Of a stretch of DNA of 64,000 bases, positions 1 through 64,000 are shown one piece after another. The first letter of the stretch is position 1. The number at the start of each line of letters is the position of its first letter. The stretch lies in sequence record LR756502.1. One strand, given 5' to 3'. The notes below the pieces were generated by a model. The model was not told the DNA's origin and made no database searches. It saw nothing but the letters and a program-made list of their open reading frames with translations. The position numbers and the translations under genes were made by a program.

Positions 1-1
1 T

Positions 2-259
2 AAGAAAGGAACCGAACCATATATTGAATGGGTGGTCGCGAATCATCAACAGACCACAAAGGGTAATATTAGTTTTAGAAAACTTGGATCTCTCTATACA
101 AATGTATTTCTATCTAATATAATTATACCTGAGGATGAATTTAATAAAGTTTATGATATTGAGAATAGATTAAAACAATACTTCGATTCTGTTACAATAA
201 GATATTCTCATAATAGATCTTGTATCTATATTAATCTCTGTAATCAAAAGGACATATAA
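2..259 (+). CDS. hypothetical protein, 5'-truncated by window edge
   Basis: Frame is open from base 2 (KKGTEPYIEWVVANH...); stop abuts ATG 259. Confidence 0.6.
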   Translation, partial: KKGTEPYIEWVVANHQQTTKGNISFRKLGSLYTNVFLSNIIIPEDEFNKVYDIENRLKQYFDSVTIRYSHNRSCIYINLCNQKDI

Positions 260-552
260 TGAAATACTTAAATACATATAAATTATTTGAGAGTATCTCC
301 AAATATCCTGATGGGTTTGGTCGGTATTTAGATAACGATGATATACAAGATTCTCTTCAATATGATATAGGTGACATGGTTTGGGTTAGAGATTGGAGTG
401 ATGTGCCATGTCAGGTTATGGATATAAAGGTTGGTGTGGATGTGTCTGGTAGTCCACACAATGAAATATTAGTATACTTTTACTATGTTAGAAATTCAGA
501 GACAGAAGAAATAGAAAGGTTTAGATCATTTAAATTAAGTGAAATAGAATGA
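259..552 (+). CDS. N-tagged hypothetical protein (SH3-like YDIGDMVWV segment)
   Basis: Starts MKYLNTYKLFES; ATGA overlap with next gene. Confidence 0.75.
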   Translation: MKYLNTYKLFESISKYPDGFGRYLDNDDIQDSLQYDIGDMVWVRDWSDVPCQVMDIKVGVDVSGSPHNEILVYFYYVRNSETEEIERFRSFKLSEIE

Positions 553-1091
553 AGTACTTAAAGACATACTCCTTATATAAAATACTTGAGAGCACTTTAA
601 CAGATGTTAATTTTCCAAATGCTGAGGAAAAAATAAAAGACATATTGTCATATTTGATTGATGATGAGTTTTCTATAGATGTTGACTCTTATGAATTGGG
701 TGAGTTCCAAAGGCTGCCATCCAGAATTTTATTAAACATACCAGAGTCTATAACTCAAAACATGGAATGGGATCCACTACCAATTCTAGTTATTATTATT
801 GAATATTTTGATAATCAAGTGGAAACACAAAGAACATTCACAATTGATGAAATTGACCAACACATAAAAGAGTTAATTAATCAAATGAGTGATGATTATA
901 CATTTTTTCAATATTGGAAGTCTTATTCAGAGAGTACTAATTTAAATTTAAAATTAATTGGTGATTATTCTAAATGGTGTTCAAATATTGATAAGGTGTC
1001 TGAAGGTGATGATTGTGAGTTAAACTACATAAGACTAGAATTTATAAAAAATACTAATCTAGTGTCAAAATCCACAAATTCCATCCAATAA
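549..1091 (+). CDS. N-tagged member of DLxDxGF paralog family
   Basis: MKYLKTYSLYKILES; IKDILSYLIDDEFSIDV; FTIDEIDQHIKELINQM. Confidence 0.75.
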   Translation: MKYLKTYSLYKILESTLTDVNFPNAEEKIKDILSYLIDDEFSIDVDSYELGEFQRLPSRILLNIPESITQNMEWDPLPILVIIIEYFDNQVETQRTFTIDEIDQHIKELINQMSDDYTFFQYWKSYSESTNLNLKLIGDYSKWCSNIDKVSEGDDCELNYIRLEFIKNTNLVSKSTNSIQ

Positions 1092-1620
1092 CAATAACTG
1101 AGTGTATTGTCTCTGGTATTGCCATTCCCGGAAAAAATTTTAATGCTATTAACGGACCAACAACCATAGCAACTGCAAATGTTGTATGTGTCTGCCATTC
1201 TTTATATTGTAGGTGCTTTCTATTAAGATGAGCAAATAAGAAAACTATTAGTGGGTAAGCGAAGAAGTAAAGATACGCAGTGACATTATGAATATCGTGT
1301 GTCATATCTACTACTCCGGTGATAAATAAAAATGTGGATGTTAGTATAAATCCTAACTTTAGAAAGTTTGTATATCTTTCATGTAAACGTGTGTGATGTT
1401 TTATAAAAAGCATTACATTTATAAGAATAGAGACTGATAATATAGCGACACAGCTATTCCATATCCATCCTAGTTTCTTATCAACTCCCCAGAATGAAAG
1501 TTGAATATCTGTAAGCTTAAACTCAGTAACATTATAGCATAGTATGAATACTCCAATGAAAAGAAATATTGAAATGATGGTCTGCCACCTTCTAAACTTT
1601 TTAATATCAGAAATATCCAT
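1054..1620 (-). CDS. multi-pass membrane protein (DUF998-like)
   Basis: Five to six hydrophobic helices, HNVTAYLYF segment; family name from recall only. Confidence 0.55.
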   Translation of the reverse strand: MDISDIKKFRRWQTIISIFLFIGVFILCYNVTEFKLTDIQLSFWGVDKKLGWIWNSCVAILSVSILINVMLFIKHHTRLHERYTNFLKLGFILTSTFLFITGVVDMTHDIHNVTAYLYFFAYPLIVFLFAHLNRKHLQYKEWQTHTTFAVAMVVGPLIALKFFPGMAIPETIHSVIVIGWNLWILTLD

Positions 1621-1694
1621 ATACCTTGTTATACTTAAATTTAGTATTTATGTTACATACAAATATACTGATTTTAATTTAAACAATAAAACAA

Positions 1695-1703
1695 TAATAT
1701 ATA
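1695..1703 (+). promoter_or_regulatory. putative late promoter TAATATATA (example of a recurrent element)
   Basis: Same 9-mer lies 4-25 nt upstream of many ATGs (11822, 16540, 18281, 19231, 22532, 24771, 43370, 44910). Confidence 0.6.
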
Positions 1704-1707
1704 GTAT

Positions 1708-2268
1708 ATGATAATTAAAAGGTATAATGAATTTGTATTTGAGAATAAATCACCATTACTAGTTCTGCAAGATAATATTGATCGAGAGTTGATAGATATA
1801 ATACAATCGATAATACCTAGTGGTAAAATATTAGAAATATCTTGTGGAAACGGAGCGGACTCTATTGAGTTGGATAGATTAGGATATGATGTAACTGCTA
1901 CAGATTCAAATAAAGATTATGTTGAAAAGGCTGGTGAGTTTGTTAGGAGTCTTCATCATGATACAAGAGATGAGTTTCCGTTTGATGATGAACAATTTGA
2001 CCTAGTCTATTCAAGATTAGGATTACATTACTTCACACAAGATGAGTTGGTGAGTATATTTGATGAGATATCAAGAATAACAAAAAGATACTTAGTATTT
2101 ACGGTTAAACTTGTAAATGATATTCAAACAGGTAAGGTTATTTTTGACCAGAAATTCTGGCAGGATCTAACAAGTAGAAACTTTGTAATAGTATCATCTA
2201 AGGTTAAAACTGGTATATTATATGATAATGAGTCTAAGTGGCTAGAAGTTGTGGCAAAAAAGAAATAA
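1708..2268 (+). CDS. class I SAM-dependent methyltransferase, N-tagged
   Basis: Motif I ILEISCGNG; DTRDEFPFDDEQFDLVYSRLGLHYF. Confidence 0.85.
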   Translation: MIIKRYNEFVFENKSPLLVLQDNIDRELIDIIQSIIPSGKILEISCGNGADSIELDRLGYDVTATDSNKDYVEKAGEFVRSLHHDTRDEFPFDDEQFDLVYSRLGLHYFTQDELVSIFDEISRITKRYLVFTVKLVNDIQTGKVIFDQKFWQDLTSRNFVIVSSKVKTGILYDNESKWLEVVAKKK

Positions 2269-2270
2269 CT

Positions 2271-3062
2271 ATGGTATCAATTAAAAGATTTGGTCAACTA
2301 AACGAAAATAATATGTGGTATAAAACTATACCAGAGATTCTGTCTTGGATTAAATCAAAGTCCGATAAGTACTTCGTATGGATTGATACGGAAACGACCG
2401 GGTTACCAAGTGATCCAAATGAGATACAACTCACCCAAGTATCTGCAATAGTAACCAAATATAACTTTGAATCTAATACATTCGATGAGGTTGATACATA
2501 TAATAAAAAGATAAAGCTAACTGATACCTCATTGAGAGATATTAATAACCCATCGTATAGGATTAAAAAAGTTCTATCATTTAATCATTATGGTGAGAAG
2601 GGTGTTAAATATAGTGACGAAAAGGAAACACTACAAGACTTCTTTATTTGGTTAGGTAAGTATAATAATCCGATGTTGGTTATACAGAATGCTAAGTTTG
2701 ATATGAGGTATTTGAATACAAGGAATCCAATTGTGAAGTTTGATAATGAGGTTATGGATACAAAGATGATAATACAACTGTATTACTTACCTTTACTACA
2801 AACCTTATCTAAATCTGATGAGGTGTATGCAGAACTTGTTAATAAAATAGGAACATCTGATAGAGATGGTGGTTTAATCTCATCTTCAATGAGTAAGGTT
2901 GGTCCGGCTCTTGGTATTAATATGTCTGGATATCATGATGCTCTAACAGATTGTAGAATAACTATTAAAATGTTTCAAAAGATTATTGATTTATTAAAGA
3001 AAAATGAGGATATTGATATTAGTAAATATCAATCTGATAGGATAAGGACAATTAGAGGATGA
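2271..3062 (+). CDS. DEDDh (DnaQ-like) 3'-5' exonuclease, N-tagged
   Basis: IDTETTG, QNAKFD, HDALTDC; start moved to ATG 2271 (MVSIKRFGQLNE) after the upstream stop. Confidence 0.85.
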   Translation: MVSIKRFGQLNENNMWYKTIPEILSWIKSKSDKYFVWIDTETTGLPSDPNEIQLTQVSAIVTKYNFESNTFDEVDTYNKKIKLTDTSLRDINNPSYRIKKVLSFNHYGEKGVKYSDEKETLQDFFIWLGKYNNPMLVIQNAKFDMRYLNTRNPIVKFDNEVMDTKMIIQLYYLPLLQTLSKSDEVYAELVNKIGTSDRDGGLISSSMSKVGPALGINMSGYHDALTDCRITIKMFQKIIDLLKKNEDIDISKYQSDRIRTIRG

Positions 3063-3619
3063 GATATCTAAAGCAATATATAATATTTGAGACACTTGAT
3101 GATAAAATCTCAACTTCCTTTATTAGTACTAAGGGTATAATAGAGGATATATATAACATATGTGATGATTTGAGAGATGATGGTCTAGATGCTCACATTT
3201 ACCCTGGTCCAAATGATAGTATAGGAATTAAAATGCTTGGTCTTGAGAGGAATGGAATGGGGGGTGGTCATGTTACTAAGATACAGGTCACATTTACTTC
3301 ACAGAATATGGATAGATTCGAGGATGGTTTTAAGGTATCAGAGATACAAGATACTTGTAATAGGTTATTGGTTTACCTAAATAGTGAGAATTTTATTTGT
3401 AGTGATGTTAGTTACATAACAAGTGCTAAATATCATGCTGCTAGAATTTCAATGAATAGGTCAACAATCACAGGAAGAGAGCAGTCCAAAAAATTTGATG
3501 ATTTTTTTAATCATTTCTTGAAACAAGACCAAAGAGCTACAAAGAAGGTCGATAGTATAAATTCGTTCGGTTCTTGTATGTATAGAGTATCTCTATCATT
3601 CGTACCTACCCTAAATTAG
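3059..3619 (+). CDS. N-tagged DLxDxGF paralog
   Basis: MRYLKQYIIFET; ICDDLRDDGLDAHI; FKVSEIQDTCNRLLVYL. Confidence 0.75.
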   Translation: MRYLKQYIIFETLDDKISTSFISTKGIIEDIYNICDDLRDDGLDAHIYPGPNDSIGIKMLGLERNGMGGGHVTKIQVTFTSQNMDRFEDGFKVSEIQDTCNRLLVYLNSENFICSDVSYITSAKYHAARISMNRSTITGREQSKKFDDFFNHFLKQDQRATKKVDSINSFGSCMYRVSLSFVPTLN

Positions 3620-4258
3620 ATTGATGAAGTTTTCTCCAGTGTATTCATTCTTCATGTGAAATCTTAAGTACCCATATCTGTGTTGACTATCTAGTTCTAT
3701 AAAATATTTTTTACTACCAATATCCAATATGAAAATATCAGGAATAGTATTAGCAGAATCCTTGAATTTTGCTTGCAACTTTTCCTCTACCATTCTCCAT
3801 AGAATATCCTTAACATAGTATTGCGCTCTTGTGCACATATAATCCAAGTGATGATATTTTTGACCAAGTTCAAACTCTCTTTGTTTAGCCAGAATAAATG
3901 TTAGTTTCTCGTCTCTTGTTTTTAGTTCAACTCTATTTTGGCTAATGCCATATCCTTTCCAATCATGATTCCAGCTAATCTCATATTGGTGTGTATTTTT
4001 TTTATCATTTCTGTGATAGAAGTAAATTATGTGTCTACCTCTATCATTCTTTGGAATCTCTTTAACAACCTCATCAATAAAATCAGACTTTTCTTTTTGG
4101 CGAATTGATGCCCTAGAACATGTCCTTAACCACAAGTCATGTAACTCATCGATAGTCCAGTCTTTGAATTTTCTTTTGAATTTTCCAAAAAAGATATCTT
4201 GACCATCTGTTGGTAAACGCCCGAAATTTTTGCCATATGTGATAAAATTAGCCTTCAT
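3611..4258 (-). CDS. hypothetical protein (internal RDEKLTFIL motif)
   Basis: Long ORF; TATATTTG element just upstream of ATG 4258. Confidence 0.7.
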   Translation of the reverse strand: MKANFITYGKNFGRLPTDGQDIFFGKFKRKFKDWTIDELHDLWLRTCSRASIRQKEKSDFIDEVVKEIPKNDRGRHIIYFYHRNDKKNTHQYEISWNHDWKGYGISQNRVELKTRDEKLTFILAKQREFELGQKYHHLDYMCTRAQYYVKDILWRMVEEKLQAKFKDSANTIPDIFILDIGSKKYFIELDSQHRYGYLRFHMKNEYTGENFINLI

Positions 4259-4310
4259 ATTACAAATATACAAATTATTTATCATATCATAAAATAAATA
4301 TATAATGTCT

Positions 4311-5060
4311 ATGAAGTATCTAAAAACTAATGAGGGTTTATTTTCAAAGGATGAAATTCCTAAGAATCTTATTGATGATATTGAAAAGGAAATTGAAAAG
4401 AACTACTCAGTGACAGTTTCTGGTATTAAAACAGCTGATATAGTACACAGTGTAACTTTTAAAACAAAGACACCTATTGGTGATGTTGATTTGGTTCTAA
4501 ATCTTGAAAAGCCATATAATAAGGGCAAACTAAGGTCCGCTATAATTGGTAATAATATAATATTTGAATTTTTTCAGGATGGTAAAAGAAGATTTGATTG
4601 GAATTACGAATTAAAACAGTTAAGAGGTGACCAGCTATCTGTTGTTTTAGTTAATATAACTAAATCTATAGATCATATTGTGAATAGAGTTACTCGGGAT
4701 AGAGATAGGAAAACAGAACATGAATCCTTCTATAATATAATAAGTGTTGATGAGATTAAGGATTTATGTGGTGATCTATATGATCTTATTGGTGAATTTA
4801 CTGTTGAGAAAGCTGGTCGGGAATATTTGGTTAAGTTTAGTAATGTTACTGGTATAGTTGCAACAACTGTAAACAATAACGCCAGAAATATCACGAGTTC
4901 AATTAGACCAAATGATAGGATGCTTAAACTTTTAATTGAATTGAACTCTCTATATAAAAGACTTCTTAATGGGTATAAACTAACCATGCTTTTTTCAATT
5001 GTACCTAATAATTTTCCAGTCTCAAAATCTTTGGTTATTACTATATCTAAAGCTAAATAA
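4311..5060 (+). CDS. N-tagged hypothetical protein
   Basis: MKYLKTNEG; AAATATATA upstream. Confidence 0.7.
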   Translation: MKYLKTNEGLFSKDEIPKNLIDDIEKEIEKNYSVTVSGIKTADIVHSVTFKTKTPIGDVDLVLNLEKPYNKGKLRSAIIGNNIIFEFFQDGKRRFDWNYELKQLRGDQLSVVLVNITKSIDHIVNRVTRDRDRKTEHESFYNIISVDEIKDLCGDLYDLIGEFTVEKAGREYLVKFSNVTGIVATTVNNNARNITSSIRPNDRMLKLLIELNSLYKRLLNGYKLTMLFSIVPNNFPVSKSLVITISKAK

Positions 5061-5073
5061 AAAATAATTATAT

Positions 5074-5319
5074 ATGGGAATAGATGAATTAAAAAGTGAG
5101 TTACCAAGAGCTATGAATGAGCAGGACTTTACCTTTATCGGTGATGGTCTTGTTATAGTTGAGGAATTTATTCGCAATTTTTTGTTAGCAAATGGATATG
5201 AATTGGTTACACTTATAATGCAGGAGATAACTGGTTCTAGAAGAACTCTAAGAATATGGATCAGTAGTAATTCAGTTGGTACTTATATAGAACTTACGGT
5301 ACATGATGCTCTAGTCTAG
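5074..5319 (+). CDS. hypothetical protein
   Basis: Tiles between neighbouring genes. Confidence 0.6.
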   Translation: MGIDELKSELPRAMNEQDFTFIGDGLVIVEEFIRNFLLANGYELVTLIMQEITGSRRTLRIWISSNSVGTYIELTVHDALV

Positions 5320-5631
5320 TATATTGTCTATTCTAATCTCTCTAATTCTTGAAGTCCTGTCTGATAGTATGTCTTGATACTCATTGTATCTTATTGGTAT
5401 AACTGCTTCTGTTGGTCTTTCTCCAATATAAACAATATATTTAATGTATATTGTTTTATCTTTATTTGGAATAGAAACAACTCTATTGTCAGTAACTTCA
5501 ACTCGATAGTCAAATCTTTTGAGTGTGTGACGCATCGCTTTCAGGAAGTGACTTCTAATCATATCAATTATTACTGAGTCATCAATTTTTTCCAACTTAG
5601 AAACAAATTGATTTGGTATTATTGAGAACAT
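5311..5631 (-). CDS. C-tagged hypothetical protein
   Basis: Ends IREIRIDNILD. Confidence 0.7.
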   Translation of the reverse strand: MFSIIPNQFVSKLEKIDDSVIIDMIRSHFLKAMRHTLKRFDYRVEVTDNRVVSIPNKDKTIYIKYIVYIGERPTEAVIPIRYNEYQDILSDRTSRIREIRIDNILD

Positions 5632-5860
5632 CTTCTATACTGTCTTGTCTTATTTGGGTTGGTGTCTTGATGAACCTATCAGTTGCATATCTACTTATGA
5701 ATCCTCTATCACTCATCAGTTCAACTATAACGACTGGGAAATTTGGATACTTTTTATAGCATCTTATGACTATGTATGCTGTGTTTGGTCTAATCGCTTT
5801 AAATTTTCGATAAGTGAATATTTCATCCCCTTCATTAAAGAATGGATACTCTCTATTCAT
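5597..5860 (-). CDS. C-tagged hypothetical protein (SH3-like FNEGDEI start)
   Basis: IRQDSIEDVLN near the C-terminus; start MNREYPF inferred. Confidence 0.6.
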   Translation of the reverse strand: MNREYPFFNEGDEIFTYRKFKAIRPNTAYIVIRCYKKYPNFPVVIVELMSDRGFISRYATDRFIKTPTQIRQDSIEDVLNNTKSICF

Positions 5861-5906
5861 ACAACTGGACTCTCTGGAAGAGTCCTTGTTAAAAATCAAC
5901 ATGAAA

Positions 5907-6125
5907 TTATTTACGTGAAAGAATTTTAGGCTTCCATCCATTCTCAGGGGATGCGGGAATGATTACTTCAATTACTCCAAGTTCTTCTAGAAAAGAGGAA
6001 ACATATTTACCAATTTCTTTACCTTGGTTTATTCTATTCATACCTTCGATGATTACAAAGTTGTATGAGTTTGGTGTTTCTAATAGGTTAGCTAGAACCT
6101 CATCGTGAATTTTTATTTTTTGCAT
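5907..6125 (-). CDS. hypothetical protein
   Basis: Start MQKIKIH inferred; TATATTTG upstream. Confidence 0.6.
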   Translation of the reverse strand: MQKIKIHDEVLANLLETPNSYNFVIIEGMNRINQGKEIGKYVSSFLEELGVIEVIIPASPENGWKPKILSRK

Positions 6126-6186
6126 TTTTAGTTTTATTTTATACAAATATAATTAAAATAAATTACCAGCAAAAATTTTATTATAT

Positions 6187-6969
6187 TTATTTTTCAACTA
6201 GATATAATTCTATATTATCGTGGAATTGCCCCAACACCGATACAAAATTATACTTTATATCGAATCCATCTTCATTAATTTTCCTCCTTATTTCCTTAAG
6301 TATCAAACTAGTTGATGTCACCAATAACCTCGACAGTTCTATATTTGAGCAAAGTGATCTTATTACTTCTGTATTTTCACCACTACCATGGACTATTATT
6401 TTAGTCCCATTGGATAGTTTTGGTAGTAAGTTTAAAGGTACGTTTGCTTCTTTAAGCAGTGTGAATAGTCTATTACATCCTGATATTATCTTATTTCTAT
6501 AAATTATTTCTGGCTCATCAACTAATCCAATATCAATCATTATCATTGTTGATAAGCTTGATGTCCAAATTTTTGGCTTGTATTCACTTAGATGTGATAT
6601 GGCGTCAAATAGGTCAATGTAGAACTCTCTCAATAAATTTAAATCACCATCTATAAATTTGAAAAGGTTACCACTACCACTGGTCATCGGTGGTAGTCCA
6701 ATGTTCCTATATGACTCTATATTTACTGATTCATAATTATAACTACCACTATCTATTTTTATAACCTTTGACTTTATCGTATATTGACCAATAGAATTAA
6801 TATTTTTATCTATTTGTGAGGATGTATCTCCTAGTTTATTTCGGTAGTAATCATATATCACAACTTCATACCCACTATCGATAACAGATGCCATTGTATC
6901 CATTATCATTGTGTTTATATCATCAACATTAGTTGATTCAAATATAATATAATCTTTGAGATGTTTCAC
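6187..6969 (-). CDS. N-tagged DLxDxGF-like paralog (GTG start)
   Basis: MKHLKDYIIFES; TAATATATA 4 nt upstream; IMDTMASVIDSGYEVVI. Confidence 0.75.
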   Translation of the reverse strand: MKHLKDYIIFESTNVDDINTMIMDTMASVIDSGYEVVIYDYYRNKLGDTSSQIDKNINSIGQYTIKSKVIKIDSGSYNYESVNIESYRNIGLPPMTSGSGNLFKFIDGDLNLLREFYIDLFDAISHLSEYKPKIWTSSLSTMIMIDIGLVDEPEIIYRNKIISGCNRLFTLLKEANVPLNLLPKLSNGTKIIVHGSGENTEVIRSLCSNIELSRLLVTSTSLILKEIRRKINEDGFDIKYNFVSVLGQFHDNIELYLVEK

Positions 6970-6988
6970 AAACTATATATTAATTTAA

Positions 6989-7582
6989 TTAATGTATTCC
7001 AATTTTATTTAACTTGTTTAATCTCTTATCTTGTTTAGATGTGAAGTCTGGGTATATATTTTTATTATCAGAGAAGTTTTGCACCAATTCGGATATTTTA
7101 TACTCATTAGTTAATCCTGATGACATATGGATAAGCTTATTCAGAAGTACCCATTTAAAAAGACCATCTTCCTCAACAACCTTGACCTCCTTATATAGGA
7201 TATTTACCCAATTTTTATTAAATTCCCAGCTTGTCTCATCTCCTGAGAATGTGCCAGTTAGTAAAACAATTAGTCCAATAACAAATAATACCCAAAGTAA
7301 AATATTTATAGGGTTATTGACTTCGTAGACTATTGTACTACTTGGTAGTGTTTTCTGAGCGGACTTAAATGATATACATTTTATTTCACCTTCATCTTTA
7401 TATAGATATGTATATGATGTGTCATTACCAACAACAATATTATTCTGTCCAAGTACATGTATGGTATTATATCTATTATCAAAGCTACCAGCCATTATAA
7501 ATGATACTATTGTTATTATGAGTGTTATCGTCTTACCAATGTTATTTCTAATTAATTCAGAGGCGTATTTTAGGTATATCAT
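6989..7582 (-). CDS. two-TM membrane protein, C-tagged
   Basis: Two hydrophobic helices; ends KRLNKLNKIGIH; TATATTTG upstream. Confidence 0.7.
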   Translation of the reverse strand: MIYLKYASELIRNNIGKTITLIITIVSFIMAGSFDNRYNTIHVLGQNNIVVGNDTSYTYLYKDEGEIKCISFKSAQKTLPSSTIVYEVNNPINILLWVLFVIGLIVLLTGTFSGDETSWEFNKNWVNILYKEVKVVEEDGLFKWVLLNKLIHMSSGLTNEYKISELVQNFSDNKNIYPDFTSKQDKRLNKLNKIGIH

Positions 7583-7766
7583 ATAATTTAATTTTTACAA
7601 ATATAGAAAATAATAATTTGTCTATGCTATTTATTTTAAGTAAATTTGCAAATGAAAAGGAGATTAGGTAAAATAATAATTTTCGTTGTTATTAAAAGAA
7701 AAGGTGGTAGAGTATCTCTAATCTTACTTAAGATGTTGGTTTATACTTTCAACTCAATGAAACATT

Positions 7767-7798
7767 AAAAACCCACTACGATATCGTAGTGGGTTTTT
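7767..7798. terminator. bidirectional intrinsic terminator
   Basis: AAAAACCCACTACGA-TA-TCGTAGTGGGTTTTT perfect hairpin. Confidence 0.85.
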
Positions 7799-7800
7799 TA

Positions 7801-8070
7801 TTAGAATTTATACTCTTCAATAATATCATAATCCAATAAGAATCTTATTGTTTCTTTTGGTACAATCCTTTGAAATTTGGATTCTCCCTTATCAGTAAAA
7901 CTTTCGATTTCTTCGGTACCACCTGCAAATAATACTTGCTTAACACCCTCTTGAATCATGTGTTTTTCGAAGTGACTTACCTTTGATGTCTCTAGAGATG
8001 CCAATGATGATTTTTTGATCCTGTAGTTTCTTTCGTTACCACATAGGCTCCAGTTTGTTGTTTTTTCCAT
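7801..8070 (-). CDS. hypothetical protein
   Basis: ORF ends at the terminator; AAACAAA-N14-TATAA upstream. Confidence 0.6.
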   Translation of the reverse strand: MEKTTNWSLCGNERNYRIKKSSLASLETSKVSHFEKHMIQEGVKQVLFAGGTEEIESFTDKGESKFQRIVPKETIRFLLDYDIIEEYKF

Positions 8071-8199
8071 AGTAATTTTTTTGTTTTTTCTGGATTTTTA
8101 GACCCAGTAGTAATTTGCAGTTTTTTCTGTTTCTCTCTCTGTATGTTTGTTTTATTTATATAGTGGATAAACAATTTGTTTTATTTTAATAAAAAGTAT

Positions 8200-8607
8200 A
8201 TGAATCTAATAAGAGTTGTTGGTGATATTGTTGATATCAGTCCTGTTTTTAATGATGTTGAGATTATATGGGTGACTGTTGAGAGGGAGATTACTGGCAT
8301 TTCATCAACCAACCCATCTATGTGGTTCATGTATAATGACTGGATATATCTAATGGTTTGTGATTATAATTTTAAAATTTTGGAGCAGTATGAGGATTGG
8401 AGTAACTTTGATGGAAGTGACTTTGATAGATATGATCCAGGAGAGAAGGAATTTAAATTCCTTTTAGGATTAAACCCAACATACTTTAAGGCATCACCTG
8501 AAGAAATATATAAAAGTGATTTAGGTCAATATTGTCAATTTGAGTTAGACTTCCTGTTTAAGTGGAGTAGGGATAGGAAGATAAGAGATATACTAGCCAA
8601 AGACTGA
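8200..8607 (+). CDS. C-tagged hypothetical protein
   Basis: Ends SRDRKIRDILAKD; start ATG 8200 inferred. Confidence 0.7.
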   Translation: MNLIRVVGDIVDISPVFNDVEIIWVTVEREITGISSTNPSMWFMYNDWIYLMVCDYNFKILEQYEDWSNFDGSDFDRYDPGEKEFKFLLGLNPTYFKASPEEIYKSDLGQYCQFELDFLFKWSRDRKIRDILAKD

Positions 8608-8610
8608 GAA

Positions 8611-8793
8611 TTACTTTGGTATTCTGAACTTTAGAAGTGGTTTGCCGTTTATTGTGATGTCACCCTTTTCATTTTTACCAATCTTCTTAACAAGAATTTT
8701 CTTATTCTTAAATCGACCACCAAGGATGGTATCTCCAACTTTTATTGGGACTTTGATCATTTCAAATAAAGCGAATGGTTTTATAAACTTCAT
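8611..8793 (-). CDS. small basic N-tagged protein
   Basis: MKFIKPFALFEM; TAATATATA upstream. Confidence 0.7.
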   Translation of the reverse strand: MKFIKPFALFEMIKVPIKVGDTILGGRFKNKKILVKKIGKNEKGDITINGKPLLKFRIPK

Positions 8794-8807
8794 TAGTTAT
8801 ATATTAA

Positions 8808-9146
8808 CTAAAAAAGTTGGATTAGTATAATTAAGCAACAAAGACCAAGTGATATAATTGTCTTAATGGTCATTGTTTCACCAAGTACAAACTTCGATAG
8901 TACTGCGAATACTATTATACCTGTACAAAATCCAACAAACCTAAGAGGCCAGCTTTTCCCATCAAATACTTCCATCCCTGCTCTAGTACCAAGTATCCAA
9001 AGATATGTTATCGGTACTGCTGTTAATAGAAGAAACCATGTATTGTTAGCGAACCAATCCCATTTATACTGTCCATATGTCTGAAACCATATAAGTGTTT
9101 GTGCTAGTATGAATATCGATATAAATGTCAACATCTTATTTCTCAT
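8808..9146 (-). CDS. small four-TM membrane protein (DMT/SMR-like)
   Basis: Four hydrophobic helices in 112 aa; VLSKFVLGETMTIK segment. Confidence 0.55.
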   Translation of the reverse strand: MRNKMLTFISIFILAQTLIWFQTYGQYKWDWFANNTWFLLLTAVPITYLWILGTRAGMEVFDGKSWPLRFVGFCTGIIVFAVLSKFVLGETMTIKTIISLGLCCLIILIQLF

Positions 9147-9171
9147 TTTATTAGTAGTTATTGGTAAAGGA

Positions 9172-9414
9172 TTAGTCTATAATGTCATCGATAATGATAT
9201 CACGCTTATCCTCTTTTTTGATCTCCATTACCGGTTCAAATGTATGTAGTATAAATCTGCCACTATCCCAATCAAATCCATTAAATCCGGATCTTACTCG
9301 AACAGTTGGGGTGCCACCCATACTACCCTTTCTAACTACTTCAACACAAACCTCATTCTCATATTGACGAGGATCCATGTTATTTAACATCTCTCTTAAC
9401 TCCTTTACTTTCAT
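9172..9414 (-). CDS. C-tagged hypothetical protein
   Basis: Ends KRDIIIDDIID; ATGA-coupled to rnr. Confidence 0.7.
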   Translation of the reverse strand: MKVKELREMLNNMDPRQYENEVCVEVVRKGSMGGTPTVRVRSGFNGFDWDSGRFILHTFEPVMEIKKEDKRDIIIDDIID

Positions 9415-11351
9415 GATATTATAAAATCTATTGTTTTCTTATCAAGGTTTATAGACTTAACACTAACCATAATCTCATCTCCTAATCTTATAACATTGCC
9501 AGACTCATTACCAATAGCTGAATAGACTGACATATTTATTGTATACTTTTCGGTTTGTGATATATCACCAACTCTAATCATTCCCTCACATTTGTTCTCT
9601 ATTACTTCCACATATACACCCCAATCAGTTATACCTGATACTATACCCTTGAAGGATTGTCCTATCTTATCTTGTAAATATTCTGCTTGTTTATATTTTA
9701 TAGAATCTCTTTGTGCTTTTGATGCTGCTAATTCTCTTACATTTATCTTCTGACATGAATCTTCTAAAGAAGTATCGAACTTAACATTACCTTCTAACTT
9801 CTCAGTTAGTTCTCGGTGACATATACAATCAGCATATCTTCTAATTGGTGATGTAAAGTGTGTGTAAAATTGGAAGCCTAGTCCATAGTGCCCTATGTTC
9901 TTTGATGTATATATTGCCTTTGACATACATCGAGTTACCAATGTCTCAATCATATTTTCCTCGGTTTTATCTTTTATCTCATCAAGTAGATTATTCAAAG
10001 AATTCTTTACATTCTCTTTTGAGATGTCTATGTTATATCCAAAGTTAGTACAAACATTTTTAAGAGCTTCTAACTTATCATCATTTGGTGTGTCGTGTAC
10101 TCGGTATATTGAATTAGAATTATTTTTAGATAGTAGTATAGAAACCTCTTGGTTTGCTAAAAGCATAAACTCCTCAATTAGTTTATTAGCATCTCTTTGA
10201 TATTTAAAGTATACATCAAGTGGTTTACCATTTTCATCCAATTTGAATCGTACCTCAGCACCATCCATTTTCAATGAACCTGTTCTTCTGTTTCTAATAT
10301 TCTTTGCTACCTTATCTAATGTTAAAACACCTCTTGTTATATCATGAGCTTTTGTAAAGTCCATATTTAATCCAGCATCTTCAACCAGTATTCTTCCTAT
10401 TTCGGAGTTTGATTTGCCAACAGATTCAATAACTGCTTGTGCTTGCTCATATGAAAATCTATGGTTAGAGTGTATAACAGTTCTTCCAAACCATCTATCT
10501 AAAACATCTCCACTCTCATTCATTTTAAGAATAACTGAGTAACATAATTTATCTTCATGTGGTCGTAGTGAACAAACTCCGTTAGATAGTCTTTTTGGTA
10601 ACATTGGAACACATCTATCAACTAGATAAACAGATGTAGATCTATTGATTGCTTCCTGATCAATTAGTGATCCTGGTTTAACAAAGTGTGTAACGTCCGC
10701 GATATGAACACCAACTTCAATATATCCGTCTTTTACTTCAATAGATAATGCATCATCAAAATCCTGAGCGTCTACCGGATCTATAGTGAATGTTAGAACA
10801 TTCCTCATATCTCTTCTCTTTGAGACTTCTTCCTCAGAAACCTCAAATGGTATGAGTTCCGCCTCTGCCTCAACTCCTTTAGGGAATTCAATTGGTAGTC
10901 CATATTCATACATGATGGAATTCATTTCGGTGTTATTATTTCCAATCTCACCAAGTACTTGAATTATTTCACCAGATGGTGATTTTGTCCCTGGTTTCCA
11001 CCTCTTGAAGTTTATAACAACTTTCTGTTTATCTTTAGCTCCGCAAGTTTTTTCTTCTGGTATGAAGAAATCTACTGGGCATTTTGAGTTGTCTGGTATT
11101 ACAAATGTAATATCATTATTTCTATGAACTGTTCCAACAAATTGTGTTTTGAATCTAGATAATACTTCTTCGACTTTTCCTTCTTTTTTTCCTTCTCTAA
11201 TTAATATAGAGATCCTTACTGTATCTAGATGTAAGGCGTTTAATGTGTTTTTTCTAAAGACAAATACTTCATTCGTATCATCTATTTTAACGTAAGAGCT
11301 TCCATTCATTAAAAACTGGATTTGTCCTACTTTTTCATTTTCATTTATCAT
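9411..11351 (-). CDS. rnr: ribonuclease R (RNB family)
   Basis: CSD/OB N-terminus, TIDPVDAQDFDDA catalytic motif, HFTSPIRRYAD, C-terminal S1 domain. Confidence 0.95.
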   Translation of the reverse strand: MINENEKVGQIQFLMNGSSYVKIDDTNEVFVFRKNTLNALHLDTVRISILIREGKKEGKVEEVLSRFKTQFVGTVHRNNDITFVIPDNSKCPVDFFIPEEKTCGAKDKQKVVINFKRWKPGTKSPSGEIIQVLGEIGNNNTEMNSIMYEYGLPIEFPKGVEAEAELIPFEVSEEEVSKRRDMRNVLTFTIDPVDAQDFDDALSIEVKDGYIEVGVHIADVTHFVKPGSLIDQEAINRSTSVYLVDRCVPMLPKRLSNGVCSLRPHEDKLCYSVILKMNESGDVLDRWFGRTVIHSNHRFSYEQAQAVIESVGKSNSEIGRILVEDAGLNMDFTKAHDITRGVLTLDKVAKNIRNRRTGSLKMDGAEVRFKLDENGKPLDVYFKYQRDANKLIEEFMLLANQEVSILLSKNNSNSIYRVHDTPNDDKLEALKNVCTNFGYNIDISKENVKNSLNNLLDEIKDKTEENMIETLVTRCMSKAIYTSKNIGHYGLGFQFYTHFTSPIRRYADCICHRELTEKLEGNVKFDTSLEDSCQKINVRELAASKAQRDSIKYKQAEYLQDKIGQSFKGIVSGITDWGVYVEVIENKCEGMIRVGDISQTEKYTINMSVYSAIGNESGNVIRLGDEIMVSVKSINLDKKTIDFIIS

Positions 11352-11386
11352 TTATAATTCTTATATGTTTTACTGCGATATAAAGT

Positions 11387-11800
11387 TTAGTTCTTACTTA
11401 TTATTAGGTTATAGAATTCCTCCTCAAATACTATATTACTTGGTATCTCCGACGAATTAAACATTTCGGCCATTTCCTTAGGTGTATAATTGTTTAAGTT
11501 TGTTCCTGTTCCAGAGTATGCTATATAGAAATCCATATCAATATTATCTATTGCGTAGATATATAATTCCTTTATTTGTTCAATTATATACTCTTTTGAT
11601 ATACTTGGGTGTTTATATTTTGTTAAATCCTTTGTAACAATAGCATATGTATTGCCTTGGTGTCCTCCTTTACCATACTTTGCTCCAAAGTTAATAGCAT
11701 GTAGTGCCGAACCTTTACCGTGTCTAAATTGTGTATTGGCACCAAAAACATATATTCCGTTAATTGGTAATTTTGATATTACTCCTTTATAAGTTCTCAT
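11387..11800 (-). CDS. phage protein of the VFGxN-xxHG family (A1S_2505-like)
   Basis: IYVFGANTQFRHGKGSALHA...FGAKYG...GNTYAIVTK; family name from recall. Confidence 0.6.
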   Translation of the reverse strand: MRTYKGVISKLPINGIYVFGANTQFRHGKGSALHAINFGAKYGKGGHQGNTYAIVTKDLTKYKHPSISKEYIIEQIKELYIYAIDNIDMDFYIAYSGTGTNLNNYTPKEMAEMFNSSEIPSNIVFEEEFYNLIISKN

Positions 11801-11835
11801 GATATAAATATAGTGAAAATTTAATATATACTAAA

Positions 11836-12219
11836 ATGAAACATTTAGAATCATATAAGATATTTGAGTCAATTGATGAATTAGAGCATTACAATCCAAG
11901 TAAATCTAGTCAATTTAGGGCGGAGATAAAAGATCTTCTAGCCAATATAATTGATGATGGGTTTGATGTTAATGTAATATGTGTTGGAAACGATGGATAT
12001 TTCTCCATAAAGAAACCACTAAATCCTAATTTTGAGATGTTTAACATAAGTGATGTTAGGGAAGATGTTGTTAGACTAATTGATTTTATGTCAGATAGAT
12101 ATGATTTTCATATACAAGTAGACTCTAATAAATTAATCGATTTATCGTTTTTTTTGAGTGAATTTGAGGTAGGAAGAATCGTATCAATCGTAACTTTACA
12201 CCTGTGTAAAAAATATTAG
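11836..12219 (+). CDS. N-tagged DLxDxGF paralog
   Basis: MKHLESYKIFES; IKDLLANIIDDGFDV; FNISDVREDVVRLIDFM. Confidence 0.8.
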   Translation: MKHLESYKIFESIDELEHYNPSKSSQFRAEIKDLLANIIDDGFDVNVICVGNDGYFSIKKPLNPNFEMFNISDVREDVVRLIDFMSDRYDFHIQVDSNKLIDLSFFLSEFEVGRIVSIVTLHLCKKY

Positions 12220-12244
12220 TGTATATATTAAGGACATCATGATC

Positions 12245-12829
12245 TTACATGATTTTATTGATAATTTTATTGAACCAATTGTTTCTTTGGACGGTCTTTC
12301 CTTCATTTAAAAATCCATCCATCCAGTCTTCTATATGTTTTGGTGGTTTTGGTTGTGTCCTTTCAAAAGTTATATCAATACATAGTATGTGAGATTTTGT
12401 TAGTCCACTCAAAGATATAGATTCAATTTGTGAAATCCATGTTGATCCATCTTTTGGATTGTCTCGGTCCTTTAAATCAACCGGTGGAATATATATAAAG
12501 TCACCTTTAGTGACTTGTCTATTATACTTATCATTTTCAAATCGTATGGAAATTCCTTTAGTTGAAATATTTTTACTATCCGATATATAAGAGATTAGAA
12601 AACATAAGCTATCTCTTATATCCGAAAATACATGCATTCCGCTGTATTTGTAACTGTAAAGATCAATAGCACCGACACCACCTCTGAATCTATCAGATGG
12701 TGATATCCTAACATTATATAAGTCTTGACTCATAGAGCCTATCGAGGTCTCTATATAATATCCATTATCTGATAAATCCAGGAGACAATCCTTTATTGAT
12801 CCAAAAATACTTATATCTAGTTCTGTCAT
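12245..12829 (-). CDS. DLxDxGF paralog without N-tag
   Basis: IKDCLLDLSDNGYYIE; FSDIRDSLCFLISYI. Confidence 0.7.
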   Translation of the reverse strand: MTELDISIFGSIKDCLLDLSDNGYYIETSIGSMSQDLYNVRISPSDRFRGGVGAIDLYSYKYSGMHVFSDIRDSLCFLISYISDSKNISTKGISIRFENDKYNRQVTKGDFIYIPPVDLKDRDNPKDGSTWISQIESISLSGLTKSHILCIDITFERTQPKPPKHIEDWMDGFLNEGKTVQRNNWFNKIINKIM

Positions 12830-13026
12830 AGTACAATTATTTCACCAAGGTTGTGGGACTTCACCATCCATTTAAAATTATGCTTATCTAGTATCTTCAC
12901 GACTTTATCTCTCATAGCGTTTGAATTGCCTATAATTATATACAATGGTGTCTCGTGTCTTAGGACAAAATCCTCGACCATACTATCAACATCAACATGT
13001 TTAACTCCGTGTAAATCCAATATCAT
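12826..13026 (-). CDS. stand-alone Smr-like domain protein
   Basis: LDLHG motif and IIIGNS loop in 66 aa; TATATTTG upstream. Confidence 0.65.
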   Translation of the reverse strand: MILDLHGVKHVDVDSMVEDFVLRHETPLYIIIGNSNAMRDKVVKILDKHNFKWMVKSHNLGEIIVL

Positions 13027-13102
13027 TATTTACAAATATAATAAATATATTTTTATAATACAACAAATTTTCATTCGATCATATAAAAAGAAAAAATATG
13101 TT

Positions 13103-13285
13103 ATGAGCGAAATGTCATCAATGTCACCAATGCAAGAAGCACCAGACCCAAGATGGGTTAATGAGAGATACCTTTTGGATATTATCAAAAAACAATTAGG
13201 TATAACAGATGAAGATATGAGAAATATCTCAATTGTAAAATCTAAGGTTAGAGAAGCTAATATTGATAAAGTTTTAGATAAATAA
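13103..13285 (+). CDS. small C-tagged protein
   Basis: Ends VREANIDKVLDK; start MSEMSS inferred within the longer track ORF. Confidence 0.6.
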   Translation: MSEMSSMSPMQEAPDPRWVNERYLLDIIKKQLGITDEDMRNISIVKSKVREANIDKVLDK

Positions 13286-13316
13286 AACTTTTATAATTTT
13301 TTGCAATATAAAAAGT

Positions 13317-13404
13317 GTTGGGTGGTTAAATCGACAAAGTTGCTTTATTGGTAAAATGCATCAGTCTTACCAGGACAAGGAGTAAAACATCCATATCATC
13401 TAAC
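13317..13404 (+). ncRNA. candidate small structured RNA
   Basis: Ends pair (GTTGGGTGGT/ATCATCTAAC); internal hairpin TGGTAA/TTACCA; promoter-like motif before, terminator after. Confidence 0.35.
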
Positions 13405-13405
13405 T

Positions 13406-13434
13406 AAAAACCTCTCTAATCGAGAGGTTTTTTT
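13406..13434. terminator. bidirectional intrinsic terminator
   Basis: AAAAACCTCTC-TAATC-GAGAGGTTTTT. Confidence 0.8.
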
Positions 13435-13450
13435 ATTTTTAAGTATTTCA

Positions 13451-13846
13451 TTAGAATCTATGGAATTTAATATCTATTATACACTTATCAGTATCTCGAT
13501 GGTAGTGCATTGACTTATAAACTATCCAAGACGATCCAATATTACCAATATTACCAATTGTTCTTGAAAAGAATCCATGCTTAACACATCTAATACCATA
13601 TACAGATTCTAATTGTTTAATTTTCTCTGAAATTTCCTGATCATAGAATGATTCTAATTCCTTAGGACTTAATCTCTCAGGTATTTTAATACTTAGTTGA
13701 ACAGTATCTTCTTCAAATTCTGTTGTTACTTCAAAGTCATCATATGATACTTTAATATCATCGAAGACGTCCATTATTTTAGTTTGAGTGTCTTGTTTCC
13801 TATTCTTAGGATAATTAAATGATTCGAAAGTTTTAACGTGTCTCAT
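13451..13846 (-). CDS. N-tagged hypothetical protein
   Basis: MRHVKTFESF; TAATATATA upstream. Confidence 0.75.
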   Translation of the reverse strand: MRHVKTFESFNYPKNRKQDTQTKIMDVFDDIKVSYDDFEVTTEFEEDTVQLSIKIPERLSPKELESFYDQEISEKIKQLESVYGIRCVKHGFFSRTIGNIGNIGSSWIVYKSMHYHRDTDKCIIDIKFHRF

Positions 13847-13872
13847 ACTTTATATATTAAAACCTCTATCTA

Positions 13873-14262
13873 TTATTTAGCTTTTGTATCTATGAATTTG
13901 GATAACCCTTTTACAATATAAACAGGAATATCAACGAATATACTTGAGAATATAACTGTAAAAAACAACGATCTTAAATTACTCGTGATATAGTCAATTG
14001 TTAATGAGTGTTTATCAAGTACATGAAAAAATGTAAATACTATCATAGTTATTAAAGCGGCAAACCACATAGCATTCGGTTTCCACCACTTTTTTGAAGA
14101 TAGGTCACTGAACCAGTCTAATAGAGATGTGTGTGTCATTCCATAAAATGCAGTTGATAGTATAATTATATAAGTCCAATTAAGTCCAATACAAAAAGCG
14201 ACCAATTCTGGCTGGAGTCCTTGTTGCCATACAACATCCCATAGTCCAATGTTTTTATCCAT
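13873..14262 (-). CDS. three-TM membrane protein (holin-like topology)
   Basis: Three hydrophobic helices, basic C-terminal tail. Confidence 0.55.
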   Translation of the reverse strand: MDKNIGLWDVVWQQGLQPELVAFCIGLNWTYIIILSTAFYGMTHTSLLDWFSDLSSKKWWKPNAMWFAALITMIVFTFFHVLDKHSLTIDYITSNLRSLFFTVIFSSIFVDIPVYIVKGLSKFIDTKAK

Positions 14263-14277
14263 TTAGTATATATAATA

Positions 14278-14309
14278 TTTGGTATATTGATATATTATTA
14301 CTATATTTG
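14278..14309 (+). promoter_or_regulatory. Bacteroidota-type primary-sigma promoter (TTTG-N20-TATATTTG)
   Basis: TTTG 14278-14281, 20-bp spacer, TATATTTG 14302-14309; matches -33/-7 consensus. Confidence 0.7.
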
Positions 14310-14353
14310 TGTTAAGGTATTTAATTTATACCGAAACCAAAATAACAAATAAG

Positions 14354-14582
14354 CCTATATAAGTCACTTACGGCAAATGAGTGGTGAAAATTAGGATAAC
14401 CTTTGCCGAGGTTATAGGGATAATAAACCTGTTGGTCCCGCAGTAGATTTCAGTGACCCGTCATACTGTTACAATCGAACTAAAAGACGTGTGATAGAGA
14501 ATGAAGAGAATGCGAACTCAGACTTCTTGATAAAATTGACTGGGATATGTGTCTGTCGCAAGACGCAAACCCAGTCAATTTT
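14354..14582 (+). ncRNA. candidate structured ncRNA or 5' leader with kissing loops
   Basis: Hairpin loops CGGCAAA and TTTGCCG are complementary; GCAA tetraloop; 13-bp terminal stem followed by T-run; no ORF. Confidence 0.55.
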
Positions 14583-14608
14583 TATTTTAAACAATTAAAA
14601 ATATAAAA

Positions 14609-14851
14609 ATGAACAAGGACGAATTACTACAAGTGATTAATACAGATTTGGGTTACAATTTTGAGTCTGATTTATATGGATTTAATATGTTAACACGAAC
14701 AAGGTATACTAATGTTAATAGTATACCAGCTGCTTATTTTGCATCTCTGGACAAGACAAAGTTATATAAGATTACATGTGAGGATGTATCGGTTAGTGAT
14801 CTTCCCAATCAAGAGTTAGAAACTTTTAATGAAATAGAAATACAAGACTAA
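14609..14851 (+). CDS. hypothetical protein
   Basis: First ORF of a coupled three-gene run. Confidence 0.65.
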   Translation: MNKDELLQVINTDLGYNFESDLYGFNMLTRTRYTNVNSIPAAYFASLDKTKLYKITCEDVSVSDLPNQELETFNEIEIQD

Positions 14852-15225
14852 TGAGTAAAGAAAAAGTAAAATGGATGGACAAACCAGAGGATCATAATTA
14901 TCCTGCGGCTGAGTCCTATTTGTCTTTGTTATTTGATAAAGATGATGTTAATCAATTAATATCTAGGTTAGATAAAGCTGATATATCTGAGTTCAAGGCT
15001 AAAGATATCTTCAGAGCATCCAAACTATCACTTTTAGGTATAAGTAATTCTCACGTTGATAAGAATATCGAGAAGATAGAAAATGAAAAAGAATTATCGC
15101 CAATTTTATTGGTTCGGGATTCAAAGACAAGAACTGTTATTATCGCAGATGGTTACCACCGAATGTGTGCTGTCTATCACTATGATGAGGATTGTTTGAT
15201 CCCATGTAAAATTGTTAGTATATGA
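14851..15225 (+). CDS. ParB/Srx-like domain protein
   Basis: PILLVRD...IIADGYHR motif. Confidence 0.7.
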   Translation: MSKEKVKWMDKPEDHNYPAAESYLSLLFDKDDVNQLISRLDKADISEFKAKDIFRASKLSLLGISNSHVDKNIEKIENEKELSPILLVRDSKTRTVIIADGYHRMCAVYHYDEDCLIPCKIVSI

Positions 15226-15509
15226 TAATTAAAACAAAGTTCAAATGTAAATCAAATTGTAAGACTTCACCGAGAATGGGTACATCTGCTACGTTTTCAG
15301 ATAAATTTATTGAGGGTAAATACTATGACGTTGAATATGAGACATGGTCATTTGATGATGGATATAGGTTAAATAATGGTTGGAAAAGCTATTTAGTGGT
15401 TGATGAGAATGGTTTAAAAGAAAAAATGTCAAGAGTAACGTTTAGAGCTATTTTCTATACAGAGATTGATGATATTAGAAATGAAACTATTAATGATATT
15501 CTAAAGTAA
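15222..15509 (+). CDS. C-tagged hypothetical protein
   Basis: Ends IRNETINDILK. Confidence 0.7.
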   Translation: MIIKTKFKCKSNCKTSPRMGTSATFSDKFIEGKYYDVEYETWSFDDGYRLNNGWKSYLVVDENGLKEKMSRVTFRAIFYTEIDDIRNETINDILK

Positions 15510-15542
15510 CTTAAAAATTTATTAAAATTACGATGGTTGTGG

Positions 15543-15980
15543 TTAATAACGATGAGCAAATTCTCTTGGTGGAACAAACTCGATTGATATATCGTCAATT
15601 GATTCAGTTGGGAGGTTATTTACTATACCAATATCTCTAACTGGTGTTTCAACTCCAGTAAAATCCACACTATACCAAGTGGATGCCTCATACCCCTTCA
15701 AATGATAGTATATTGATTTTATCCACATCTTATCATCAAGTTGAGCAATTAATTCATTTACCGAATCCTTAATATCATTGATATTAAATCCTAGTTTTGA
15801 TGATCTACCATACTCCATTCCTGGATTCAATATTCGTATATTTAAATTGAAGGAGATGTTGCTAAAAATAACATCAAACCCATTATCTAAAATATCTGAT
15901 AAGGCATCCTTACATAGTGGCCCGAGTTCGTATTCATCGCCAACTTCAACGAAGTCTTCAAATATTTTTAGGTATTTCAT
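15543..15980 (-). CDS. N-tagged DLxDxGF paralog
   Basis: MKYLKIFEDF; CKDALSDILDNGFDV; FNINDIKDSVNELIAQL. Confidence 0.8.
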   Translation of the reverse strand: MKYLKIFEDFVEVGDEYELGPLCKDALSDILDNGFDVIFSNISFNLNIRILNPGMEYGRSSKLGFNINDIKDSVNELIAQLDDKMWIKSIYYHLKGYEASTWYSVDFTGVETPVRDIGIVNNLPTESIDDISIEFVPPREFAHRY

Positions 15981-16017
15981 GTTAAACTATATATTAAATT
16001 AATAGTATAACTAATAC

Positions 16018-16542
16018 ATGAAGAAAACACTATTTATTAATCTATTTGGTGGACCAGGAACAGGAAAGTCCACACTATGTGCATCAATATTCACTGAGTT
16101 AAAAATAAGAGGTGTTGATTGTGAAATGGCCTTGGAATATGCCAAGGATGTTGTTTGGGAGGAAAGTTTTACCAAACTTAAGAATCAGATTTATATTTTT
16201 GGTAAACAACACTCACGTATACATCGACTAATAGGTAAGGTTGATGTTGTTATTACCGATTCTCCTTTAATAAACTCTATTGTATATGACCTAACCGAGA
16301 ATACACACTTGAAGAGTTTGGTTCTTTATGAGTTTGGTAAACTAAATAGCATCAATTACTTCTTGACTAGAGGTACCGATTATAATCCAAATGGGAGAAC
16401 TCAGACAATCGAAGATGCTCTGAAGGTAGATATGAAGTATAAAGAGTTGTTAGACGATAACAACATACCATATCACGAAATAAAAATTGGATCGGATAAC
16501 TCCAAAATTATCGCCGATGAAATTATTAGGATGATTTCTTAA
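16018..16542 (+). CDS. P-loop nucleoside/nucleotide kinase-like ATPase (AAA_28/NadR-like)
   Basis: GGPGTGKST Walker A; VVITDSP; RTQT. Confidence 0.8.
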   Translation: MKKTLFINLFGGPGTGKSTLCASIFTELKIRGVDCEMALEYAKDVVWEESFTKLKNQIYIFGKQHSRIHRLIGKVDVVITDSPLINSIVYDLTENTHLKSLVLYEFGKLNSINYFLTRGTDYNPNGRTQTIEDALKVDMKYKELLDDNNIPYHEIKIGSDNSKIIADEIIRMIS

Positions 16543-16552
16543 TATATAATTA

Positions 16553-16939
16553 ATGAGGTTTCTTAGGAGTTTTAATGAATCGGTCAACTTCTCAATTATC
16601 AGGGATATATTGCTAGACTTAACAGATGATGGGTTTAAATTTGATGTGAAGTGGATGCCAATTCAGTTTTTTAAAAAGGAAATAGCTAGTGGAAAAAATT
16701 ACAAACCACTGGATATTGTTGTCACTCTATCTCGGAGTGAGTTTACAAAAAGCGATATTAAGGGAACAATTGATAGATTGTCTGGATATATGGAAAGTGA
16801 GGGATATCTAATAGATGATGGTTTTGGTGGTGGTCGAGATTTGGATGGAAAAATCGGTCAAATTAAAAAATTCATGACAGTAACTATTAGGTATGAATTC
16901 TCACCACTTAGTTTGATGAAAGCAAAATCGAAATTCTAA
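16553..16939 (+). CDS. N-tagged DLxDxGF paralog
   Basis: MRFLRSFNES; IRDILLDLTDDGFKFDV; FTKSDIKGTIDRLSGYM. Confidence 0.8.
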   Translation: MRFLRSFNESVNFSIIRDILLDLTDDGFKFDVKWMPIQFFKKEIASGKNYKPLDIVVTLSRSEFTKSDIKGTIDRLSGYMESEGYLIDDGFGGGRDLDGKIGQIKKFMTVTIRYEFSPLSLMKAKSKF

Positions 16940-16942
16940 AAT

Positions 16943-17197
16943 ATGTTTAAATTCAAAGTTGGTGATAGAGTTGTAAATATAAGAGTTGGTGTGTATAAGT
17001 ATGAGCCTATTGAAGTTATTTTGCTTGAAGAAACAGAAGAAGTGACCTTTTATAGTCATAGATATTATATAAAATATCTAAATGTTTATAATGTTCAAAA
17101 TACTAATATGACTCAGTGGGTTCATGAAGATGATTTAGACTTTGATAAATCATATTATAGGGATACCATAATAGATGAAATAATTAATCTCCAATAA
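16943..17197 (+). CDS. C-tagged protein with SH3-like FKVGDRV start
   Basis: Ends YRDTIIDEIINLQ. Confidence 0.7.
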   Translation: MFKFKVGDRVVNIRVGVYKYEPIEVILLEETEEVTFYSHRYYIKYLNVYNVQNTNMTQWVHEDDLDFDKSYYRDTIIDEIINLQ

Positions 17198-17260
17198 TAT
17201 CCCACGTCTTAGATTACCAAATCTTTCACCCCCACCTATCCCACTTCTGGAGAAGCATCT

Positions 17261-17800
17261 TTACCTGAAACGGTAAGACCAAGGTTGATCACGTTCATTT
17301 GGCACTACCTCACCAATTATATCATCCGACCCAACTAGCTTATAAACCTTTTTTATTTCCTTTAATACTTGTTCAGCATTCATTTTCTTAGGTTCATATT
17401 GCATAGCCTGGTCAGCTAAATACTTTCTATTCTTAATATTAAGATATCCTATACTCTTACCAACTCGCCTCTTATATACTTCAAGTGTAGGCCATTTTGT
17501 TTTAATCTTCTTAAGTGAATTTATCTTAGACATTATTACCTTAGATTCGACATCAGTAATATCGGTTTTATTAAAATGTATATTTTCTAGAGTGTCAATT
17601 AAAACATCCAAATTAGCATAAATGTCTAATAATTGTGGAAGTACTTGTTCTTTTACTTTTCTTGGATCCAAAAATTGAGTTACTGTAAATGCAATAACGG
17701 TGATTGGTATTGATAGTATTGTTTTAAGTATTTTACCGATAAACTCTTCGTTTATGGACTCACTTGCTGAGTAGGATTCGAATTTTTTAAGATGTTTCAT
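17261..17800 (-). CDS. N-tagged hypothetical protein
   Basis: MKHLKKFESY...INEE followed by a hydrophobic helix. Confidence 0.75.
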   Translation of the reverse strand: MKHLKKFESYSASESINEEFIGKILKTILSIPITVIAFTVTQFLDPRKVKEQVLPQLLDIYANLDVLIDTLENIHFNKTDITDVESKVIMSKINSLKKIKTKWPTLEVYKRRVGKSIGYLNIKNRKYLADQAMQYEPKKMNAEQVLKEIKKVYKLVGSDDIIGEVVPNERDQPWSYRFR

Positions 17801-17817
17801 TTTAATATATATTAAAA
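17800..17817. promoter_or_regulatory. palindromic bidirectional TAATATATA element
   Basis: TTTTAATATATATTAAAA is an 18-bp palindrome filling the 17-bp gap between divergent ATGs. Confidence 0.6.
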
Positions 17818-18276
17818 ATGAGACATATTAAATCATATAAAATATTTGAATCATCATCACGAAATTCATTTCCAACAGATCCAGAAAGATCTCAAATATG
17901 GAGTGATATAGAGGATATACTTACTCCGGTTAGTGACGATGGTGTCTTATGTACTAAAATCCAGAATTTCAGCCCAACAGATATATTGTCTCTTTCCTCA
18001 ATTCTAATAAAGAAAGATTGGAGTGTTGTTAAGGATAGAGATATGAGACATTTTGGAGTAAGTTATATTAAGGATGAGTTAAATCATCTTTGTAGTAGAT
18101 TTCCTGATATTATAAAAAAGATACATATATTTAGAAGTTTCGGTAAAGGTCCAACTACTTATACTCCGGAGGAATTTATAATAGAATCACCAGTTGGTAA
18201 TACCTTTCTTGTTGCTATAACTCTTAAAATTAGAAAGGATGGTGCTGCAGAAAATTCGGGGATTGACTTATCATAA
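17818..18276 (+). CDS. N-tagged DLxDxGF paralog
   Basis: MRHIKSYKIFES; IEDILTPVSDDGV. Confidence 0.75.
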   Translation: MRHIKSYKIFESSSRNSFPTDPERSQIWSDIEDILTPVSDDGVLCTKIQNFSPTDILSLSSILIKKDWSVVKDRDMRHFGVSYIKDELNHLCSRFPDIIKKIHIFRSFGKGPTTYTPEEFIIESPVGNTFLVAITLKIRKDGAAENSGIDLS

Positions 18277-18293
18277 ACAATAATATATAAGAA

Positions 18294-18539
18294 ATGAAAC
18301 ACTTAAAGAACTATAAATCATTTAACGAGGATGCTACCGCTAATGCTTCAACCGCTGGGATGGGTGGTGTGTCTCCTGCTCAACCAGGTGTACTACCAGG
18401 AACAACCGGTGTATCTGGATCTGGTGATGTGACATTTACATTCAAAAGGATCAAAGAGGTAAGAAAGAAGGGCGATGTCACTGAAGTGTCCGATCTAAGA
18501 GATTTGAAACCAGCTAATATCAATAAAGTTGATCAATAA
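18294..18539 (+). CDS. N-tagged small Gly/Ala-rich protein
   Basis: MKHLKNYKSFNEDATANA; TAATATATA upstream; terminator after. Confidence 0.75.
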   Translation: MKHLKNYKSFNEDATANASTAGMGGVSPAQPGVLPGTTGVSGSGDVTFTFKRIKEVRKKGDVTEVSDLRDLKPANINKVDQ

Positions 18540-18567
18540 AAAAGAGTTTGATTTCTCAAACTCTTTT
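18540..18567. terminator. bidirectional intrinsic terminator
   Basis: AAAAGAGTTTGA-TTTC-TCAAACTCTTTT. Confidence 0.85.
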
Positions 18568-18705
18568 ATTGCCTGTATTTACCTGTCTAGAATGTCTGCG
18601 AGTAAATACATTTAGTCCTTAACCTCTACGAGGAAACATAGTTAGTATTAGCAGAATAACCTATGTGGATAATGTCAAATTTTATACTTTTAATTTATAA
18701 AAAGT

Positions 18706-19218
18706 TTATTTATTCTTTATCAATTGTATTTGATTTCCTATTCGTTTAGTTGACCAATTTATATTCTTAGTCTCTTTATCAACCCACCTGTTAAACATTT
18801 TTGTTCTTCTACTTGGATTAGACAGCCACTGCTTCGGTGTTGTTAATATACTGTCTAAGTATGTTGCTAGAAAATATACGAATTGGTTTGATGTTATGAG
18901 ATCTATTATCCAACCAGGCGTTGATGATTTGTCTTCACTTCCAAAAAATTTAATTTTATTAACCTTTGGATTTTTTTCTATGAAGTCCTTAATAATATCC
19001 GTAATTGTTCTCATTGTTTTGAATGGATTGCTTCTATCTAGATTTCGGAAGTCCCATCCACCATCATCATTCATTGACCTAAACTCTACATTAACTGACC
19101 CTTCTTTACCTGAGAAGCTAACCAAATATATAATATCATCGATATCAAATTCATAGTCACATGATCCAATGTACTTCCATTCAATTGAATGTGACTCATA
19201 TGTTTGTAGGTATTTCAT
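18706..19218 (-). CDS. N-tagged hypothetical protein
   Basis: MKYLQTYES; AAATATATA upstream. Confidence 0.75.
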   Translation of the reverse strand: MKYLQTYESHSIEWKYIGSCDYEFDIDDIIYLVSFSGKEGSVNVEFRSMNDDGGWDFRNLDRSNPFKTMRTITDIIKDFIEKNPKVNKIKFFGSEDKSSTPGWIIDLITSNQFVYFLATYLDSILTTPKQWLSNPSRRTKMFNRWVDKETKNINWSTKRIGNQIQLIKNK

Positions 19219-19247
19219 AAACTATATATTTAATATATAATCTCATA

Positions 19248-19748
19248 ATGAAATACATTAAACTATTTGAAGCTTTTGAGGAATCATTTCAACCTGATGA
19301 TATAAATGTTAATATTACATCAACTGTTGTTGATATATTGCAAGATCATATAGATGATGGGTTATTGGATATAGAGTGTTTTACAGTTGGATATAAAACA
19401 CTTAGAGATGCTGGTGCAACTCATACAGATAATTCTATATCATTATTCATTTTACCACATTATCATGAACACATTGAATATAAAAAAAACAAAACACTGG
19501 ATATGGAGTCTCTAATACCATATCTAAAAAGAGTTGTGGAGTATGTTGAATCTGAGGGTAGAAAGGTTGTAATTAGCCTACAATATAGGAATTATTATAA
19601 AGTCCCCGCTAGTAGCTACGATGATATTGGAATGCAACTTACGCCTTCAGTTAAGGAAATAAATTTAGATAGAGTTGAGGATATACCAGATACACATGAA
19701 TATGAATCCATTGTTATGTCATTTTCAAAGAAAGAAACTAGTAAATAG
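19248..19748 (+). CDS. N-tagged DLxDxGF paralog
   Basis: MKYIKLFEAFEES; VVDILQDHIDDGLLDI. Confidence 0.75.
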   Translation: MKYIKLFEAFEESFQPDDINVNITSTVVDILQDHIDDGLLDIECFTVGYKTLRDAGATHTDNSISLFILPHYHEHIEYKKNKTLDMESLIPYLKRVVEYVESEGRKVVISLQYRNYYKVPASSYDDIGMQLTPSVKEINLDRVEDIPDTHEYESIVMSFSKKETSK

Positions 19749-19980
19749 TTGAATCTCTAAGATGTTTGCTTATTCTATCATATCCAATATCTTGTAGAGC
19801 CACTCTAACATTCTGAGGTATGTTGTTCTTCATCCAAATTGGGGATATTATTTTACCATCTATTAGTTTATCAAAGTCTTCTTCGGTAATTTTTATTCTA
19901 TCATTGTTGTTTTCAACAAATCCGGTCTGACAAAGTCTTTTAAAGTCTTCATCATTTAGTAATATTCTTATTTCTCTCAT
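19738..19980 (-). CDS. hypothetical protein
   Basis: ATGA-coupled to the MazG-like gene. Confidence 0.65.
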   Translation of the reverse strand: MREIRILLNDEDFKRLCQTGFVENNNDRIKITEEDFDKLIDGKIISPIWMKNNIPQNVRVALQDIGYDRISKHLRDSTIY

Positions 19981-20225
19981 CTTGATTCTCTTGTTCCGTC
20001 TTTAAATGCTCTTTTGGTTGCCTCTTTCATTTTAAGTAGGTCATCTAGTTTTAGATTATACTTTGAGCAATATCCCTCAATTGCTCCTATTAGGTCTGAT
20101 AACTCTACGAGAAGCATAACCTTATTTCCTTGTTGAAGAGCATCTTCACATTCAAGGAACTCTTCTCTTATTTTTGAAAATTCTCCGAATTCTCCTCTTT
20201 CAATCTCATTAATGTGATATCCCAT
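19977..20225 (-). CDS. MazG-like all-alpha NTP pyrophosphatase domain
   Basis: KIREEFLECEDA...LLVELSDLIGAIE (ExxE...ExxD pattern). Confidence 0.65.
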   Translation of the reverse strand: MGYHINEIERGEFGEFSKIREEFLECEDALQQGNKVMLLVELSDLIGAIEGYCSKYNLKLDDLLKMKEATKRAFKDGTRESR

Positions 20226-20767
20226 TATTTTATCATGTTTTTAACTATTGACATTCTTGGTTCTGCTAGACCAGTAGCATATATCCAATCAAGGTATTCA
20301 CAACTTCTGATTCCATAAGATCCTATTTCTATACCATTATACTCCAAATCATACCCTTGTTCTGTTTCTAATATATTAACTGTTCTGCCTAATTCTTCTT
20401 CATAGAAATCCTTACAAATGTTTAATACATCAATTAGTGATGATTTACTAACATCATCGGTTATAATTAACTCGTTCTTAATAAAATATTTGGTATGTGT
20501 TTGGTCAAATACCTCGTCTCTGTAACATGGAGTCACTGTTTGATATTTTCCATTTGGAAGGAATCCCTTCAAATATAGATACAGAAAGCTTTGTTCTCCT
20601 GAGGCAACGAGTACTTTATCTTTACCTACAATTTCCCAGTCTCCTTTACCATCTGGTTTTGTTATCGCTGATATAGCCTTTGTTACTGTCCAAGGAGATT
20701 CTATTCTTTTGAATCCTTTTGATTCATAGAATTGTATTGAGTTATTTATTCTGTTATAGTCTATCAT
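20225..20767 (-). CDS. stand-alone class II aminoacyl-tRNA synthetase-like catalytic domain
   Basis: Motif 2-like PCYRDE...YFIKNEL; GIEIGSYG; motif 3-like GLAEPR; only 180 aa. Confidence 0.7.
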   Translation of the reverse strand: MIDYNRINNSIQFYESKGFKRIESPWTVTKAISAITKPDGKGDWEIVGKDKVLVASGEQSFLYLYLKGFLPNGKYQTVTPCYRDEVFDQTHTKYFIKNELIITDDVSKSSLIDVLNICKDFYEEELGRTVNILETEQGYDLEYNGIEIGSYGIRSCEYLDWIYATGLAEPRMSIVKNMIK

Positions 20768-20768
20768 A

Positions 20769-20837
20769 TTACAGGAATGGACATACTATCATTAATATTG
20801 GCATTATAAATAGTATAATCATTGTTAAATTTTCCAT
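20769..20837 (-). CDS. 22-aa hydrophobic micro-protein (not in track)
   Basis: MENLTMIILFIMPILMIVCPFL; fills the gap, stop 1 nt before the next ATG. Confidence 0.35.
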   Translation of the reverse strand: MENLTMIILFIMPILMIVCPFL

Positions 20838-20848
20838 TAAATCTTCTC

Positions 20849-21268
20849 TCATGATATTATATTTTCTATTTTATTATTACGAACTATGTCTTGTGGAATT
20901 TTTCCTTTGTTAAAATCACCTATTCTTGAATATAATATTCTTCTACTTTCATAGTACTCCTCTATCAAAGAGTTGAATGCATTTATATAGTCTGGAAGTG
21001 ACTTGTCGTTTTTACAAGTATATTTAATTATAATATGATCGTCTTGTCGAAAGACGAGTTTTGTTGAGGCCAATAATATATTTATATCGATATAATGAAG
21101 TCCATCAACATCAACTAAATACATTAAACCACTTTCAGATCCATATCCCTTAAATCTTACAGGATATTCTCTTTCAATCTCACGATAGTCTCTTCTAGTT
21201 GGGTCTTTATACAAAGACTTCAATTTATCTCCTATAAAATTATCTATTTCTTCAAATGTCATATACAT
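20849..21268 (-). CDS. C-tagged hypothetical protein
   Basis: Ends VRNNKIENIIS. Confidence 0.7.
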   Translation of the reverse strand: MYMTFEEIDNFIGDKLKSLYKDPTRRDYREIEREYPVRFKGYGSESGLMYLVDVDGLHYIDINILLASTKLVFRQDDHIIIKYTCKNDKSLPDYINAFNSLIEEYYESRRILYSRIGDFNKGKIPQDIVRNNKIENIIS

Positions 21269-21552
21269 TAGTTTGTTAGTTTATCATTATCAATTAAAAG
21301 AATTTTACTTTTCATTTCTGAAAGTATTTTCGTAAGGAAATCAATTATTGGTTGTTTATCAATTAAGTATTCGGGGTAACTTTCACAATCGGTTTTAATA
21401 TCTTCTAAGTGTTCTGCGATATAATTCTTTCTAACGAAGAAAGAAAATCCTCTATCTGAGTGCTTATATGATGCCAATTCATAGAGAGTTTTTAATTCCT
21501 CCTGGTTGAGACTATATTGTTGTATTGTATCAATGGTAAGATCCTTCATCAT
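21268..21552 (-). CDS. hypothetical protein
   Basis: Translationally coupled in a minus-strand run. Confidence 0.65.
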   Translation of the reverse strand: MMKDLTIDTIQQYSLNQEELKTLYELASYKHSDRGFSFFVRKNYIAEHLEDIKTDCESYPEYLIDKQPIIDFLTKILSEMKSKILLIDNDKLTN

Positions 21553-22001
21553 TTTAGGTTTGGTAGATTATTTTTAGTAAACTCTTCGGCGTCTTCTCTT
21601 CTCCAAGTTGTTTTTCCTCTATTAATAAATGTGGTCGAATATGGTGACCGTACTATAATCTTGAATGGTAGTTTGCAATTGTTTTTTATCCACTCCGATA
21701 TATCTGGTATACTCTTTGGTATAAACCAATATTGGTATTCTTCTGACTCGGGAATCATAATATCATATTTTTCATGTAGTGCTTCAATAGCACACTCTTT
21801 CGAAGATAGAAAGTATTTAGCTCTCCAATAATTTGCTGGACTTCCGGTTACTTTCTCAAACATTTCCCAAAATAGTTTGTTATACTCTTGGGCTCTTTCC
21901 CGATGTTGTTTATCATCACAATCAAATTTGCCCTTACGAACATTAATACCATCCGCATAGTATCTTATCTTAAAGATATTATAGTCACTTGATTTTTTCA
22001 T
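21549..22001 (-). CDS. hypothetical protein
   Basis: Coupled run. Confidence 0.65.
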   Translation of the reverse strand: MKKSSDYNIFKIRYYADGINVRKGKFDCDDKQHRERAQEYNKLFWEMFEKVTGSPANYWRAKYFLSSKECAIEALHEKYDIMIPESEEYQYWFIPKSIPDISEWIKNNCKLPFKIIVRSPYSTTFINRGKTTWRREDAEEFTKNNLPNLK

Positions 22002-22004
22002 GAA

Positions 22005-22271
22005 TTAAGAATAGATTTTTGGCATAATCTTTCTAACATCTGCTCGAACATACCCATATGCATGTCTGATATCTTCTGCTTTATCTGGATAGTCAATCGA
22101 GACAGCTTCCTGTAATACATCTAAAATATCATCCACCATCTGAGACAAGTTGTCCATCATATCCTCTGAAATTTTTGAACCATAAGGAGATACACATAAA
22201 ATGGCTTCTTTTAATAGTTCTGTATTCTTGTCTTTGATATCTTTGATTTCTTTTTCTGTTTTCATTTTCAT
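22005..22271 (-). CDS. hypothetical protein
   Basis: Coupled run. Confidence 0.65.
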   Translation of the reverse strand: MKMKTEKEIKDIKDKNTELLKEAILCVSPYGSKISEDMMDNLSQMVDDILDVLQEAVSIDYPDKAEDIRHAYGYVRADVRKIMPKIYS

Positions 22272-22274
22272 TTT

Positions 22275-22505
22275 TTAAATTATTTCTGATATTACTAAAT
22301 CTCTTTTCGTTGCTATAAATTCATTTTCAGTGAGTTCCACTCTGGTGAATGATGCCCACATTACCCATTTGTTTTTTATTTCTAATTGTGCTGGATTAAA
22401 TAGGGTAGACTCCCTCTCATCAGTTGCCTCGTATAGATGATTATTTAATAACCCAATATCTGGTCTTGATAATCCATCATACCTATATAATATTTTCTTC
22501 ATCAC
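22275..22505 (-). CDS. C-tagged hypothetical protein
   Basis: Ends KRDLVISEII; TATATTTG upstream heads the run. Confidence 0.65.
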   Translation of the reverse strand: MMKKILYRYDGLSRPDIGLLNNHLYEATDERESTLFNPAQLEIKNKWVMWASFTRVELTENEFIATKRDLVISEII

Positions 22506-22544
22506 TATTTAATTTTAACAAATATATGAATTAATATATAGAAA

Positions 22545-23540
22545 GTGAAGAAATTTTCAAAAATTTTCGAAAATAGGGATGAACTCCTATTAAAACTAGG
22601 AGCATCCGAAGAAGAAGTAAGGGACATATGTTCCGAGTTGATTGATGAGGGTTATAAATTATCGATGTCATCCATGTATATAGGACTGAATGGTCATATT
22701 TATAAAGATCCAAATGAGACATCTAAATATTATCCATCTATCGAAATTGATTTGTATAGAGATTTAATATCTGATAAAGATACTGGTGAACATTTTGAAA
22801 AATATAATGATGTTAGAAATTGGAATGGTGGAGTTTATTTTGAGGGAAACATCAATATTCTAAAAACAATATATGAAATTTGTTATCGATTCGAATCAAC
22901 ATTCAAATCTGATAAGGCTGAGGTATTTTTCTCGATCAGGAGTATAAATGAAATAAACGTCCGAATTACATTTGATATAGAGTATAGTATATCTCCTATA
23001 GACTTTGAAGAGGTGAAAAAATATATAATAAAAAATAATATTGATGATCTTACATCTGGTTTGGATTATAGAATAAAAGATAGGAATTGGTCTGGGAACA
23101 AGATGTCTACCACGATTAAGTTATGTACATCGGATAGTGGTAAATATTATCCAGAAGATATCCATAGAATTGGAGATTTCAAGGACATCAGAACACCATC
23201 CTTGAAATACTTGAACATTAAGTTAAAAACACATGACATGACTAACCTTCTTGATTTAAAAAAGTTATCACTTGAATATTCTGAGTATATTTATGACTTT
23301 TGTAAAAAAACAAATAATACTATTACCAAAAAATCCTTTGAAAATCCGGGCGCTGGTCCATACTTTCGTATAATCTCTGGCGATGGTAAGCCTTTAATAG
23401 AGTTTAGATATACATTTCAACTTGAGCACAGTATTAATGTTATTGTTTCAAGGGGATTGTTTAAGAATAAATCTCAAGATATTGGTATTTATAGTATTAG
23501 TTTGGATATTACATTTTTCAAAGATCAATATTCTAAGTAA
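22545..23540 (+). CDS. N-tagged DLxDxGF paralog (GTG start)
   Basis: MKKFSKIFEN; VRDICSELIDEGYKLS; TAATATATA upstream. Confidence 0.75.
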   Translation: MKKFSKIFENRDELLLKLGASEEEVRDICSELIDEGYKLSMSSMYIGLNGHIYKDPNETSKYYPSIEIDLYRDLISDKDTGEHFEKYNDVRNWNGGVYFEGNINILKTIYEICYRFESTFKSDKAEVFFSIRSINEINVRITFDIEYSISPIDFEEVKKYIIKNNIDDLTSGLDYRIKDRNWSGNKMSTTIKLCTSDSGKYYPEDIHRIGDFKDIRTPSLKYLNIKLKTHDMTNLLDLKKLSLEYSEYIYDFCKKTNNTITKKSFENPGAGPYFRIISGDGKPLIEFRYTFQLEHSINVIVSRGLFKNKSQDIGIYSISLDITFFKDQYSK

Positions 23541-23577
23541 GTTTTGAAAAATAGGTAAAATTTATTATATTTACAAA

Positions 23578-23868
23578 ATGAAAGAGAAGGCCATCGTAAA
23601 GAAAACAAGTGAAATATTGGATGTTGAAGAGCATTGGTCAGTAAAAATGATGAGTGTCACAATTGAACTACCGGATGAATTGAAAGATGTATTTAAAGAA
23701 CCGATTGATGTTTTCGGTCATAAGATTGAGTATAAAGATAAATATACTAAATCCAACAAGGAAGGGGATCACTATATTTTATCGGATGGTAAAGAATATA
23801 TGGGTCATGATTTAATTGTTGGTATTGATAATATTCGTGACTATAAGGTAAATAAACTAATAGACTAG
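23578..23868 (+). CDS. C-tagged hypothetical protein
   Basis: Ends IRDYKVNKLID. Confidence 0.7.
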   Translation: MKEKAIVKKTSEILDVEEHWSVKMMSVTIELPDELKDVFKEPIDVFGHKIEYKDKYTKSNKEGDHYILSDGKEYMGHDLIVGIDNIRDYKVNKLID

Positions 23869-24749
23869 TTAAGTTTGGGTAATATTCTTATTATTATTGC
23901 TTGTGATTCGTAGAAATTAGTGTCCTTATCCTTAAATCTATAAGTACCAGATATATTACCCGCCCAATTAGGGGCACCAATATGAATGAGAACTTTAACA
24001 CCATAGTCCTCCAAGTGAGATTTTATATCTTCCATTTCTGATAGTATATTAGCAACATCTTTGTCTACTTCTATAAAATTCATAAATGATGTCATGTGAT
24101 TTTTGCCAAGATTTTTGCCAGTTGATATAGCTATTGTGTATATTGGCATATTAGCTCCTAGAATATTTTCTGCTGCTATTGCATAATCATTTGCATTATC
24201 AAATATGTTTGAAAAAATATCTTTAATATTTTCTATTTTTAGATTGCTATAATGTTCCATTTTAATACAAAGTTTTGCCCAATTAAAAAGATCACTTAAT
24301 TCATAATAGATTTTCTTCAAAACATCTATTTCCCCATTAGTGGACATTGTTAGAGGAATTGATATATCATGTCCACCAAAAACATCAGATGTGCTGAGAT
24401 ATAGTATTGGTGATTTACCACCAACTACTGTAAATTCGATATCTAGACAAGGATTATGTTCCTCATTTATAATCTTAGATATAAAGTTAAAATTTTTAAT
24501 ATCTGTACTAACTTTTTCCTCAAGAAACTCACGATTTATATTATCGATACCCCATCGAATTATTGGAGTGTATTTATCATTGAAAAAAAACACCAAATGA
24601 TTTGTGGTATATAGTGAGTAATCAAGCTTACCAAACTCACATCCTTCGTCTTCGTCTATAAGATCAGTAAAGTATTCTAAAGCATCATCATCGCTATAAC
24701 CTTCATTATCAAACCTATCAAACGATTCTATTATTCTTCTCTTACCCAT
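23865..24749 (-). CDS. hypothetical protein with tag-like start and two DLxD-like segments
   Basis: IIESFDRFDNE; YFTDLIDEDEG and IKDIFSNIFDN. Confidence 0.7.
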   Translation of the reverse strand: MGKRRIIESFDRFDNEGYSDDDALEYFTDLIDEDEGCEFGKLDYSLYTTNHLVFFFNDKYTPIIRWGIDNINREFLEEKVSTDIKNFNFISKIINEEHNPCLDIEFTVVGGKSPILYLSTSDVFGGHDISIPLTMSTNGEIDVLKKIYYELSDLFNWAKLCIKMEHYSNLKIENIKDIFSNIFDNANDYAIAAENILGANMPIYTIAISTGKNLGKNHMTSFMNFIEVDKDVANILSEMEDIKSHLEDYGVKVLIHIGAPNWAGNISGTYRFKDKDTNFYESQAIIIRILPKLN

Positions 24750-24788
24750 ATTAATTATATATTAAAAACTTAATATATAATTAATATG
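24747..24788. repeat. perfect 19-bp inverted repeat containing both divergent start codons and two TAATATATA elements
   Basis: CATATTAATTATATATTAA-AAAC-TTAATATATAATTAATATG. Confidence 0.85.
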
Positions 24789-25487
24789 AAACATTTGAGT
24801 AAATATAATGAGTTTTCTATCAATGAGGGCAAGATATCACAAGCTGTCTTAAGTGGACTATTATCAATAACTGGGACTCTTAGTAAATTGTCAAAAAAGA
24901 TAACTGGTAAATATATACCAATTAAATTCAAAGATAAGAAAAAAGAGAGAGAAGTAAATAGAGACATTATTAAGCTTTTAGACTATACTCTTTTTGACAT
25001 GATGAAATACTACTTTAATAAAAAATATAAACAAGAGGCTGATAAAACTAGCTTTACTGAGTTAATTAAAAAGAGAAGTGGTGTCGATATGTATGATTTA
25101 ATTTCTAGGTTAGAATCAAATATGAAAATAGAGAACATTGAACTATCTACTGATAGTGATATTAGGAAAAAACAGGAGGATCTATATAATGTTGGAATTG
25201 AGACAATTAAGAAATATAAATCTATATTTAAGAAAATAGATGATAGTATTAAAGAGACTCAGTATTTACTTCAAGAACTAACTATTATAATGAGTGGGTT
25301 GGATCCAAGGATTAACAGGACTGCTGGTGAGACTTTAGATAATCTTCATAGTGGTTTAGATAGATTAGATAGGTTAACAGAACCAAAAGATATGAATGAT
25401 ATCCTTGACAAGGCTTCAAAATATGGAATCGAATCTCTTACTGATCAAGAGAAGGATGATTTGGATAAGCACTCAAAGTCAATATAA
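24786..25487 (+). CDS. N-tagged protein with C-terminal DUF6576-like helix pair
   Basis: MKHLSKYNEFSINE; NDILDKASKYGIESLTDQEKDDLDKHS. Confidence 0.75.
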   Translation: MKHLSKYNEFSINEGKISQAVLSGLLSITGTLSKLSKKITGKYIPIKFKDKKKEREVNRDIIKLLDYTLFDMMKYYFNKKYKQEADKTSFTELIKKRSGVDMYDLISRLESNMKIENIELSTDSDIRKKQEDLYNVGIETIKKYKSIFKKIDDSIKETQYLLQELTIIMSGLDPRINRTAGETLDNLHSGLDRLDRLTEPKDMNDILDKASKYGIESLTDQEKDDLDKHSKSI

Positions 25488-25517
25488 AAAAACCCCAGTC
25501 AATTGACTGGGGTTTTT
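25488..25517. terminator. bidirectional intrinsic terminator
   Basis: AAAAACCCCAGTC-AATT-GACTGGGGTTTTT. Confidence 0.85.
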
Positions 25518-25526
25518 ATTTACTGA

Positions 25527-26021
25527 TTAAATAGTATTTAATCCTGGGATATCTAAGATATCTAATATCTCGATATCGAACTCTAAATTTTTACCAGCTA
25601 ATGGATGATTTCCATCAACTAAAACATATTCAGAGTTTATTTCTTTTACAGTAACTGATATATCTTGACCTTGAGCATTTGCGTTCAATACTTGTCCAAC
25701 TTGAACTTCTTTTGGTACATTATCTGCTGGAACCTTAACAATTAAGTCTTCTCTAACAAGACCATATGCACTTTCTGCTGCTATCTTTATAGTTGCTTTA
25801 TATCCAATTGGTTTGTTTAGAACAGATGATTCAAATGCTGGTATTACTTGACTTGCTCCCATTTTGAATTGGAAAGATGCTCTACCTATTGAAGTATCAA
25901 ATATTTGACCATCTTCTAATCTACCTGTGTAGTTTAGAACTGCTGTTTTGCCATTAGATAATAATTTTTCTTCTACTACTGGTGTAGCTATTTTGCCTGT
26001 TTTTTTATTTCCTTTTGCCAT
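25527..26021 (-). CDS. FKBP-type peptidyl-prolyl isomerase (SlyD/SlpA-like)
   Basis: YTGRLEDGQIFDTS, QVIPAFE, DGNHPLAGKNLEFDIEI. Confidence 0.92.
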   Translation of the reverse strand: MAKGNKKTGKIATPVVEEKLLSNGKTAVLNYTGRLEDGQIFDTSIGRASFQFKMGASQVIPAFESSVLNKPIGYKATIKIAAESAYGLVREDLIVKVPADNVPKEVQVGQVLNANAQGQDISVTVKEINSEYVLVDGNHPLAGKNLEFDIEILDILDIPGLNTI

Positions 26022-26083
26022 TTTAAAATTTATTTTTATAAAACTTATATTAAATTAATCTATCTAAGTTTTTTTTAATAAAA

Positions 26084-26109
26084 AAAATCCTCCAAAGAAG
26101 GAGGATTTT
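26084..26109. terminator. intrinsic terminator after HU
   Basis: AAAATCCTCC-AAAGAA-GGAGGATTTT. Confidence 0.8.
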
Positions 26110-26129
26110 AATTTATTTTGAATTTTTAT

Positions 26130-26405
26130 TTAAGAGTTAACTGCTTCAGAAAGTTTAGATCCTGCTTTGAATTTAGCAACTGTTCTTGCTGCAATTTCTA
26201 AGTCTGCTCCAGTTTTTGGATTGCGACCTTTGCGAGCCTCACGTCTGGAAGTACCAAAAGTACCGAATCCTACTAGTGTAACTTTATCTCCTTTTGATAA
26301 GGCATTTTGTACTGCATTTACAAATGCGTCAACTACTCTATTGCTATCAGCTTTTGATAGACCAGTACTTTCAGCGATTTCATTGATTAAATCTGATTTG
26401 TTCAT
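26130..26405 (-). CDS. hup: HU DNA-binding protein
   Basis: MNKSDLI...VTLVGFGTF...RKGRNPKTG...FKAGSKL. Confidence 0.95.
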   Translation of the reverse strand: MNKSDLINEIAESTGLSKADSNRVVDAFVNAVQNALSKGDKVTLVGFGTFGTSRREARKGRNPKTGADLEIAARTVAKFKAGSKLSEAVNS

Positions 26406-26562
26406 TATTTTCAATTTGTTTTTTTATTGAGTGTTTATACTCAATTAACTATTATATAACATATAAATCAAAGGTTTCAAAAGTTTAGAAAAAACTGAAT
26501 TTTTTTTCTATATAGAATATGACTTTTCATATATAATTTTTGTATATTTGTTAAAATTAAAA

Positions 26563-26760
26563 ATGCCTAGAACAAGCACTGTGATATGTTTGCGTTGGAT
26601 ATCAAGCGGATCCATAGAGCACTTTACCAACTTAGGTAAAATGTATCGGAAATATGATGCTAAAAAATTGGGAGTTAGTAGATTTACATTGAATAAGAAG
26701 GAACTATATGGTGGATATCAAAATGATATAGTTGAAATAGTTAAATCATTTATTCAGTAA
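26563..26760 (+). CDS. hypothetical protein
   Basis: TATATTTG at 26543-26550; ATG 26563. Confidence 0.6.
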   Translation: MPRTSTVICLRWISSGSIEHFTNLGKMYRKYDAKKLGVSRFTLNKKELYGGYQNDIVEIVKSFIQ

Positions 26761-26874
26761 TTACTTGCCTTGTCCAGCATAAAGCTTCTGATAATTCTTT
26801 GAATTTTTAGATCTAGATGATTTCTTTTTACTGTGTATTCCTTTTCTCTTCTTCTTAGTTGGTTTGAATCTCAT
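26761..26874 (-). CDS. 37-aa highly basic peptide (not in track)
   Basis: MRFKPTKKKRKGIHSKKKSSRSKNSKNYQKLYAGQGK; own TAATATATA element at 26894-26902. Confidence 0.65.
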   Translation of the reverse strand: MRFKPTKKKRKGIHSKKKSSRSKNSKNYQKLYAGQGK

Positions 26875-26903
26875 TGTGGTTATTTATTTTTACTATATAT
26901 TAA

Positions 26904-27284
26904 ATGAAATATATATTTATCCTATTGTTTTTTATGATAACGGGCTTATGTCTATCTAACGACACTACTTTCATATACAAACAAAATAGTGGATATACTT
27001 CACCTACATCAACTCAAATTTTTTTAGAGAGTATATTTAATGTTTATGGTAAAGATGGTTCTATTATTATCGAATTTATATTTACAGATTATACTTATTG
27101 GTGTGGTAACCCAGATATGAAAATTGAGATAATTGACTATAACACACATGAGTTATTATTCAAGCAGGATTGCTTTGATTTACCAAGATGGTCTTCTATA
27201 AGAATTAAGCAAGGTCATTATCTTGTTAAGGTATCTGTTATAAAATCACACAAGACTCAAATATATATATTGGATATCTATTAA
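26904..27284 (+). CDS. secreted/periplasmic hypothetical protein
   Basis: Signal-peptide-like MKYIFILLFFMITGLCLS. Confidence 0.6.
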   Translation: MKYIFILLFFMITGLCLSNDTTFIYKQNSGYTSPTSTQIFLESIFNVYGKDGSIIIEFIFTDYTYWCGNPDMKIEIIDYNTHELLFKQDCFDLPRWSSIRIKQGHYLVKVSVIKSHKTQIYILDIY

Positions 27285-27293
27285 GAGATAGAC

Positions 27294-27830
27294 TTACTTA
27301 GTTAAAAAGTTAAAGAATTTTCTTACTTTTGATTGTTTTTTCTTACCTAAGACTACACTAACATGTCTATAGTTTATATTAATGTAATTATTAATTCTAC
27401 TAAGCCTATCACACCCGGTGAATCCTTGTTTTATGCCAACCTTTATATTAGCAGAGGTCGCATCCTTAAATAGTACGTAAGATTTGTTTGGACCAATATA
27501 ATCTGGTAAAGATGATTGGTATGGTCCAAACTTTGAGTAATCTGATTTATTATTCTCAGACCTTATAAAATATAAAGCAACTTTTACAATTTCATAATCA
27601 GGAATTTGTTCAAGTATTTGATTCATCTTATTAAGTACTATTTCAAGATTAACATATCCCGAAATGCCATTACCTTCATTCTTGCGTATACCTATAACTA
27701 CTCCTTCATTATCTCTTTCCTCCACCGAAGTAATCATCCAAGGATAGTCATCATTTATATCAGCAACCATATCACCAACTAGACTAGCAATATTCATATC
27801 AGACTCATTAAACTTCTTTAGATATTTCAC
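27294..27830 (-). CDS. N-tagged hypothetical protein (GTG start)
   Basis: MKYLKKFNES; MVADINDDYP. Confidence 0.7.
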   Translation of the reverse strand: MKYLKKFNESDMNIASLVGDMVADINDDYPWMITSVEERDNEGVVIGIRKNEGNGISGYVNLEIVLNKMNQILEQIPDYEIVKVALYFIRSENNKSDYSKFGPYQSSLPDYIGPNKSYVLFKDATSANIKVGIKQGFTGCDRLSRINNYININYRHVSVVLGKKKQSKVRKFFNFLTK

Positions 27831-28426
27831 TGGGTTATATTAGATTTTTTCCAAACAAAAAAAGTTGATTTATCTTTCTGTACTTCGATATAACCTTCTT
27901 CCCTATACTGAGAACTCACAAGCTTGCAATTGAATATGTGGCCTTTGTATTTTGAGCTAAGACCTGGATACGATTGTGATTTATTATCATATCCAATATC
28001 CTTCTTTTCTTCCAATTGATATTTCCCAACATCTATTCCCAATTCTTCTTTTATTCCCCTAATTGCTGAAACTAAAGGATTCTCACCAGATTTCATCTTT
28101 TCAGATACAGATGCTAACATCTTTCTTTTCCTTACCCTACCATCATTGAATACTTGTCTATCTTCAGTAAGAAGATATTTATTTCCATCTTCATTATAAA
28201 ATATATTAATGCCAACAAATTCAATGTATCTAACTAGTTGACCATCCTCCTCAACTATTATACATTCACTATTTGTTAATTCATCCAAAAGATTCTCAAC
28301 TGATTTGGCTTCTCCTTTACCCCATGTCTCATGTGGTATTCCATATTCTCCTAATTTTGTAATTAGATCCTCAGTTGTTTTTATTTCATTTGAACTGAAG
28401 TATTCATATAACTTTAGATGTTTCAT
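27827..28426 (-). CDS. Nudix-fold protein, N-tagged
   Basis: MKHLKLYEYF; degenerate Nudix box GENPLVSAIRGIKEELG. Confidence 0.65.
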   Translation of the reverse strand: MKHLKLYEYFSSNEIKTTEDLITKLGEYGIPHETWGKGEAKSVENLLDELTNSECIIVEEDGQLVRYIEFVGINIFYNEDGNKYLLTEDRQVFNDGRVRKRKMLASVSEKMKSGENPLVSAIRGIKEELGIDVGKYQLEEKKDIGYDNKSQSYPGLSSKYKGHIFNCKLVSSQYREEGYIEVQKDKSTFFVWKKSNITQ

Positions 28427-29146
28427 ATTTTGTATATATTAAACTTTCTATTATTTTTTGATAAAAAGTGTGTGCGTGAATCTTTTAGTGAATATAAAAA
28501 GACAATAGAAAGTAATCTCCTTGGTGTTGATTACTTATATGCTGGTGATGTTATTAAGTCACTTGATAGAAAGGTATATTCTGAAATTAAGTCTAGTCCA
28601 CTTACCTCACCAACATTTATAATTAATTGTATTAAGCAGATATATAAGGATAGCTTTGATAGTATAAAACAAAAGTCAATTGATTTGGTAATACCAACTA
28701 CCACAGGCGAACAACTTGATGTAGTTTATCTGAAATCAAAAATAGATTCTTTTTTTGGATCAAGTAAATATATATTCTCTTCAAAAGAAACTAATAAATT
28801 TATTGGCATAAATAAACCTCTTGATAAAACACGAGGACTACCAGACTACTTTTATCCTATGAAATCCAAATTTGTTTCTGGATCAGATATATACTTCTCA
28901 CCAGAGGTTGAGGAGGAAGATGGTATATATTTTATGTATGTTACTAATAATGCTTTTCAGAGTATGGTATATGTTTTACAAAACATGGAATATGAAATGG
29001 TGGAAAATGATCCGGAGAATGGTGTTATATCTTGGACACATAGTATTACATATCAATTATATGATTGTAAATTTTCTTCTGTTAGGGTTGTAATAAAAAA
29101 TGTATCTAAAATAAGAGATGAAAAAATAAATCAGATATTGTCATGA
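28418..29146 (+). CDS. C-tagged hypothetical protein (true start uncertain, probably downstream)
   Basis: Ends IRDEKINQILS. Confidence 0.65.
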   Translation: MFHILYILNFLLFFDKKCVRESFSEYKKTIESNLLGVDYLYAGDVIKSLDRKVYSEIKSSPLTSPTFIINCIKQIYKDSFDSIKQKSIDLVIPTTTGEQLDVVYLKSKIDSFFGSSKYIFSSKETNKFIGINKPLDKTRGLPDYFYPMKSKFVSGSDIYFSPEVEEEDGIYFMYVTNNAFQSMVYVLQNMEYEMVENDPENGVISWTHSITYQLYDCKFSSVRVVIKNVSKIRDEKINQILS

Positions 29147-29535
29147 TGAAGATTGATATATCAAATGTTGGTAATGGGCATGAATTAAGTGACTATGAGA
29201 TGAATGTTCTCAAGACATCACATTTACGTAGTCGTCTTGATGATATTAACTATAATATGAAAAGTGAATTTAATTACCTTATAGTATCTATGAGTGTGTA
29301 TAATGCTATTGAGTGTAATCCTAGATTTAAACCATCATATACTGAGAAGGTATTTGATGGTCCACACTATATTGGTATGTTTGGAACATTTGAATGTTAT
29401 GTTGATTTATTACTACCATCAAACATGGTTTTAATGCAATATGATAAGCGGATTGCTAGGGATAAAAAAATTGATACTATTCTCAACGATGTTGATGTTG
29501 TAACTGAAGTTGAAGTTACTATTAACGGATTATAG
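29143..29535 (+). CDS. hypothetical protein with near-terminal RDKKIDTIL motif
   Basis: ATGA-coupled to the upstream gene. Confidence 0.7.
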   Translation: MMKIDISNVGNGHELSDYEMNVLKTSHLRSRLDDINYNMKSEFNYLIVSMSVYNAIECNPRFKPSYTEKVFDGPHYIGMFGTFECYVDLLLPSNMVLMQYDKRIARDKKIDTILNDVDVVTEVEVTINGL

Positions 29536-29536
29536 T

Positions 29537-29806
29537 CTATTCTTCATCTTCAACATATCCATAACTATCATAACCATCCCACTTTTTAACAAAGTCTGGT
29601 ATCTCTCTGTGATACTCCACTTCAATTCCAAAATGCTCAAATAACCAAGTCATATATTCTGATCTAAACTCACCATCATTTTCGTGAATACCACCAATAA
29701 CTTCATTATTTTGGTCCCAGAATATTTGACCATAACTAGTACTACAATAGTTTAATACATTTTTTAGTATGAGATTTTCAAGTGTTAATTTTTTTAAATG
29801 TTTCAT
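29537..29806 (-). CDS. hypothetical protein with tag-like start
   Basis: MKHLKKLTLEN begins 1 nt after the DHH gene stop. Confidence 0.65.
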   Translation of the reverse strand: MKHLKKLTLENLILKNVLNYCSTSYGQIFWDQNNEVIGGIHENDGEFRSEYMTWLFEHFGIEVEYHREIPDFVKKWDGYDSYGYVEDEE

Positions 29807-29807
29807 G

Positions 29808-32084
29808 TTATGATGTGTGTTTTGATGGATCATAAGGCTCTACCCAATAGTCTAACCAAGATTCCATTTCTTCGTTTCTAATTTGTTCAGCTTCTTCCTC
29901 ATCAACACCATCCTCATCCATTATCATTTGAGTATCTCTCAAACCATGAAGTCCCTCATAGCTATCATATTCTTCTTGAGCAGCACCATATGCTCTGCTC
30001 TCAGCTTGTTCTTTAGTTCCAGTAAAAACCTCACCTGTGAAGTTTGCACCACCGAATCCACCACCAAGTCCAGCAAATATTGCCCACTTACTAATTTCTT
30101 CCTCATCTGATGCTTCTTTCCAAGAACTAGGAACCATAGGGCCAGTATCTTTATCTGATGCTTCTTTCCAAGAACTAGGAACCATAGGGCCAGTATCTTC
30201 ATCGCTATCACTATCAAAATTTATACCAATGGCTTCGTTTAATTGTTTAAAAGATTCAAACTTAGCTATTATCCTTTTATTTGTATTATCAATAGTCATT
30301 AAGCTTTTTCTATCAGTCCTCATTCCTTTATCAGATCCTGCTTTTATAAAATCTTCCTTTGAAACTGTTGTTGGGTGTCCTTCTTTACTAACTAGTTGGT
30401 ACTCGAAGCTTTCATTTGTATCTTGACCAAGTAATTGAACTCCTTTTGTATCATACTCAACTTCACCACCTTTATTCGCAATATCTATTTTCTGCTTTAG
30501 TGCATTAATAAATTCTTTTGCTATAGATTTTAAAACCTCAGTATATTTGTCTGTGTCATATGCTATCTTAAGCATTTGTTTATTATATTTCATGAAGTTA
30601 ATTCCAGATATATTAGTAATTGATGGGTGTCCACCACTGTTTCTAATTATTAGCTCCCAAACAGGTATTTTTAAATTTTTCAATATCTGTAGGTCACTAT
30701 CTTTCATATTTGAGTGAAGTGTATTCATTGAATCCTCAAGTCCTGATTCTCCTTTGATATCTACTTTAACTATATCCTTACCTTCTTTCTTAAATACACA
30801 ATCAGCATAGAATGCTTGTAGGTCACTGAACTTAAACCCAACACCTTCATATCCTTCACCTTCTGCTTTTTGCATTTGTTTCCAGTCTTGTGATGTTTCA
30901 AATTCATTTTTAATTGATTCTAATGATATATAAAACTTGCTAAGTAATGGTTCATGTTTAGCCAATACCTCTTTTGATATTTCACCAAGGTTAATATCTT
31001 TAAGTTTCTTCTCTTTAAAAGGATTACAAGATACTTGTATAAGGCCCATTGGCCAAACTATAGCTATGAAATTTGCTTCTGGAAAATTCTTAAATGGAAC
31101 ATATCTATCGTAGGATCCTGGCTTGAAAAGTGCTCCCCCACCATATTGTGATATTATATTATAGTCTTCATCATAGTGAACTCCTTTACCAATTTTAGAA
31201 CCACTCTTTGATAGAAACTGATGTCTTCTGTTTGTTGGGTCGTAGTCACTAGCTTCTCCAGTTTCTGGATCCTCTATGAATCTATAAGTCTTCATCTTTT
31301 CGATGTAGCTTGCTAGATTTTCAGCTATTTCTTCCGGTTTTGCTAGAACACCCGATCTATCACTGGTTCTAGCTTCATTAACATAATGTCTAATATTATT
31401 AAACATAGAATATAAACTCGCTGTTGAGTCCAAAACTAAGCACTCTAGTATATTTTTATTTATATGATCTCTCTTACCATCGAGAGATGTAACAGTTATC
31501 CTTTTGTTTTTATATGCTAGTATAAGTCTATTAACAACAAATCCCATCATAAATCTATTCTTTGCTGCAGAATCTTCTCTTTTGTATTTGAATAGAGAGT
31601 TTTGAACATCCTCTGGTTTTATATCATATGTTAGGAAATTTGCAGAGTCAACAGTTCTTATTAATTCGATATCTTGTGGTGTGAATATATCACTATATGA
31701 TATCTCACCAGATATTGTCTCTACATTTGATCTAGCTGGTTTGAAATATGTTGACTTTGTGTCATCTGCTCCTGATTGTTTATCGTGATGATCTGTTGCA
31801 ATTGTAAACATTGGTTTAGAGTGAGCAAAGTCAACAAGACATGCTAAGTTGCCTGGCTTTTTGTTCTTAACCGCATACTCTAACCCACCATATTGAATTA
31901 TATGACAATCAACAGTTTCTATCTGATAGTATGTTCTAAGAAATTCTTTTAATGCCAATGCTGATGCGACACCATCCAAGTCTTTATGAAACCATATTTC
32001 CATAGACTTATGTTCAGCTGCTATTTTTTTAAGATTTTTAAATCCTACTTCTTCATTTATAAATTGTCCATATTTTCTTAGCAT
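29808..32084 (-). CDS. DHH-family phosphoesterase-like multidomain protein, N-tagged
   Basis: FHKDLDGVAS, VDFAH, TDHHD motifs; acidic C-terminal module. Confidence 0.75.
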   Translation of the reverse strand: MLRKYGQFINEEVGFKNLKKIAAEHKSMEIWFHKDLDGVASALALKEFLRTYYQIETVDCHIIQYGGLEYAVKNKKPGNLACLVDFAHSKPMFTIATDHHDKQSGADDTKSTYFKPARSNVETISGEISYSDIFTPQDIELIRTVDSANFLTYDIKPEDVQNSLFKYKREDSAAKNRFMMGFVVNRLILAYKNKRITVTSLDGKRDHINKNILECLVLDSTASLYSMFNNIRHYVNEARTSDRSGVLAKPEEIAENLASYIEKMKTYRFIEDPETGEASDYDPTNRRHQFLSKSGSKIGKGVHYDEDYNIISQYGGGALFKPGSYDRYVPFKNFPEANFIAIVWPMGLIQVSCNPFKEKKLKDINLGEISKEVLAKHEPLLSKFYISLESIKNEFETSQDWKQMQKAEGEGYEGVGFKFSDLQAFYADCVFKKEGKDIVKVDIKGESGLEDSMNTLHSNMKDSDLQILKNLKIPVWELIIRNSGGHPSITNISGINFMKYNKQMLKIAYDTDKYTEVLKSIAKEFINALKQKIDIANKGGEVEYDTKGVQLLGQDTNESFEYQLVSKEGHPTTVSKEDFIKAGSDKGMRTDRKSLMTIDNTNKRIIAKFESFKQLNEAIGINFDSDSDEDTGPMVPSSWKEASDKDTGPMVPSSWKEASDEEEISKWAIFAGLGGGFGGANFTGEVFTGTKEQAESRAYGAAQEEYDSYEGLHGLRDTQMIMDEDGVDEEEAEQIRNEEMESWLDYWVEPYDPSKHTS
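30105..30199. repeat. exact 47-bp direct repeat, 48-bp period, in frame
   Basis: Encodes DTGPMVPSSWKEASD twice. Confidence 0.9.
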
Positions 32085-32560
32085 GTTACTGTATAATTTT
32101 CGTCGCTTTTTCTATATATTAAAATTTTAATCTGACTTCCAAATCGTCCATTATCTCTAACTTCAATTTTTTCTTTACACATAAATAGATTATAATCCTC
32201 CAATCTACTGGATAAAAGGCCTATACACCCCTTATAGATGTTTGTGTCTGTTAATTCTACTGTTATTTTATTTACAAATTCTATATCATCTATTTTAATT
32301 ACTCTAGAATGCATTTCTGGTCTTGATATATTTACTGATAAATATGGTATAAGATCAAACTCAAAACTCCCAGGCATCAAAAGGTCAGTGATGTTCTGTT
32401 TAGTAACTTTTTTTCTGTCAATTGAAAATTTCTTTTTAAAATCAACAGATATTTTCCAACCCTCATCTTCCAGGTCATAGAAACATTCTTTTATCTCTTC
32501 TTCTGTAATACCCATTTGAGTATTCTCTTCAAGATCTTCAAAATATTTTAGATATCTCAT
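32078..32560 (-). CDS. N-tagged DLxDxGF paralog
   Basis: MRYLKYFEDLEE; IKECFYDLEDEGWKISV. Confidence 0.75.
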   Translation of the reverse strand: MRYLKYFEDLEENTQMGITEEEIKECFYDLEDEGWKISVDFKKKFSIDRKKVTKQNITDLLMPGSFEFDLIPYLSVNISRPEMHSRVIKIDDIEFVNKITVELTDTNIYKGCIGLLSSRLEDYNLFMCKEKIEVRDNGRFGSQIKILIYRKSDENYTVTC

Positions 32561-33951
32561 TGTTTTTTTGGTATTGGTTTTCCAAAGGCTTTAATAACTC
32601 CTTTATCAGTTCCTTTTTCACCTTCTTCTTGAAATTTAACATCAAAGAAATTATCATCATCTCCAACTATTTTAACATCAGAGTCCATTGTTGCGTATGG
32701 TCCTAGCTTACCGGATCTGAATACACCACCATACATATCTCCATTCATGTACCCGTTCATAACATAACATCCTGTTAGTGTTGCTGACTCTACTCTACAG
32801 TTTAATACCTTTGAGTTATTAACTTCTGAATTCTCAACACCACATTTTGTTATTTGTGAATTTGTTATTTGACATCCAGTAAAGTATGAATCATCTATAA
32901 TTCCTTCAATTTTACAATTAACAAATTCATATCCACTTATGTTTGATGTTGATTTAATATTAGCATCAACTACTTCCATTCTCTGTGTTGATGTTACATA
33001 GTTTATTAAACACTCTTTTAAGTCTGAAGTACCATCTATTAGATTGTATAGTTTATTGTATACCTTTGAGTAGTATGCTGATATTGTATCATAGTTATTA
33101 TCCTGATCTATTTGGATCTGTATGGTTGGAAACTCAACTATGAAGTTATCATACTTTGAAAAATTCTTGAACAATGAAATATGCTCCTCCAAGTACTGTT
33201 CCAATCTATCAGCGTCTTCGGCATCAAATGGTACATCAATACAATCATAAACATTTATGATAAATCTATCCATAAAGTATAGTAATTGACCTATACTTTG
33301 CTCATAGTTTTTACCACCAATATATCTAAACTCCAGCCTCTGGCTTTCCTTCTCATTATTTATATTAACAAAATTTATACCATAGTACTTATCACTTGGT
33401 AGTCTCATATTGTTTTTTATTGTATCAATTGGGATATTGAAAAAGTCATATTCTTTATAGGGTATAATCTTTTTTACAGACTTAGCATACACATTATCTT
33501 TTCTGGATGGATAGTATCTGTATATTTCATCCTCATCGGTTCTAAGTATCAATTTAAGTAAGTTTAAATCATTTAGATTCTTCTCACCATCAAAGGATAT
33601 ATTGAAGTGTATTGATGATTTCTCACTTGTATATCCATGTTTCTGTATAAATTTAGCAATCTTAACTAGGTAATACTTAGCGTCATAATAACCCAATGGT
33701 CCTGTCACCAACTCAACCATATTAGCTCCACCGGAAAGATCCGGTTCAATTTTGAAGTTCTTATCATCTGGTATAAAGTCTGAGTGATATTGTCTAAATC
33801 CCCAAACCTTAACTGGTGCTAAATCCTGATTCAATAATTCCAATGTTTTATAGAAAGATAAATCCTTCATATAGAACTCGAACTCAAATCCAATTTTCGC
33901 ATTTTTTAATTTTCCTGACTGGTTTAGAAATTTTTCAGAATATTTCTTCAT
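32557..33951 (-). CDS. putative amidoligase (COOH-NH2 ligase type) with C-terminal beta-helix-like repeats
   Basis: IGFEFEF, IEPDLSGG..VELVTGP, SIHFNIS, KYYGINF, RLEFRYIGG; five-residue periodic tail. Confidence 0.75.
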   Translation of the reverse strand: MKKYSEKFLNQSGKLKNAKIGFEFEFYMKDLSFYKTLELLNQDLAPVKVWGFRQYHSDFIPDDKNFKIEPDLSGGANMVELVTGPLGYYDAKYYLVKIAKFIQKHGYTSEKSSIHFNISFDGEKNLNDLNLLKLILRTDEDEIYRYYPSRKDNVYAKSVKKIIPYKEYDFFNIPIDTIKNNMRLPSDKYYGINFVNINNEKESQRLEFRYIGGKNYEQSIGQLLYFMDRFIINVYDCIDVPFDAEDADRLEQYLEEHISLFKNFSKYDNFIVEFPTIQIQIDQDNNYDTISAYYSKVYNKLYNLIDGTSDLKECLINYVTSTQRMEVVDANIKSTSNISGYEFVNCKIEGIIDDSYFTGCQITNSQITKCGVENSEVNNSKVLNCRVESATLTGCYVMNGYMNGDMYGGVFRSGKLGPYATMDSDVKIVGDDDNFFDVKFQEEGEKGTDKGVIKAFGKPIPKKQ

Positions 33952-33989
33952 GAAGTATATATTAATTTGGTTAATTCGATTTAAATAAA

Positions 33990-34634
33990 TTAAAATTTAT
34001 TTCCAGAACCACCGCCACCAAAGTTACCGCCTCCTAGGCTTTTTACTCCAAAAATATAAATATCACTTCCGATATCATCACATATGTATTTGTTAATATT
34101 ATCATCAGATACGGTAAATTCTTCTCCATCCTTATGTCCTTTATTGACAATTATATAATCAATTGATGATAGGAATTTCCCTTCATAGATTATGTAGGTT
34201 TTTGTTTCCTCATAAATATCCAGATCAGATAGTTTTACATTTGTTGATCCAGAGAATTTTTTACCAGTAGCAAACACACCACTTTCAAAAAATTTAGTAT
34301 CATACCATATTTCACTAACACCATCTGGTATGGTAACACAATTATGTGTTACTGTGTGTGAGCTTTTACCACTCCCCTCCCTCGTGTCCCACGATGCTGA
34401 TATTATACCATCTGTGCTTATATTTAGGTCGAATCCCTCACCATCTGCACTTAGTGAGTATTGTTTGAATGGTGTACTTGATATAACCTCAGTATCATGT
34501 AGATTAGCCTTATCATGATCTTCTATCATACCATAAATGCCAGCAGCACCAATAGCACCAATAGCACCACCTACTAAGGCATTTCTAAAGCTTATTTCTT
34601 CATTATGTTGCTTGTATGTTTTAATATTTCTCAT
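33990..34634 (-). CDS. N-tagged single-TM protein with Gly-rich C-terminus
   Basis: MRNIKTYKQHNEE; ALVGGAIGAIGAAGIYGMI; ends GGGNFGGGGSGNKF. Confidence 0.7.
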   Translation of the reverse strand: MRNIKTYKQHNEEISFRNALVGGAIGAIGAAGIYGMIEDHDKANLHDTEVISSTPFKQYSLSADGEGFDLNISTDGIISASWDTREGSGKSSHTVTHNCVTIPDGVSEIWYDTKFFESGVFATGKKFSGSTNVKLSDLDIYEETKTYIIYEGKFLSSIDYIIVNKGHKDGEEFTVSDDNINKYICDDIGSDIYIFGVKSLGGGNFGGGGSGNKF

Positions 34635-34695
34635 TGTGATATATATTAATTTGTAAAATAAAAATTATGATCAAATTTTTAATATATATAGTACT

Positions 34696-36024
34696 ATGAG
34701 AATTACCGATTTCAAAAAGTTTGAAGCAATATCACCATCTCAGTTCAGACCATACATGAATGTGTGGACTGAGGATCCATTATTGAGAGATAGGTATAAA
34801 GATATTTTCGAAACATATAAGAAAAAGTTTAGTGGTGATAAGAATGCTTATAGAATATACTTACCCTTGGTTGAGGAAATTAAAAAGTCTGAAACTGAAA
34901 TTGAAATTACTGGTTTTTTAGATAAGGCTGGTTATGATATTATTGATTATATTGCCGGTCAAGCAAAATTTAGAGGAGCTAGAAATCCTAAAAGAATAGG
35001 TCAGGTAATAACTGGTCTTGAGAGAAATGCTACACCGGAAGAGAAGTTAGCTCTTAAGGACTTGATGAAAAAGTTCATTGAGGATCCAAATAGAAAGCAA
35101 GGAGCAGCTTCAAAATACTTGGTTTGTATATCAAGACATCCTTATGATATTGCTGGTGCTGATACTAATAGAAAGTGGGAAAATTGCATGACATTGGGTA
35201 CTGAGAATGGAAATCATCACTATCTTATACATGATGTTAAAGAGGGATCATTAGTTGGATACTTAATAGAGAAGGATGATAAGAATATTAAAGACCCAAT
35301 TGCTAATTGTGCGATTAAACCATATTTAAATGTTGATGATGAGTCTGATGTTATTTTAGTAAGAGATCCAAAAACATACCCACAACCATATCCAGATTTT
35401 GAAAGAACTGTTACAAATTGGTTGGATGAGGTTAATGGTGGTAAGCAAGGTATTTATTGTTTGAATTCAAAATTATATAATGATAATAGACTTAATAATA
35501 AGATAGTTACTGTTAGGGATATGAATCCAGAAATAATAAAAAAGATTGCTAAAGTTTATGGAATTAAGCTTAGAAACTTAATAATAAATGATGATATGAG
35601 TATCGATGTAAAGGGTGATGTTGATTTATCGGATAGGGTACTGACTAAATTTCCATTGGTGTTTAATCGAGTATTTGGTAATTTTAGAGCCACTGATAAT
35701 AATTTAACAACATTGGAAGGATCTCCTTGTATTGTTGATGGTGACTTTTTGGTTTATAATAATAAGTTAGAATCTTTGAAAGGTGGTCCTACTAAGGTTG
35801 GTGGTGAGTATTCAATATCCACTAATAATTTAAAGTCTTTGGATCATTGCCCTACTGAAGTAGGTTCTCATTTTGATATGTCATTTAATAAAAATTTATC
35901 TCACATTAGAAGAGCTGATGTTACTTGTCAGATTGGTGATAAATTTGTAAACAGAGGAGCGGATGACACCGACTCATATACCTATGAAGGAATGAAATAC
36001 CTTCGTAATTTCAAAAATTTCTAG
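34696..36024 (+). CDS. N-tagged protein with C-terminal leucine-rich solenoid repeats
   Basis: Repeats NNLTTLEGSP/NKLESLKGGP/NNLKSLDHCP with ~22-aa period; ends MKYLRNFKNF. Confidence 0.75.
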   Translation: MRITDFKKFEAISPSQFRPYMNVWTEDPLLRDRYKDIFETYKKKFSGDKNAYRIYLPLVEEIKKSETEIEITGFLDKAGYDIIDYIAGQAKFRGARNPKRIGQVITGLERNATPEEKLALKDLMKKFIEDPNRKQGAASKYLVCISRHPYDIAGADTNRKWENCMTLGTENGNHHYLIHDVKEGSLVGYLIEKDDKNIKDPIANCAIKPYLNVDDESDVILVRDPKTYPQPYPDFERTVTNWLDEVNGGKQGIYCLNSKLYNDNRLNNKIVTVRDMNPEIIKKIAKVYGIKLRNLIINDDMSIDVKGDVDLSDRVLTKFPLVFNRVFGNFRATDNNLTTLEGSPCIVDGDFLVYNNKLESLKGGPTKVGGEYSISTNNLKSLDHCPTEVGSHFDMSFNKNLSHIRRADVTCQIGDKFVNRGADDTDSYTYEGMKYLRNFKNF

Positions 36025-36101
36025 GGTTCCTATAAATAAAAGGAGGAAAGGATATTGTTTTTATATATATTTTTAATTACTAAAAAAATTAAAGTATATC
36101 T

Positions 36102-36491
36102 GTGGAGTTTTTCTGTGTCTATTGTAAAACAAGAAAGAAGTTCGATAAATTTGTAAAAATAAATCGAGTTAAGAATAAATACATAATTGATATTAAGAAG
36201 ATAGTTGACGAAGAGGAAGTTGACTTTAATGACGACCGAACATATTTAAAGATATTAATTTTTAACAAAATCCAACAAGCAATAGACAAGAAAAAGGACA
36301 TATACTACATACCCGATTTCGATAATGAATTCTCAATAGAAAAACTTCTTAACCTTAAAAAAATACTCGGTGAGAATAACTTCAATGTTCTAATATTTTA
36401 TAATGAATTTAGAAGAAGTCCAGAAGTAATTGATGATGTCTTCAGTAATTTATCAAAGTTTTCCAACTCACAAATCATTAGAGATTACTAA
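36102..36491 (+). CDS. hypothetical protein (GTG start)
   Basis: Fills the gap before the structural cluster. Confidence 0.6.
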   Translation: MEFFCVYCKTRKKFDKFVKINRVKNKYIIDIKKIVDEEEVDFNDDRTYLKILIFNKIQQAIDKKKDIYYIPDFDNEFSIEKLLNLKKILGENNFNVLIFYNEFRRSPEVIDDVFSNLSKFSNSQIIRDY

Positions 36492-36524
36492 TCTTTTAAT
36501 ATATACAAAAAAGATTATTAATAA

Positions 36525-38399
36525 ATGTCTCAATTAAATGCTTCTCCTTTAGGATTAACACTTGACACTTTAAGTAATGCTAAATCTGGAGTAGCTGGAT
36601 ATGGTGAAGGTGTTGATATACCATCGAGATTTAATAATCCAAATAGTAATACTATTGTTTTTACCCCTTGGCCTGAAGGTCCAATGGATGATAAAGGAGT
36701 TCCCGCTAAAAGAAGAAGTATACATAGTGATGATATCTATGATGTTAGATTAAAAAACATTATAGATATAAGCGATAGTCTATTTACAATTGATAAATCC
36801 GGTAATACTATTTTTCCTACTAAATTAAAAGCTATGGATTTTGCATACTTAAAAAATGTTGGTGTATTTCCAAATAATAGATTAATGATTGCTAGAAGAT
36901 ATGCTGCTCCGGTAGTGGATGATCCTACTTCTATTAAACAAAGTCCAATATCAACAATGATATCTTGGGTACCTGATGGTGAAGATTTTTTGAAGTTTGA
37001 TTTTGGTGAGGGTTGGGAGGATGCTGAGGCTGACTTTACTGAGATATTTAACAGTGTTGGTAAGGACGCGATGGGTTCGATGGGTGAGAAGTTGGGTGGA
37101 TATCTTGGTGGAGGTGGAGGAGCTATACCACTTCCTGGATTTTCTGAGGGACTTCAAAGAAAACTAATGGTTAAGCTTGGTCTTGCTGCTGAGGGATCTG
37201 ATGATTATATACCATCAGGTGAACCTAATTTAATAAAGCAAGCCAAGATTAGAAAGCTAATTGGTCCTGGTAAAGCTGGATCATCTCTTGATGCCTCTGT
37301 TTCTATTAAGATGGTTTGTGAGTGGGAACAAAAATTCCTTGCTGGAATTGATCCAAGTATTGCTTGGATGGATATTCTAAACACTGTTTTAAAGTTCGGG
37401 ACATCTCCAGCTAAATTTTACTTGGGTAAAGGTGGTGGTGCAAATATGGATAAGGTTAGAAAGTTTATTGAAGATATGACCAATAAGCCACTTGAGACAC
37501 TAACAAGGATACTAACCGAATTGGCATCAAGTATTGGTGATATTATTAAAACAATAGTTAATGCATTAAATGGAGAAGAGGATAAAAAAGAGGATAATTC
37601 TGATAAATTAGATAACACTAAATTGACCGAGATACTAAAAACTGGGTTAACAAGTGTACTAAAGACAGTTGCTAAGAAATATCAGATTAGACTAATTGGT
37701 GTTATTAATGCATTGACTGGTGCTGCTTCTACACCTTGGCATATTACAATTGGTAATCCAATGAGACCAATATTTTGTAGTGGTGATATGTTGGTTGAAA
37801 AGGTTGATGTAACATTAGGAACTGAATTGGCTTTTAATGATTTACCATCAACAATAAAGGCGGAGTTTACATTAAAGAATGCTAGACCACTTGGGATGGA
37901 TGAGATATTATCTAAGTTTAATGTTGGATATATGAGAACTGTTACAGTTAAAAAAGACTTATATACTTCTCAAGTGGATTCTGATTTTATATCACCTGAT
38001 GATCAAACAGCACCTAGAAGTGGTACTCAGAGCCCATCAATAACAAGTATAGGTGGTCAAAGTGTTCAAAATGCGAACTTTGAAAGTGGAGGTGGTGTTT
38101 CAAATATAGATAGTGGATCTCCAGGCACTGGGTTCTCTGGCACCGGTACATCTGGTGAATCTAGAGCAGGTAACGAAAGTGATGCTATAAATCCAGATGC
38201 TAATTCAACCGATCCTTTAACATCGGAGACTCCCGTTCCTGAGTCTAAATATACATATACTGTTAATTCTGCTGGTCCACAGAAATGGGTTGTTGCTACT
38301 GATAGCAATGGAACTGTCGTGTATACCGGAAACAAGAGTTTTACCGCTACTCCATCTCAACTAATAGATGAGGCGAAAATATCTTTAAATGATAAATAA
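36525..38399 (+). CDS. putative baseplate/tail-tube-associated structural protein
   Basis: Heads the baseplate cluster; beta-rich PWHITIGNP...AEFTLKNARP segment; TAATATATA upstream. Confidence 0.5.
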   Translation: MSQLNASPLGLTLDTLSNAKSGVAGYGEGVDIPSRFNNPNSNTIVFTPWPEGPMDDKGVPAKRRSIHSDDIYDVRLKNIIDISDSLFTIDKSGNTIFPTKLKAMDFAYLKNVGVFPNNRLMIARRYAAPVVDDPTSIKQSPISTMISWVPDGEDFLKFDFGEGWEDAEADFTEIFNSVGKDAMGSMGEKLGGYLGGGGGAIPLPGFSEGLQRKLMVKLGLAAEGSDDYIPSGEPNLIKQAKIRKLIGPGKAGSSLDASVSIKMVCEWEQKFLAGIDPSIAWMDILNTVLKFGTSPAKFYLGKGGGANMDKVRKFIEDMTNKPLETLTRILTELASSIGDIIKTIVNALNGEEDKKEDNSDKLDNTKLTEILKTGLTSVLKTVAKKYQIRLIGVINALTGAASTPWHITIGNPMRPIFCSGDMLVEKVDVTLGTELAFNDLPSTIKAEFTLKNARPLGMDEILSKFNVGYMRTVTVKKDLYTSQVDSDFISPDDQTAPRSGTQSPSITSIGGQSVQNANFESGGGVSNIDSGSPGTGFSGTGTSGESRAGNESDAINPDANSTDPLTSETPVPESKYTYTVNSAGPQKWVVATDSNGTVVYTGNKSFTATPSQLIDEAKISLNDK

Positions 38400-38402
38400 A
38401 TT

Positions 38403-38861
38403 ATGAAAATATACGACATAGATAAGTTAAAGAAAGGTAGTGATGGTAATTATGACCTAACTCAACTTACATTCAAGAGTAGGATTGATGTTACTTTTTA
38501 TCAGTATGAGGTTCAGAGAGGTGAGGAGATGAGAATTGACTTGGTATGTGAATCTATCTATGGTACTGATGAGTATATAGATATAATAATGCATATTAAT
38601 AATATTGATAACCCATTAAATATTAAAGAGGGGGTTATATTAAAATATCCATCTTCGACTGATATAAATCTATTTAGAATCGAAGAGGAAAAACCAAATA
38701 GTGTTCAAAATAAAATTGTCAATACTAATAAGACTACCAGGAAAGACTCTAGTAGGGAGAAGTATGTTAAGCAGGGATATTCTTTACCACCAGTTGTTTT
38801 GGATAAGCCAACTGATCCGGTTCGAATTGATGGCAATAATATAATTATTGGAGGTCAGTAA
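38403..38861 (+). CDS. gp53-like baseplate wedge protein (LysM-like)
   Basis: YEVQRGEEMRIDLVCESIYG...IMHINNIDNPLNIKEG; adjacent to the hub gene. Confidence 0.7.
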   Translation: MKIYDIDKLKKGSDGNYDLTQLTFKSRIDVTFYQYEVQRGEEMRIDLVCESIYGTDEYIDIIMHINNIDNPLNIKEGVILKYPSSTDINLFRIEEEKPNSVQNKIVNTNKTTRKDSSREKYVKQGYSLPPVVLDKPTDPVRIDGNNIIIGGQ

Positions 38862-38898
38862 TTAATAACAGGACAATATCTATTTTAATAAATAGATT

Positions 38899-41550
38899 AT
38901 GAGAAAAATTTCAGATCCTTGGTATATAAATAATGGTGGTTCTATAACAATAGACTACTTTGATATTGATAACAATCAATTGATGAGTACATCAGAGGAT
39001 TGGGAAAATAGAGTTGATAAAAAAACAGTCACTATTTCTGGTGACTTAAAGGATTTATCCGAGACTAACTATGGTGGTCGAATGTCCTTCACGATTAGAG
39101 GACTTTTTACAAAATTATTTGATGAGAAAAAAGGTGGTGGTGAGCAAACATATGCTAAAACTGTAACTGATACACAAATAGTTGATGGTATAATATCCAA
39201 TTGGGCTGCTATAACAAAGCAAGGTGATTTATTAAAATTATGTGATCCAAATGATAAAACCTGTTCATTGGTTGATTATAAAAGTCCTCTTAATGTAACA
39301 CCATCATTAGACACAAACCCACCGATACAGGTATCTGCAACACAAAGTAATGCAACACAAAGCTTTGTTGTTGGTCCAACTCAATCAGAGCCACCAATAA
39401 CAGATCCAAATCAACCAATTGCTCAAGAGACTTCCAAGGAGGAGGTTATCGGTTCCAATACCAATAAGTCTCAAAAAAATGTAGATGCTAAATTTCCTGG
39501 TCTGACCAATGTATTCTCACCCGGAATTAAGTTAGATCCTATTAAATTTGAAGTACCATCTGGTCAAAGGGATAAGAATGAGTTTATAAAAGGTCTTGGT
39601 TATATACCGTTTATTTGGTATAATGGGTATCAGATAAATTATGGTGATATAAAATATTTCTCCTTGTACCATGATGGTATTATACCAAAGTGTAAGATAA
39701 CATTTAATGATACAATGAATATCATAAAGTCAAAGGGGTTTCCTCTAGATGATACTAAAGTTCAGGTTTTTATAAATGCTAAATCAAAAAATCTAAAGTC
39801 AATACACTTGGAATTTAAAGTGCAGAACTTTCAAGATAATGGTGGTAGTGTATATACTATATTCGGTACTATTAACATCCCTGAGTTATACCTAAAGAAG
39901 TATAAATCATATCCGTCAAAAACTAGTTATGAGGCCATACAAGATGTTTGTAGAGAAATGAACATTGGATTCAACTCAAATATTGATAACAGTGATGATA
40001 AAATGACTTGGTTAAATGGTGGTAATAAAAACTTTCAGCTACTTGATGATATTATTTTAAATTCATATAAATCAGATAATTCATTTTTAATAGGATATAT
40101 TGATTACTACTATAACTTTAACTATGTTGATATTGAAAAGGAGTTAGGTAGGAATACAAAAAATGATGTTGGTATTGATACAGGTGGTGTATCTGCTGAG
40201 ATTGTTAGTGATGAGGATGATAGAATAATACCTCTTGCTTTATCTAATGACCGTTCATTTGAGAGTAGTTGTATGTTCTTCAATAAGTATAAAGTTAGAA
40301 ATGACTCAACATCGATTTCATTAAGGAAGGGATATATGACAAAGGTTAAATTCTATGAAGATGTTGATAAAGACTTTTTAGTATTTGATGTTGACTCAAT
40401 AACAAGTGATGGTACTAAGACAGTTATATTAAAGGGGTCTCCACAAGATGAGAAATATTTTAATGACAACTATTCAACTGTTTGGATGGGTAAGATAGAT
40501 AAGGATAATTCACATAAAAATTTTAATTATTCAACTGTTCAGAATAGAATGAACATTGATGATTTGGTTAAGATATCAGTTGAGATTGAATTGCCTAGTC
40601 CAAATTTTAATTTATATAAGTTTCAAAAAGTTCACTTTTCATTTGTAAACCCTTCATCTACCTTGACATCTGGTATAACACAAGAAAGGTTGATTGGTGA
40701 TTGGATGATAATTGACATTAGTTTCGTGTATACTAACCGCGTTATGAAGCAAGTGATAAAAGCAATTAAGAGAGAATTAAGTTTGGGTCCAGATGAAACA
40801 CCAACTGGATCAACAAGTGCGAAAGAGTTGGGTGAGATTAATGATAATCCAAATACTGAGTCATCAAATGCGGATCAAACACAAACCCCAGGTGGTACTT
40901 CATCAAATGCTACTGAAAATAAGACCAGAGAAAAGGGGTCCGATATATTAGAACCAATTTTATCAGCATTTGATCATTGGGGTATAACAAATAAGTATTA
41001 TAAGATAGCCATAATAGCTAATATGAAGAAGGAGTGTGGACTTATCCCTAAGGAAGAAAACCTAACTGGATACGCTAATACTAAAAATGATAGAATACGT
41101 AAGATTTTCGGAAGAAGAATGAGTGGATATAGTGAAGAGGAATTGACTGCATTAAAAAAGAATACTCCGAAATTTGCTGAAGCTATATATGGTGTTGACT
41201 CTGGAATGGGACTTGGTAATGATGTTCCTGGTGATGGTTGGAAGTATAGAGGAAGAGGTTATATACAATTGACTGGTAAATCACTATATAAAAAGTTTGG
41301 TGAGTATTCAAAGATTGATATAATGGTTGATCCGGATCTTCTACTAACTGATAGATTTAAGTCTGCTATAGTAGCGGTTGGGTACCTTAAGTATCTTATA
41401 AAGATGGAGAATTTTACCGACCAAGGAATGGCTGATAGAGCAGTAACACAAGCTATTGGTGGTAGAGGTTTGAATTTAGATAAAGGATATGGATCTGAAA
41501 TACTTGCAATAGTTAATAATTATTCTAAAGATTTTGGTGATATATCATAA
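38899..41550 (+). CDS. baseplate hub-like protein fused to a GH19 (chitinase/lysozyme-like) domain
   Basis: Central beta-rich hub-like region; C-terminal KEC...KEENL...YRGRGYIQLTGKSLY. Confidence 0.7.
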   Translation: MRKISDPWYINNGGSITIDYFDIDNNQLMSTSEDWENRVDKKTVTISGDLKDLSETNYGGRMSFTIRGLFTKLFDEKKGGGEQTYAKTVTDTQIVDGIISNWAAITKQGDLLKLCDPNDKTCSLVDYKSPLNVTPSLDTNPPIQVSATQSNATQSFVVGPTQSEPPITDPNQPIAQETSKEEVIGSNTNKSQKNVDAKFPGLTNVFSPGIKLDPIKFEVPSGQRDKNEFIKGLGYIPFIWYNGYQINYGDIKYFSLYHDGIIPKCKITFNDTMNIIKSKGFPLDDTKVQVFINAKSKNLKSIHLEFKVQNFQDNGGSVYTIFGTINIPELYLKKYKSYPSKTSYEAIQDVCREMNIGFNSNIDNSDDKMTWLNGGNKNFQLLDDIILNSYKSDNSFLIGYIDYYYNFNYVDIEKELGRNTKNDVGIDTGGVSAEIVSDEDDRIIPLALSNDRSFESSCMFFNKYKVRNDSTSISLRKGYMTKVKFYEDVDKDFLVFDVDSITSDGTKTVILKGSPQDEKYFNDNYSTVWMGKIDKDNSHKNFNYSTVQNRMNIDDLVKISVEIELPSPNFNLYKFQKVHFSFVNPSSTLTSGITQERLIGDWMIIDISFVYTNRVMKQVIKAIKRELSLGPDETPTGSTSAKELGEINDNPNTESSNADQTQTPGGTSSNATENKTREKGSDILEPILSAFDHWGITNKYYKIAIIANMKKECGLIPKEENLTGYANTKNDRIRKIFGRRMSGYSEEELTALKKNTPKFAEAIYGVDSGMGLGNDVPGDGWKYRGRGYIQLTGKSLYKKFGEYSKIDIMVDPDLLLTDRFKSAIVAVGYLKYLIKMENFTDQGMADRAVTQAIGGRGLNLDKGYGSEILAIVNNYSKDFGDIS

Positions 41551-41592
41551 GAATATATGAATTCTTAATATATAAGAAAATTAAATTGGTGA

Positions 41593-43347
41593 ATGCCTGA
41601 TAAATTAAATCAATTCTTTGAGGACCTAAATAGTAAGAGTCCCTCTGGCAAGAGTACTGGAGGTGTTCATAGAACATCTGGAGACTCTGGTAGGTCACCA
41701 GCTTCTCCATCTCCTGGTAGTAAGCCTGGGTTTACACCAAATGAACTTTATAATAATCCAAGTGCTGGTGATGCTACAGTAAAGTGGGAGGGTAATATAA
41801 CAGAACAGACTGGTATACCGGTTGATACCAATGATAGATTTAATCTAGACAGTGGATGGACTGAGGATAAAGGACCAATGCCAACAAGAAACTTCTATAA
41901 TTTATTTGATGATAGTTCAACTGACTTCTTTAAACATGGATTACATATCGATGGTAGAACTCCACTAAAAGTTGACAAGGATACATTACATACATCGGAC
42001 GGTGCTGATGCGTCACCTCAGAATCCATTTAGATTAGGATCATTTGTTGAGACTCCGTATGAGAATAATGATCCTGTTATGTTTGGATTTGAAATTGTCA
42101 TACACGGAGCGACATCACCTCTATTCAATGGTGGGGTTGAAGATTTTATAAATCAATTTGGTTTTCTAAAGGAGGTTGGTAGTAGGAGAAACATAATATC
42201 AAACTTTAAGCAGCAGTTTTTCAAATTTTTCAAAAGTAATACTCCTATATCAAGTACTGGTACAGATATTCCATCTGATAGATTTTATCTTGCTTACTAT
42301 TTGAAGAAAGTTTCCGGGTTGGAAAATTTATCAGAGTCAAATACAAGTGAGAAATCAAAATCATTTGTGGACTATAAAAAGGATTTAATAAAATTACAAT
42401 TTACTGAAGATGTTTCATTAAGTATTGGATCGATGGCATACTTGTATAAGTTATTATATTGGTCGAGAATAAATGGTAAGAATATAATACCTCAAAATCT
42501 TTTAAGATTTGATTGTGATATAATTGTTACTGAGATTAGAAATTTCAAGAGAGTTAAAAAGTCACTTGGTGGCGCTAGTGGTGTTGAGATACTAAAGGAA
42601 AACCTATCAAGGTATGTTTATAGTTTATATGAATGTCAGATGTTTTTTGATAAGATGCCTCATGATAGTGAGGTTGATATGGGTACTGCTCCTAAAGTAT
42701 TTGAAAACTATGAGATGTCATTTAATTATAAATTTTCTAGTATGAGATTTGAGAAGTGGGTACCTAAGTATGTGACGGATGGATCTGTAAATGGTAAACC
42801 AGATCCTAAGTATAGTGGAGGTGGTCAATATTCATATTTAACAAATGATAGAATGGATCCATATGAAGTAAAAACAAGTGAGACAAATAACACAACTGCT
42901 ACTGGTACCAATATAACATCAAGTGCTTCTCAGCCGGATCCTGTTTCATTTGGATCATTTAATGTATCTCAGAAGACAACAACTGGTGGTAGAGATGCAC
43001 AGAATCCGGGTAATAATGAGGCTGCTCCAAAGGAATTATCAAACATGGATAAATTTAAAGCGTCGTCAAAAACGGCAGCTAAAAATTTAGCTAAGTCGGT
43101 TGAAAAGGCTGCTGTTAGTCAAGTTAATGCTATGATAAATGTAAGAGCTAGGCTATTAAATAACTCAATTGATAAAATAAGAAACTCAATGGGAATTGGT
43201 AGAATGAGTTCACCTGCCAACATCTACAAACCAGCAAATGGAGCAGCTGGTGCTAATTCTAGATTTTTCTATGATGTGCAGAATGGACTTAGAGACTTCT
43301 TAGGTGAATCATTAGGTGGTGCACTTGATGCATTTGGTAAGAAGTAA
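41593..43347 (+). CDS. putative tail/baseplate structural protein
   Basis: Lies between the hub and gp5-like genes; TAATATATA upstream; tube-like FDCDIIVTEIR...Y.LYECQMFF. Confidence 0.5.
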   Translation: MPDKLNQFFEDLNSKSPSGKSTGGVHRTSGDSGRSPASPSPGSKPGFTPNELYNNPSAGDATVKWEGNITEQTGIPVDTNDRFNLDSGWTEDKGPMPTRNFYNLFDDSSTDFFKHGLHIDGRTPLKVDKDTLHTSDGADASPQNPFRLGSFVETPYENNDPVMFGFEIVIHGATSPLFNGGVEDFINQFGFLKEVGSRRNIISNFKQQFFKFFKSNTPISSTGTDIPSDRFYLAYYLKKVSGLENLSESNTSEKSKSFVDYKKDLIKLQFTEDVSLSIGSMAYLYKLLYWSRINGKNIIPQNLLRFDCDIIVTEIRNFKRVKKSLGGASGVEILKENLSRYVYSLYECQMFFDKMPHDSEVDMGTAPKVFENYEMSFNYKFSSMRFEKWVPKYVTDGSVNGKPDPKYSGGGQYSYLTNDRMDPYEVKTSETNNTTATGTNITSSASQPDPVSFGSFNVSQKTTTGGRDAQNPGNNEAAPKELSNMDKFKASSKTAAKNLAKSVEKAAVSQVNAMINVRARLLNNSIDKIRNSMGIGRMSSPANIYKPANGAAGANSRFFYDVQNGLRDFLGESLGGALDAFGKK

Positions 43348-43386
43348 TTTTCATAGGACAGATTTCTTTTAATATATAATCACAAT

Positions 43387-44901
43387 ATGTATATAGATAG
43401 AACCAGAACTTATATTGGTGTTGTTGAGGATAATGTCGATCCAAAGAAACTTGGTAGATGTAAGGTTAGAGTGTTGGATATATTTGATGAAATGCCTGTT
43501 GAGGATATACCCTTTGCTTCCCCTTGGAAAGACTTAAATGGTAATCAGTTCAATGTTCCTGAGAAGGGTAAAGTTGTTACTGTTGTTTTTGATCAAGGTA
43601 ATATCTACAAACCAGAATATATTTTTTCTGACCATTATAATATAAATCTAGAAAATAAACTGAAATCTCTTTCAGGTGCTGATTATACTTCAATGAAGGC
43701 GGCTATTTTTGATCATAAGACTCAAATTTATGTTAATGATAGTGAGGGGTTAATGATAGACCATAAGTATAATAACATGAATATAACCGAAGGGTCAATT
43801 AATCTAAACCTAAAGGATAATAACGGGTTAGTTAATATTGGTGATGCTACTGCTGGTCAACAAGCTATTCTTGGTAATCATTGGATGGATTGGTTTGATG
43901 AGTTTGTTGATAACTTACTTGGTAATTCTGCGGGTCCATTTCTTGGAAATATGGGTGCTCCTGTTGTTCCAAATCCAGCCTTCATAGCTGTTTTGCAAAA
44001 GTATAAGGCAATAAGAGATCCTATTTTATTATCACATCACGTAAATATTGTTGATAATGATAAGGTTAGCACTGTTAAGATGACTAAGAGAGAAGATGAT
44101 TCTCAGTCAGGTGATACTTGGAAGTCAACTGTTAAGAAGAATGAGGTAACTACAAAGGGAGCTGATAGCTTTAAGCCAAAAGATGGTCCGAAAAAGGAGT
44201 ATGATGATTCATATGTTGCTCCATCAACTGATGGTCAGCCAGATAATGTGCCAAGGGATAATAATAATCCCCCTAATGATCCATTATCTTCACCAACATC
44301 CAATGCTAAGATAGATAAGTTAATTAGATATTTAAAATCAAAAAAGTATAATGTTTATGAAAAGACTGGTGTGTTAAACATTGTTGGTATGAGGAAAAAG
44401 GATGATGGTAAAATTACAAATAAATTTGATGATGAAATATATGTTTTCTATAAGAGTGAGAAGGGAAATTGGGAATTGGTTGAGTATTCTATAACAACTA
44501 CACCTGGTTATAAACCAAAGACAAGTGCTCTTCCTGATAAGGTTGCTATTCTAACACTTGGTCAATATGTCGATCAGTATAAGTTAGGATTTCATCAAAA
44601 TAAACCAGAACATAAGTGTCTTAAATTTGCAACAAGTGTTGTTCATCGAAATGATAAAAGTGGTCAATATAATTATAGCGCCATAACCGCACAAGGTGGA
44701 TTTGGTATAAACATACATAGGTCAAGTGCTAATGGATCATCCGAGAATGTATATAATTATTCGGAGGGTTGTCAGGTATTTAAAAACGTAAATCAATTTA
44801 AGCAATTTATATCACTATGTGAGAACCAAGAGTCACTTAGTAAGAAGAACACATTTACGTATACACTTTGTAAGAAGAGTGAATTTGATAGTTTTTCATA
44901 A
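43387..44901 (+). CDS. gp5/VgrG-like spike protein: OB fold plus C-terminal YkuD-like peptidoglycan enzyme domain
   Basis: YIGVVEDNVDPKKLGRCKVRV...VPEKGKVVTVVF; C-terminal GINIH...SEGCQV. Confidence 0.8.
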   Translation: MYIDRTRTYIGVVEDNVDPKKLGRCKVRVLDIFDEMPVEDIPFASPWKDLNGNQFNVPEKGKVVTVVFDQGNIYKPEYIFSDHYNINLENKLKSLSGADYTSMKAAIFDHKTQIYVNDSEGLMIDHKYNNMNITEGSINLNLKDNNGLVNIGDATAGQQAILGNHWMDWFDEFVDNLLGNSAGPFLGNMGAPVVPNPAFIAVLQKYKAIRDPILLSHHVNIVDNDKVSTVKMTKREDDSQSGDTWKSTVKKNEVTTKGADSFKPKDGPKKEYDDSYVAPSTDGQPDNVPRDNNNPPNDPLSSPTSNAKIDKLIRYLKSKKYNVYEKTGVLNIVGMRKKDDGKITNKFDDEIYVFYKSEKGNWELVEYSITTTPGYKPKTSALPDKVAILTLGQYVDQYKLGFHQNKPEHKCLKFATSVVHRNDKSGQYNYSAITAQGGFGINIHRSSANGSSENVYNYSEGCQVFKNVNQFKQFISLCENQESLSKKNTFTYTLCKKSEFDSFS

Positions 44902-44938
44902 ATTATTTTTAATATATAATAAAAAATAATACTTTACA

Positions 44939-45208
44939 ATGTTAAATCCTAAATATCTGATAACTATATCTTATCAACAAAGTGTTTTGAGTGGAAACCA
45001 ATTGGTTTGGATTGGTACCGCAAGTGGTTCAACACAATCAATTCCTGCATACAGCACACCTTGGTATGTGGCTTCTATGCCAGAAGTAGGAATATCAGCA
45101 ACTGGATCTACATATGTTTTAGCATTAGCGAGTTTAATGGTTATAGCAACCGCATCAACAACAATTGATAGTGGTACTCCACCATTAAATACCATAAGAA
45201 CTTGGTAA
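44939..45208 (+). CDS. small Ser/Thr/Ala-rich late protein
   Basis: Own TAATATATA at 44910; terminator after. Confidence 0.6.
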   Translation: MLNPKYLITISYQQSVLSGNQLVWIGTASGSTQSIPAYSTPWYVASMPEVGISATGSTYVLALASLMVIATASTTIDSGTPPLNTIRTW

Positions 45209-45215
45209 AACAAAT

Positions 45216-45241
45216 AAAACCCAGTCTATTGACTGGGTTTT
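45216..45241. terminator. bidirectional intrinsic terminator
   Basis: AAAACCCAGTC-TATT-GACTGGGTTTT. Confidence 0.85.
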
Positions 45242-45245
45242 ATTT

Positions 45246-45926
45246 TTAGTATAATAGTATAATTTTACCTTTTTGAATATCTCTAAATGATGCTTGTTTG
45301 CCGGTTATGTGATCAACAACAAGGTTATCTTTTACCCGATATGTTCTTCTTTTATTACCCCTACAACCAGTTCCAACTTGACCACTTCTGTTTTCATAGA
45401 CATCTTTATTGAATCTAATTTCTTCAACTGTTTTGAGTTTATCATAGAGTCTTTCCCAGGCAGCTTTTTCATTCTTAGCCTGATCTCTACTATCTTCTGA
45501 CCTAACTTGTGTACCAGTTGGTATGTGAGTTAATACACAACAGCTTGATACTTTATTAACATTCTGTCCACCTTTGCCACGACTTCTGGTAAATTGTCTA
45601 CGAACATCATTTCTGTTTAGTTTATATTCAAATACTTTAGTTGGATCTATTATAGCGACTGTTATTATAGAGGTTTGTGTTCTGTTATTCCTTTCGGTTG
45701 GTGGTATTCTAACAAAGCAGTGTGAACCACTTTCATTTTTAAAATACTTATCTATCCCAACTCCTTGTAGTCATATAGAAGCGTATCCTTCTATTATTTC
45801 TTTTACTTGGTAGTTTAGGTTATTTAATTTAGCAGACCTGATATAAATATCCATTAAGTCTTTTACTAAAAGTTTACTATCGTTGCCGCCTTCAGCAGCT
45901 CTTATTTCTATGATTATTTCTTTCAT
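45246..45926 (-). CDS. prfA: class I peptide chain release factor, RF1-type (PxT, GGQ), lacking domain 1, with in-frame TGA at codon 52 (45771-45773); readthrough gene or pseudogene
   Basis: Manual translation: MKEIIIEIRAAEGG...GYASI*LQG...ESGSHCFVRIPPTE...TQTS...RSRGKGGQNVNK...THIPTG...KRRTY...VDHITG; 226 codons in one frame. Confidence 0.9.
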
Positions 45927-45994
45927 GATTATTAGTTATTTTTTGTTATTAATTAAAATTGGCATTCTAATTAATAACACTAATAATTATGTAT

Positions 45995-46192
45995 TCAGAA
46001 TCCTCTGAACTTCTTTATGGTGTTGTTTGTTTTCATTGATTGTTCGGAGTCAATTAACTTCATCCACTCTTGGAACTTTTTGAATTCTTCTGGGCTTAAC
46101 TTCTCAGCAATAGCAATTGCTAACTCATTTGTGAGTCTGCAGTTTCTAGATACCGAAACCATTTGTGGTAATATTTCTCTATAATGTCCCAT
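45995..46192 (-). CDS. hypothetical protein upstream of the release factor
   Basis: TATATTTG 3 nt before ATG; ends in TGA. Confidence 0.65.
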   Translation of the reverse strand: MGHYREILPQMVSVSRNCRLTNELAIAIAEKLSPEEFKKFQEWMKLIDSEQSMKTNNTIKKFRGF

Positions 46193-46262
46193 AATACAAA
46201 TATATATAAAATTTTTTAATAGAAGTCTTATTATATATTAAAAAAATTTTATATATAAGTCT

Positions 46263-46919
46263 ATGAAGTATTTAAGATTATATGAAGAGTTTAATCAAGA
46301 CTTAATTGATAAATTGGTAGAGGATACAAGAAATACTGGTGAAAAAAACGGTGTTAAAATTGTATTTGAGGATACAATGACAATTCCTTACGCTATAAGC
46401 GGAATGCCTGTTAGTGGATATTTTATCGATTATGGTAATCCCACACTAGCGGTTGCTATGGGTAAGCCTACCGAAGAGTGGGTTATGATACTAGCTCATG
46501 AATCCTCTCATATGGATCAGTGGATTGAGAAGTCACCATACTGGACAAACTCTTTTATAAACGGAAGGGAAGCGGTTGATTATATTGACGAATGGATATC
46601 TGGTAAAGATTTTAGTGATGAAGAATTAGATAAGATAACAAAAGCTTCAATAGGTGTTGAGTTGGATTGTGAGAAAAGAACCATTGAGAAGGCAAAACAA
46701 TACAAATTACCAATAGATGTAAAAGAGGAAACTCAGAAAGCGAATTCATATATTCTTTTTTATACTTTGGTTAAGAGTACACGAAAGTGGAATGTTGCTG
46801 GTAAGGCTCCTTATCAAGTAAAAGAAGTTTGGTCACAAATGCCTACTACATTTGATATGGATTACTATGTAGTTCCGGAAAATCTAAAAGAGTTATACTT
46901 AAAATACTGCTTCAAATAA
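46263..46919 (+). CDS. zincin-like metallopeptidase, N-tagged
   Basis: MKYLRLYEEF; LAHESSH (HExxH); downstream ELDCE. Confidence 0.7.
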   Translation: MKYLRLYEEFNQDLIDKLVEDTRNTGEKNGVKIVFEDTMTIPYAISGMPVSGYFIDYGNPTLAVAMGKPTEEWVMILAHESSHMDQWIEKSPYWTNSFINGREAVDYIDEWISGKDFSDEELDKITKASIGVELDCEKRTIEKAKQYKLPIDVKEETQKANSYILFYTLVKSTRKWNVAGKAPYQVKEVWSQMPTTFDMDYYVVPENLKELYLKYCFK

Positions 46920-46925
46920 TAAATT

Positions 46926-47339
46926 ATGAAATATATTAACACATATAAGTTGTTTGAGAATAGTGAATCATCCGATGAGACATATAAAATAGTATCCGAG
47001 CAACTGTTTTATGAATTAGATGATAAATTTAGATTTGGACCAGGTGTGTTCTTTCCATTGAAAGTTCGTTTAGAGTATAGAAATGATAGTTATGATTTGA
47101 CTATTGCTTTAGCTGGTGGTTGGATTAGAAGAATGTCCGATGATGATATTAAGTGGTTGCGTGATAAGGTTTATGATATAAATAAAGAATATGAATCCAA
47201 TGGAAACTTCTATGCTGCTTTTATGGGTGATGGTGGTGGAAATGGTAGAATCGTATTTGAAATGATGAATGAAGATTTTCCGAGGAGTTCTATGGATTAT
47301 ATGAATCATCCTATTGGTCCTTATCCTGATCGAGGATAA
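46926..47339 (+). CDS. N-tagged hypothetical protein
   Basis: MKYINTYKLFENSES. Confidence 0.7.
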   Translation: MKYINTYKLFENSESSDETYKIVSEQLFYELDDKFRFGPGVFFPLKVRLEYRNDSYDLTIALAGGWIRRMSDDDIKWLRDKVYDINKEYESNGNFYAAFMGDGGGNGRIVFEMMNEDFPRSSMDYMNHPIGPYPDRG

Positions 47340-47526
47340 TATCCAATTTTTTATTTCTTATCTCTGAAATTATTTTAATATAGTTTTCCTCAAATATACT
47401 TTCTATATTAACAAATGATATATTTGCCTTTATATCTTCCACAAACTCTCTTGAGATTCCTATATTAATTCCCTTATATAAAAGGAGGCCCTCCTTATCA
47501 AAGGTTACATTTTCCTGCCAACTCAT
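47311..47526 (-). CDS. C-tagged hypothetical protein
   Basis: IRNKKLDIILD; ATGA-coupled to uvsW. Confidence 0.65.
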   Translation of the reverse strand: MSWQENVTFDKEGLLLYKGINIGISREFVEDIKANISFVNIESIFEENYIKIISEIRNKKLDIILDQDKDQ

Positions 47527-49133
47527 AGATTTATCTTAGTTATTTTATATGGGTATTGTCTTTTTATATAAAAACTTTCTCTTTCTTTAAAGTGTCTAAA
47601 TAATATATTTGACATTTCCTTTGATGAGAATACATCCACCAAATCGAATATATTTGCTTTTTTCTTATCATCATGAAGTCGAAGAGCTCTACCAATAGAC
47701 TGTATAATAATTTGCTCAGATTTAAATGAGTCGGCAAATATTATATTGAATATCGCATTAATACTAACTCCGGTTGATAATGTTCCAAAACTTGCAATAA
47801 GAACTTTAACTCTACCATCCGTTTTCTCCATCTCCTTCTTAATTTCCTCTCTTTTCTTACCACTTATCCCACCATCTATATAATAGAAATCTTTATCTGG
47901 ACATTCCTTTTGTAACTTAGATAGTATCTTCTGACCATATTCAATTGTGTGAAATAAAACAAGTGTATTTGAATCACACTTATCGACTATCTTTTTTATA
48001 AAATCTAACCTTGGTTCGGATTGATGAATATATGCTTTTTCTAAATCGAACGCATCTTTACCACTACCACCTCTCCTAACAATAGTCATTCTATCATCAA
48101 ACTCAACGTCATTGTGATTCATTATAACAACTTTAATATCCATAGGTGTTATAATTCCCTTCTCTTTTAATTCAGTTGCTGAAACTTCTGTTATCTTCGG
48201 TCCAAGAACAGATTGTATTGTTAGTATCTCACAAGAGTCATCTGGTGGGAATGTACCAGATACTCCAAATCTTGAGTACGCATGTCCGAATGATCTTTTT
48301 AATATATCTGTTATTGTTTTGGCCTTTGCTCCATGTGCCTCATCTGTAGCTATTGTGTGAAACTGTTGAAAGAATTCTTTAGGCCACTTCTCTAATGATT
48401 GGTAGGTACCGATATAGACATTTGCATTTTGGGTACCTGAGAACTTTCTAGGTCTATCAGACATAACCTCTTCTACTCTAACATCACATGGTTTATGTTC
48501 ACCACTTAGGATATGATCTGATTGCTTTTCTCTCATCTCAACTAGATTATTAGTACCATAGTTATATTCTATTATGTTATCATAGAATTGTGTAACTAGA
48601 GTAATTGATGGGACTATAATAAGGAATTTAGCAGTTGTATCGGTGTTTTTGAGAGTATAAAACATAACAATTGATATGATAAGTGATTTACCACCTGAAG
48701 TAGCAACCTCAGCCATACAATATCTATTTTTAAGAATTTTATAAGCGGCTTCTATTTGGTGATCATATGGCATAAAGGATATCCATTCGCCTTGTTTATT
48801 TCTTACTTTATGTTCTTTGAAAAACTCCTTGCAAAAGTTTTGTACTTTCTCTAGAGTAACATCTCGGTTTAGAGGAAAGTCATCTTTGTTTTCTAGTACA
48901 AAAGGAACATCTATTTCCTTACATCCTCTAACACATTCTTTCCATAGTCCTAGGTTTATCTTACCGTTTCTAAAGTAGGTTTGTTGTCCATTCCACACAC
49001 CCATCTTAAATGCGGGCATATATCTATATCCTTTAACATGACGAGTTAACCATAGATTAATCTGATGATACTCTATTCTAGTAGCATCAGATACAATCAA
49101 TTCTTCTGTTTTCTTATCATATTTAAACTTCAT
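47523..49133 (-). CDS. uvsW: UvsW-like SF2 DNA helicase
   Basis: ATSGGKS, TDEAH, GVSGT, GTLSTGVSI, QSIGRALR; start MKFKYDK inferred. Confidence 0.9.
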   Translation of the reverse strand: MKFKYDKKTEELIVSDATRIEYHQINLWLTRHVKGYRYMPAFKMGVWNGQQTYFRNGKINLGLWKECVRGCKEIDVPFVLENKDDFPLNRDVTLEKVQNFCKEFFKEHKVRNKQGEWISFMPYDHQIEAAYKILKNRYCMAEVATSGGKSLIISIVMFYTLKNTDTTAKFLIIVPSITLVTQFYDNIIEYNYGTNNLVEMREKQSDHILSGEHKPCDVRVEEVMSDRPRKFSGTQNANVYIGTYQSLEKWPKEFFQQFHTIATDEAHGAKAKTITDILKRSFGHAYSRFGVSGTFPPDDSCEILTIQSVLGPKITEVSATELKEKGIITPMDIKVVIMNHNDVEFDDRMTIVRRGGSGKDAFDLEKAYIHQSEPRLDFIKKIVDKCDSNTLVLFHTIEYGQKILSKLQKECPDKDFYYIDGGISGKKREEIKKEMEKTDGRVKVLIASFGTLSTGVSINAIFNIIFADSFKSEQIIIQSIGRALRLHDDKKKANIFDLVDVFSSKEMSNILFRHFKERESFYIKRQYPYKITKINL

Positions 49134-49242
49134 CTCATTATTATATATAAAATAGTCTTTATGTTTTATTATGTGGTTTTTATGTGGTTTTTTACAGAGG
49201 GACATGATGAACAAAGATATATAATAAAAAATAACACTAATT

Positions 49243-49599
49243 ATGGGATTAAAATCATTCTTACAAAAATTCGGTCTTTTCAAAGAGGTTACACCAGTAG
49301 CTGATCAATGTTCTATACCAGAAGTAAAAGCTGAGGCCCCATCAGTTGAGGTTGTAAAGGCTGAAGCAACAAAGGTAATTGAAGACAGATTAGCTGAAGT
49401 AGCAAAAGAAAGAAAAGAAGAAGCTAAGGTTGTTGTAAAAGAAGAACCTAAAGTTACTGCTAAAGAAATAAAGGCTAAACTAAAAAAGGTTCAACCGGTT
49501 GAAGTTAATCCAACTCCCACTAAGAAAGTTGTTAAGGCTAAGGCACCTGTTAAGGCTAAGTCACCTGTTAAGGTTGCTAAACCTGCTAAGAAAAAGTAA
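49243..49599 (+). CDS. Lys/Ala/Pro/Val-rich protein with histone H1-like tail
   Basis: KKVVKAKAPVKAKSPVKVAKPAKKK. Confidence 0.7.
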   Translation: MGLKSFLQKFGLFKEVTPVADQCSIPEVKAEAPSVEVVKAEATKVIEDRLAEVAKERKEEAKVVVKEEPKVTAKEIKAKLKKVQPVEVNPTPTKKVVKAKAPVKAKSPVKVAKPAKKK

Positions 49600-49621
49600 A
49601 AAGTTTTAGAAAAAATATATT

Positions 49622-49650
49622 AAAACCACTTATGTAATTAAGTGGTTTTT
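49622..49650. terminator. bidirectional intrinsic terminator
   Basis: AAAACCACTTA-TGTAAT-TAAGTGGTTTT. Confidence 0.8.
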
Positions 49651-50091
49651 TTATTTTCCTAGTACTTCATCTATCTTATTATTTCTTATTTCAATATGAT
49701 CCTTTTGGAAGTTCCCTCTTATGACGTATCTTGTTGTTGATGATGTTGGGTAAGAATGATGATGTGACTCCTCTAACCAAACATTATAGAATATAAAGTA
49801 GTCATTCTCTGTCATCTTTAACACACCATCAATAAGATCTGATATATTATCAAATTTCATAGTACTACATGTTAAAGCCTTAGATTCAAATTCAAATGTT
49901 GGGGAATCTGTTATGAAGTAAATTCTATGTTCCACTTTTGAAAGAATGTAGTATATCTCATCCTCGGTGAGGATTCCCGTTTCTGATGGTGAAAAGGATT
50001 GGATTTGATTTAATAATGAGTGCTTTCTAGATACTTCTAGAATAAGTCTTTGTATTCTTTCCTCTTTGGAAAGAGCCATTAGGTTTATCAT
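49651..50091 (-). CDS. C-tagged hypothetical protein downstream of clpP
   Basis: Ends IRNNKIDEVLGK. Confidence 0.7.
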   Translation of the reverse strand: MINLMALSKEERIQRLILEVSRKHSLLNQIQSFSPSETGILTEDEIYYILSKVEHRIYFITDSPTFEFESKALTCSTMKFDNISDLIDGVLKMTENDYFIFYNVWLEESHHHSYPTSSTTRYVIRGNFQKDHIEIRNNKIDEVLGK

Positions 50092-50094
50092 TTA

Positions 50095-50763
50095 TTACTT
50101 TCTTTTTATTATGACCTCATCAATCATTCCATATTTTCTAGCTTCTTCAGCATTCATCCAATAATCTCTATCGCTGTCCTTATGTACTCTATCATATGCT
50201 TGTCCGGTCTTTTCAGATATTAGTTCATATAGTTCTTTCTTAAGTGAGTTTATCTCCCTAGCTTCTATTTCCATATCTGATGCTTGTTGAAATCCAGCAT
50301 ATCCGAGTGGTTGATGAATCATTGTTCTGCTTCTTTTAAGCGCCTTCCTTTTACCTTTAGTACCGGAACAAAGTAAAACCGCCGCCATAGATGCTGCTAA
50401 CCCTGTATTTATTGTAACTATGTCTGGCTTGACGAAGTCCATTATATCGAGTAATCCAAGTCCAGAATATACTGATCCACCGGGTGAATCTATGTATATT
50501 TTAATATCTTTTTCTGGATCAGCATTTTCTAGATAAAGAAGTTGTGCCTTTATTATGTTACATATCTCTGAGTCCATTTCAGTTGCTAGAAATATTATTC
50601 TACTATCAAGTAGTTTTGAGTAAACATCAACCACTACACCATCTACTGAGTCGTCTATTATATGTAGTGTGTTATTTTGTTTTTGTATTTTTCTAAAATA
50701 CCCATCAACATAAGTACTACTTATGCCTTGTTTATTTGCAAATTTTCTAAAGTCATTACTCAT
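50095..50763 (-). CDS. clpP: ATP-dependent Clp protease proteolytic subunit
   Basis: YIDSPGGSVYSG, GLAASMAAVLL, MIHQPLG, DRDYWMNAEEA..YGMID. Confidence 0.95.
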   Translation of the reverse strand: MSNDFRKFANKQGISSTYVDGYFRKIQKQNNTLHIIDDSVDGVVVDVYSKLLDSRIIFLATEMDSEICNIIKAQLLYLENADPEKDIKIYIDSPGGSVYSGLGLLDIMDFVKPDIVTINTGLAASMAAVLLCSGTKGKRKALKRSRTMIHQPLGYAGFQQASDMEIEAREINSLKKELYELISEKTGQAYDRVHKDSDRDYWMNAEEARKYGMIDEVIIKRK

Positions 50764-50865
50764 AGATATAATTTCTATTTTTAGTTTTATTGTAATTAAC
50801 TTATAAAGTTTAATCAATAATGTCGGTATTGGAAATTAATATATAATAAAAAATAATATTAAAGC

Positions 50866-51180
50866 ATGAGAACTAAAATTGAAATCAGTGGTTATGAGAT
50901 CGAAATCGAGGAAATCGATGGTGTTATAACAGTAAAAGCTGAAAAAGATGGTGAGACTGTTGAAGAATTCACATTGGAATTAGCTGAAGAAGGTCAAGAA
51001 GATGAAGAGTCTTTGAGAACTTTTGGTGAAGAAGGTCAAGAAGAGGAAGACTTCTCTGGTGAAGAAGGTCAGGAAGAAGGTCAAGAAGAAGAAGAAGGTC
51101 AAGAAGAAGAAGGTCAAGAAGAGGATGAAGAAGAGTCTAAATTAGAGTCTTTCCAATCTTTCATAAATAAAAAGAAGTAA
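50866..51180 (+). CDS. highly acidic EEGQE-repeat protein
   Basis: GAAGAAGGTCAA repeats; ends KLESFQSFINKKK. Confidence 0.75.
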   Translation: MRTKIEISGYEIEIEEIDGVITVKAEKDGETVEEFTLELAEEGQEDEESLRTFGEEGQEEEDFSGEEGQEEGQEEEEGQEEEGQEEDEEESKLESFQSFINKKK

Positions 51181-51186
51181 TTCTGA

Positions 51187-52269
51187 ATGGATATATTAAG
51201 GTTTGATCAATTTATTCGAGAGAGTAAGGATTCTGATTATTTACTTTATTATGCCTTTGACTGGGATGATAATATATTAAGAATGACTACTGTAATCCAT
51301 ATGGAGAAAAAGGAAGGAGATTCTTGGATACCAGTTGATGTATCAACAGCTGAATTTGCTGTTGTCAGAAATGATATTGAAAATTATAGAACATCAGAAG
51401 ATGCCTTTTGTGAGTTCAGAGATTCTGGACCAAGAGGAGAAGATGCATTTCTAATCGATGTTAAGGATGCTATATCTAAAAATAGATTTGGTCCGGCATG
51501 GGATGACTTTATTGAGTGTTTAACACATGGATCAATATTCGCTATTATTACGGCAAGAGGTCACGAGATACCAGCTATGAGAAGAGGAGTTGAGTATATA
51601 ATTGATGATGTTTTAACTATTGAACAACAAGAGCAAATGTATAACTACCTTCTTAAGTATACTTATCTATATAAAGATGAAGAGAATGATCAAGAAAGAA
51701 TCTTAAAAGGAAGAACAAGTGAAAATATCGTAGTTAAAAAATATTTAGATCAATGTGACTTTGTTGGAGTTTCTGCTCCATCAAGAGGAGGATCACCTGC
51801 AAGTCCTGAGAAATCAAAAGAGATTGCTTTATTGGAATTTAAAGATAAAGTAAATAAGCTAGCGGCTTCTATTGGACTTGATGCTAAGATAGGATTCTCT
51901 GATGATGATGTTAAAAATGTTAAGCATATAGAGGATCTTGTTGATAATTTAAATAAAGAGAGATTTCCAAATATTATAGAATTTGTGGTTAAGAACACTA
52001 AAAACCCAAATGACATAACTAAGAAAGTTAGAGTTATGGAAGGAACTAATCAAGGATCTGGATTAGAATCATCTGTTTTATCTTGTACGCAATTTGGTAA
52101 TATGACTGGTAGGTTATATCCATCTGATAAGGAGACTAGACAAGATGATTACTTGAATCAAAGTAAGCGACAGGTAAAATATTTATCTGGTGTATCAAAA
52201 GACTTACAAAAAGAAGTTAAGAGAAGTAGAAAGAAGAAAAAGATAATTACAAAAAAACCCTCTGAGTAG
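51187..52269 (+). CDS. HAD-superfamily phosphatase-like protein, N-tagged
   Basis: FDWDDNI (DxD), ITARGH, GFSDDD. Confidence 0.75.
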   Translation: MDILRFDQFIRESKDSDYLLYYAFDWDDNILRMTTVIHMEKKEGDSWIPVDVSTAEFAVVRNDIENYRTSEDAFCEFRDSGPRGEDAFLIDVKDAISKNRFGPAWDDFIECLTHGSIFAIITARGHEIPAMRRGVEYIIDDVLTIEQQEQMYNYLLKYTYLYKDEENDQERILKGRTSENIVVKKYLDQCDFVGVSAPSRGGSPASPEKSKEIALLEFKDKVNKLAASIGLDAKIGFSDDDVKNVKHIEDLVDNLNKERFPNIIEFVVKNTKNPNDITKKVRVMEGTNQGSGLESSVLSCTQFGNMTGRLYPSDKETRQDDYLNQSKRQVKYLSGVSKDLQKEVKRSRKKKKIITKKPSE

Positions 52270-52278
52270 AGGGTTTTT
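52253..52278. terminator. bidirectional intrinsic terminator
   Basis: AAAAACCCTCT-GAGT-AGAGGGTTTTT. Confidence 0.8.
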
Positions 52279-52281
52279 GTT

Positions 52282-52467
52282 TTATATGATATCCGCATCA
52301 ACTACTAGTATATATAATATCTTACCTTTATATCCAACACAATAGTCTCTACTGGAAAAATTAATTACCGATATCTCTTCTCCAATAATATTTGAATACC
52401 AAAATTTTGGAAAGCTACATTTTTTGATCCTTATTTTTAATTTTGCAACTTCTACTATCTCTTCCAT
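52282..52467 (-). CDS. hypothetical protein
   Basis: Coupled to the metallophosphoesterase stop. Confidence 0.55.
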   Translation of the reverse strand: MEEIVEVAKLKIRIKKCSFPKFWYSNIIGEEISVINFSSRDYCVGYKGKILYILVVDADII

Positions 52468-53195
52468 TATAATTGAGTAAATTTATTTACACTAAGACAA
52501 ACAAACTCAGCATTGCTGTGTAAGAATCTGTAGTTATTATGGAAGTGACCATAATACCAACCTTTTAGGTTATTCTTACCATTCAACATTAATATATTTG
52601 CCATTTCAGTAATTCTATCTCTTTCTAGTCTTAGGTCACTTAGTAGCTCTGCATCATTTTTAGCATACCCATAAACTAAGCTATTTAATGTTTTTGGTTC
52701 ACAAAAATTTGGAGCTGTGTGAGTTATTACTCTATCGATTTGCTCGAACTCTTGTAACTTATCAACATCTAAGTGGAATACCTCATCAACCCACCAAGAA
52801 GCTCTTAAACTCATCATTCTTGGTATTCTATCAATACTAACCGCACCACCAACAAATAGAATTTTTTCAAAGTCTATTTCAATAACAGTGTAGTCTGGTA
52901 TAAATGTAATTCTATTTAGAATTTGCTTTTCATTCATAAAATTATCTGCCTTAAACCAATCAGGCATATCATGGTTTCCTCTTATAATATATAAGTCACA
53001 CTCATAAGTGTTCAATATCTCATTTAGTTTTGTTAACTTTTCAATTTCAACTTCATGTGCATCAAACCCAACTCCAAAATCACCAACTTGTATATAGGCA
53101 ATATTTTTCTCATCATAGTGAACAACGTGGTTCGCTATGATGCTCCAATATCCGTGGATATCTCCTAATAAATATTTCTTATTGTATATTTTCAC
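52467..53195 (-). CDS. calcineurin-like metallophosphoesterase
   Basis: GDIHG, GDFG, RGNHD, THTAP, GHFH. Confidence 0.9.
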   Translation of the reverse strand: MKIYNKKYLLGDIHGYWSIIANHVVHYDEKNIAYIQVGDFGVGFDAHEVEIEKLTKLNEILNTYECDLYIIRGNHDMPDWFKADNFMNEKQILNRITFIPDYTVIEIDFEKILFVGGAVSIDRIPRMMSLRASWWVDEVFHLDVDKLQEFEQIDRVITHTAPNFCEPKTLNSLVYGYAKNDAELLSDLRLERDRITEMANILMLNGKNNLKGWYYGHFHNNYRFLHSNAEFVCLSVNKFTQL

Positions 53196-53571
53196 TTAAA
53201 ATTTGACTTATTTTACTATCTCTTATCTTTTGAGAGTTATTATTATACCATATAATTTCTTTTGTTGGTAACCATTCTTTAAAATATGACTTACTTAACA
53301 AATCTTTATGTGAGTAAGACTCACCAGATGATGCAACTACCGCCACCACTCTTACCTTGGTTAAGGTGCCTGCCTCTCCTATCTCTTCTATCTCAATTGT
53401 AAATTTTCTATAATTGGCCTCAGCCTCTATTATACCAAATCTACCAGTTCCACTAGATAGTATCTTTTTTGTTTTCTGCTTTATTCTCCTACTATTTACT
53501 TTATAAGATACTAAATATCCAGCTATAACACCGATAGTAAGAACTAATAATATTGTTAAATATCCTATCAT
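53179..53571 (-). CDS. N-terminal TM protein, C-tagged
   Basis: Hydrophobic N-terminus; IRDSKISQILS. Confidence 0.7.
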   Translation of the reverse strand: MIGYLTILLVLTIGVIAGYLVSYKVNSRRIKQKTKKILSSGTGRFGIIEAEANYRKFTIEIEEIGEAGTLTKVRVVAVVASSGESYSHKDLLSKSYFKEWLPTKEIIWYNNNSQKIRDSKISQILSENIQ

Positions 53572-53942
53572 TTTCTATCTCCTCCTAAAACATCATCAAT
53601 TTTTTGATCTCTCTTTTCTTGTCTAGTATCATTTGATCCAAACTCCCACTTATCTTTAAATTCCTGTATGAATGATACACCTTCTTCTTTTGTTTTAACC
53701 TTACGACCAAATGTTGATATATTATCATATGACGACATACAAGATAATCTACAACAACAAATGTGTGGTGTCAAATTAAATGAGGACCCATCAGGTACAC
53801 TTGATATAACATAGTATGTCCATGTTACTTTCTCTGTATCAAATATACCATAAACTGAGAAATCAACATCTATACTATTTTTTGGATCTTCTAATTTAAA
53901 TTCCTTTAAGTTTGTTTTGTATAAAAATCTTCCTTTTTTCAT
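53568..53942 (-). CDS. C-tagged hypothetical protein
   Basis: KRDQKIDDVLG; TATATTTG upstream. Confidence 0.7.
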   Translation of the reverse strand: MKKGRFLYKTNLKEFKLEDPKNSIDVDFSVYGIFDTEKVTWTYYVISSVPDGSSFNLTPHICCCRLSCMSSYDNISTFGRKVKTKEEGVSFIQEFKDKWEFGSNDTRQEKRDQKIDDVLGGDRK

Positions 53943-54028
53943 GTGACTTAGCTTAATTTAAACAAATATACAAAATATTCTACACATTATAAAAATAAAC
54001 AAAGGATTTGTTTGCGTGTATAAAGGTT

Positions 54029-55207
54029 ATGGATAAAGTTTATATTAAAGGTCTTGTTCAAAACATATTAAATAAAGAGTTTAGTTCACCTGGAAGGAGA
54101 AAGATAATCGATTTTACTGACAGACTTAATGTTTGCTGTCCATTTTGTGGTGATGGTAAGTCTGAATACAAGAAGAGGGGTAACCTATACTTCAATAAGC
54201 TACTATACATATGTTTTAACTGTGATAAGAAGACATCATTTGATAGAATGTGTAAAGAGTTTAATGAAGTTATTGATCCTGATAAAAAATTGGAGATAAT
54301 ACAACACTTGGATAGTGTTGTTACATATGCTGACTATGAAGATGACTTTGTAAATGCTAAATTTGATAATCTTATTGATCTTGCTCAACTAGAGGTTGTA
54401 TTTAATAACAACACCACACCTATATCTGATTTCAAACCTATACAGGCTAATGGTGGTGTTTATAAATATCTTGTTGGTCGTGGCATATCACCCGAATTAC
54501 ATAAGAATATTTATCAAGCTAAGTACTGGAAGAATGAGGATGAGAGTGAGTGGATAATTGTTATGTTAAATAGAAAGGGTAATAAGGTATTGGGTGCTCA
54601 AGCTCGTAATCTTAAAGAGGGTCGTAGAAGATTTTTCAAGATATATAATTATGAGGCATTGTATAAGTGGGTACATGGTGATGAAATAGAATTTGATATT
54701 AATGAGATGGTTGTCTATAATAAGCTTTCGTATTATTTTAATATACTAAACGTAAACTTTGAGAAGACGATAACGGTCTTTGAAGGTTATATTGATTCAC
54801 TATTTTATCCAAATGCGATAGGACTTGTCGGTGTTAATACCGATTCAAAGTTTCTTGAAACAAATAATTTGGAATTACAATATTTTTTCGATAATGATGA
54901 GGCTGGTTATAAGAAAACTGAACAGAAATTGAAGGAGGGATTTACTGTATTCCTTTGGAAAAAGCTTTTTGATGATATAGTTGAAAAGAAAAAATCTGAT
55001 GATCCATTTAAATTAATGTATCGAATAAGTAAAGTTAAAGATCTTGGTAAATTATCTGAACTTGTTCCTGGTCCATATAAGAAACTAGAGCTTAATAAGT
55101 TCTTTAGTAGAGATGTAATGGATATAAAGTATATACCTAAGTTTAGAAAGAAAAAGAAGGTTGATGAAAAGGATTATGGTAAAGAGTTTAAGTCTTTCTT
55201 GGACTAA
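54029..55207 (+). CDS. T4 gp61-like DNA primase
   Basis: Zn finger CPFCGD...CFNC; TOPRIM FEGYIDS and FFDNDEAG. Confidence 0.88.
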   Translation: MDKVYIKGLVQNILNKEFSSPGRRKIIDFTDRLNVCCPFCGDGKSEYKKRGNLYFNKLLYICFNCDKKTSFDRMCKEFNEVIDPDKKLEIIQHLDSVVTYADYEDDFVNAKFDNLIDLAQLEVVFNNNTTPISDFKPIQANGGVYKYLVGRGISPELHKNIYQAKYWKNEDESEWIIVMLNRKGNKVLGAQARNLKEGRRRFFKIYNYEALYKWVHGDEIEFDINEMVVYNKLSYYFNILNVNFEKTITVFEGYIDSLFYPNAIGLVGVNTDSKFLETNNLELQYFFDNDEAGYKKTEQKLKEGFTVFLWKKLFDDIVEKKKSDDPFKLMYRISKVKDLGKLSELVPGPYKKLELNKFFSRDVMDIKYIPKFRKKKKVDEKDYGKEFKSFLD

Positions 55208-55509
55208 ATAAAAAGTCTTCTTACTTTAAGATTTGGGTTCTTGATGTGTAAGTAGTCAATGAATGGCATCGCTCCTCTTTCATTGTTGCAATCCTTACAA
55301 CAAACTATTAAATTTACTTGACAATTATTACCACCATCCGATATTGGAATTATATGGTCTGATGTTGCGTTGTTGTTTGTTAGCTTATCTCCACAGTATA
55401 TGCATTTGGAGTTTATATTACTTTTTACAAAATCTTTGGCGTAACCACTAGTTCTTCTTTTAACATTCTTACCATTATACTTTAGTCCGACTATGACAAT
55501 GTTTTCCAT
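55204..55509 (-). CDS. HNH endonuclease
   Basis: CIYCG...DHIIPISDGGNN...NLIVCCKDCNNERG; start MENIV inferred (track extension overlaps the next gene). Confidence 0.85.
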   Translation of the reverse strand: MENIVIVGLKYNGKNVKRRTSGYAKDFVKSNINSKCIYCGDKLTNNNATSDHIIPISDGGNNCQVNLIVCCKDCNNERGAMPFIDYLHIKNPNLKVRRLFI

Positions 55510-55750
55510 TATCTTATATTTCTTTCTAAGAATCTCACATGATTTGTAGTTTTTGTTCATTCCTATAGCTAATCTAATTAGCCATTTCCATCTAAAGTAA
55601 GTTGTTTTATCAACAGAAACAAAGTGTGAGTGCTCTGATATGTAAAGGAATTTTAATATTTTAATCAATCTCATTAACATTATATATTCAAAAAGTCTCC
55701 TTCCATGATTTTGGTTTCTGGAATTAATATATAAAAGAAAAATTACCACT

Positions 55751-56092
55751 ATGGCAAACGAGAAAAAAGAAGTAACTCCTGTACCAGTTAAGACCAACAT
55801 ATTTAAAGATGGTTTCTTTGGATGGAATAACTTCAAATGGATCATCACTGAGATTCGTGATATCTATTCAAATAAGGACTCATATTTCTCTAAGAAGAGA
55901 ATTGAATCAGGTATAGCATTTATTATAGCTCAATGGGGAATGATATTCTTCTTATTGAAGAGATATGATAGTATGACCATGTCTGACTTTTTATTTTGGG
56001 CTGGTGTTGAATTCGCAGTTTCTGGATATATCATTAATAAGATACAACAGGAGAAAAAAGATGAGGCATCTGTTGACCCTCCGGTTCAATAG
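55751..56092 (+). CDS. two-TM membrane protein (holin-like topology)
   Basis: Two hydrophobic segments; TAATATATA upstream; terminator after. Confidence 0.6.
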   Translation: MANEKKEVTPVPVKTNIFKDGFFGWNNFKWIITEIRDIYSNKDSYFSKKRIESGIAFIIAQWGMIFFLLKRYDSMTMSDFLFWAGVEFAVSGYIINKIQQEKKDEASVDPPVQ

Positions 56093-56102
56093 TAACTAAA
56101 TA

Positions 56103-56132
56103 AAAAAACCCACTCAAATGAGTGGGTTTTTT
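56103..56132. terminator. bidirectional intrinsic terminator
   Basis: AAAAAACCCACTCA-AA-TGAGTGGGTTTTTT. Confidence 0.85.
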
Positions 56133-56642
56133 TTATTTTCCAAAACTCTTAAAAGTTCTTGTTCTTCTATAACTTTTTGATTCAGATGTTAATTCTTCTT
56201 CTCCTCTTCTCTGATATCTTTCCTCATCTTCTCTTTCACTGAAATCTTTTTCATCATCCAAAACAGGAGTCTCATTATCAAAATCTGGAGCCTCATCTGA
56301 TATATCATTACCACCTTCAGAACTTAAATATTCAACAACCTCATCAGCTGTTTTAAATTTCTTTCTATCAACGTGATACATTTCTGTTTCAGAGAAAAAG
56401 TTTATTACCTTTCCATTATACTCAACTGAATTATCAACTACTTCAGCTCCTAATTTGTCAGCTAACTCAGCTAACATTCTATTGCCTTTATATTGGTGAC
56501 CTTCCTCCTCGGAATAATCTGATTCATCAGATATTTCACCCTGAACTTCGTCTTTAACTTCGTCTTGAATTTCACCCTCTGGGAAATCAAAATCCTCGTT
56601 GATTTTTTTAATATATTGGTTGTATTTCTTAATAATTGCCAT
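56133..56642 (-). CDS. N-tagged acidic protein
   Basis: MAIIKKYNQYIKKINE; ends RTRTFKSFGK. Confidence 0.75.
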   Translation of the reverse strand: MAIIKKYNQYIKKINEDFDFPEGEIQDEVKDEVQGEISDESDYSEEEGHQYKGNRMLAELADKLGAEVVDNSVEYNGKVINFFSETEMYHVDRKKFKTADEVVEYLSSEGGNDISDEAPDFDNETPVLDDEKDFSEREDEERYQRRGEEELTSESKSYRRTRTFKSFGK

Positions 56643-56687
56643 GTTTAATACTTTCTTTTTGTATAGATATATATTAAAATTAAATAT

Positions 56688-57167
56688 CTATTTTTCTTTC
56701 AGTTCTTCACATATATAGTCTAAAAAGTTATCAAGTTCATATTCTATACCACCACAAAATTCAAAAACATCATATGTTGAATTTTTATAAACCTTTTCAA
56801 AGTCGGCTACTGTATCACCATTTGGATATACTATTATTTTCCCTTCTAATATTCCCTCTGATATTTCTCCATTCTCCCACTCAATTGCGGGGACATATAG
56901 TGTACCTATGTGATGGATCTCATCACCATAGTCTTCTGTTAATCTATATTCAAACTTGAAATATCCTGAGTCATCCTCAAATACTTGATCATTTTCTAAA
57001 TATTTAATCTTGTTATGTATCTCATCCTCTTTATGTGATGAGTGTGAGTCTAGAAATTCCTTCTCTAATGAGGTTAGAGAGTCAACTCCATATTTTGAAA
57101 TTTTATCCAAAATATCGTCTTGTCTTTCTTGGGATCCATATCCCTCATATCTCATTAGATGTTTCAT
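56688..57167 (-). CDS. N-tagged protein with DUF6576-like segment
   Basis: MKHLMRYEGY; DDILDKISKYGVDSLTSLEKEFLDSHS. Confidence 0.75.
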   Translation of the reverse strand: MKHLMRYEGYGSQERQDDILDKISKYGVDSLTSLEKEFLDSHSSHKEDEIHNKIKYLENDQVFEDDSGYFKFEYRLTEDYGDEIHHIGTLYVPAIEWENGEISEGILEGKIIVYPNGDTVADFEKVYKNSTYDVFEFCGGIEYELDNFLDYICEELKEK

Positions 57168-57169
57168 AT

Positions 57170-57535
57170 TTAACTATTTATAATTCCATTGGTTGTTCCA
57201 ATATATGGCCCAACATTTATCATCTTTTCCTTTATCGATTTATAGACTTCATTTTGATATCCACTGGTTTGGTATATACAGACATATGAATTGTTAATTT
57301 GGTCAATTTCAAAATCTTCGAATTCTATATCATTTAAAATGTTATTTATTTTTCTTTCCCTTTCATATGATTTTTTTGAATCAGTGTAATTATCAACAAA
57401 GCAGAATATCATACCACCACTACCATCTTTTGGATGTGATAAAACCTTTTGAAAGTCTAATCCAAAATAGAACTTCATTGTCACTCCACTATCTTTATCT
57501 ATATGCTCATCAACCAATACCATCGAATATATCAT
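57170..57535 (-). CDS. hypothetical protein (internal RERKINNIL motif)
   Basis: Coupled run. Confidence 0.65.
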   Translation of the reverse strand: MIYSMVLVDEHIDKDSGVTMKFYFGLDFQKVLSHPKDGSGGMIFCFVDNYTDSKKSYERERKINNILNDIEFEDFEIDQINNSYVCIYQTSGYQNEVYKSIKEKMINVGPYIGTTNGIINS

Positions 57536-57740
57536 CTATTTTTTTATCCCTAGACTCTGACTTATATAATTCTAGTTGTCTTTCATTAAAAAGTTCATCA
57601 TTCTCAAATCTGTATTTATAGTCAATAAATGCTGAATTTGACATTTTTAGTAATTTATAAGCACCTTTACCTATCTTATTATCTGCTAACCTAGCATCTA
57701 AGTATAGAATATAGTATGGGTATATCTTATCTAATTTCAT
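57510..57740 (-). CDS. C-tagged hypothetical protein
   Basis: Ends SRDKKIDDIFDGIG; start MKLDKIY inferred. Confidence 0.65.
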   Translation of the reverse strand: MKLDKIYPYYILYLDARLADNKIGKGAYKLLKMSNSAFIDYKYRFENDELFNERQLELYKSESRDKKIDDIFDGIG

Positions 57741-57766
57741 ATTATATATATTGATTATTAATATAT

Positions 57767-58486
57767 ATGAATATGAAAAAGATATCATTTATTTTAGAGG
57801 CTCAGAATAGAGTTCATGGTGGTGGTAATCCATTTTCCAATGGTCATAGGAGCAGAGCAAATAAAGATGGATTTTTAAAAAGTCACTTTATGTTAGATCT
57901 TGATGAGATCATCTATGACCAAGATAATAAGATAATAGCTCTTGTTGAAAAGAAATATAAAGCAGATTCTGTTAAATTAGGTAATATACTTAAACAACCA
58001 ACAATACAAAAAGGAGTTTTGTTACATCTATCCAATATTCTTAAATGTAAGCTATTTGTTAATATAACAAGCGAGGATAAATATTATAGGATAGATAGTT
58101 TGACTGATTATAAAGAGTTTAGTTCAGAATCATTTGCGGAATCTAGTTCAAAATATCTTAAATATAACTCAGATGATATGATATATGTTGAGTATAAAAA
58201 ATCAGGTCAAAATTTTGTAATCAAAGCTATTACTAGAAGATTGGCAGATAATATAGATATTAATGGATTACTATCCTTAATGTCACAGAAATTAAATGTT
58301 CCAATAATTAAAGTTGATGATAATAGTGATGTGATAAAGTTCTATAAATCAACTGGACCTGGTGGGGTTTTTGTTGGTAAAGTTGAGTCTATACAAGATC
58401 CAAGTAGTTTAGTTGATGATTCTAAAAGAAGACAGCTAGAGGACGATTGGGAATCAATTTATAGAAAATTAGGAATCTGGGACTAG
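57767..58486 (+). CDS. hypothetical protein, possible PD-(D/E)xK nuclease fold
   Basis: LDLDEII...IALVEKK; tag-like KKISFILEA; TAATATATA upstream. Confidence 0.5.
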   Translation: MNMKKISFILEAQNRVHGGGNPFSNGHRSRANKDGFLKSHFMLDLDEIIYDQDNKIIALVEKKYKADSVKLGNILKQPTIQKGVLLHLSNILKCKLFVNITSEDKYYRIDSLTDYKEFSSESFAESSSKYLKYNSDDMIYVEYKKSGQNFVIKAITRRLADNIDINGLLSLMSQKLNVPIIKVDDNSDVIKFYKSTGPGGVFVGKVESIQDPSSLVDDSKRRQLEDDWESIYRKLGIWD

Positions 58487-59907
58487 AAACCACTACCCCC
58501 GAATATATCCATCACAACACTTAGTCTTGCTGTTATTTGTGGCATTCCCAAAGGTTCAATAATTGAATTTACTGGTGATAAAATAGCTTTCAAAAACTGA
58601 GTATCATAATCTATTTCTGGGGCAAATTCATGTGGATAAGACCCTCTTATATAGGCAAATGTATCATTTATAGACTTGTCCTTGCAACAAAAATATTTTA
58701 TCTTTGTCCCTGATTTTATAAATTCATATTTCTGTTGTAATCCTTTATCTTTATTTAAGAGATAGTTGTAGTATGCTGATGATTTAACTGCAAAATGCGC
58801 ACCACTTACAAATCCAAGTGGTAGTGTCTTGTCATTTGTTATCTTTGTCTCATAGTTTGAACAAGATGATTGCATACATATATCATCAATATTGGCAAGT
58901 TCGAATTCCTTTCTTAGATTCTTGACCAATTTTAGTAAGTCTTTAATATTGAATGTGTCAGGATTTGTAAACAGATACTTAACAATATGTACAATCTTCT
59001 CTCTCGCGAATAGAGGAGTTGATGATCTTACAAGCTCTACACCTTTTGGGTAGATATATGTAAGCTTTTCATATGGAATTCCATCCTCGTAGGTTATGTG
59101 ACAGATATACTTTTTCTTAGCAATGTTAATCATTGACTCTGATATTCTTTCTAATTCAAAGTCCTCCTTATTTTCAACTCCAAACCCAGCAGCATAGTCT
59201 TCTAGTGATTTCTTGAAATATCCACCATATCGATAGAAGTCTAATCCTTGTATATAGTCTAATTCATTTGACCAATTCCAAACCAATTCACATTTTATCT
59301 CTCCGGATTTGATAAGCTTACTAAGCTCTCTATTTTTTACAAAAAATCCATCAATTATAATAACATCATGTTCTTTTGATAGAAGTTCCTTCAACTCATC
59401 TATTTTATTAGCTTCACCAACACAATTTTTATTATCAAAAGACTCTTTTTCTTTTGATAATATAATAAATTTCTTATCAATCGAGTCTAAATAAGTTCTA
59501 TTGAATTTTAGGTTCTTCCAAGTCGAATGATCTATTGCTGGTTTGAATGAAACGAAAAGAGAATCGGTATCCGCATATATAGACACATGCTCTGTTCTAG
59601 GTACTTGTGTTACGTTAGTAACACATACTTTATCATGTAACTCCGTGTCAAGATGCCATTGGTCATACCAATAGTCCTCATTAACCTTGTCCATGGTCTT
59701 TGTTAAATCTCTTCCTTGTGCAGTTATTGTACCAGCAACGTGGTTATTAAATAATATAAAATACTGTGTAGCGAATGCTCCATATGATCCGTTAAGTACA
59801 AGTTTTAATGCCAACTGCATTGCATTGTAGTAATCAACTTCCTTTTTAAGATCGGAAGCTTTATTTTTCAGTAAGGCTATTTTTTTGATTTTCTCATCCC
59901 TTGTCAT
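58483..59907 (-). CDS. family B DNA polymerase, C-terminal subunit of a split gp43-like enzyme
   Basis: Motif B KLVLNGSYG and motif C YADTDS present; no exonuclease domain or motif A; KKKY and KGVELVRSSTP. Confidence 0.9.
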   Translation of the reverse strand: MTRDEKIKKIALLKNKASDLKKEVDYYNAMQLALKLVLNGSYGAFATQYFILFNNHVAGTITAQGRDLTKTMDKVNEDYWYDQWHLDTELHDKVCVTNVTQVPRTEHVSIYADTDSLFVSFKPAIDHSTWKNLKFNRTYLDSIDKKFIILSKEKESFDNKNCVGEANKIDELKELLSKEHDVIIIDGFFVKNRELSKLIKSGEIKCELVWNWSNELDYIQGLDFYRYGGYFKKSLEDYAAGFGVENKEDFELERISESMINIAKKKYICHITYEDGIPYEKLTYIYPKGVELVRSSTPLFAREKIVHIVKYLFTNPDTFNIKDLLKLVKNLRKEFELANIDDICMQSSCSNYETKITNDKTLPLGFVSGAHFAVKSSAYYNYLLNKDKGLQQKYEFIKSGTKIKYFCCKDKSINDTFAYIRGSYPHEFAPEIDYDTQFLKAILSPVNSIIEPLGMPQITARLSVVMDIFGGSGF

Positions 59908-59937
59908 CTACATTTATAGGGGAATAGTAAAAAAAGT

Positions 59938-60711
59938 TTAACTCTGAGCAGCGGTTAATGCTTTTACTTGGGTTATTAGCGATTCGAGTCTATCAACAAT
60001 TGCTCCTGCTTGGTCACCGGTATAAGATCCTGGTAGAATTGTTGACCAAGGGTCTCCAGCTGATCCAGCAGAGTTTAGTTTATTACCCATTGTTCCAGCT
60101 GTATTGAAATCTGCAGCGAGTGCTTCCCAAACAGCTCTTGCTAAGTTTTCCGGTGATAAATCGGTAAATGGTGTTAGTGTGGCTGTTATATCAGCTGTCG
60201 CTGTTATTGAATTTGACATACTACCAGTTCCGCTCATAAGAGCTATTGCATTTCCTAAAGCTGTTATTGATGCTACAAAGTTTCCACTGCCTGCAAGTGT
60301 TATAGAAGCTTCCAATTTACCACTAATTGACGCTGAGAATGTTCCTGATCCTTGAATAAGTGCAACTGCTGATAAAACTAAGGACAAGTTTGCGATGGAT
60401 ATGAACCCACCGCCAGTTAGACCAGCTTCCGCATTCAATCCACCCGCCAAATTAGCAGATGCTGAACCAACACCACTTACTAATGTAAATGATCCAAGAC
60501 CGCCACTAACCTGAGCCATATTCCAACTGTATGGTGCTCTGTATCCGGTTGGTGTCCCGGATGATCTATTCATGTAGTTTGATCCACCGGTTGCTCCAGA
60601 GAACATAGATCTCCTTGATCCTGTTTTAATTTCGGCATTATTATATACTGTAGGGCTTGTGAATGTCCTACCTGGGTGTTTATTTACTACAGAGTAATTT
60701 CCTATAAGCAT
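59938..60711 (-). CDS. Gly/Ala/Ser-rich virion structural/fibre-associated protein
   Basis: Low-complexity G/A/S beta repeats; ends a structural cassette. Confidence 0.55.
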   Translation of the reverse strand: MLIGNYSVVNKHPGRTFTSPTVYNNAEIKTGSRRSMFSGATGGSNYMNRSSGTPTGYRAPYSWNMAQVSGGLGSFTLVSGVGSASANLAGGLNAEAGLTGGGFISIANLSLVLSAVALIQGSGTFSASISGKLEASITLAGSGNFVASITALGNAIALMSGTGSMSNSITATADITATLTPFTDLSPENLARAVWEALAADFNTAGTMGNKLNSAGSAGDPWSTILPGSYTGDQAGAIVDRLESLITQVKALTAAQS

Positions 60712-60726
60712 TCATAAGTATATTTT

Positions 60727-61620
60727 TTATCCCCAAGCAAAATCTATATGTCCAAAAAATGAAGAGTTGATTGGTGTTGCTGCTCCATTATATAGTAAAA
60801 AATGTATGTTTGCTCCATCATATACTCTAGGTAAAGAAGGAACTTGATTCATAAAATCTCTTTCTGCTGCAACACCAATTGTTGTCATTGGTAATGTAAA
60901 TAATGGCTTACAAAACATCAATGCGAATTCACCTGATACATATGATGCTGATAACTGAAAGCTGGTAATATATCTAATACCAGCATCACCTGTTTGCAAT
61001 GGTATAAATGGTCCATATTTACCAACACCTGTACCGGAGTATAAAATAAGACCATTAGCGCCTGCTGTTTTACATGTCGGTAGAGTTGCTGGTGTTACCC
61101 TTGATGCAGACCCAACAGAATTAACATAGGTTAGTGTAATTGTTGGTACGCCTGCTCCCATTGGGGTTGCGTTTGTGTTAACCATGTAAACTTGCACACC
61201 AGCACCATCAGTATATCTTGGCAAAGATGCTGTAACGACTATCTGTGAGGTGATACCTATAACATTTGTTACTCTAACATATGCTAATAGATCCACCGCC
61301 ATAATTACCGCAGGCATTGTTGTTACTGCTGCAGAAAATGCAGAAGCGTTTACAATATGTTTTGTTTCTGAACCAGTATCACCACCAGTATAAATACCAG
61401 ATGCTGACGCAGTTGATTGTGATAAACCAGTCATTGAGTTTGTTACACCTCTATTATAAAGGTCATCAGCTGTTGGATTTCCAGCACCTCTGGATAATGA
61501 GAACCACTCACCAGCAACTGCTGGTGTTGTTGGTAGAAAGTTTTTATTCCAATCTACCCTCCAAAATTTTCCATTTGTTGATGTTTTATTTATAAAATCA
61601 TCCATTGAGCTAAATCCCAT
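60727..61620 (-). CDS. putative virion structural protein, paralog of the next gene
   Basis: Shares YVNSVG..SR, GPFIPLQTGDAGIRYI, LMFCKPL with 61639-62493. Confidence 0.6.
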   Translation of the reverse strand: MGFSSMDDFINKTSTNGKFWRVDWNKNFLPTTPAVAGEWFSLSRGAGNPTADDLYNRGVTNSMTGLSQSTASASGIYTGGDTGSETKHIVNASAFSAAVTTMPAVIMAVDLLAYVRVTNVIGITSQIVVTASLPRYTDGAGVQVYMVNTNATPMGAGVPTITLTYVNSVGSASRVTPATLPTCKTAGANGLILYSGTGVGKYGPFIPLQTGDAGIRYITSFQLSASYVSGEFALMFCKPLFTLPMTTIGVAAERDFMNQVPSLPRVYDGANIHFLLYNGAATPINSSFFGHIDFAWG

Positions 61621-61638
61621 GTTATTGTTTAATTTTTT

Positions 61639-62493
61639 TTAAGTCCATATCGTTTTTATGGTTCCGTGTAATGATGTTGCTGCTAAGCTTCCGTTTGGAA
61701 GGCATATAAAATTTAAATAAGAGTCTGGCTTTATTTCTGGAAGAGACAAAGCATTATTTACCAAGAAATCTTTTTCAACAGGAGCTGTTATTTCTAATAT
61801 TTGTGTAGATGCTATTGGTTTTACAAGCACTAATGTAAATAGTCCAACATCAACACCACCCATAGTAACTGATTGTATAGATTTCACACCACTGTCACCG
61901 GCTTGTAATGGTAAGAATGGACCAACCATATCAACTGTAGCTCCTTCCGTGGTGACAATATTACCGGTTATTGATGTTGTATTTTGTGATGCTGTTCCGG
62001 TAACTCTACCAGCGACATCATCTTGGTTTGTATATTTAACTGTAAATGTTTGACCACCTGTTCTACCCGCAACTGATATCGCCATTATCTGAACTCCTTT
62101 ACCATCACTCCATCTTAGTAATGGAGTTGATGTTGTTAGTATTTGCTCATCAGTGGTTCCCTCATCTATAAATGGATAGTACATTAGATAGTCTAATAGT
62201 AATATTCTCATTGGTAATGCGGTAGCTGTATTTGATATAACTGTTAATTCCTTAAGAAAGGTTTTGCTTGATGTCAACCCGGTGTTGTGATATAGTCCAA
62301 CGTCAGAACTTTTAAAATTAACAGACACTAGTGGGGTTGATGCGTAATATTGTGGAATAGGATTGCCTGGAGTAACTGATAGATCATACCAAACCCTCGC
62401 TGGAGTTACACCTGTTGGTGATTTTCTCCAGGACCCGATTGATGTTTTCCCATCTGTTTCAATTGCATCTACAAGTTCTTTTAAATTCCTCAC
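61639..62493 (-). CDS. putative virion structural protein (GTG start)
   Basis: YTNQDDVAGR, GPFLPLQAGDSGVKSI, LVLVKPI. Confidence 0.6.
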   Translation of the reverse strand: MRNLKELVDAIETDGKTSIGSWRKSPTGVTPARVWYDLSVTPGNPIPQYYASTPLVSVNFKSSDVGLYHNTGLTSSKTFLKELTVISNTATALPMRILLLDYLMYYPFIDEGTTDEQILTTSTPLLRWSDGKGVQIMAISVAGRTGGQTFTVKYTNQDDVAGRVTGTASQNTTSITGNIVTTEGATVDMVGPFLPLQAGDSGVKSIQSVTMGGVDVGLFTLVLVKPIASTQILEITAPVEKDFLVNNALSLPEIKPDSYLNFICLPNGSLAATSLHGTIKTIWT

Positions 62494-62499
62494 TAATTA

Positions 62500-62655
62500 T
62501 TACTTAACTTTATTTACTGAAGAAGATCCATAAGTTATTGCTGATATCTCGGCGATAATTGGAGCTTTACAGTTACAAGCTTTTATTGGCTCTGCTATTC
62601 CTGGTAGAATAATAACAGCCAAATTACATTTACTACATCTATAAGTCTGTTGCAT
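62500..62655 (-). CDS. 51-aa Cys-rich (CxxC...CxC) protein (not in track)
   Basis: MQQTYRCSKCNLAVIILPGIAEPIKACNCKAPIIAEISAITYGSSSVNKVK; fills the gap in the cassette. Confidence 0.65.
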   Translation of the reverse strand: MQQTYRCSKCNLAVIILPGIAEPIKACNCKAPIIAEISAITYGSSSVNKVK

Positions 62656-62782
62656 AAAATTTTATATTTGTTTTTCCTTCTTCTTCTAGTTGCTTAAAGT
62701 AAGCAAATGCCTCTTTAATATCTAGAAATAAAACGACTGGTTTTACATCATCGTCTCTATCAATTATACAATGTACCACCAT
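62639..62782 (-). CDS. 47-aa hypothetical protein (not in track)
   Basis: MVVHCIIDRDDDVKPVVLFLDIKEAFAYFKQLEEEGKTNIKFYATDL; ATG 1 nt after the upstream stop. Confidence 0.55.
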   Translation of the reverse strand: MVVHCIIDRDDDVKPVVLFLDIKEAFAYFKQLEEEGKTNIKFYATDL

Positions 62783-62783
62783 A

Positions 62784-63194
62784 CTAGTCTTCTTGAATTT
62801 GTAATGCTGCCGCAGAAAACTGTGGCTGAATTAGATTCGTCACTGTTAGTGATGAGTTTAGTTGACCAGAATATAATATCTGTGTTGCTCCCGAACTTGA
62901 TAGACCGATTGCTACATAGGTTAATACATTTGTGCCTCCTGTTGATTGTGGGAACTGTATAAGAGCTGCGTTTTGAGCAGTATTACCAGATACTGACCAC
63001 CCTACGACACTTCTTACAACCTCTACTCTTGAGTAGGATCCATAATTTGCTTCAAATGAGCTTTGATCACCAGAGTCAGTTGGGTCCGCTGTGTGTAGCG
63101 AAACGTATAGGTTTGGTGAAGCATTCCAGGTGAAAGGAGTTGCCTTAAATGTATAATTAAGGAAATCGGTTTCAGTTGTGTTACTTTTTGACAT
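62784..63194 (-). CDS. phage tail-fibre-associated structural protein
   Basis: LYVSLHTADP...EANYGSYSRV...IQFPQSTGG...LYSGQL. Confidence 0.65.
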   Translation of the reverse strand: MSKSNTTETDFLNYTFKATPFTWNASPNLYVSLHTADPTDSGDQSSFEANYGSYSRVEVVRSVVGWSVSGNTAQNAALIQFPQSTGGTNVLTYVAIGLSSSGATQILYSGQLNSSLTVTNLIQPQFSAAALQIQED

Positions 63195-63250
63195 AAATTA
63201 ATCTTCTTTTTTATTATATATTATATATGACTTATTCATTTTGTTTAGAT

Positions 63251-64000
63251 TTAGGTATATGCTATACTAGATAAAGTTGCCCCAGAGTATGTTAATGTTT
63301 TTGTTAATGATATTCCACCCGGAGTATTTCCAGACAGAACTATACTTGTAATGTTATCTCCTGTATAATTAAGTGTCTTTATTATTGAATATGTACCAAA
63401 TGTATATGTAATTGTTGTTAGATTACTTCCTGTGTAACTAAACGAATAATCATATGATTTCAAATTTTTCGAAACGGATTCATATGTTTCTACAAAAGAT
63501 CCTGATCCGGTTGCTCCCTGAATACCTTGAATACCTTGACTTCCTGTTGCTCCTGCTGATCCTGTTGATCCTTGAATACCTTGACTTCCTGTTGCTCCTG
63601 CTGGTCCTGTTGCTCCAGTTTCTCCCTGAATACCTTGACTCCCAGTAGCACCTACTGGTCCAGTTGATCCGGTTGCTCCTTGAACACCTTGACTTCCTGT
63701 TGCTCCTTGAACACCTTGACTTCCTGTTGCTCCTTGACTACCAGTAACACCAACTACCAAACCCATACTTGAATATATTGATGATGTTGCTGCATTTAAT
63801 TGACTAACATTTACCGCATCAAGATTGTTAGATCCGGTTGCCAAATTTATAATCTTATTATTACCATGATCAACCAATCCATCAAATCTACTTGCGCTAC
63901 CTTGTACCCATAAAGCATAGTTATTTGTTATAGTCATATTTGGTCCAGTTGTTGCTGCTCCTGTTATTGCTAGTGTTGCTGCATTTGTTATAACTGATGC
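63251..64000 (-). CDS. collagen-like fibre protein, 5'-truncated by window edge
   Basis: Frame open to base 64000; YadA-neck-like KIINLATG...DAVNVSQL; 28 G-X-Y triplets. Confidence 0.85.
63500..63751 (-). repeat. collagen G-X-Y tandem repeat (9/27-bp periodicity)
   Basis: [12 protein letters not shown] repeated. Confidence 0.9.

Follow-up and report, generated by a model that had tools for sequence, protein, structure and literature searches.

A Shared N-Terminal Tag Resembling the T4 Capsid-Targeting Sequence on Proteins of a Freshwater Megaphage

A Short Peptide Is Shared by the N-Termini of About One in Seven Megaphage Proteins

About one in seven proteins of a 642-kb uncultured freshwater phage (Lac Pavin megaphage, LR756502.1, predicted Bacteroidetes host) begins with the same 10-13-residue peptide, which resembles the signal that loads proteins into the capsid of phage T4. 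If the peptide works the same way, this phage pre-packs over a hundred different proteins for injection. The stretch of DNA analysed here, referred to as the window, covers bases 62001-126000 of the record (64,000 nucleotides). A previous sequence-only reading of the window had listed about 30 unrelated proteins with such a tag, and this observation was confirmed. All 30 coordinates listed were ORF boundaries, although for minus-strand genes the coordinate given was the low (stop) end and the tag lies at the high end. A profile built from the tags scored 21 of the 30 at 10.8-20.8 bits over the whole tag, and these carry the strong form M-[KR]-[HY]-[LI]-K-x-[YF]-…-F-E. The other nine (1708, 2271, 4311, 8611, 22545, 29808, 34696, 51187, and 56133) carry weaker or variant forms, and one more weak tag was found at 29537-29806 (Table 1). 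Genome-wide, 127-136 of 995 ORFs carry the tag.

To determine whether the motif is more frequent than expected by chance, a condition that had been set beforehand, several controls were performed. Searched as a DNA pattern, MK[HY]LK gave 8 matches in the window against 0.14 expected from shuffles. With a threshold of 6 bits or more, 136 N-terminal hits were found in the genome against 10 internal hits, even though the internal search space was tenfold larger. No tag was detected in the 50 kb sampled from each of two AT-rich related phages, PTm1 (0 of 58 ORFs) and Lak-A2 (26% GC, 0 of 86 ORFs). The tag was found in 57 stretches of IMG/VR but gave only one hit in 596 Gb of cellular genomes.

Table 1: Tagged genes and associated elements in the window (coordinates are those of the window; bits are scores of the tag profile).
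Position	Strand	Feature	Supporting data
259..552	+	Tagged gene, MKYLNTYKLFES (long flavour)	18.2 bits
549..1091	+	Tagged gene, MKYLKTYSLYKILES; DDGF-domain paralog	11.5 bits; DDGF profile hit
1708..2268	+	T4-like-flavour tag MIIKRYNEFVFEN on a class I methyltransferase	6.7 bits; Pfam Methyltransf_25 3.4e-14; pattern [YFW]xx[FY][ILV]xE; TAATATATA at 1695, 4 nt upstream
2271..3062	+	Weak tag MVSIKRFGQLNEN on a DEDDh (RNase_T) exonuclease	Pfam RNase_T 7.4e-7; phrog_192
3059..3619	+	Tagged gene, MRYLKQYIIFET; DDGF paralog	13.4 bits; DDGF profile
4311..5060	+	Half tag MKYLKTNEGLF	5.7 bits, profile positions 1-6 only
6187..6969	-	Tagged gene (GTG start), KHLKDYIIFES	15.7 bits; TAATATATA 4 nt upstream
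8611..8793	-	Small tagged gene, MKFIKPFALFEM	TAATATATA (-) at 8798-8806, 4 nt upstream
11836..12219	+	Tagged gene, MKHLESYKIFES; DDGF paralog	18.4 bits; in the AF2 model the tag is low-confidence coil and the domain starts at about residue 21
13419..13451	-	Decayed tag remnant MKYLKIKKPLD followed by a stop	
13451..13846	-	Tagged gene, MRHVKTFESF	15.9 bits; promoter 4 nt upstream
15543..15980	-	Tagged gene, MKYLKIFEDF; DDGF paralog	15.2 bits
16553..16939	+	Tagged gene, MRFLRSFNES; DDGF paralog	11.3 bits; promoter 4 nt upstream
17261..17800	-	Tagged gene, MKHLKKFESY, followed by a hydrophobic helix	16.7 bits; TM-like window at residue 20
17803..17814	.	Two overlapping divergent TAATATATA elements serving 17800(-) and 17818(+)	
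17818..18276	+	Tagged gene, MRHIKSYKIFES; DDGF paralog	19.4 bits
18294..18539	+	Tagged gene, MKHLKNYKSFNED	20.8 bits
18706..19218	-	Tagged gene, MKYLQTYESH	14.0 bits
19248..19748	+	Tagged gene, MKYIKLFEAF; DDGF paralog	14.9 bits
22545..23540	+	Weak tag (GTG), KKFSKIFENRDE	TAATATATA at 22532, 4 nt upstream
24786..25487	+	Tagged gene, MKHLSKYNEF; C-terminal DUF6576	17.6 bits; Pfam DUF6576 8e-8
27294..27830	-	Tagged gene (GTG), KYLKKFNES	15.4 bits
27827..28426	-	Tagged Nudix-like protein, MKHLKLYEYF	14.6 bits; 238 orthologs, tag core kept in 23 aligned ones; AF2 pLDDT 87.9 with residues 1-7 disordered
29537..29806	-	Weak tag MKHLKKLTLEN (start at 29806, not the longest ORF start)	4.5 bits; translation
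29808..32084	-	T4-like-flavour tag MLRKYGQFINEE on a 758-aa DHH-family protein	Pfam DHH 2.4e-5, below cut-off; pattern [YFW]xx[FY][ILV]xE; TAATATATA 28 nt upstream
32078..32560	-	Tagged gene, MRYLKYFEDL; DDGF paralog	10.9 bits
33990..34634	-	Tagged gene, MRNIKTYKQHNEE, followed by a Gly-rich hydrophobic helix	10.8 bits; TM-like window at residue 19
34696..36024	+	Very weak tag MRITDFKKFEAIS; the C-terminus ends in a tag-like remnant MKYLRNFKNF	
36497..36505	+	TAATATATA, class B (19 nt before the 624-aa gene at 36525)	Same element as on tagged genes
43370..43378	+	TAATATATA 8 nt before the baseplate hub gene 43387-44901	phrog_430
46263..46919	+	Tagged gene, MKYLRLYEEF; body holds an HExxH-like HESSH string	16.4 bits; no Pfam or PHROG family
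46926..47339	+	Tagged gene, MKYINTYKLFEN; DDGF paralog	16.6 bits
51187..52269	+	T4-like-flavour tag MDILRFDQFIRES	Pattern [YFW]xx[FY][ILV]xE; no Pfam or PHROG family hit
56133..56642	-	Weak tag MAIIKKYNQYIKKINED	3.1 bits; TAATATATA 25 nt upstream
56688..57167	-	Tagged gene, MKHLMRYEGY; DUF6576	12.0 bits; Pfam 1.3e-8

The Tag Is Selected as a Peptide and Precedes Diverse Bodies

To determine whether selection acts on the nucleotides or on the peptide, codon usage within the tag was examined. Synonymous codons vary freely (His CAC 34 / CAT 30, Leu TTA 49 / CTA 26, Lys5 AAA 45 / AAG 38), showing that selection acts on the peptide. The one exception is codon 2, where AAA makes up 86% of the Lys codons against 60% genome-wide. 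Conservation runs to residues 10-12 and acts on amino acids. The tag behaves as an add-on module, since 23 aligned orthologs of the Nudix-like protein keep M1, K5, E8, and F10 followed by a variable linker. In the AlphaFold2 (AF2) model of this protein, which is otherwise confident, the tag is unstructured with pLDDT below 50, and it is likewise modelled as a disordered appendage in a member of the DDGF family described below.

The enzyme bodies named in the sequence-only reading were compared with Pfam and PHROGs. The methyltransferase and the RNase_T (DEDDh) exonuclease were confirmed by Pfam, the DHH and Nudix matches fell below the Pfam cut-offs, and the HAD, zincin, and LRR assignments were not confirmed by Pfam or PHROGs. 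The description of the proteins as unrelated is only partly right. Ten window proteins, nine of them tagged, and 44 of the 127 tagged proteins genome-wide share one very divergent domain, here called DDGF, so that about a third of the tagged proteins form a single paralog family. The rest are BLASTP singletons (by BLASTP, 100 of the 127 bodies are singletons). No tagged protein among the 127 exceeds 367 aa (0 of 127 above 400 aa, against 95 of 868), few have membrane-like segments, and one copy of each totals only 2.4 MDa; these properties are cargo-like. The tagged proteins are acidic (median pI 5.1, 46% below 5).

Tagged Genes Share the Promoter of Structural Genes

The earlier claim that most tagged genes have a TAATATATA-type element, directly or through a coupled upstream gene, holds. 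At operon level, 48% of tagged genes sit behind an exact copy and 24% behind a one-mismatch copy. The element has a conserved A 5 nt downstream and drives the portal, the baseplate hub, and large genes that look like tail fibres. At operon level, 61 tagged genes sit behind TAATATATA and 4 behind the host-type TAnnTTTG, whereas the counts for untagged genes are 137 and 128 (odds ratio 14, p = 1.6e-11). Of the 55 tagged genes with a nearby TAATATATA, 47 have it 4-9 nt from the ATG, which implies leaderless transcripts, but 58 untagged genes use the same spacing and about 60% of tagged genes lie inside operons with no promoter of their own. That these genes are late is inferred from promoter sharing alone.

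The Genome Encodes T4-Type Head Machinery and the Tag Resembles the T4 Signal

As the capsid-targeting reading calls for a gp21-like protease, the genome was searched for head genes. A predicted head maturation protease (phrog_207, 6e-28, with a sub-threshold Pfam Peptidase_S77 match) was found at record 225272-227371, next to a gp23-type capsid protein (3.7e-28) and a portal (phrog_213, 3.7e-59). A gp55-like late sigma (phrog_234, 1e-5) is also encoded. A tagged 157-aa gene sits directly upstream of the portal in 52 of 75 related loci.

To test the resemblance to T4, a tag model trained only on this phage was used to score 84 T4 ORFs. It ranked ipI, ipII, and ipIII 1st, 2nd, and 5th, each aligned at residue 2, an alignment that puts T4 residues 4 and 7, the ones that matter for targeting (PMC9026906), on the two conserved aromatic positions of the tag. 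The match is weak in bits (5.7, 2.3, and 1.2), and the profile does not find the T4 gp24, gp67, or gp68 propeptides. A second flavour of the tag has exactly the T4 architecture, aromatic-x-x-F-[ILV]-x-E. The pattern [YFW]xx[FY][ILV]xE at residues 4-10 occurs in 26 ORFs against 2.1 expected, and in 75 kb of T4 the same N-terminal pattern hits only ipII and ipIII. On the other hand, only about 37 of the 127 strong tags, plus the 26 of T4-like flavour, have I/L/V three residues before the Glu. The commonest flavours, "YNES" and "FExF", do not, although the sequence-only reading had described many tags as ending in I/L-F-E or I/L-N-E.

Interpretation of the Tag

The tag is most likely a capsid-targeting propeptide of the T4 kind, a reading to which we give a probability of about 0.5. 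We propose that this short and flexible peptide binds the prohead core, which may be the long C-terminal part of the gp21-like protease or a scaffold not yet identified, while heads assemble. Small soluble proteins made late in infection would thereby be enclosed in the capsid, the gp21-like protease would then cut after the conserved Glu, and the cargo would enter the next host with the DNA. The analysis shows that the tag exists, is specific to N-termini, is selected as a peptide, is disordered in models, is restricted to one clade of phages with a T4-type head module, matches the T4 internal-protein signal at the two aromatic positions that matter for targeting in T4, and is found on genes using the promoter class of virion genes. 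Binding to the core, cleavage by the protease, presence in virions, and injection into the host are all inferred. The interpretation of the sequence-only reading, a genome-wide packaging address loading a large enzyme cargo into the head, is partly supported, and the resemblance to the T4 capsid-targeting sequence survives testing. Several points do not fit neatly. T4 internal proteins are described as basic (PMC9026906), unlike the tagged proteins. Fused multi-domain members of the DDGF family keep near-complete internal tag copies without the Met, which a purely N-terminal address should have let decay. A cargo list of 13-19% of all genes would be without precedent. Finally, the stretches sampled from PTm1 and Lak-A2, whose capsid proteins are related, show no tag, so that it may not be needed for this head type.

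We cannot rule out the possibility that the tag is a docking peptide for some other common partner, such as a phage or host chaperone, a protease or unfoldase acting on a degron, a modifying enzyme, the membrane, or an intracellular compartment, and that it sorts or times a class of late phage proteins inside the infected cell without loading them into capsids. A disordered, portable N-terminal motif under peptide-level selection fits any linear-motif system, the internal copies in fused proteins suggest that the motif may work away from the N-terminus, an acidic cargo is not what one expects next to packed DNA, and both the very large number of tagged genes and the absence of the tag from the sampled stretches of related phages with related capsid proteins are compatible with this view. 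It remains doubtful, as no candidate partner was identified and as it explains neither the specific positional match to the T4 signal, nor the conserved tagged gene beside the portal, nor the strict size ceiling on tagged proteins.

The tag could also be the legacy of one hugely expanded paralog family, that is, the N-terminal segment of the DDGF domain unit, spread by duplication and by recombination grafting new bodies behind a resident 5' end, and kept for a reason intrinsic to each protein (folding, oligomerisation, or a domain cap) with no common sorting role. In addition to the 44 tagged members, 12 untagged proteins share the domain, the family has 2974 representative clusters of which 147 of the top 150 carry the tag, tag plus domain repeats as a unit inside fused proteins, tagged genes form tandem arrays, and decayed tag remnants exist. 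We consider this unlikely, since two thirds of the tagged bodies are unrelated to DDGF and include SET, methyltransferase, exonuclease, and Nudix-like folds on which the tag is a disordered add-on, since codons have diverged while residues are kept, pointing to continuing selection on the peptide in every lineage and not to recent grafting, and since AF2 does not pack the tag into the DDGF domain. A by-product of gene expression in an AT-rich host lacking Shine-Dalgarno sites, through codon bias at starts or an enhancer for leaderless mRNAs made from TAATATATA, would be in line with the AAA bias at codon 2 and with the 4-9 nt spacing. This very improbable explanation is already largely refuted by the free synonymous variation at every other position, the length of the conserved segment, the tagged genes without a promoter of their own, the untagged genes with the same spacing, the absence of the tag from the stretches sampled from the AT-rich controls, and the shuffles.

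Comparison with Known Systems

[quoted passage not shown] T-even internal proteins are diverse and share only this sequence (PMC3012670). As in T4, a 10-19-residue N-terminal peptide is shared by otherwise unrelated small proteins, with aromatic residues three apart after a Lys-rich start and then a Glu, in a phage with gp20, gp21, and gp23-type head genes and a gp55-like late sigma, and the genes have the promoter class of the head genes. The differences are the scale (127-170 genes against three to five in T4), the extra M-K-[HY]-L prefix of the dominant flavour and its frequent lack of I/L three residues before the Glu, the acidic cargo, and the presence in that cargo of many enzyme folds and one giant paralog family; packaging and cleavage are inferred here by analogy.

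The propeptides of ejection and inner-body proteins in phiKZ-like giant phages (SPN3US, 201phi2-1; PMC5694885) also belong to giant phages with a gp21-related protease that cuts after Glu and with paralog families of head-internal proteins. Some of that cargo has a membrane helix right after the propeptide, as in SPN3US gp47, and four tagged proteins here look like that. However, those propeptides are mostly over 100 residues long, are cut at (A/S/G)-x-E, and are not one shared short motif, and of about 50 head proteins in SPN3US eight are processed.

The T4 late promoter TATAAATA, used with gp55, is like TAATATATA a -10-only, AT-rich element in front of virion genes, and TAATATATA has the conserved A 5 nt downstream. 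The sequence differs, and half of the TAATATATA copies sit 4-9 nt from the ATG, which implies leaderless mRNAs.

Occurrence of the Tag in the Megaphage Genome

To determine whether the N-terminal tag is a property of the genome as a whole, we built a profile from 114 N-termini selected by a regular expression and searched it against 995 greedily chosen ORFs of LR756502.1, an unannotated record of 642,428 bp of which the window is bases 62001-126000. The phage is one of the Lac Pavin megaphages of the Mahaphage clade and has a predicted Bacteroidetes host (PMC7162821, PMC9875498). The profile gave 136 hits of at least 6 bits within the first 20 residues, and only 10 such hits in the roughly tenfold larger interior, several of which are miscalled starts or fused duplicates. 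At 2 bits or more the counts were 173 N-terminal against 38 internal, so that about 17% of ORFs carry some form of the tag. The observation of the sequence-only reading holds. All 30 coordinates that it listed are ORF boundaries, although for minus-strand genes the coordinate is the low end and the tag lies at the other end. In the window, 21 genes score 10.8-20.8 bits, about nine of the listed ones are weaker variants, and one further tagged gene was found. The DNA pattern for MK[HY]LK occurs 8 times in the window against 0.14 expected from dinucleotide-preserving shuffles.

The strong tags, which number 127 and cover residues 1-13, fall into three flavours: a long flavour, M-K-[HY]-L-K-x-Y-x-[IL]-F-E, with 37 members, a short flavour, …[YF]-N-E-S, with 44, and a FExF flavour, …[YF]-E-x-F, with 31. 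Tags of this genome include MKHLKTYKIFES and MIIKRYNEFVFEN. A Glu at positions 8-12 is near-universal. I, L or V three residues before that Glu occurs in the long flavour (about 37 of 127) and in a T4-like flavour (26 ORFs, see below), but not in the YNES or FExF flavours.

Within the tag, synonymous codons vary freely (His CAC 34 / CAT 30, Tyr TAT 26 / TAC 24, Leu TTA 49 / CTA 26, Lys5 AAA 45 / AAG 38, Glu GAA / GAG) and only codon 2 leans towards AAA. Upstream of the ATG nothing position-specific was found beyond an A-rich stretch that untagged genes share. The idea of a nucleotide-level cassette or RNA element was rejected on these two grounds. Structural genes are untagged, and the 50-kb stretches sampled from two AT-rich related phages with Bacteroidetes hosts hold no tag: Tenacibaculum phage PTm1 gave 0 of 58 ORFs at 31% GC and Prevotella phage Lak-A2 gave 0 of 86 at 26% GC. 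The AT-rich initiation bias that had been named beforehand as grounds for discarding the observation was therefore not found.

Properties of the Tagged Proteins

The claim that the tagged proteins are unrelated is only partly right. After removal of the first 14 residues, 100 of 127 tagged proteins have no BLASTP relative in the genome. However, a profile of the region behind the tag shows that 44 of the 127, plus 12 untagged proteins, share one very divergent domain of about 120 residues, whose hallmark is a helix …D-I-L-L-E-L-x-D-D-G-F (the DDGF domain). Ten window proteins belong to this family, nine of them tagged. The family has 2974 representative clusters in a library of 1.84 billion proteins, and 147 of the top 150 carry the tag. 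Some family members are two or three tag-plus-DDGF units fused in one ORF (representatives P0121, P0122, P0131 and P0133 of the library clusters, 17 other representatives, and one ORF of the record), with internal tags that are nearly complete but often lack the Met; these may be real polyproteins, recent fusions or gene-calling artefacts. A Foldseek search of the AlphaFold2 model of a DDGF member against the PDB returned nothing below E = 0.5, the model being only of medium confidence (pLDDT 65).

The other tagged bodies are diverse. A class I methyltransferase, an RNase_T (DEDDh) exonuclease, a SET domain and DUF6576 were confirmed by Pfam, while DHH, Nudix and Toprim matches fell below the Pfam cut-offs. 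The HAD, zincin and LRR bodies proposed by the sequence-only reading were not supported, since neither Pfam nor PHROGs returned a family for them.

The tag looks like a portable linear motif. The Nudix-like protein has 238 homologs at E ≤ 0.001, and in the 23 that we aligned M1, K5, E8 and F10 are invariant and are followed by a variable, indel-rich linker and then by the conserved domain. With that alignment AlphaFold2 gives a confident model (pLDDT 87.9, pTM 0.79) in which residues 1-7 are below pLDDT 50 and unstructured. The DDGF member behaves the same way. Among the strong set, tagged proteins are small, none exceeding 367 aa (0 of 127 above 400 aa, against 95 of 868 untagged, p = 2e-6). 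They are soluble, with only 4 of 125 having any membrane-like window against 100 of 805 untagged, and acidic, with a median pI of 5.1 against 6.0. A Sec, Tat or lipoprotein signal peptide was rejected on composition, as the tag is charged and aromatic with no hydrophobic core. Nor does the tag fit the long propeptides of phiKZ-like phages, which exceed 100 residues and are cut at (S/A/G)-x-E, since it is 10-13 residues long and the folded domain starts by about residue 20.

Distribution

The exact pattern MK[HY]LKxYKIFE occurs in 57 stretches of IMG/VR, all at 24-42% GC and nearly all at 24-32%, and most of them have further tagged genes nearby. The same pattern occurs once in 596 Gb of bacterial and archaeal genomes, in an 18-kb contig of a "Rickettsiaceae" MAG (JAIOYD010000005.1) that carries two tagged genes side by side and is probably a mis-binned phage contig. 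The portal of this phage has 264 relatives in IMG/VR, of which the best 80 are 71-90% identical. Four tag-bearing contigs recur in that list, and 138 of 1457 ORFs around those portals are tagged. Sister megaphages carry the tag at lower density: LR745206 7 of 105, LR756500 4 of 87 and LR756504 2 of 151. The tag therefore marks a widespread uncultured freshwater clade.

A tblastn search for cultured-phage homologs with two tagged proteins gave no match other than the sister megaphage LR745206.1. The nearest cultured capsid relatives are Tenacibaculum PTm1, PTm5 and pT24, Sphingomonas PAU and Chryseobacterium MA9V, and the first 50 kb of PTm1, the only part of these genomes scanned, holds no tag.

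Head Genes and Comparison with Phage T4

Outside the window the genome encodes a T4-type head module comprising a portal, a head maturation protease and a gp23-type capsid protein, together with a gp55-like late sigma. No separate gp22-like scaffold was identified. The late sigma was found only with PHROGs, as phmmer and jackhmmer with T4 gp55 gave no significant hit. The ortholog of a 157-aa tagged gene lies directly upstream of the portal in 52 of 75 related loci.

When 50 kb of T4 was searched with the profile trained on the megaphage, ipI ranked 1st (5.7 bits), ipII 2nd (2.3 bits) and ipIII 5th (1.2 bits) of 84 ORFs. The scores are low, but each is aligned from residue 2 to profile positions 5-11 or 5-13. 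That alignment places T4 residues 4 and 7 on the two conserved aromatic positions of the tag. Amber-suppression work identified these two residues as the ones that matter for targeting, and residues 8 and 10 as the ones for processing (PMC9026906). A second tag flavour has exactly the T4 architecture, [YFW]-x-x-[FY]-[ILV]-x-E, starting at residues 4-10; it occurs in 26 ORFs against 2.1 expected, and 23 of them lie outside the strong set. In 75 kb of T4 this N-terminal pattern hits only ipII and ipIII. The profile did not find the gp24, gp67, gp68 or gp22 N-termini of T4, so the resemblance is to the internal-protein signal only.

Promoters

The element TAATATATA is promoter-like and occurs 211 times, with 164 copies in the 5% of the genome that is intergenic. 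An A is conserved 5 nt after the element whatever the distance to the ATG, and we read that A as the transcription start. The distances fall into two sharp classes. In class A (4-10 nt), which serves most tagged genes and also the baseplate hub, the A of the ATG would be the start, which implies a leaderless mRNA. In class B (18-28 nt), which serves the portal, a 624-aa gene of the window and large genes that look like tail fibres, the mRNA would have a short A-rich leader.

A second promoter class matches the Bacteroidetes sigma-A consensus (TTTG…TAnnTTTG, mostly TATATTTG). Judged by their N-terminal sequences only, the genes behind it look like DnaK, an NAD-dependent ligase, an aminoacyl-tRNA synthetase and NAMPT-like genes. 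This supports the predicted host phylum and suggests an early class of genes transcribed by the host polymerase. Operons led by an exact TAATATATA hold 61 tagged and 137 untagged genes, whereas those led by TAnnTTTG hold 4 tagged and 128 untagged genes (odds ratio 14, p = 1.6e-11). Another 31 tagged genes follow a one-mismatch TAATATATA. In all, TAATATATA precedes 72% of tagged operons and the host-type element 3%. With a gp55-like sigma present, the simplest reading is that TAATATATA is a T4-style late promoter and that tagged genes are late genes expressed with the head genes, an inference that rests on promoter class alone. These results give a working transcription map for an uncultured megaphage, with host-type promoters on metabolic and translation genes and a gp55-type TAATATATA promoter on virion and tagged genes.

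Interpretation

The capsid-targeting reading explains the form of the tag, the positional match to T4, the T4-type head genes, the late-type promoters, the tagged neighbour of the portal, the size ceiling and the restriction to phages. A few tags followed by a membrane-like helix are not a problem for it, since the SPN3US ejection protein gp47 has the same layout (PMC5694885). Capacity is not the obstacle either, as one copy of each strong-tag protein totals only 2.4 MDa and SPN3US packs more than 40 MDa of ejection proteins (PMC7411985). On the other hand, this reading does not comfortably explain the acidity of the cargo, the absence of I/L at the third residue before the Glu in the commonest flavours, the sheer number of tagged genes, or the near-complete internal tag copies in fused multi-domain proteins, although the latter could serve as cleavage sites in polyproteins. 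We put its probability at about 0.5. A docking motif for another partner is less likely but cannot be ruled out, a legacy of one protein family with no common sorting role is less likely still, and an artefact of expression is very improbable.

The interpretation of the sequence-only reading, a genome-wide packaging address, is thus partly supported. The analysis itself establishes the tag, its concentration at N-termini, the free variation of its codons, its resemblance to the T4 internal-protein signal, the head genes and the promoter association, whereas removal of the tag, the presence of tagged proteins inside virions, their delivery into the host and the ability of the peptide alone to direct a foreign protein into heads are inferred by analogy with T4.

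A more far-reaching possibility, which we hold only tentatively, is that a clade of freshwater megaphages uses one short N-terminal address to load well over a hundred different small proteins into each capsid. The cargo would include SET and class I methyltransferases, Nudix-like and DHH-family proteins, an exonuclease and a 3000-cluster family of unknown fold, and the virion would deliver a ready-made proteome with the DNA, made late in the previous cycle from leaderless mRNAs. If the tag is a capsid address, it would raise the known number of distinct capsid-cargo proteins from a handful in T4, and about fifty head proteins in phiKZ-like phages, to more than a hundred, and would help explain what much of the "dark" gene content of megaphages is for. 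It would give a one-line rule by which injected proteins, which are likely anti-defence and takeover factors, could be read directly from metagenomes, and would offer a second portable packaging tag. If it is not, a phage-specific linear motif on 13-19% of a proteome would still point to an unknown sorting or regulatory system. We found no mention of the tag in the paper that described these genomes (PMC7162821), and a literature search for the peptide strings returned only unrelated hits. On present evidence the tag is best regarded as a greatly expanded version of the T4 capsid-targeting principle.

Additional Features of the Genome

Location of features in the window and in the LR756502.1 record
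Coordinates	Strand	Feature	Observation
window 1708		methyltransferase	T4-like flavour tag
window 29808-32084		DHH-family protein	T4-like flavour tag
window 51187		ORF	T4-like flavour tag
window 29537-29806		additional tagged gene	weak tag, beyond the 30 listed
window 11822-11830	+	TAATATATA
window 16540-16548	+	TAATATATA
window 36497-36505	+	TAATATATA
window 36525		624-aa gene	served by class B TAATATATA
window 43370-43378	+	TAATATATA
window 1660	-	host-type promoter	TTTG…TAnnTTTG class
window 46197	-	host-type promoter	TTTG…TAnnTTTG class
record, upstream of 358289, 408566, 494282, 133119		host-type promoters	TTTG…TAnnTTTG class
window 13419-13451	-	decayed tag	MKYLKIKKPLD followed by a stop, in a stretch without a convincing gene
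window 35992-36024	+	decayed tag	MKYLRNFKNF, at the very C-terminus of the 442-aa ORF 34696-36024
window 33990-34634	-	tag-plus-helix subfamily	M[KR]NIKxYxDFxNEE[VI]xW, then a Gly/Ala-rich hydrophobic helix
record 56658, 544849, 580926		tag-plus-helix subfamily	as the preceding row
window 8611-8793	-	60-aa ORF	tag, and TAATATATA 4 nt upstream
window 8642-8830	+	longer ORF	probably spurious
record 22663-23577	-	fused tag-plus-DDGF units
record 217128-217493	+	gp55-like late sigma, 121 aa	phrog_234 (late sigma transcription factor), E = 1e-5
record 221232		tagged gene
record 222007		tagged gene
record 222545-224260		portal	phrog_213, 3.7e-59
record 225272-227371		head maturation protease, 699 aa	phrog_207, 6e-28; Pfam Peptidase_S77 (gp21 family), 4.6e-4, below cut-off
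record 227452-229167		capsid protein	Pfam Gp23, 3.7e-28
record 229253-229942	+	protein with NFACT-R RNA-binding domain	Pfam 1.7e-14
record 229975		peptidase-like paralog, in the head module	phrog_4191 (peptidase)
record 243765, 300298, 412580		paralogs of 229975	by BLASTP
record 315773, 542908		small proteins of 165 and 171 aa	similar only to the N-terminal part of the capsid protein

The two decayed tags look like remnants of lost tagged genes. The tag-plus-helix subfamily recalls the propeptide-plus-membrane-helix layout of SPN3US gp47. The two small proteins resembling the propeptide-like N-terminal part of the capsid protein may be scaffold-like or decoy copies of the capsid N-terminal domain. 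Three of the four paralogs at 229975, 243765, 300298 and 412580, of which only the one in the head module was compared with PHROGs, sit behind host-type promoters. The NFACT-R protein, encoded between the capsid gene and the peptidase-like gene, is an odd neighbour for a head module. Finally, the overlapping pair of ORFs on opposite strands of the window shows that the tag and promoter together can correct gene calls.

Follow-up and report, generated by a model that had tools for sequence, protein, structure and literature searches.

The analysed window, a 64,000-nucleotide stretch of LR756502.1, is part of a 642,428-bp Mahaphage-clade phage genome with a predicted Bacteroidetes host. Within it, 17 genes encode otherwise unrelated small proteins that carry the same short peptide 0–8 residues before the stop codon, and three more carry a copy further inside. 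These genes, and the clpP gene adjacent to one of them, are listed below; peptides are written to the last residue before the stop codon, with any tail after the hyphen.

5311..5631 (-), 106-aa gene ending REIRIDNIL-D (tag at 5317-5343).
5597..5941 (-), 114-aa gene, RQDSIEDVL followed by an 8-aa tail (tag 5624-5650); a weak match, but the orthologue in a 635-kb relative ends REDKIKEIL.
6989..7582 (-), 197-aa gene ending RLNKLNKIGIH (tag 6998-7024), the L-G-I type variant.
8200..8607 (+), 135-aa gene ending RDRKIRDIL-AKD (tag 8569-8595); a TAnnTTTG match lies in its upstream gap.
9172..9414 (-), 80-aa gene ending RDIIIDDII-D (tag 9178-9204).
13103..13285 (+), 60-aa gene ending REANIDKVL-DK (tag 13250-13276); orthologues in the second genome and in IMG/VR keep the tag.
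15222..15509 (+), 95-aa gene ending RNETINDIL-K (tag 15477-15503); its 2 metagenomic homologues end RNEKIDEILK.
16943..17197 (+), 84-aa gene ending RDTIIDEII-NLQ (tag 17159-17185).
20849..21268 (-), 139-aa gene ending RNNKIENII-S (tag 20855-20881).
22275..22505 (-), 75-aa gene ending RDLVISEII (tag 22278-22304, no tail).
23578..23868 (+), 96-aa gene ending RDYKVNKLI-D (tag 23836-23862).
28418..29146 (+), 242-aa gene ending RDEKINQIL-S (tag 29114-29140).
47311..47526 (-), 71-aa gene ending RNKKLDIIL-DQDKDQ (tag 47332-47358).
49651..50091 (-), 146-aa gene ending RNNKIDEVL-GK (tag 49660-49686), immediately downstream of clpP; no homologue other than itself was found among 5.8 billion proteins.
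53179..53571 (-), 130-aa gene with an N-terminal hydrophobic (TM-like) stretch read from the sequence, ending RDSKISQIL-SENIQ (tag 53197-53223).
53568..53942 (-), 124-aa gene ending RDQKIDDVL-GGDRK (tag 53586-53612), member of a 15-member family.
57510..57788 (-), 92-aa gene ending RDKKIDDIF-DGIG (tag 57525-57551).
29143..29535 (+), 130-aa gene with the motif RDKKIDTIL at residue 106, followed by a 16-aa tail (about 29458-29484).
57170..57535 (-), 121-aa gene with an internal copy RERKINNIL at residue 59 (about 57335-57361).
3611..4285 (-), 224-aa gene with a weak internal copy RDEKLTFIL at residue 124 (about 3890-3916).
50095..50817 (-), a true ClpP (PF00574, 2e-69), one of three ClpP paralogues in the genome, given for context.

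A first-pass annotation of the window had listed these 17 terminal peptides and three internal copies, and proposed a tag on about 20 small proteins. The observation held: all 17 peptides and the three internal copies are present in the genes named, although the coordinates given there are gene start or end coordinates rather than those of the motif. The annotation missed the variant that ends ...K-L-x-x-L-G-I-COOH, and it underestimated the scale, because the tag is present in about 15% of all genes (about 145 of 975), so that about one protein in seven of this phage ends in the same short helix (R-D-x-K-I-D-x-I-L).

To test whether the motif frequency matches that of shuffled C-termini, one of the conditions that had been set in advance for rejecting the tag, we derived a regular expression from the listed peptides. 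In the last 20 aa of the 103 called window genes 15 hits were observed, against 0.03–0.05 in 2000 shuffles, and 2 further hits were internal. This test is circular, because the expression came from the list. With a PSSM (threshold ≥12 bits), 131 C-terminal and 28 internal hits were observed genome-wide, against 0.15 and 0.75 in shuffles, so the C-terminal position is not absolute. The profile search was extended to relatives, as the annotation had suggested, and a second genome of 635 kb yielded 91 strict and about 134 PSSM hits. The PSSM was trained on tagged proteins of both genomes, and the counts for these two share the circularity; only the IMG/VR and cellular loci were not used to build it. 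Tagged ORFs were present in 69 of 111 IMG/VR loci, but in 0 of 993 ORFs from 120 cellular loci found with the same DNA pattern.

Selection acts at the protein level. Codon positions 1 and 2 are conserved, whereas position 3 and the Arg codon family (AGA/AGG/CGT) vary. The carriers are unrelated to one another: once the tag was trimmed, 98/105 tagged proteins were BLAST singletons. Only 5/145 (each a different family) and 4/133 tagged proteins hit Pfam, among them a riboflavin kinase, BtpA and a zinc ribbon, and only DUF6011 recurs in both genomes. PHROGs gave 13 single-member families, and NCBIfam gave no shared model. A single paralogous family or known domain is therefore not what the carriers share.

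The tag is far more conserved than the proteins that bear it. In 42 orthologue pairs the body was 36.7% identical and the tag 62% (p=1.7e-10). R0 was conserved in 100%, L8 in 83% and K3 in 71%, while x2, x5 and x6 were at body level, and the IL-x and LGI forms interconvert between orthologues. The conservation profile peaks at 100 degrees per residue, placing the conserved residues on one helical face. In the family of gene 53568..53942 the last 30 aa are the most conserved part. In its AlphaFold model the body has pLDDT 85–93, the hinge (residues 104–107) is below 50 and the tag helix (106–118) is about 52, consistent with a terminal helix that is not packed. Only this confident model supports the absence of packing, and a second model failed (pLDDT 39). 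The G/P/S/T/N/Q fraction at positions -16 to -5 was 0.256, against 0.292 in bodies, indicating that flexible-linker residues are not enriched before the tag, unlike in SspB tethers or microcompartment encapsulation peptides.

The annotation had also claimed that no ORF carries both this tag and a second, N-terminal one (MKHLKxYKIFE, or MKHLKxYK[IL]FE), and had proposed a Fisher test for it. Exclusivity holds genome-wide: 0 genes with both tags were found in either genome, against 16.8 and 11.8 expected (p=8e-9 and 3e-6). C-C and N-N neighbours are enriched, and C-N neighbours are depleted (16 adjacent pairs against 33.8 expected). The phage-type motif TTAATATATA precedes 33/38 and 29/31 N-tag genes (87% and 94%), but 2/33 and 2/31 C-tag genes (6% and 6%). 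The host-type motif TAnnTTTG alone precedes 24% and 45% of C-tag genes, against about 15% of other genes. The phage-type class contains the gp23-like capsid protein, gp20-like portal, terminase, ribonucleotide reductase and gyrase, and the host-type class contains Hsp70, GluRS and NAD-salvage genes. More than half of the C-tag operon leaders show neither motif, so "early" is inferred from promoter motifs only, and rests on a minority of leaders plus the near absence of the phage-type motif.

The reading offered by the annotation was a shared amphipathic docking helix or degron that addresses early proteins to one hub, such as a protease/adaptor, an oligomeric scaffold or a phage compartment; this interpretation is partly supported. 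The data bear out a protein-level, C-terminal amphipathic helix shared by unrelated small proteins, exclusive with the N-tag and associated with host-type rather than phage-type promoters, and the docking reading fits the conservation, the one-face periodicity and the unpacked model. That there is one hub, what it is, or that the tag is a degron, is not shown.

We favour, with a probability of about 0.6, the following explanation. The tag is a short linear motif, with the consensus h-x-x-h-R-[DNE]-x-K-[IL]-[NDS]-x-[ILV]-L followed by 0–3 polar residues, or ...K-L-x-x-L-G-[IL]-COOH, that forms a roughly three-turn amphipathic α-helix at the C-terminus of about 15% of the proteins of this megaphage and its relatives. 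The carriers are small (median about 110 aa), mostly soluble, fast-evolving, mostly orphan proteins, encoded in tightly packed arrays that are not driven by the phage-type motif that precedes capsid, portal, terminase and replication genes, and that lean towards host-type Bacteroidetes promoters. In this view the helix does not pack on its own protein, but docks through the face made of R0, K3, I4, I7 and L8 into a groove of one conserved receptor, and so acts as an address label for non-late phage proteins. The analysis itself establishes the motif, its position and scale, protein-level selection, modularity, conservation above that of the bodies, helical periodicity, clade distribution, exclusivity with the N-tag and the promoter-class difference, whereas binding in trans and a single receptor are our inference; no receptor was identified, binding was not computed, and neither the receptor nor the outcome of binding is shown.

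The leading candidate for the receptor, which we hold only tentatively, is the phage's own ClpC-ClpP machine. The ClpC-like unfoldase encoded by the genome lacks the usual N-terminal adaptor domain (Clp_N), but keeps the M-domain and the VGF ClpP-docking loop, and there are three ClpP paralogues. If so, the tag would serve either as a degron that clears first-wave proteins or as a tether. The annotation pointed to the clpP gene beside a tagged gene, but nothing links it or the unfoldase to the tag, and the Clp genes show no informative promoter class or linkage to it. Short C-terminal peptides read by a protease machine are known from AAA+ proteases (the SspB XB peptide, ssrA, MuA). The tag does not fit classical ClpX/ClpA-type degrons (ssrA, MuA), which need a defined, mostly apolar extreme C-terminus at a fixed distance from the free carboxylate: here the tail is 0–10 variable residues (mode 1), mostly K/D/N/G/E, and only the LGI form ends apolar. 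No ClpX was sought. Nor does it fit SspB, whose tethering peptide is separated from the body by a long disordered linker, because no linker enrichment was found and the AlphaFold hinge is only about 4 residues. The SspB peptide binds the N-domain of its partner unfoldase, the domain that the phage protein lacks, and such binding was not assayed here.

Among the alternatives, a self-association or pairing tag survives best, although we consider it unlikely. The helices could bind one another and gather the first-wave proteins into homo- or hetero-oligomers, one assembly or a condensate, or could pair with the N-terminal MKHLKxYKIFE helix of the other class, as docking domains do in polyketide synthases. 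The helix is short and amphipathic with self-complementary charges (R0, K3 against D1, D5), and strict exclusivity is expected for two halves of a pair. However, about 2.5–3 turns is short for a stable coiled coil, and an invariant Arg in the middle of the apolar face suits a specific groove better than a zipper. N- and C-tag genes are not neighbours and belong to different promoter classes, so their products need not be present at the same time.

Slightly less likely is an intramolecular or protective cap, with no common receptor, that stabilises small proteins or hides their C-termini from host tail-specific or Clp proteases. The absence of a linker, a typical C-cap residue after the helix (K/D/N/G, or Gly in the LGI form) and the possibility that small orphan proteins need help to be stable speak in its favour. 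An invariant Arg and one-face conservation across about 150 unrelated bodies, including different known folds, are hard to explain by packing on each body, and AlphaFold leaves the helix unpacked in the one good model. A cap would not need to exclude N-tagged and phage-promoter-class proteins.

A virion-packaging signal is improbable. The phage has an HK97/T4-type head module (gp20-like portal, gp23-like capsid protein), C-terminal loading peptides of encapsulin cargo bind HK97-fold shells, and scaffolding proteins have C-terminal coat-binding helices. C-tag genes, however, almost never carry the promoter motif shared by head and tail genes, and about 145 cargo species would be unprecedented. 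The T4 capsid targeting sequence (MKTYQEFIAE of the internal proteins, cleaved by the gp21 prohead protease) is likewise a roughly 10-residue terminal peptide that addresses otherwise unrelated phage proteins to one destination, but it is N-terminal, expressed late and cleaved after (L/I)-x-E, features that fit the N-tag of this phage and not the C-tag, which also has a different sequence. Encapsulin cargo-loading peptides and microcompartment encapsulation peptides are grafted on unrelated cargo and bound by one shell protein. Encapsulin peptides have a G-S-L type motif and are extended, whereas the R-[DNE]-x-K-[IL]-x-x-[IL]-L consensus has helical periodicity. An amphipathic terminal helix is shared with microcompartment cargo, although the sequence motifs differ; no BMC shell gene (PF00936/PF03319) appeared in the partial Pfam lists, which do not cover the whole genome. 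Within that coverage no shell gene is linked to the tag, its promoter class differs from that of capsid genes, and the scale here is two orders of magnitude larger.

A membrane-targeting helix of the MinD/FtsA type is very unlikely: although the tag is a short amphipathic helix at the extreme C-terminus, its net charge is about zero, D/N/E is conserved at position 1 and N/D/S/E at position 5, there are only 3–4 apolar residues and no aromatic ones, and residue identities are strict, whereas membrane-targeting helices are cationic and loosely conserved. A DNA- or RNA-level repeat at gene ends (recombination handle, terminator, translation signal for the next gene or T4 PeSL-type cassette), descent of one paralogous family or stop-codon recoding, suggested by AT-rich codons and by the next gene starting within 10 nt of 61% of tagged genes, is largely refuted by the varying synonymous sites, the unrelated bodies, tags ending genes convergent with their neighbour (for example 8200-8607), normal stop-codon usage and a next in-frame stop after a median of 5 codons, as for other genes.

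The poxvirus ankyrin/PRANC (F-box-like) families offer a further comparison, because many viral proteins with variable bodies share a short C-terminal helical motif that plugs them into one hub. In poxviruses the bodies are one repeat family and the hub (host Skp1) is known, whereas here the bodies are unrelated, the hub has not been identified and the host is a bacterium. A speculative extension, which we consider improbable but which the data do not rule out, is that the roughly 145 C-tagged proteins are a phage-encoded library of adaptors, in which each variable body binds a different host target and the common helix plugs it into the phage's own N-domain-less ClpC-ClpP protease. If true, the phage would degrade chosen host proteins to order, a bacterial-virus counterpart of viral F-box/PRANC families, and, together with the T4-like N-terminal capsid tag, about a quarter of the proteome would carry a terminal address label.

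The window is identical to positions 62,001-126,000 of LR756502.1, an unannotated 642,428-bp uncultured phage genome, and one of the four largest genomes of Al-Shayeb et al. (2020), who place it in the Mahaphage clade and predict a Bacteroidetes host (PMC7162821). Phage proteins with type IX secretion sorting domains (CHU_C, Por_Secre_tail), encoded at LR756502.1 415688-418381 and by one gene behind a host-type promoter, independently support a Bacteroidota host. The whole record was compared with its only near relative in the phage collection, LR745206.1 (634,780 bp, genome 2). Genes were called mechanically as the longest ATG ORFs with at most 45 nt of overlap, giving 975 and 942 genes at 92-93% coding.

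The first-pass annotation described a C-terminal helix motif on about 20 small proteins, and this observation holds. All 17 listed peptides are present and end 0-8 residues before a stop codon. To test whether the motif occurs no more often than in shuffled C-termini, an outcome that would have counted against it, a regular expression made from the 17 peptides was applied to the window. It matched the last 20 residues of 15 of 103 genes, against 0.03-0.05 in shuffles. Genome-wide, the strict expression found 105 C-terminal and 26 internal hits, and a PSSM at 12 bits found 131 C-terminal and 28 internal hits, against 0.15 and 0.75 in shuffled proteins. The window test is circular, and the PSSM was also trained on the tagged proteins of the two megaphage genomes, so that their counts share the circularity; only the IMG/VR and cellular loci are independent of it. 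At 10 bits, 145 genes (15%) carry the tag. The distance to the stop codon is 1 residue in 42 of 105 genes and 0-3 residues in 85 of 105. Internal copies (LR756502.1 397265-397861, 612691-613035, 256301-257968 and about 25 others) are about 35-fold above chance; some proteins have one internal and one terminal copy, as if two tagged modules had fused, and eight have tails of 12-17 residues.

The PSSM revealed a second form that the first-pass annotation had not separated, R-D-x-K-L-x-x-L-G-[IL], ending exactly at the carboxyl terminus. About 30 genes have it, and RLNKLNKIGIH in the window is close to it. Orthologues switch between the ...IL-x and ...LGI forms, so the two are equivalent.

The tag is a protein signal and not a DNA signal. 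In the 17 window copies, codon positions 1 and 2 are conserved while position 3 varies: Arg is written AGA, AGG or CGT, Ile is ATA, ATT or ATC, and Leu is CTA, TTA, TTG or CTC. Stop-codon usage is ordinary, and the next in-frame stop follows after a median of 5 codons, as for other genes, so that readthrough or recoding is not an explanation.

To analyze whether the carriers are related, the tag was trimmed and the remaining bodies were compared. Of 105 carriers, 98 had no BLASTP match (E<1e-4) to any other protein of the genome. Only 5 of 145 tagged proteins hit Pfam in genome 1 (LR756502.1) and 4 of 133 in genome 2, mostly different families, with only DUF6011 recurring (Flavokinase, BtpA, DUF6011, DUF2158, a zinc ribbon, UVR and others). 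Which tagged protein gives the riboflavin kinase hit was not identified, so the tag has not been shown to lie beyond the end of that domain. PHROGs gave 13 families with one member each, and NCBIfam gave no shared model and no known C-terminal sorting-signal model. The homologue search with the tagged gene next to clpP (49651-50091) returned only the protein itself. A profile of the tag was not run against the 1.84-billion-protein library, where a motif of about 23 bits is estimated to be unable to reach significance. Carriers are small (median 110-114 aa, range 50-622), and 94% have no TM-like segment. The following genes lie among the tagged genes of the window:
9411-11351 (-), an RNase II/R-type exoribonuclease (RNB, 2e-104)
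29808-32084 (-), a weak sub-threshold DHH match (25.1 bits, curated cut-off 28.1)
43387-44901 (+), a gp5-like baseplate hub (Phage_base_V)
47523-49283 (-), a DEAD/ResIII helicase

The tag is under stronger constraint than the bodies. Tagged genes turn over fast: 44 of 145 have a reciprocal best hit in genome 2, against 391 of 830 untagged genes. Where an orthologue exists, however, the tag is kept; 39 pairs score above threshold in both genomes, and the discordant pairs show degenerate tags. In 42 pairs, body identity is 36.7% and tag identity 62% (Wilcoxon p=1.7e-10). R0 is identical in 100% of pairs, L8 in 83% and K3 in 71%, whereas positions x2, x5 and x6 sit at body level (36-40%). The conservation profile has its strongest periodicity at 100 degrees per residue. 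On a helical wheel R0, K3, I4, I7, L8 and position -4 share one face, while x2 and x6 point away.

To analyze the helix in the context of a carrier, we modelled the product of gene 53568-53942, which has 14 metagenomic homologues. In their alignment the last roughly 30 residues (KDKWEyGsNDTRQEKRDqKIdDvL) are the most invariant part. AlphaFold2 with that alignment predicted a confident body (pLDDT 85-93), followed by a hinge at residues 104-107 with pLDDT below 50 and a terminal helix at 106-118 with pLDDT about 52. A segment that is conserved but not packed is what one expects of a motif that binds something else. This rests on one model only, since a second prediction (gene 15222-15509, 3-sequence alignment) reached pLDDT 39 and is unusable. 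A Foldseek search of the good model against the PDB found no fold match (best E 0.7).

To test whether the tag extends beyond the two genomes, an exact DNA pattern for the LGI-stop form was searched, and it found 111 IMG/VR stretches, many on contigs of 280-483 kb. Sixty-nine of them contain tagged ORFs, 280 in all (218 + 62), with up to 16 of 40 ORFs in one 15-kb locus. Thirty-five per cent of their ORFs match the two megaphages at 40-60% identity, so this is one broad clade. A contig labelled as a giant-virus MAG (IMGVR_UViG_GVMAG-S-404869-56_000001) carries 4 C-tagged ORFs of 10, and 6 ORFs matching the megaphages, so it is probably megaphage DNA binned wrongly. The same pattern in the genomes of 185,579 species returned 120 single, taxonomically scattered matches, and none of the 993 ORFs in those loci is tagged. 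The tag is therefore viral and not a copy of a common cellular C-terminus.

The N-terminal tag of this phage is M-K-[HY]-[LI]-K-x-[YF]-x-x-F-E at the very N-terminus. It occurs on 113 and 83 genes in the two genomes and includes a 32-member paralogous family. In the form M-K-[HY]-[LI]-K-x-[YF]-K-[IL]-F-E it resembles the T4 capsid targeting sequence (MKTYQEFIAE) and ends in an (I/L)-x-E motif like T4 prohead-protease sites. It may mark capsid cargo. Window genes of this class include 259-552, 549-1091, 3059-3619, 11836-12219, 13451-13846, 15543-15980, 17261-19748, 24786-25487, 27827-28426, 32078-32560, 46263-47339 and 56688-57167, among others. The exclusivity of the two tags had been singled out beforehand for a Fisher test. 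No gene has both, against 16.8 and 11.8 expected (p=8e-9 and 3e-6). Genes of the same class cluster, with 44 C-C neighbours against 21 expected and 46 N-N neighbours against 13, and C-N neighbours are depleted (16 against 34).

The first-pass annotation also remarked that several C-tagged genes follow a host-type promoter. When TAnnTTTG was scored anywhere within 80 nt upstream, coding sequence included, no difference between the classes was observed. We then analyzed true non-coding gaps of at least 35 nt and operon leaders. Two motifs stood out: TTAATATATA, about 21 nt before the start codon, and the Bacteroidetes -7 box TAnnTTTG. The former, in the form TTAATATATA(A), lies in 190 of 410 non-coding gaps genome-wide (in the window, for example, upstream of 34696, 36525, 41593, 43387, 44939, 62784(-) and 63251(-)); it looks like a phage-specific promoter that serves both structural and replication genes and is distinct from the host-type box. 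TTAATATATA precedes 33/38 and 29/31 N-tag genes (87-94%), but only 2/33 and 2/31 C-tag genes, and 46% of other genes. TAnnTTTG alone precedes 8/33 and 14/31 C-tag genes, against about 15% of others. The only k-mers enriched at C-tag operon leaders are pieces of TATATTTGTA.

Genes behind TTAATATATA include the gp23-like capsid protein, gp20-like portal, T4-type terminase, lysozyme, the window's baseplate genes, ribonucleotide reductase, gyrase and DnaB. Genes behind the host-type box include Hsp70, a GluRS-type tRNA synthetase, NAD salvage (NAMPT/NAPRTase), PRPP synthetase, IMPDH, an RNase P protein and MgtC. The T4-type head module lies at LR756502.1 222545-229167 and comprises a gp20-like portal, a 699-aa protein with a weak sub-threshold N-terminal match to the T4 prohead protease family S77, and a gp23-like major capsid protein whose match starts at residue 88, which may indicate a propeptide. 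The two tags therefore mark two expression classes: the N-tag goes with phage-directed (middle or late) transcription, and the C-tag with the rest, partly host-type. This supports the earlier remark about promoters, although more than half of the C-tag leaders show neither motif. The promoter data argue against a capsid-loading role for the C-tag; that role fits the N-tag.

The evidence points to a docking helix read in trans by one conserved partner, a reading to which we give a probability of about 0.6. It is supported by (i) one-face conservation with an invariant Arg; (ii) grafting onto unrelated folds; (iii) retention through rapid turnover of the bodies; and (iv) an unpacked state in the model. 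These features come from the analysis itself, whereas binding in trans and the existence of a single partner are inferred from them. The earlier interpretation, a shared docking helix or degron that addresses early proteins to one hub, is partly supported.

A phage-owned protease is a reasonable candidate for the receptor. The genome encodes a 707-aa ClpC-like double-ring unfoldase and three ClpP paralogues, one of them at window 50095-50817 (2e-69):
LR756502.1 440544-442667, the ClpC-like unfoldase, without the N-terminal Clp_N domain, which is replaced by about 47 charged residues, but with the UVR M-domain and a VGF ClpP-docking loop
LR756502.1 58607-59281, ClpP paralogue
LR756502.1 112095-112763 (window 50095-50763), ClpP paralogue
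LR756502.1 364437-365003, ClpP paralogue
LR756502.1 320919-321134, a 71-aa C-tagged protein with a UVR-like motif similar to the M-domain of the phage ClpC-like protein (BLASTP 2e-07)

A tagged protein of genome 2 also hits the Pfam UVR family. However, there is no linkage between the Clp genes and the tag, the promoter class of the clpC and clpP genes was uninformative, and the tag does not fit classical degron rules. Within the docking reading, the Clp version is considered less likely than not.

Among the alternatives, self-association of the helices or pairing with the N-tag is unlikely but survives best, closely followed by a protective or structural cap. Virion packaging is improbable, in keeping with the promoter data. 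A membrane-targeting helix was rejected, as was a resemblance to SAP/HeH or half-HTH motifs, whose register does not match on inspection. An artefact at the nucleic-acid level or through paralogy is the least likely and was also rejected, given the variable third codon positions and the unrelated bodies.

Terminal address peptides are a known kind of device, as in the T4 capsid targeting sequence, encapsulin and microcompartment peptides, and protease tethers. What differs here is the motif, its unidentified reader and its scale, none of which was found in Pfam, PHROGs or NCBIfam, and full-text literature searches returned no description of the motif. To our knowledge, terminal address peptides used at this scale have not been described for any phage. 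Most genes of huge phages are orphans with no clue to their function. A label shared by about 15% of them, plus a second exclusive label on another 12%, sorts a quarter of this dark proteome into two classes with different promoters, and reduces about 150 unknowns to one tractable question, namely what reads the helix. The 9-12-residue peptide would also be a ready handle for pull-downs and for engineering. If the reader is a protease, a scaffold or a compartment, it would be a central organiser of megaphage infection.

Follow-up and report, generated by a model that had tools for sequence, protein, structure and literature searches.

A predicted structured non-coding RNA of huge phages without a match among known RNA families

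What is encoded in the 346-nt gap between the divergent genes 13873-14262 (-) and 14609-14851 (+) of a huge phage genome? The window studied here is a 64,000-nt stretch of LR756502.1, a 642,428-bp uncultured phage genome (window coordinate + 62,000 gives the record coordinate, with 100% identity over window 13000-16500). It is one of the four largest curated genomes of Al-Shayeb et al. (2020), in which the genomes over 634 kb are placed in the "Mahaphage" clade and are predicted to replicate in Bacteroidetes (PMC7162821). Huge phages are known for carrying translation genes, tRNAs and CRISPR systems, but almost nothing is known about their non-coding RNAs. The original prediction proposed that the gap holds a promoter-to-terminator RNA of about 270 nt with kissing-loop hairpins and no recognised family, acting as an ncRNA or as an attenuating leader for 14609-15509.

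The observation itself was confirmed. The TTTG at 14278-14281 is followed by a 20-nt spacer and TATATTTG at 14302-14309. Hairpin 1 (CACTTA 14365-14370 / TGAGTG 14378-14383) carries the loop CGGCAAA, and hairpin 2 (ATAACC 14396-14401 / GGTTAT 14410-14415) carries the loop TTTGCCGA, the two loops being complementary over 6-7 bp. A GGGAT/GTCCC stem lies at 14417-14421 / 14435-14439 and a 13-bp stem at 14532-14544 / 14570-14582, followed by TTTTTATTTT. The segment holds only ORFs of 32-41 aa on either strand and its GC content is 0.38-0.41, against 0.23-0.33 in the flanks. The + strand folds at -71.4 kcal/mol, better than all 200 shuffles (z = -3.9), while the - strand gives z = -2.7.

Is it conserved? 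BlastN against GenBank phages found one relative, LR745206.1 (634,780 bp), with 81% identity over the core, and this RNA was the only stretch of a 3.5-kb query conserved at the DNA level. Exact-word scans with conserved blocks added 7 IMG/VR contigs of up to 436 kb and 45 metagenome contigs, giving 54 copies (47 distinct), mostly from lake metagenomes, and a covariance model built from them finds exactly one copy per locus. Every full-length copy has the same layout of a promoter box, about 255-275 nt, and then a hairpin and a U-tract. The family is narrow, with a mean column identity of 78%. Additionally, since all homologs were collected with exact words from the two most conserved blocks, part of the apparent invariance of P5 and of the L4 loop (see below) could come from how they were found. 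Two other patterns, each leaving one block free in order to find members with a divergent P5 or KL1, recovered only members already known in IMG/VR, although one of these scans was not exhaustive.

The structural model rests on a MAFFT alignment (A2, 44 distinct copies), RNAalifold, per-sequence folds and pair counts on the covariance-model alignment (A3, 47 sequences). Its parts in the window are as follows:

14278..14281 (+), -33 element TTTG of a Bacteroidota-type promoter
14302..14309 (+), -7 element TATATTTG (consensus TAnnTTTG), with the inferred transcription start near 14314-14317
14316..14332 (+), P1, the 5'-terminal hairpin GGTAT / ATACC with a 7-nt loop
14333..14353 (+), J1/2, a conserved A/C-rich single-stranded linker (GAAACC..AAnAAnAAAUA)
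14354..14395 (+), P2 (CCTA 14354-14357 / TAGG 14392-14395), which encloses hairpin P3
14364..14384 (+), P3 (hairpin 1), whose loop L3 CGGCAA (14371-14376) is the 5' strand of kissing loop KL1
14396..14415 (+), P4 (hairpin 2), whose loop L4 contains TTGCCG (14403-14408), the 3' strand of KL1
14417..14446 (+), P5 hairpin (GGGAT / GTCCC with a 13-nt loop) plus GCAGTAG, a near-invariant 30-nt block and the proposed recognition face
14446..14476 (+), P6, made of P6a (GAT 14446-14448 / ATC 14474-14476) and P6b (GTGAC 14453-14457 / GTTAC 14468-14472), with GTCATAC (14460-14466) in the loop
14489..14495 (+), GTGTGAT, the 3' strand of the pseudoknot with the P6 loop 14460-14466
14497..14528 (+), P7 arm, with outer stem GAGAA/TTCTT, a 4x4 internal loop (consensus GRAU/UGAA), inner stem GAG/CTC and loop AATGCGAA, in which TGCGA 14511-14515 is the 5' strand of KL2
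14532..14590 (+), P8, the putative terminator hairpin (13 bp + 7 bp), with apical loop GTCGCA 14555-14560 (the 3' strand of KL2), then the U-tract 14579-14588

Concerning the ends of the unit, TAnnTTTG is present in 46 of 47 copies at a fixed distance from P1 (its T, A and TTTG being invariant in A2), while TTG lies 19-20 nt upstream of it in 42 of 47 and TTTG in 36 of 47. This is the -33/-7 consensus of Bacteroides and Flavobacterium sigma-A promoters, in agreement with the predicted host phylum, and the motif is also over-represented in the window as a whole (123 occurrences against 94 +/- 9 in shuffles). At the 3' side, a P8 of 11-24 bp followed by 5-8 U, or by an interrupted U-run, is found in every full-length copy, as in intrinsic terminators. 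A sigma-70 promoter and simple terminator scanner was not informative, missing the terminator because the hairpin has an internal loop. Promoter activity, termination and the transcript ends (about 14314-14317 and 14583-14590) are inferred from sequence alone.

Over 72 proposed pairs and 3249 cells, 97.4% are canonical, against 30-44% when the 3' partners are slid by 1-3 columns; 45 pairs show double changes, and 0 of 500 shuffles reach any of the observed measures. The nested helices were part of the model that made the alignment, which favours them; however, P2, P3, P6b, P7 and P8 differ in sequence from clade to clade and fold in each sequence on its own. In P1, 100% of cells are paired and 3 of 5 pairs show changes on both sides (for example A-U 37 / U-A 9). 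No pairing partner was found for J1/2, in which many columns are invariant. All 5 pairs of the P2 helix show double changes (CCUGU/ACAGG, CUCAU/AUGAG, UCCGU/ACGGA, CCUUC/GGAGG), as do all 3 scored pairs of P3, whose stem differs in nearly every clade. The outer pair of P4 occurs as C-G 34 / A-U 9 / G-C 1 / G-U 2. P5 pairs are 100% canonical but do not vary. All 5 P6b pairs show double changes with 99.6% of cells paired, while P6a is 100% paired. The P7 architecture, with an inner stem of 3-4 bp and a 7-nt loop in the family, appears in every per-sequence fold, with double changes in 3 of 3 outer and 2 of 3 inner pairs. Finally, all 15 stem pairs of P8 show double changes.

Three tertiary pairings were not in the covariance model used to align the sequences, yet they are 95-100% paired and each contains compensatory changes. 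The first, KL1, is the loop-loop pairing of hairpins 1 and 2 that had been predicted over 7 bp. Its 6 pairs (CGGCAA with UUGCCG) are 100% paired in 47 sequences, and its middle pair is C-G in 42 and U-A in 5 (CGGUAA/UUACCG), with no single-sided change. The second is a pseudoknot between the P6 loop GUCAUAC and GUAUGAC about 25 nt downstream. Its 7 pairs are 99.4% paired, 4 show double changes, and on a tree built without these columns the variable pairs changed state 6-12 times. The third, KL2, pairs the 7-nt loop of P7 (AUGUGAA) with the 7-nt apical loop of P8 (AUUCACA). It is 95% paired, and its middle pair is U-A in 38 and C-G in 6 (UGUGAA/UUCACA versus UGCGA/UCGCA, the latter in the window, the clade we label L004 and the copy L130). 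KL1 and KL2 each rest on one covarying pair that changed only about twice on the tree, and their covariation support is therefore real but thin, whereas that of the pseudoknot is strong. A 4-bp helix (GUCG/UGAC, columns 184-187 with 203-206 of A3) is also 98% paired with one covarying pair. It excludes both P6a and the pseudoknot, remains possible and may be an alternative conformer.

Two details of the original prediction did not hold against the 47 homologs. A GTC-GCAA-GAC GNRA tetraloop had been proposed to cap the terminator stem, but it is better read as a 6-nt loop GUCGCA closed by a 7-bp stem, and its TCGCA (14556-14560) is the strand that pairs with TGCGA in KL2. The proposed CAGTA/TACTG stem has its second pair mismatched in 44 of 47 sequences, clashes with a covarying helix and the pseudoknot, does not follow the changes that the pseudoknot follows, and is not supported.

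Could the element act as DNA, or encode a small protein? It does sit at a switch of gene orientation in the window. However, the compensatory changes preserve pairing and include many G-U pairs (an invariant U-G in P5, 19 in P4, 16 in P3) which would be A-C on the other strand or in a DNA cruciform, and promoter and terminator are conserved in one orientation. The longest + strand ATG ORF in any copy is 18 aa, minus-strand ORFs of 16-45 aa change frame and length between clades, and indels of 1-2 nt are scattered through the alignment. A DNA-level element (origin, packaging site or protein-binding array) or a coding gene is already disfavoured and is the least likely reading.

Is it a known RNA? 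A scan of the whole window against Rfam 15 (4227 covariance models), a check proposed beforehand, gave 0 matches at gathering thresholds. At E<=10 only weak hairpin-type hits to the terminator stem appeared (best 25.6 bits against a threshold of 48) and none to the body of the RNA, while nothing consistent turned up in 8 homologous loci. ARAGORN found no tRNA or tmRNA in the window. Resemblances to 5S rRNA, the 16S rRNA 1080-1100 region, the SRP Alu domain and group I intron cores amounted to short shared words in non-equivalent structural positions without Rfam support, and were dismissed. No description of this RNA was found in full-text searches on huge-phage ncRNAs either, although an unnamed entry among the more than 10,000 candidate structured RNAs catalogued from IMG/VR (PMC10690425) may overlap it. 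A catalytic RNA with the invariant block as active site would fit a compact, pseudoknotted fold around a strictly invariant core of about 30 nt, but no known ribozyme family matches and nothing in the context points to a substrate (no repeats, no intron-like interruption of a gene, no retroelement), making this very unlikely.

The genomic context bears on whether the RNA is a cis-acting leader, that is a riboswitch or attenuator. Related phages share a loose synteny: F6, RpiB, F5 (F5 and F6 being our family labels), two small membrane proteins, sometimes a divergent AdoMet decarboxylase, then the RNA, followed by paralogs of a repeated family and a roughly 70-aa Smr-like protein. The immediate neighbours and their orientation vary, there are two different upstream arrangements, and the downstream block is inverted in one clade. 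Pfam gave no RNA-related partner among the neighbouring proteins, the hits being a below-threshold Smr match, AAA_28, and AdoMet decarboxylase in other loci. In about two thirds of the loci the next gene is convergent and ends at the terminator, where the RNA cannot be a leader. In the window and 10 other distinct copies (12 of the 54 loci) the next gene is co-directional and starts within about 50 nt of the end of the RNA, mostly 10-25 nt, with no TAnnTTTG box seen in the few gaps that were read; these co-directional genes belong to different families in different loci. In the one clade where they are always co-directional the U-tract is interrupted (UUUCUUGUUUU), as expected for a leaky terminator, although this is a single evolutionary event. 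KL2 touches the terminator loop, and the upstream fold could in principle influence termination. In the alignment, inspected without a systematic search for alternative folds, no anti-terminator pairing was seen, and the only conserved contact with the terminator is to its loop rather than its stem. We consider a dedicated leader unlikely, but in the window's genome and in one clade read-through probably also supplies the genes just downstream.

The original interpretation was thus partly supported: a promoter-to-terminator non-coding RNA, its covarying kissing loops and the absence of a known family hold, whereas an attenuating leader for 14609-15509 is not supported as a general statement. 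Our preferred explanation, with a confidence of about 0.7, is that window 14278-14590 (+) is an independent gene for a new family of highly structured ncRNA of about 270 nt, carried by a clade of huge phages predicted to infect Bacteroidota. This value blends about 0.9 for an autonomous structured ncRNA gene and about 0.4-0.5 for the mechanism below. The sequence analysis itself establishes a conserved host-type promoter at a fixed distance from the first helix, a 5'-terminal hairpin (P1) and four locally closed modules (P2/P3/P4 locked by KL1, the invariant P5, P6 locked by the pseudoknot, and P7/P8 locked by the 5-6-bp KL2 through the apical loop of the terminator hairpin) ending at a U-tract, the lack of a conserved ORF, + strand specificity, and retention of the RNA while neighbouring genes change. 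It also shows strong purifying selection, in which helices may change sequence as long as they pair, while one face is not free to change. About 30 nt from the P5 hairpin through GCAGUAG (columns 125-154 of A2) are virtually identical in all copies, and parts of J1/2 (GAAA..AA.AA.AAAUA), the KL1 loops and GAAYUAAAAG are invariant too. What we infer beyond this, besides transcription itself, is that the RNA acts in trans as a stable, compact particle, whose 5' hairpin and tied-down terminator would protect its ends from nucleases, with the covarying helices and three tertiary locks as scaffold. The invariant face (P5 hairpin with its loop, GCAGUAG, GAAYUAAAAG and the A-rich linker) would bind a partner, most likely a conserved host or phage protein or RNA, so that the RNA would work as an RNP scaffold or decoy.

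Alternatively, the invariant unpaired stretches (P5 loop, GCAGUAG, J1/2) could be seeds of a base-pairing sRNA, for which the stand-alone layout with promoter and terminator is typical, and long invariant single-stranded segments are present. Within the 64-kb window, however, no complementarity to these segments longer than 10-12 nt was found, which is what we would expect by chance (judged without a shuffle control), and three tertiary pairings and eight helices are far more structure than known base-pairing sRNAs need. This reading is unlikely as well.

A serious, if still doubtful, variant compatible with the main explanation concerns the form in which the RNA acts. Covariation cannot tell intra- from intermolecular pairing, and the two pairs of complementary loops (L3/L4 and L7/L8) might pair between molecules, building dimers, rings or a larger lattice or cage through head-to-tail contacts, as in phi29 pRNA rings and in the ROOL and GOLLD nanocages encoded by phages and prophages. 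In ROOL and GOLLD, loop pairings first called tertiary from covariation turned out by cryo-EM to be intermolecular bridges (10.1101/2024.12.08.627333). P4 follows P2 with no linker, and P4-P2-P3 can therefore stack into one rod with the complementary loops at opposite ends. P8 varies from 11 to 24 bp with a 0-6-nt linker, the two lengths not correlating positively (r = -0.41), while the P7 arm keeps a constant length, which is hard to fit with a rigid side-by-side intramolecular contact. On the other hand, internal loops and bulges in P2/P3 and in P8 could provide the bends needed for intramolecular kissing, the P8 lengths come from minimum-free-energy folds that include A-U pairs with the U-tract, and the RNA is much smaller than ROOL or GOLLD. 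If the variant is true, which we regard as improbable but not excluded, this would be a new class of self-assembling phage RNA, a roughly 270-nt counterpart of those nanocages, with loop pairs at the ends of the P4-P2-P3 and P7-P8 rods building rings, filaments or a cage during infection, and the P5 face displayed to capture a host factor.

Compared with described systems, it works most like the stand-alone ornate RNAs of phages (pRNA, GOLLD and ROOL) but is not a member of any of them. The phi29-family pRNA is likewise a phage-encoded, stand-alone RNA with two mutually complementary hairpin loops, which there pair between molecules to build a ring. However, pRNA is about 120-174 nt, its 5' and 3' ends pair in a closing helix on a three-way junction, its loop pairing is 4 bp and it belongs to small Bacillus podophages, whereas our RNA does not match its model, has ends that do not pair with each other, two separate 5-7-bp loop pairings and a pseudoknot, and sits far from any recognisable packaging gene. 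GOLLD and ROOL are also ornate, protein-independent phage RNAs of unknown function with kissing loops first seen by covariation, but they are 2-3 times larger (about 600-800 nt), often lie next to tRNA islands and occur in other host phyla, while no tRNA lies in the window and their Rfam models do not match. The tmRNA, which some huge phages encode (PMC7162821), is similarly a string of pseudoknot-closed modules in an RNA of a few hundred nt, but our RNA has no tRNA-like domain, no 5'-3' closing helix and no tag reading frame. Riboswitch aptamers with loop-loop contacts (purine L2-L3, cobalamin L5-L13) followed by a terminator share the order of promoter, folded domain with kissing loops and intrinsic terminator, but this RNA is not tied to a downstream gene and no riboswitch family matches.

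An RNA under such strong sequence and structure constraint, kept as a single copy per locus in dozens of related giant phages while the genes around it are shuffled, is likely to do something central in infection, candidates being the sequestering or re-targeting of a host factor or the building of an RNA-only assembly. At about 270 nt it is small enough for direct structural work (cryo-EM, crystallography, chemical probing) and for expression in laboratory Bacteroidota, and it also gives a sequence and structure marker for this phage clade in lake metagenomes.

Finally, the possibility of a cellular RNA copied by the phage was examined by scanning 185,579 species genomes with the family's signature, which returned only one real hit, and a search for the native phage variant of that hit in IMG/VR found nothing. 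The hit is a 4.8-kb contig of a Bacteroidetes MAG (CAIRRW010000057.1) in which the 5' 180 nt of the RNA run straight into a 5'-truncated rpsE followed by L15, secY, map and infA, and we read it as an assembly chimera or a recombinant rather than as a host homolog.

Screening of 185,579 species genomes for the structured RNA led to only one real hit, the contig CAIRRW010000057.1 (locus L166 in our set, positions 1-700), assigned to the "uncultured Bacteroidetes" MAG bin-7887. The contig starts with the promoter and the 5' 180 nt of the RNA (helices P1 to P6, up to GAATTAAAAGAT) and then runs in frame into ribosomal protein S5, which lacks its first ~17 codons and is followed by L15, SecY, Map and IF-1. 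It is either an assembly chimera at a short shared word or a real phage-host recombinant. The RNA part is a distinct variant with its own compensatory changes in P2, P3 and P6b. Concerning the fold of the RNA itself, a 4-bp helix was detected between 14474-14477 and 14492-14495 of the window (columns 184-187 and 203-206 of alignment A3, the covariance-model alignment), which is 98% paired and has one covarying pair. It is mutually exclusive with both P6a and the pseudoknot and may therefore be an alternative conformer.

Differences were also observed at the 3' end of the RNA. In the clade where the downstream genes are co-directional (loci L003, L007, L108, L119, L123, L148 and L162), the U-tract is interrupted, harboring UUUCUUGUUUU instead of 5-8 uninterrupted U. 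Additionally, the linker in this clade contains a second copy of UUCACA that can pair locally with the P7 loop. The interrupted tract may represent a leaky terminator, although it is a single evolutionary event.

Analysis of the genomic neighborhood showed that a ~66-74 aa protein bearing an LDLHG motif is encoded at 12,826-13,026 of the window, on the minus strand, and within ~1-3 kb of the RNA in 28 loci. It presents a weak match to the Smr nuclease domain (Pfam E-value = 0.003), which is below threshold. The protein stays near the RNA even where the intervening genes differ, which could reflect either plain synteny or a functional link. In about 20 loci (L002, L103, L104, L128 and others), a 124 aa S-adenosylmethionine decarboxylase (Pfam AdoMet_dc, E-value = 5e-26) is established immediately upstream of the RNA on the opposite strand and is transcribed divergently from the RNA promoter, while it is absent at that position in the window's genome. 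Furthermore, the window contains many paralogous small proteins that start with MK/R-x-L/V-K/E-x-F-E-x-F/Y, located at 11,836-12,219, 13,451-13,846, 15,543-15,980, 16,553-16,939 and 17,261-17,800. The same family, with 76 members in 43 loci, flanks the RNA in the related phages, and no Pfam match was found for the one member that was tested.

Across the whole 64 kb of the window, the TAnnTTTG box occurs 123 times on both strands, compared with 94 ± 9 occurrences in mononucleotide shuffles, which is consistent with it being the general promoter box of this phage. No tRNA or tmRNA gene lies in this 64-kb stretch. Finally, a 9-bp hairpin followed by a T-rich tail is located at 14,703-14,727 on the minus strand, inside the ORF at 14,609-14,851, and was the only site flagged in this region by a simple terminator scan.
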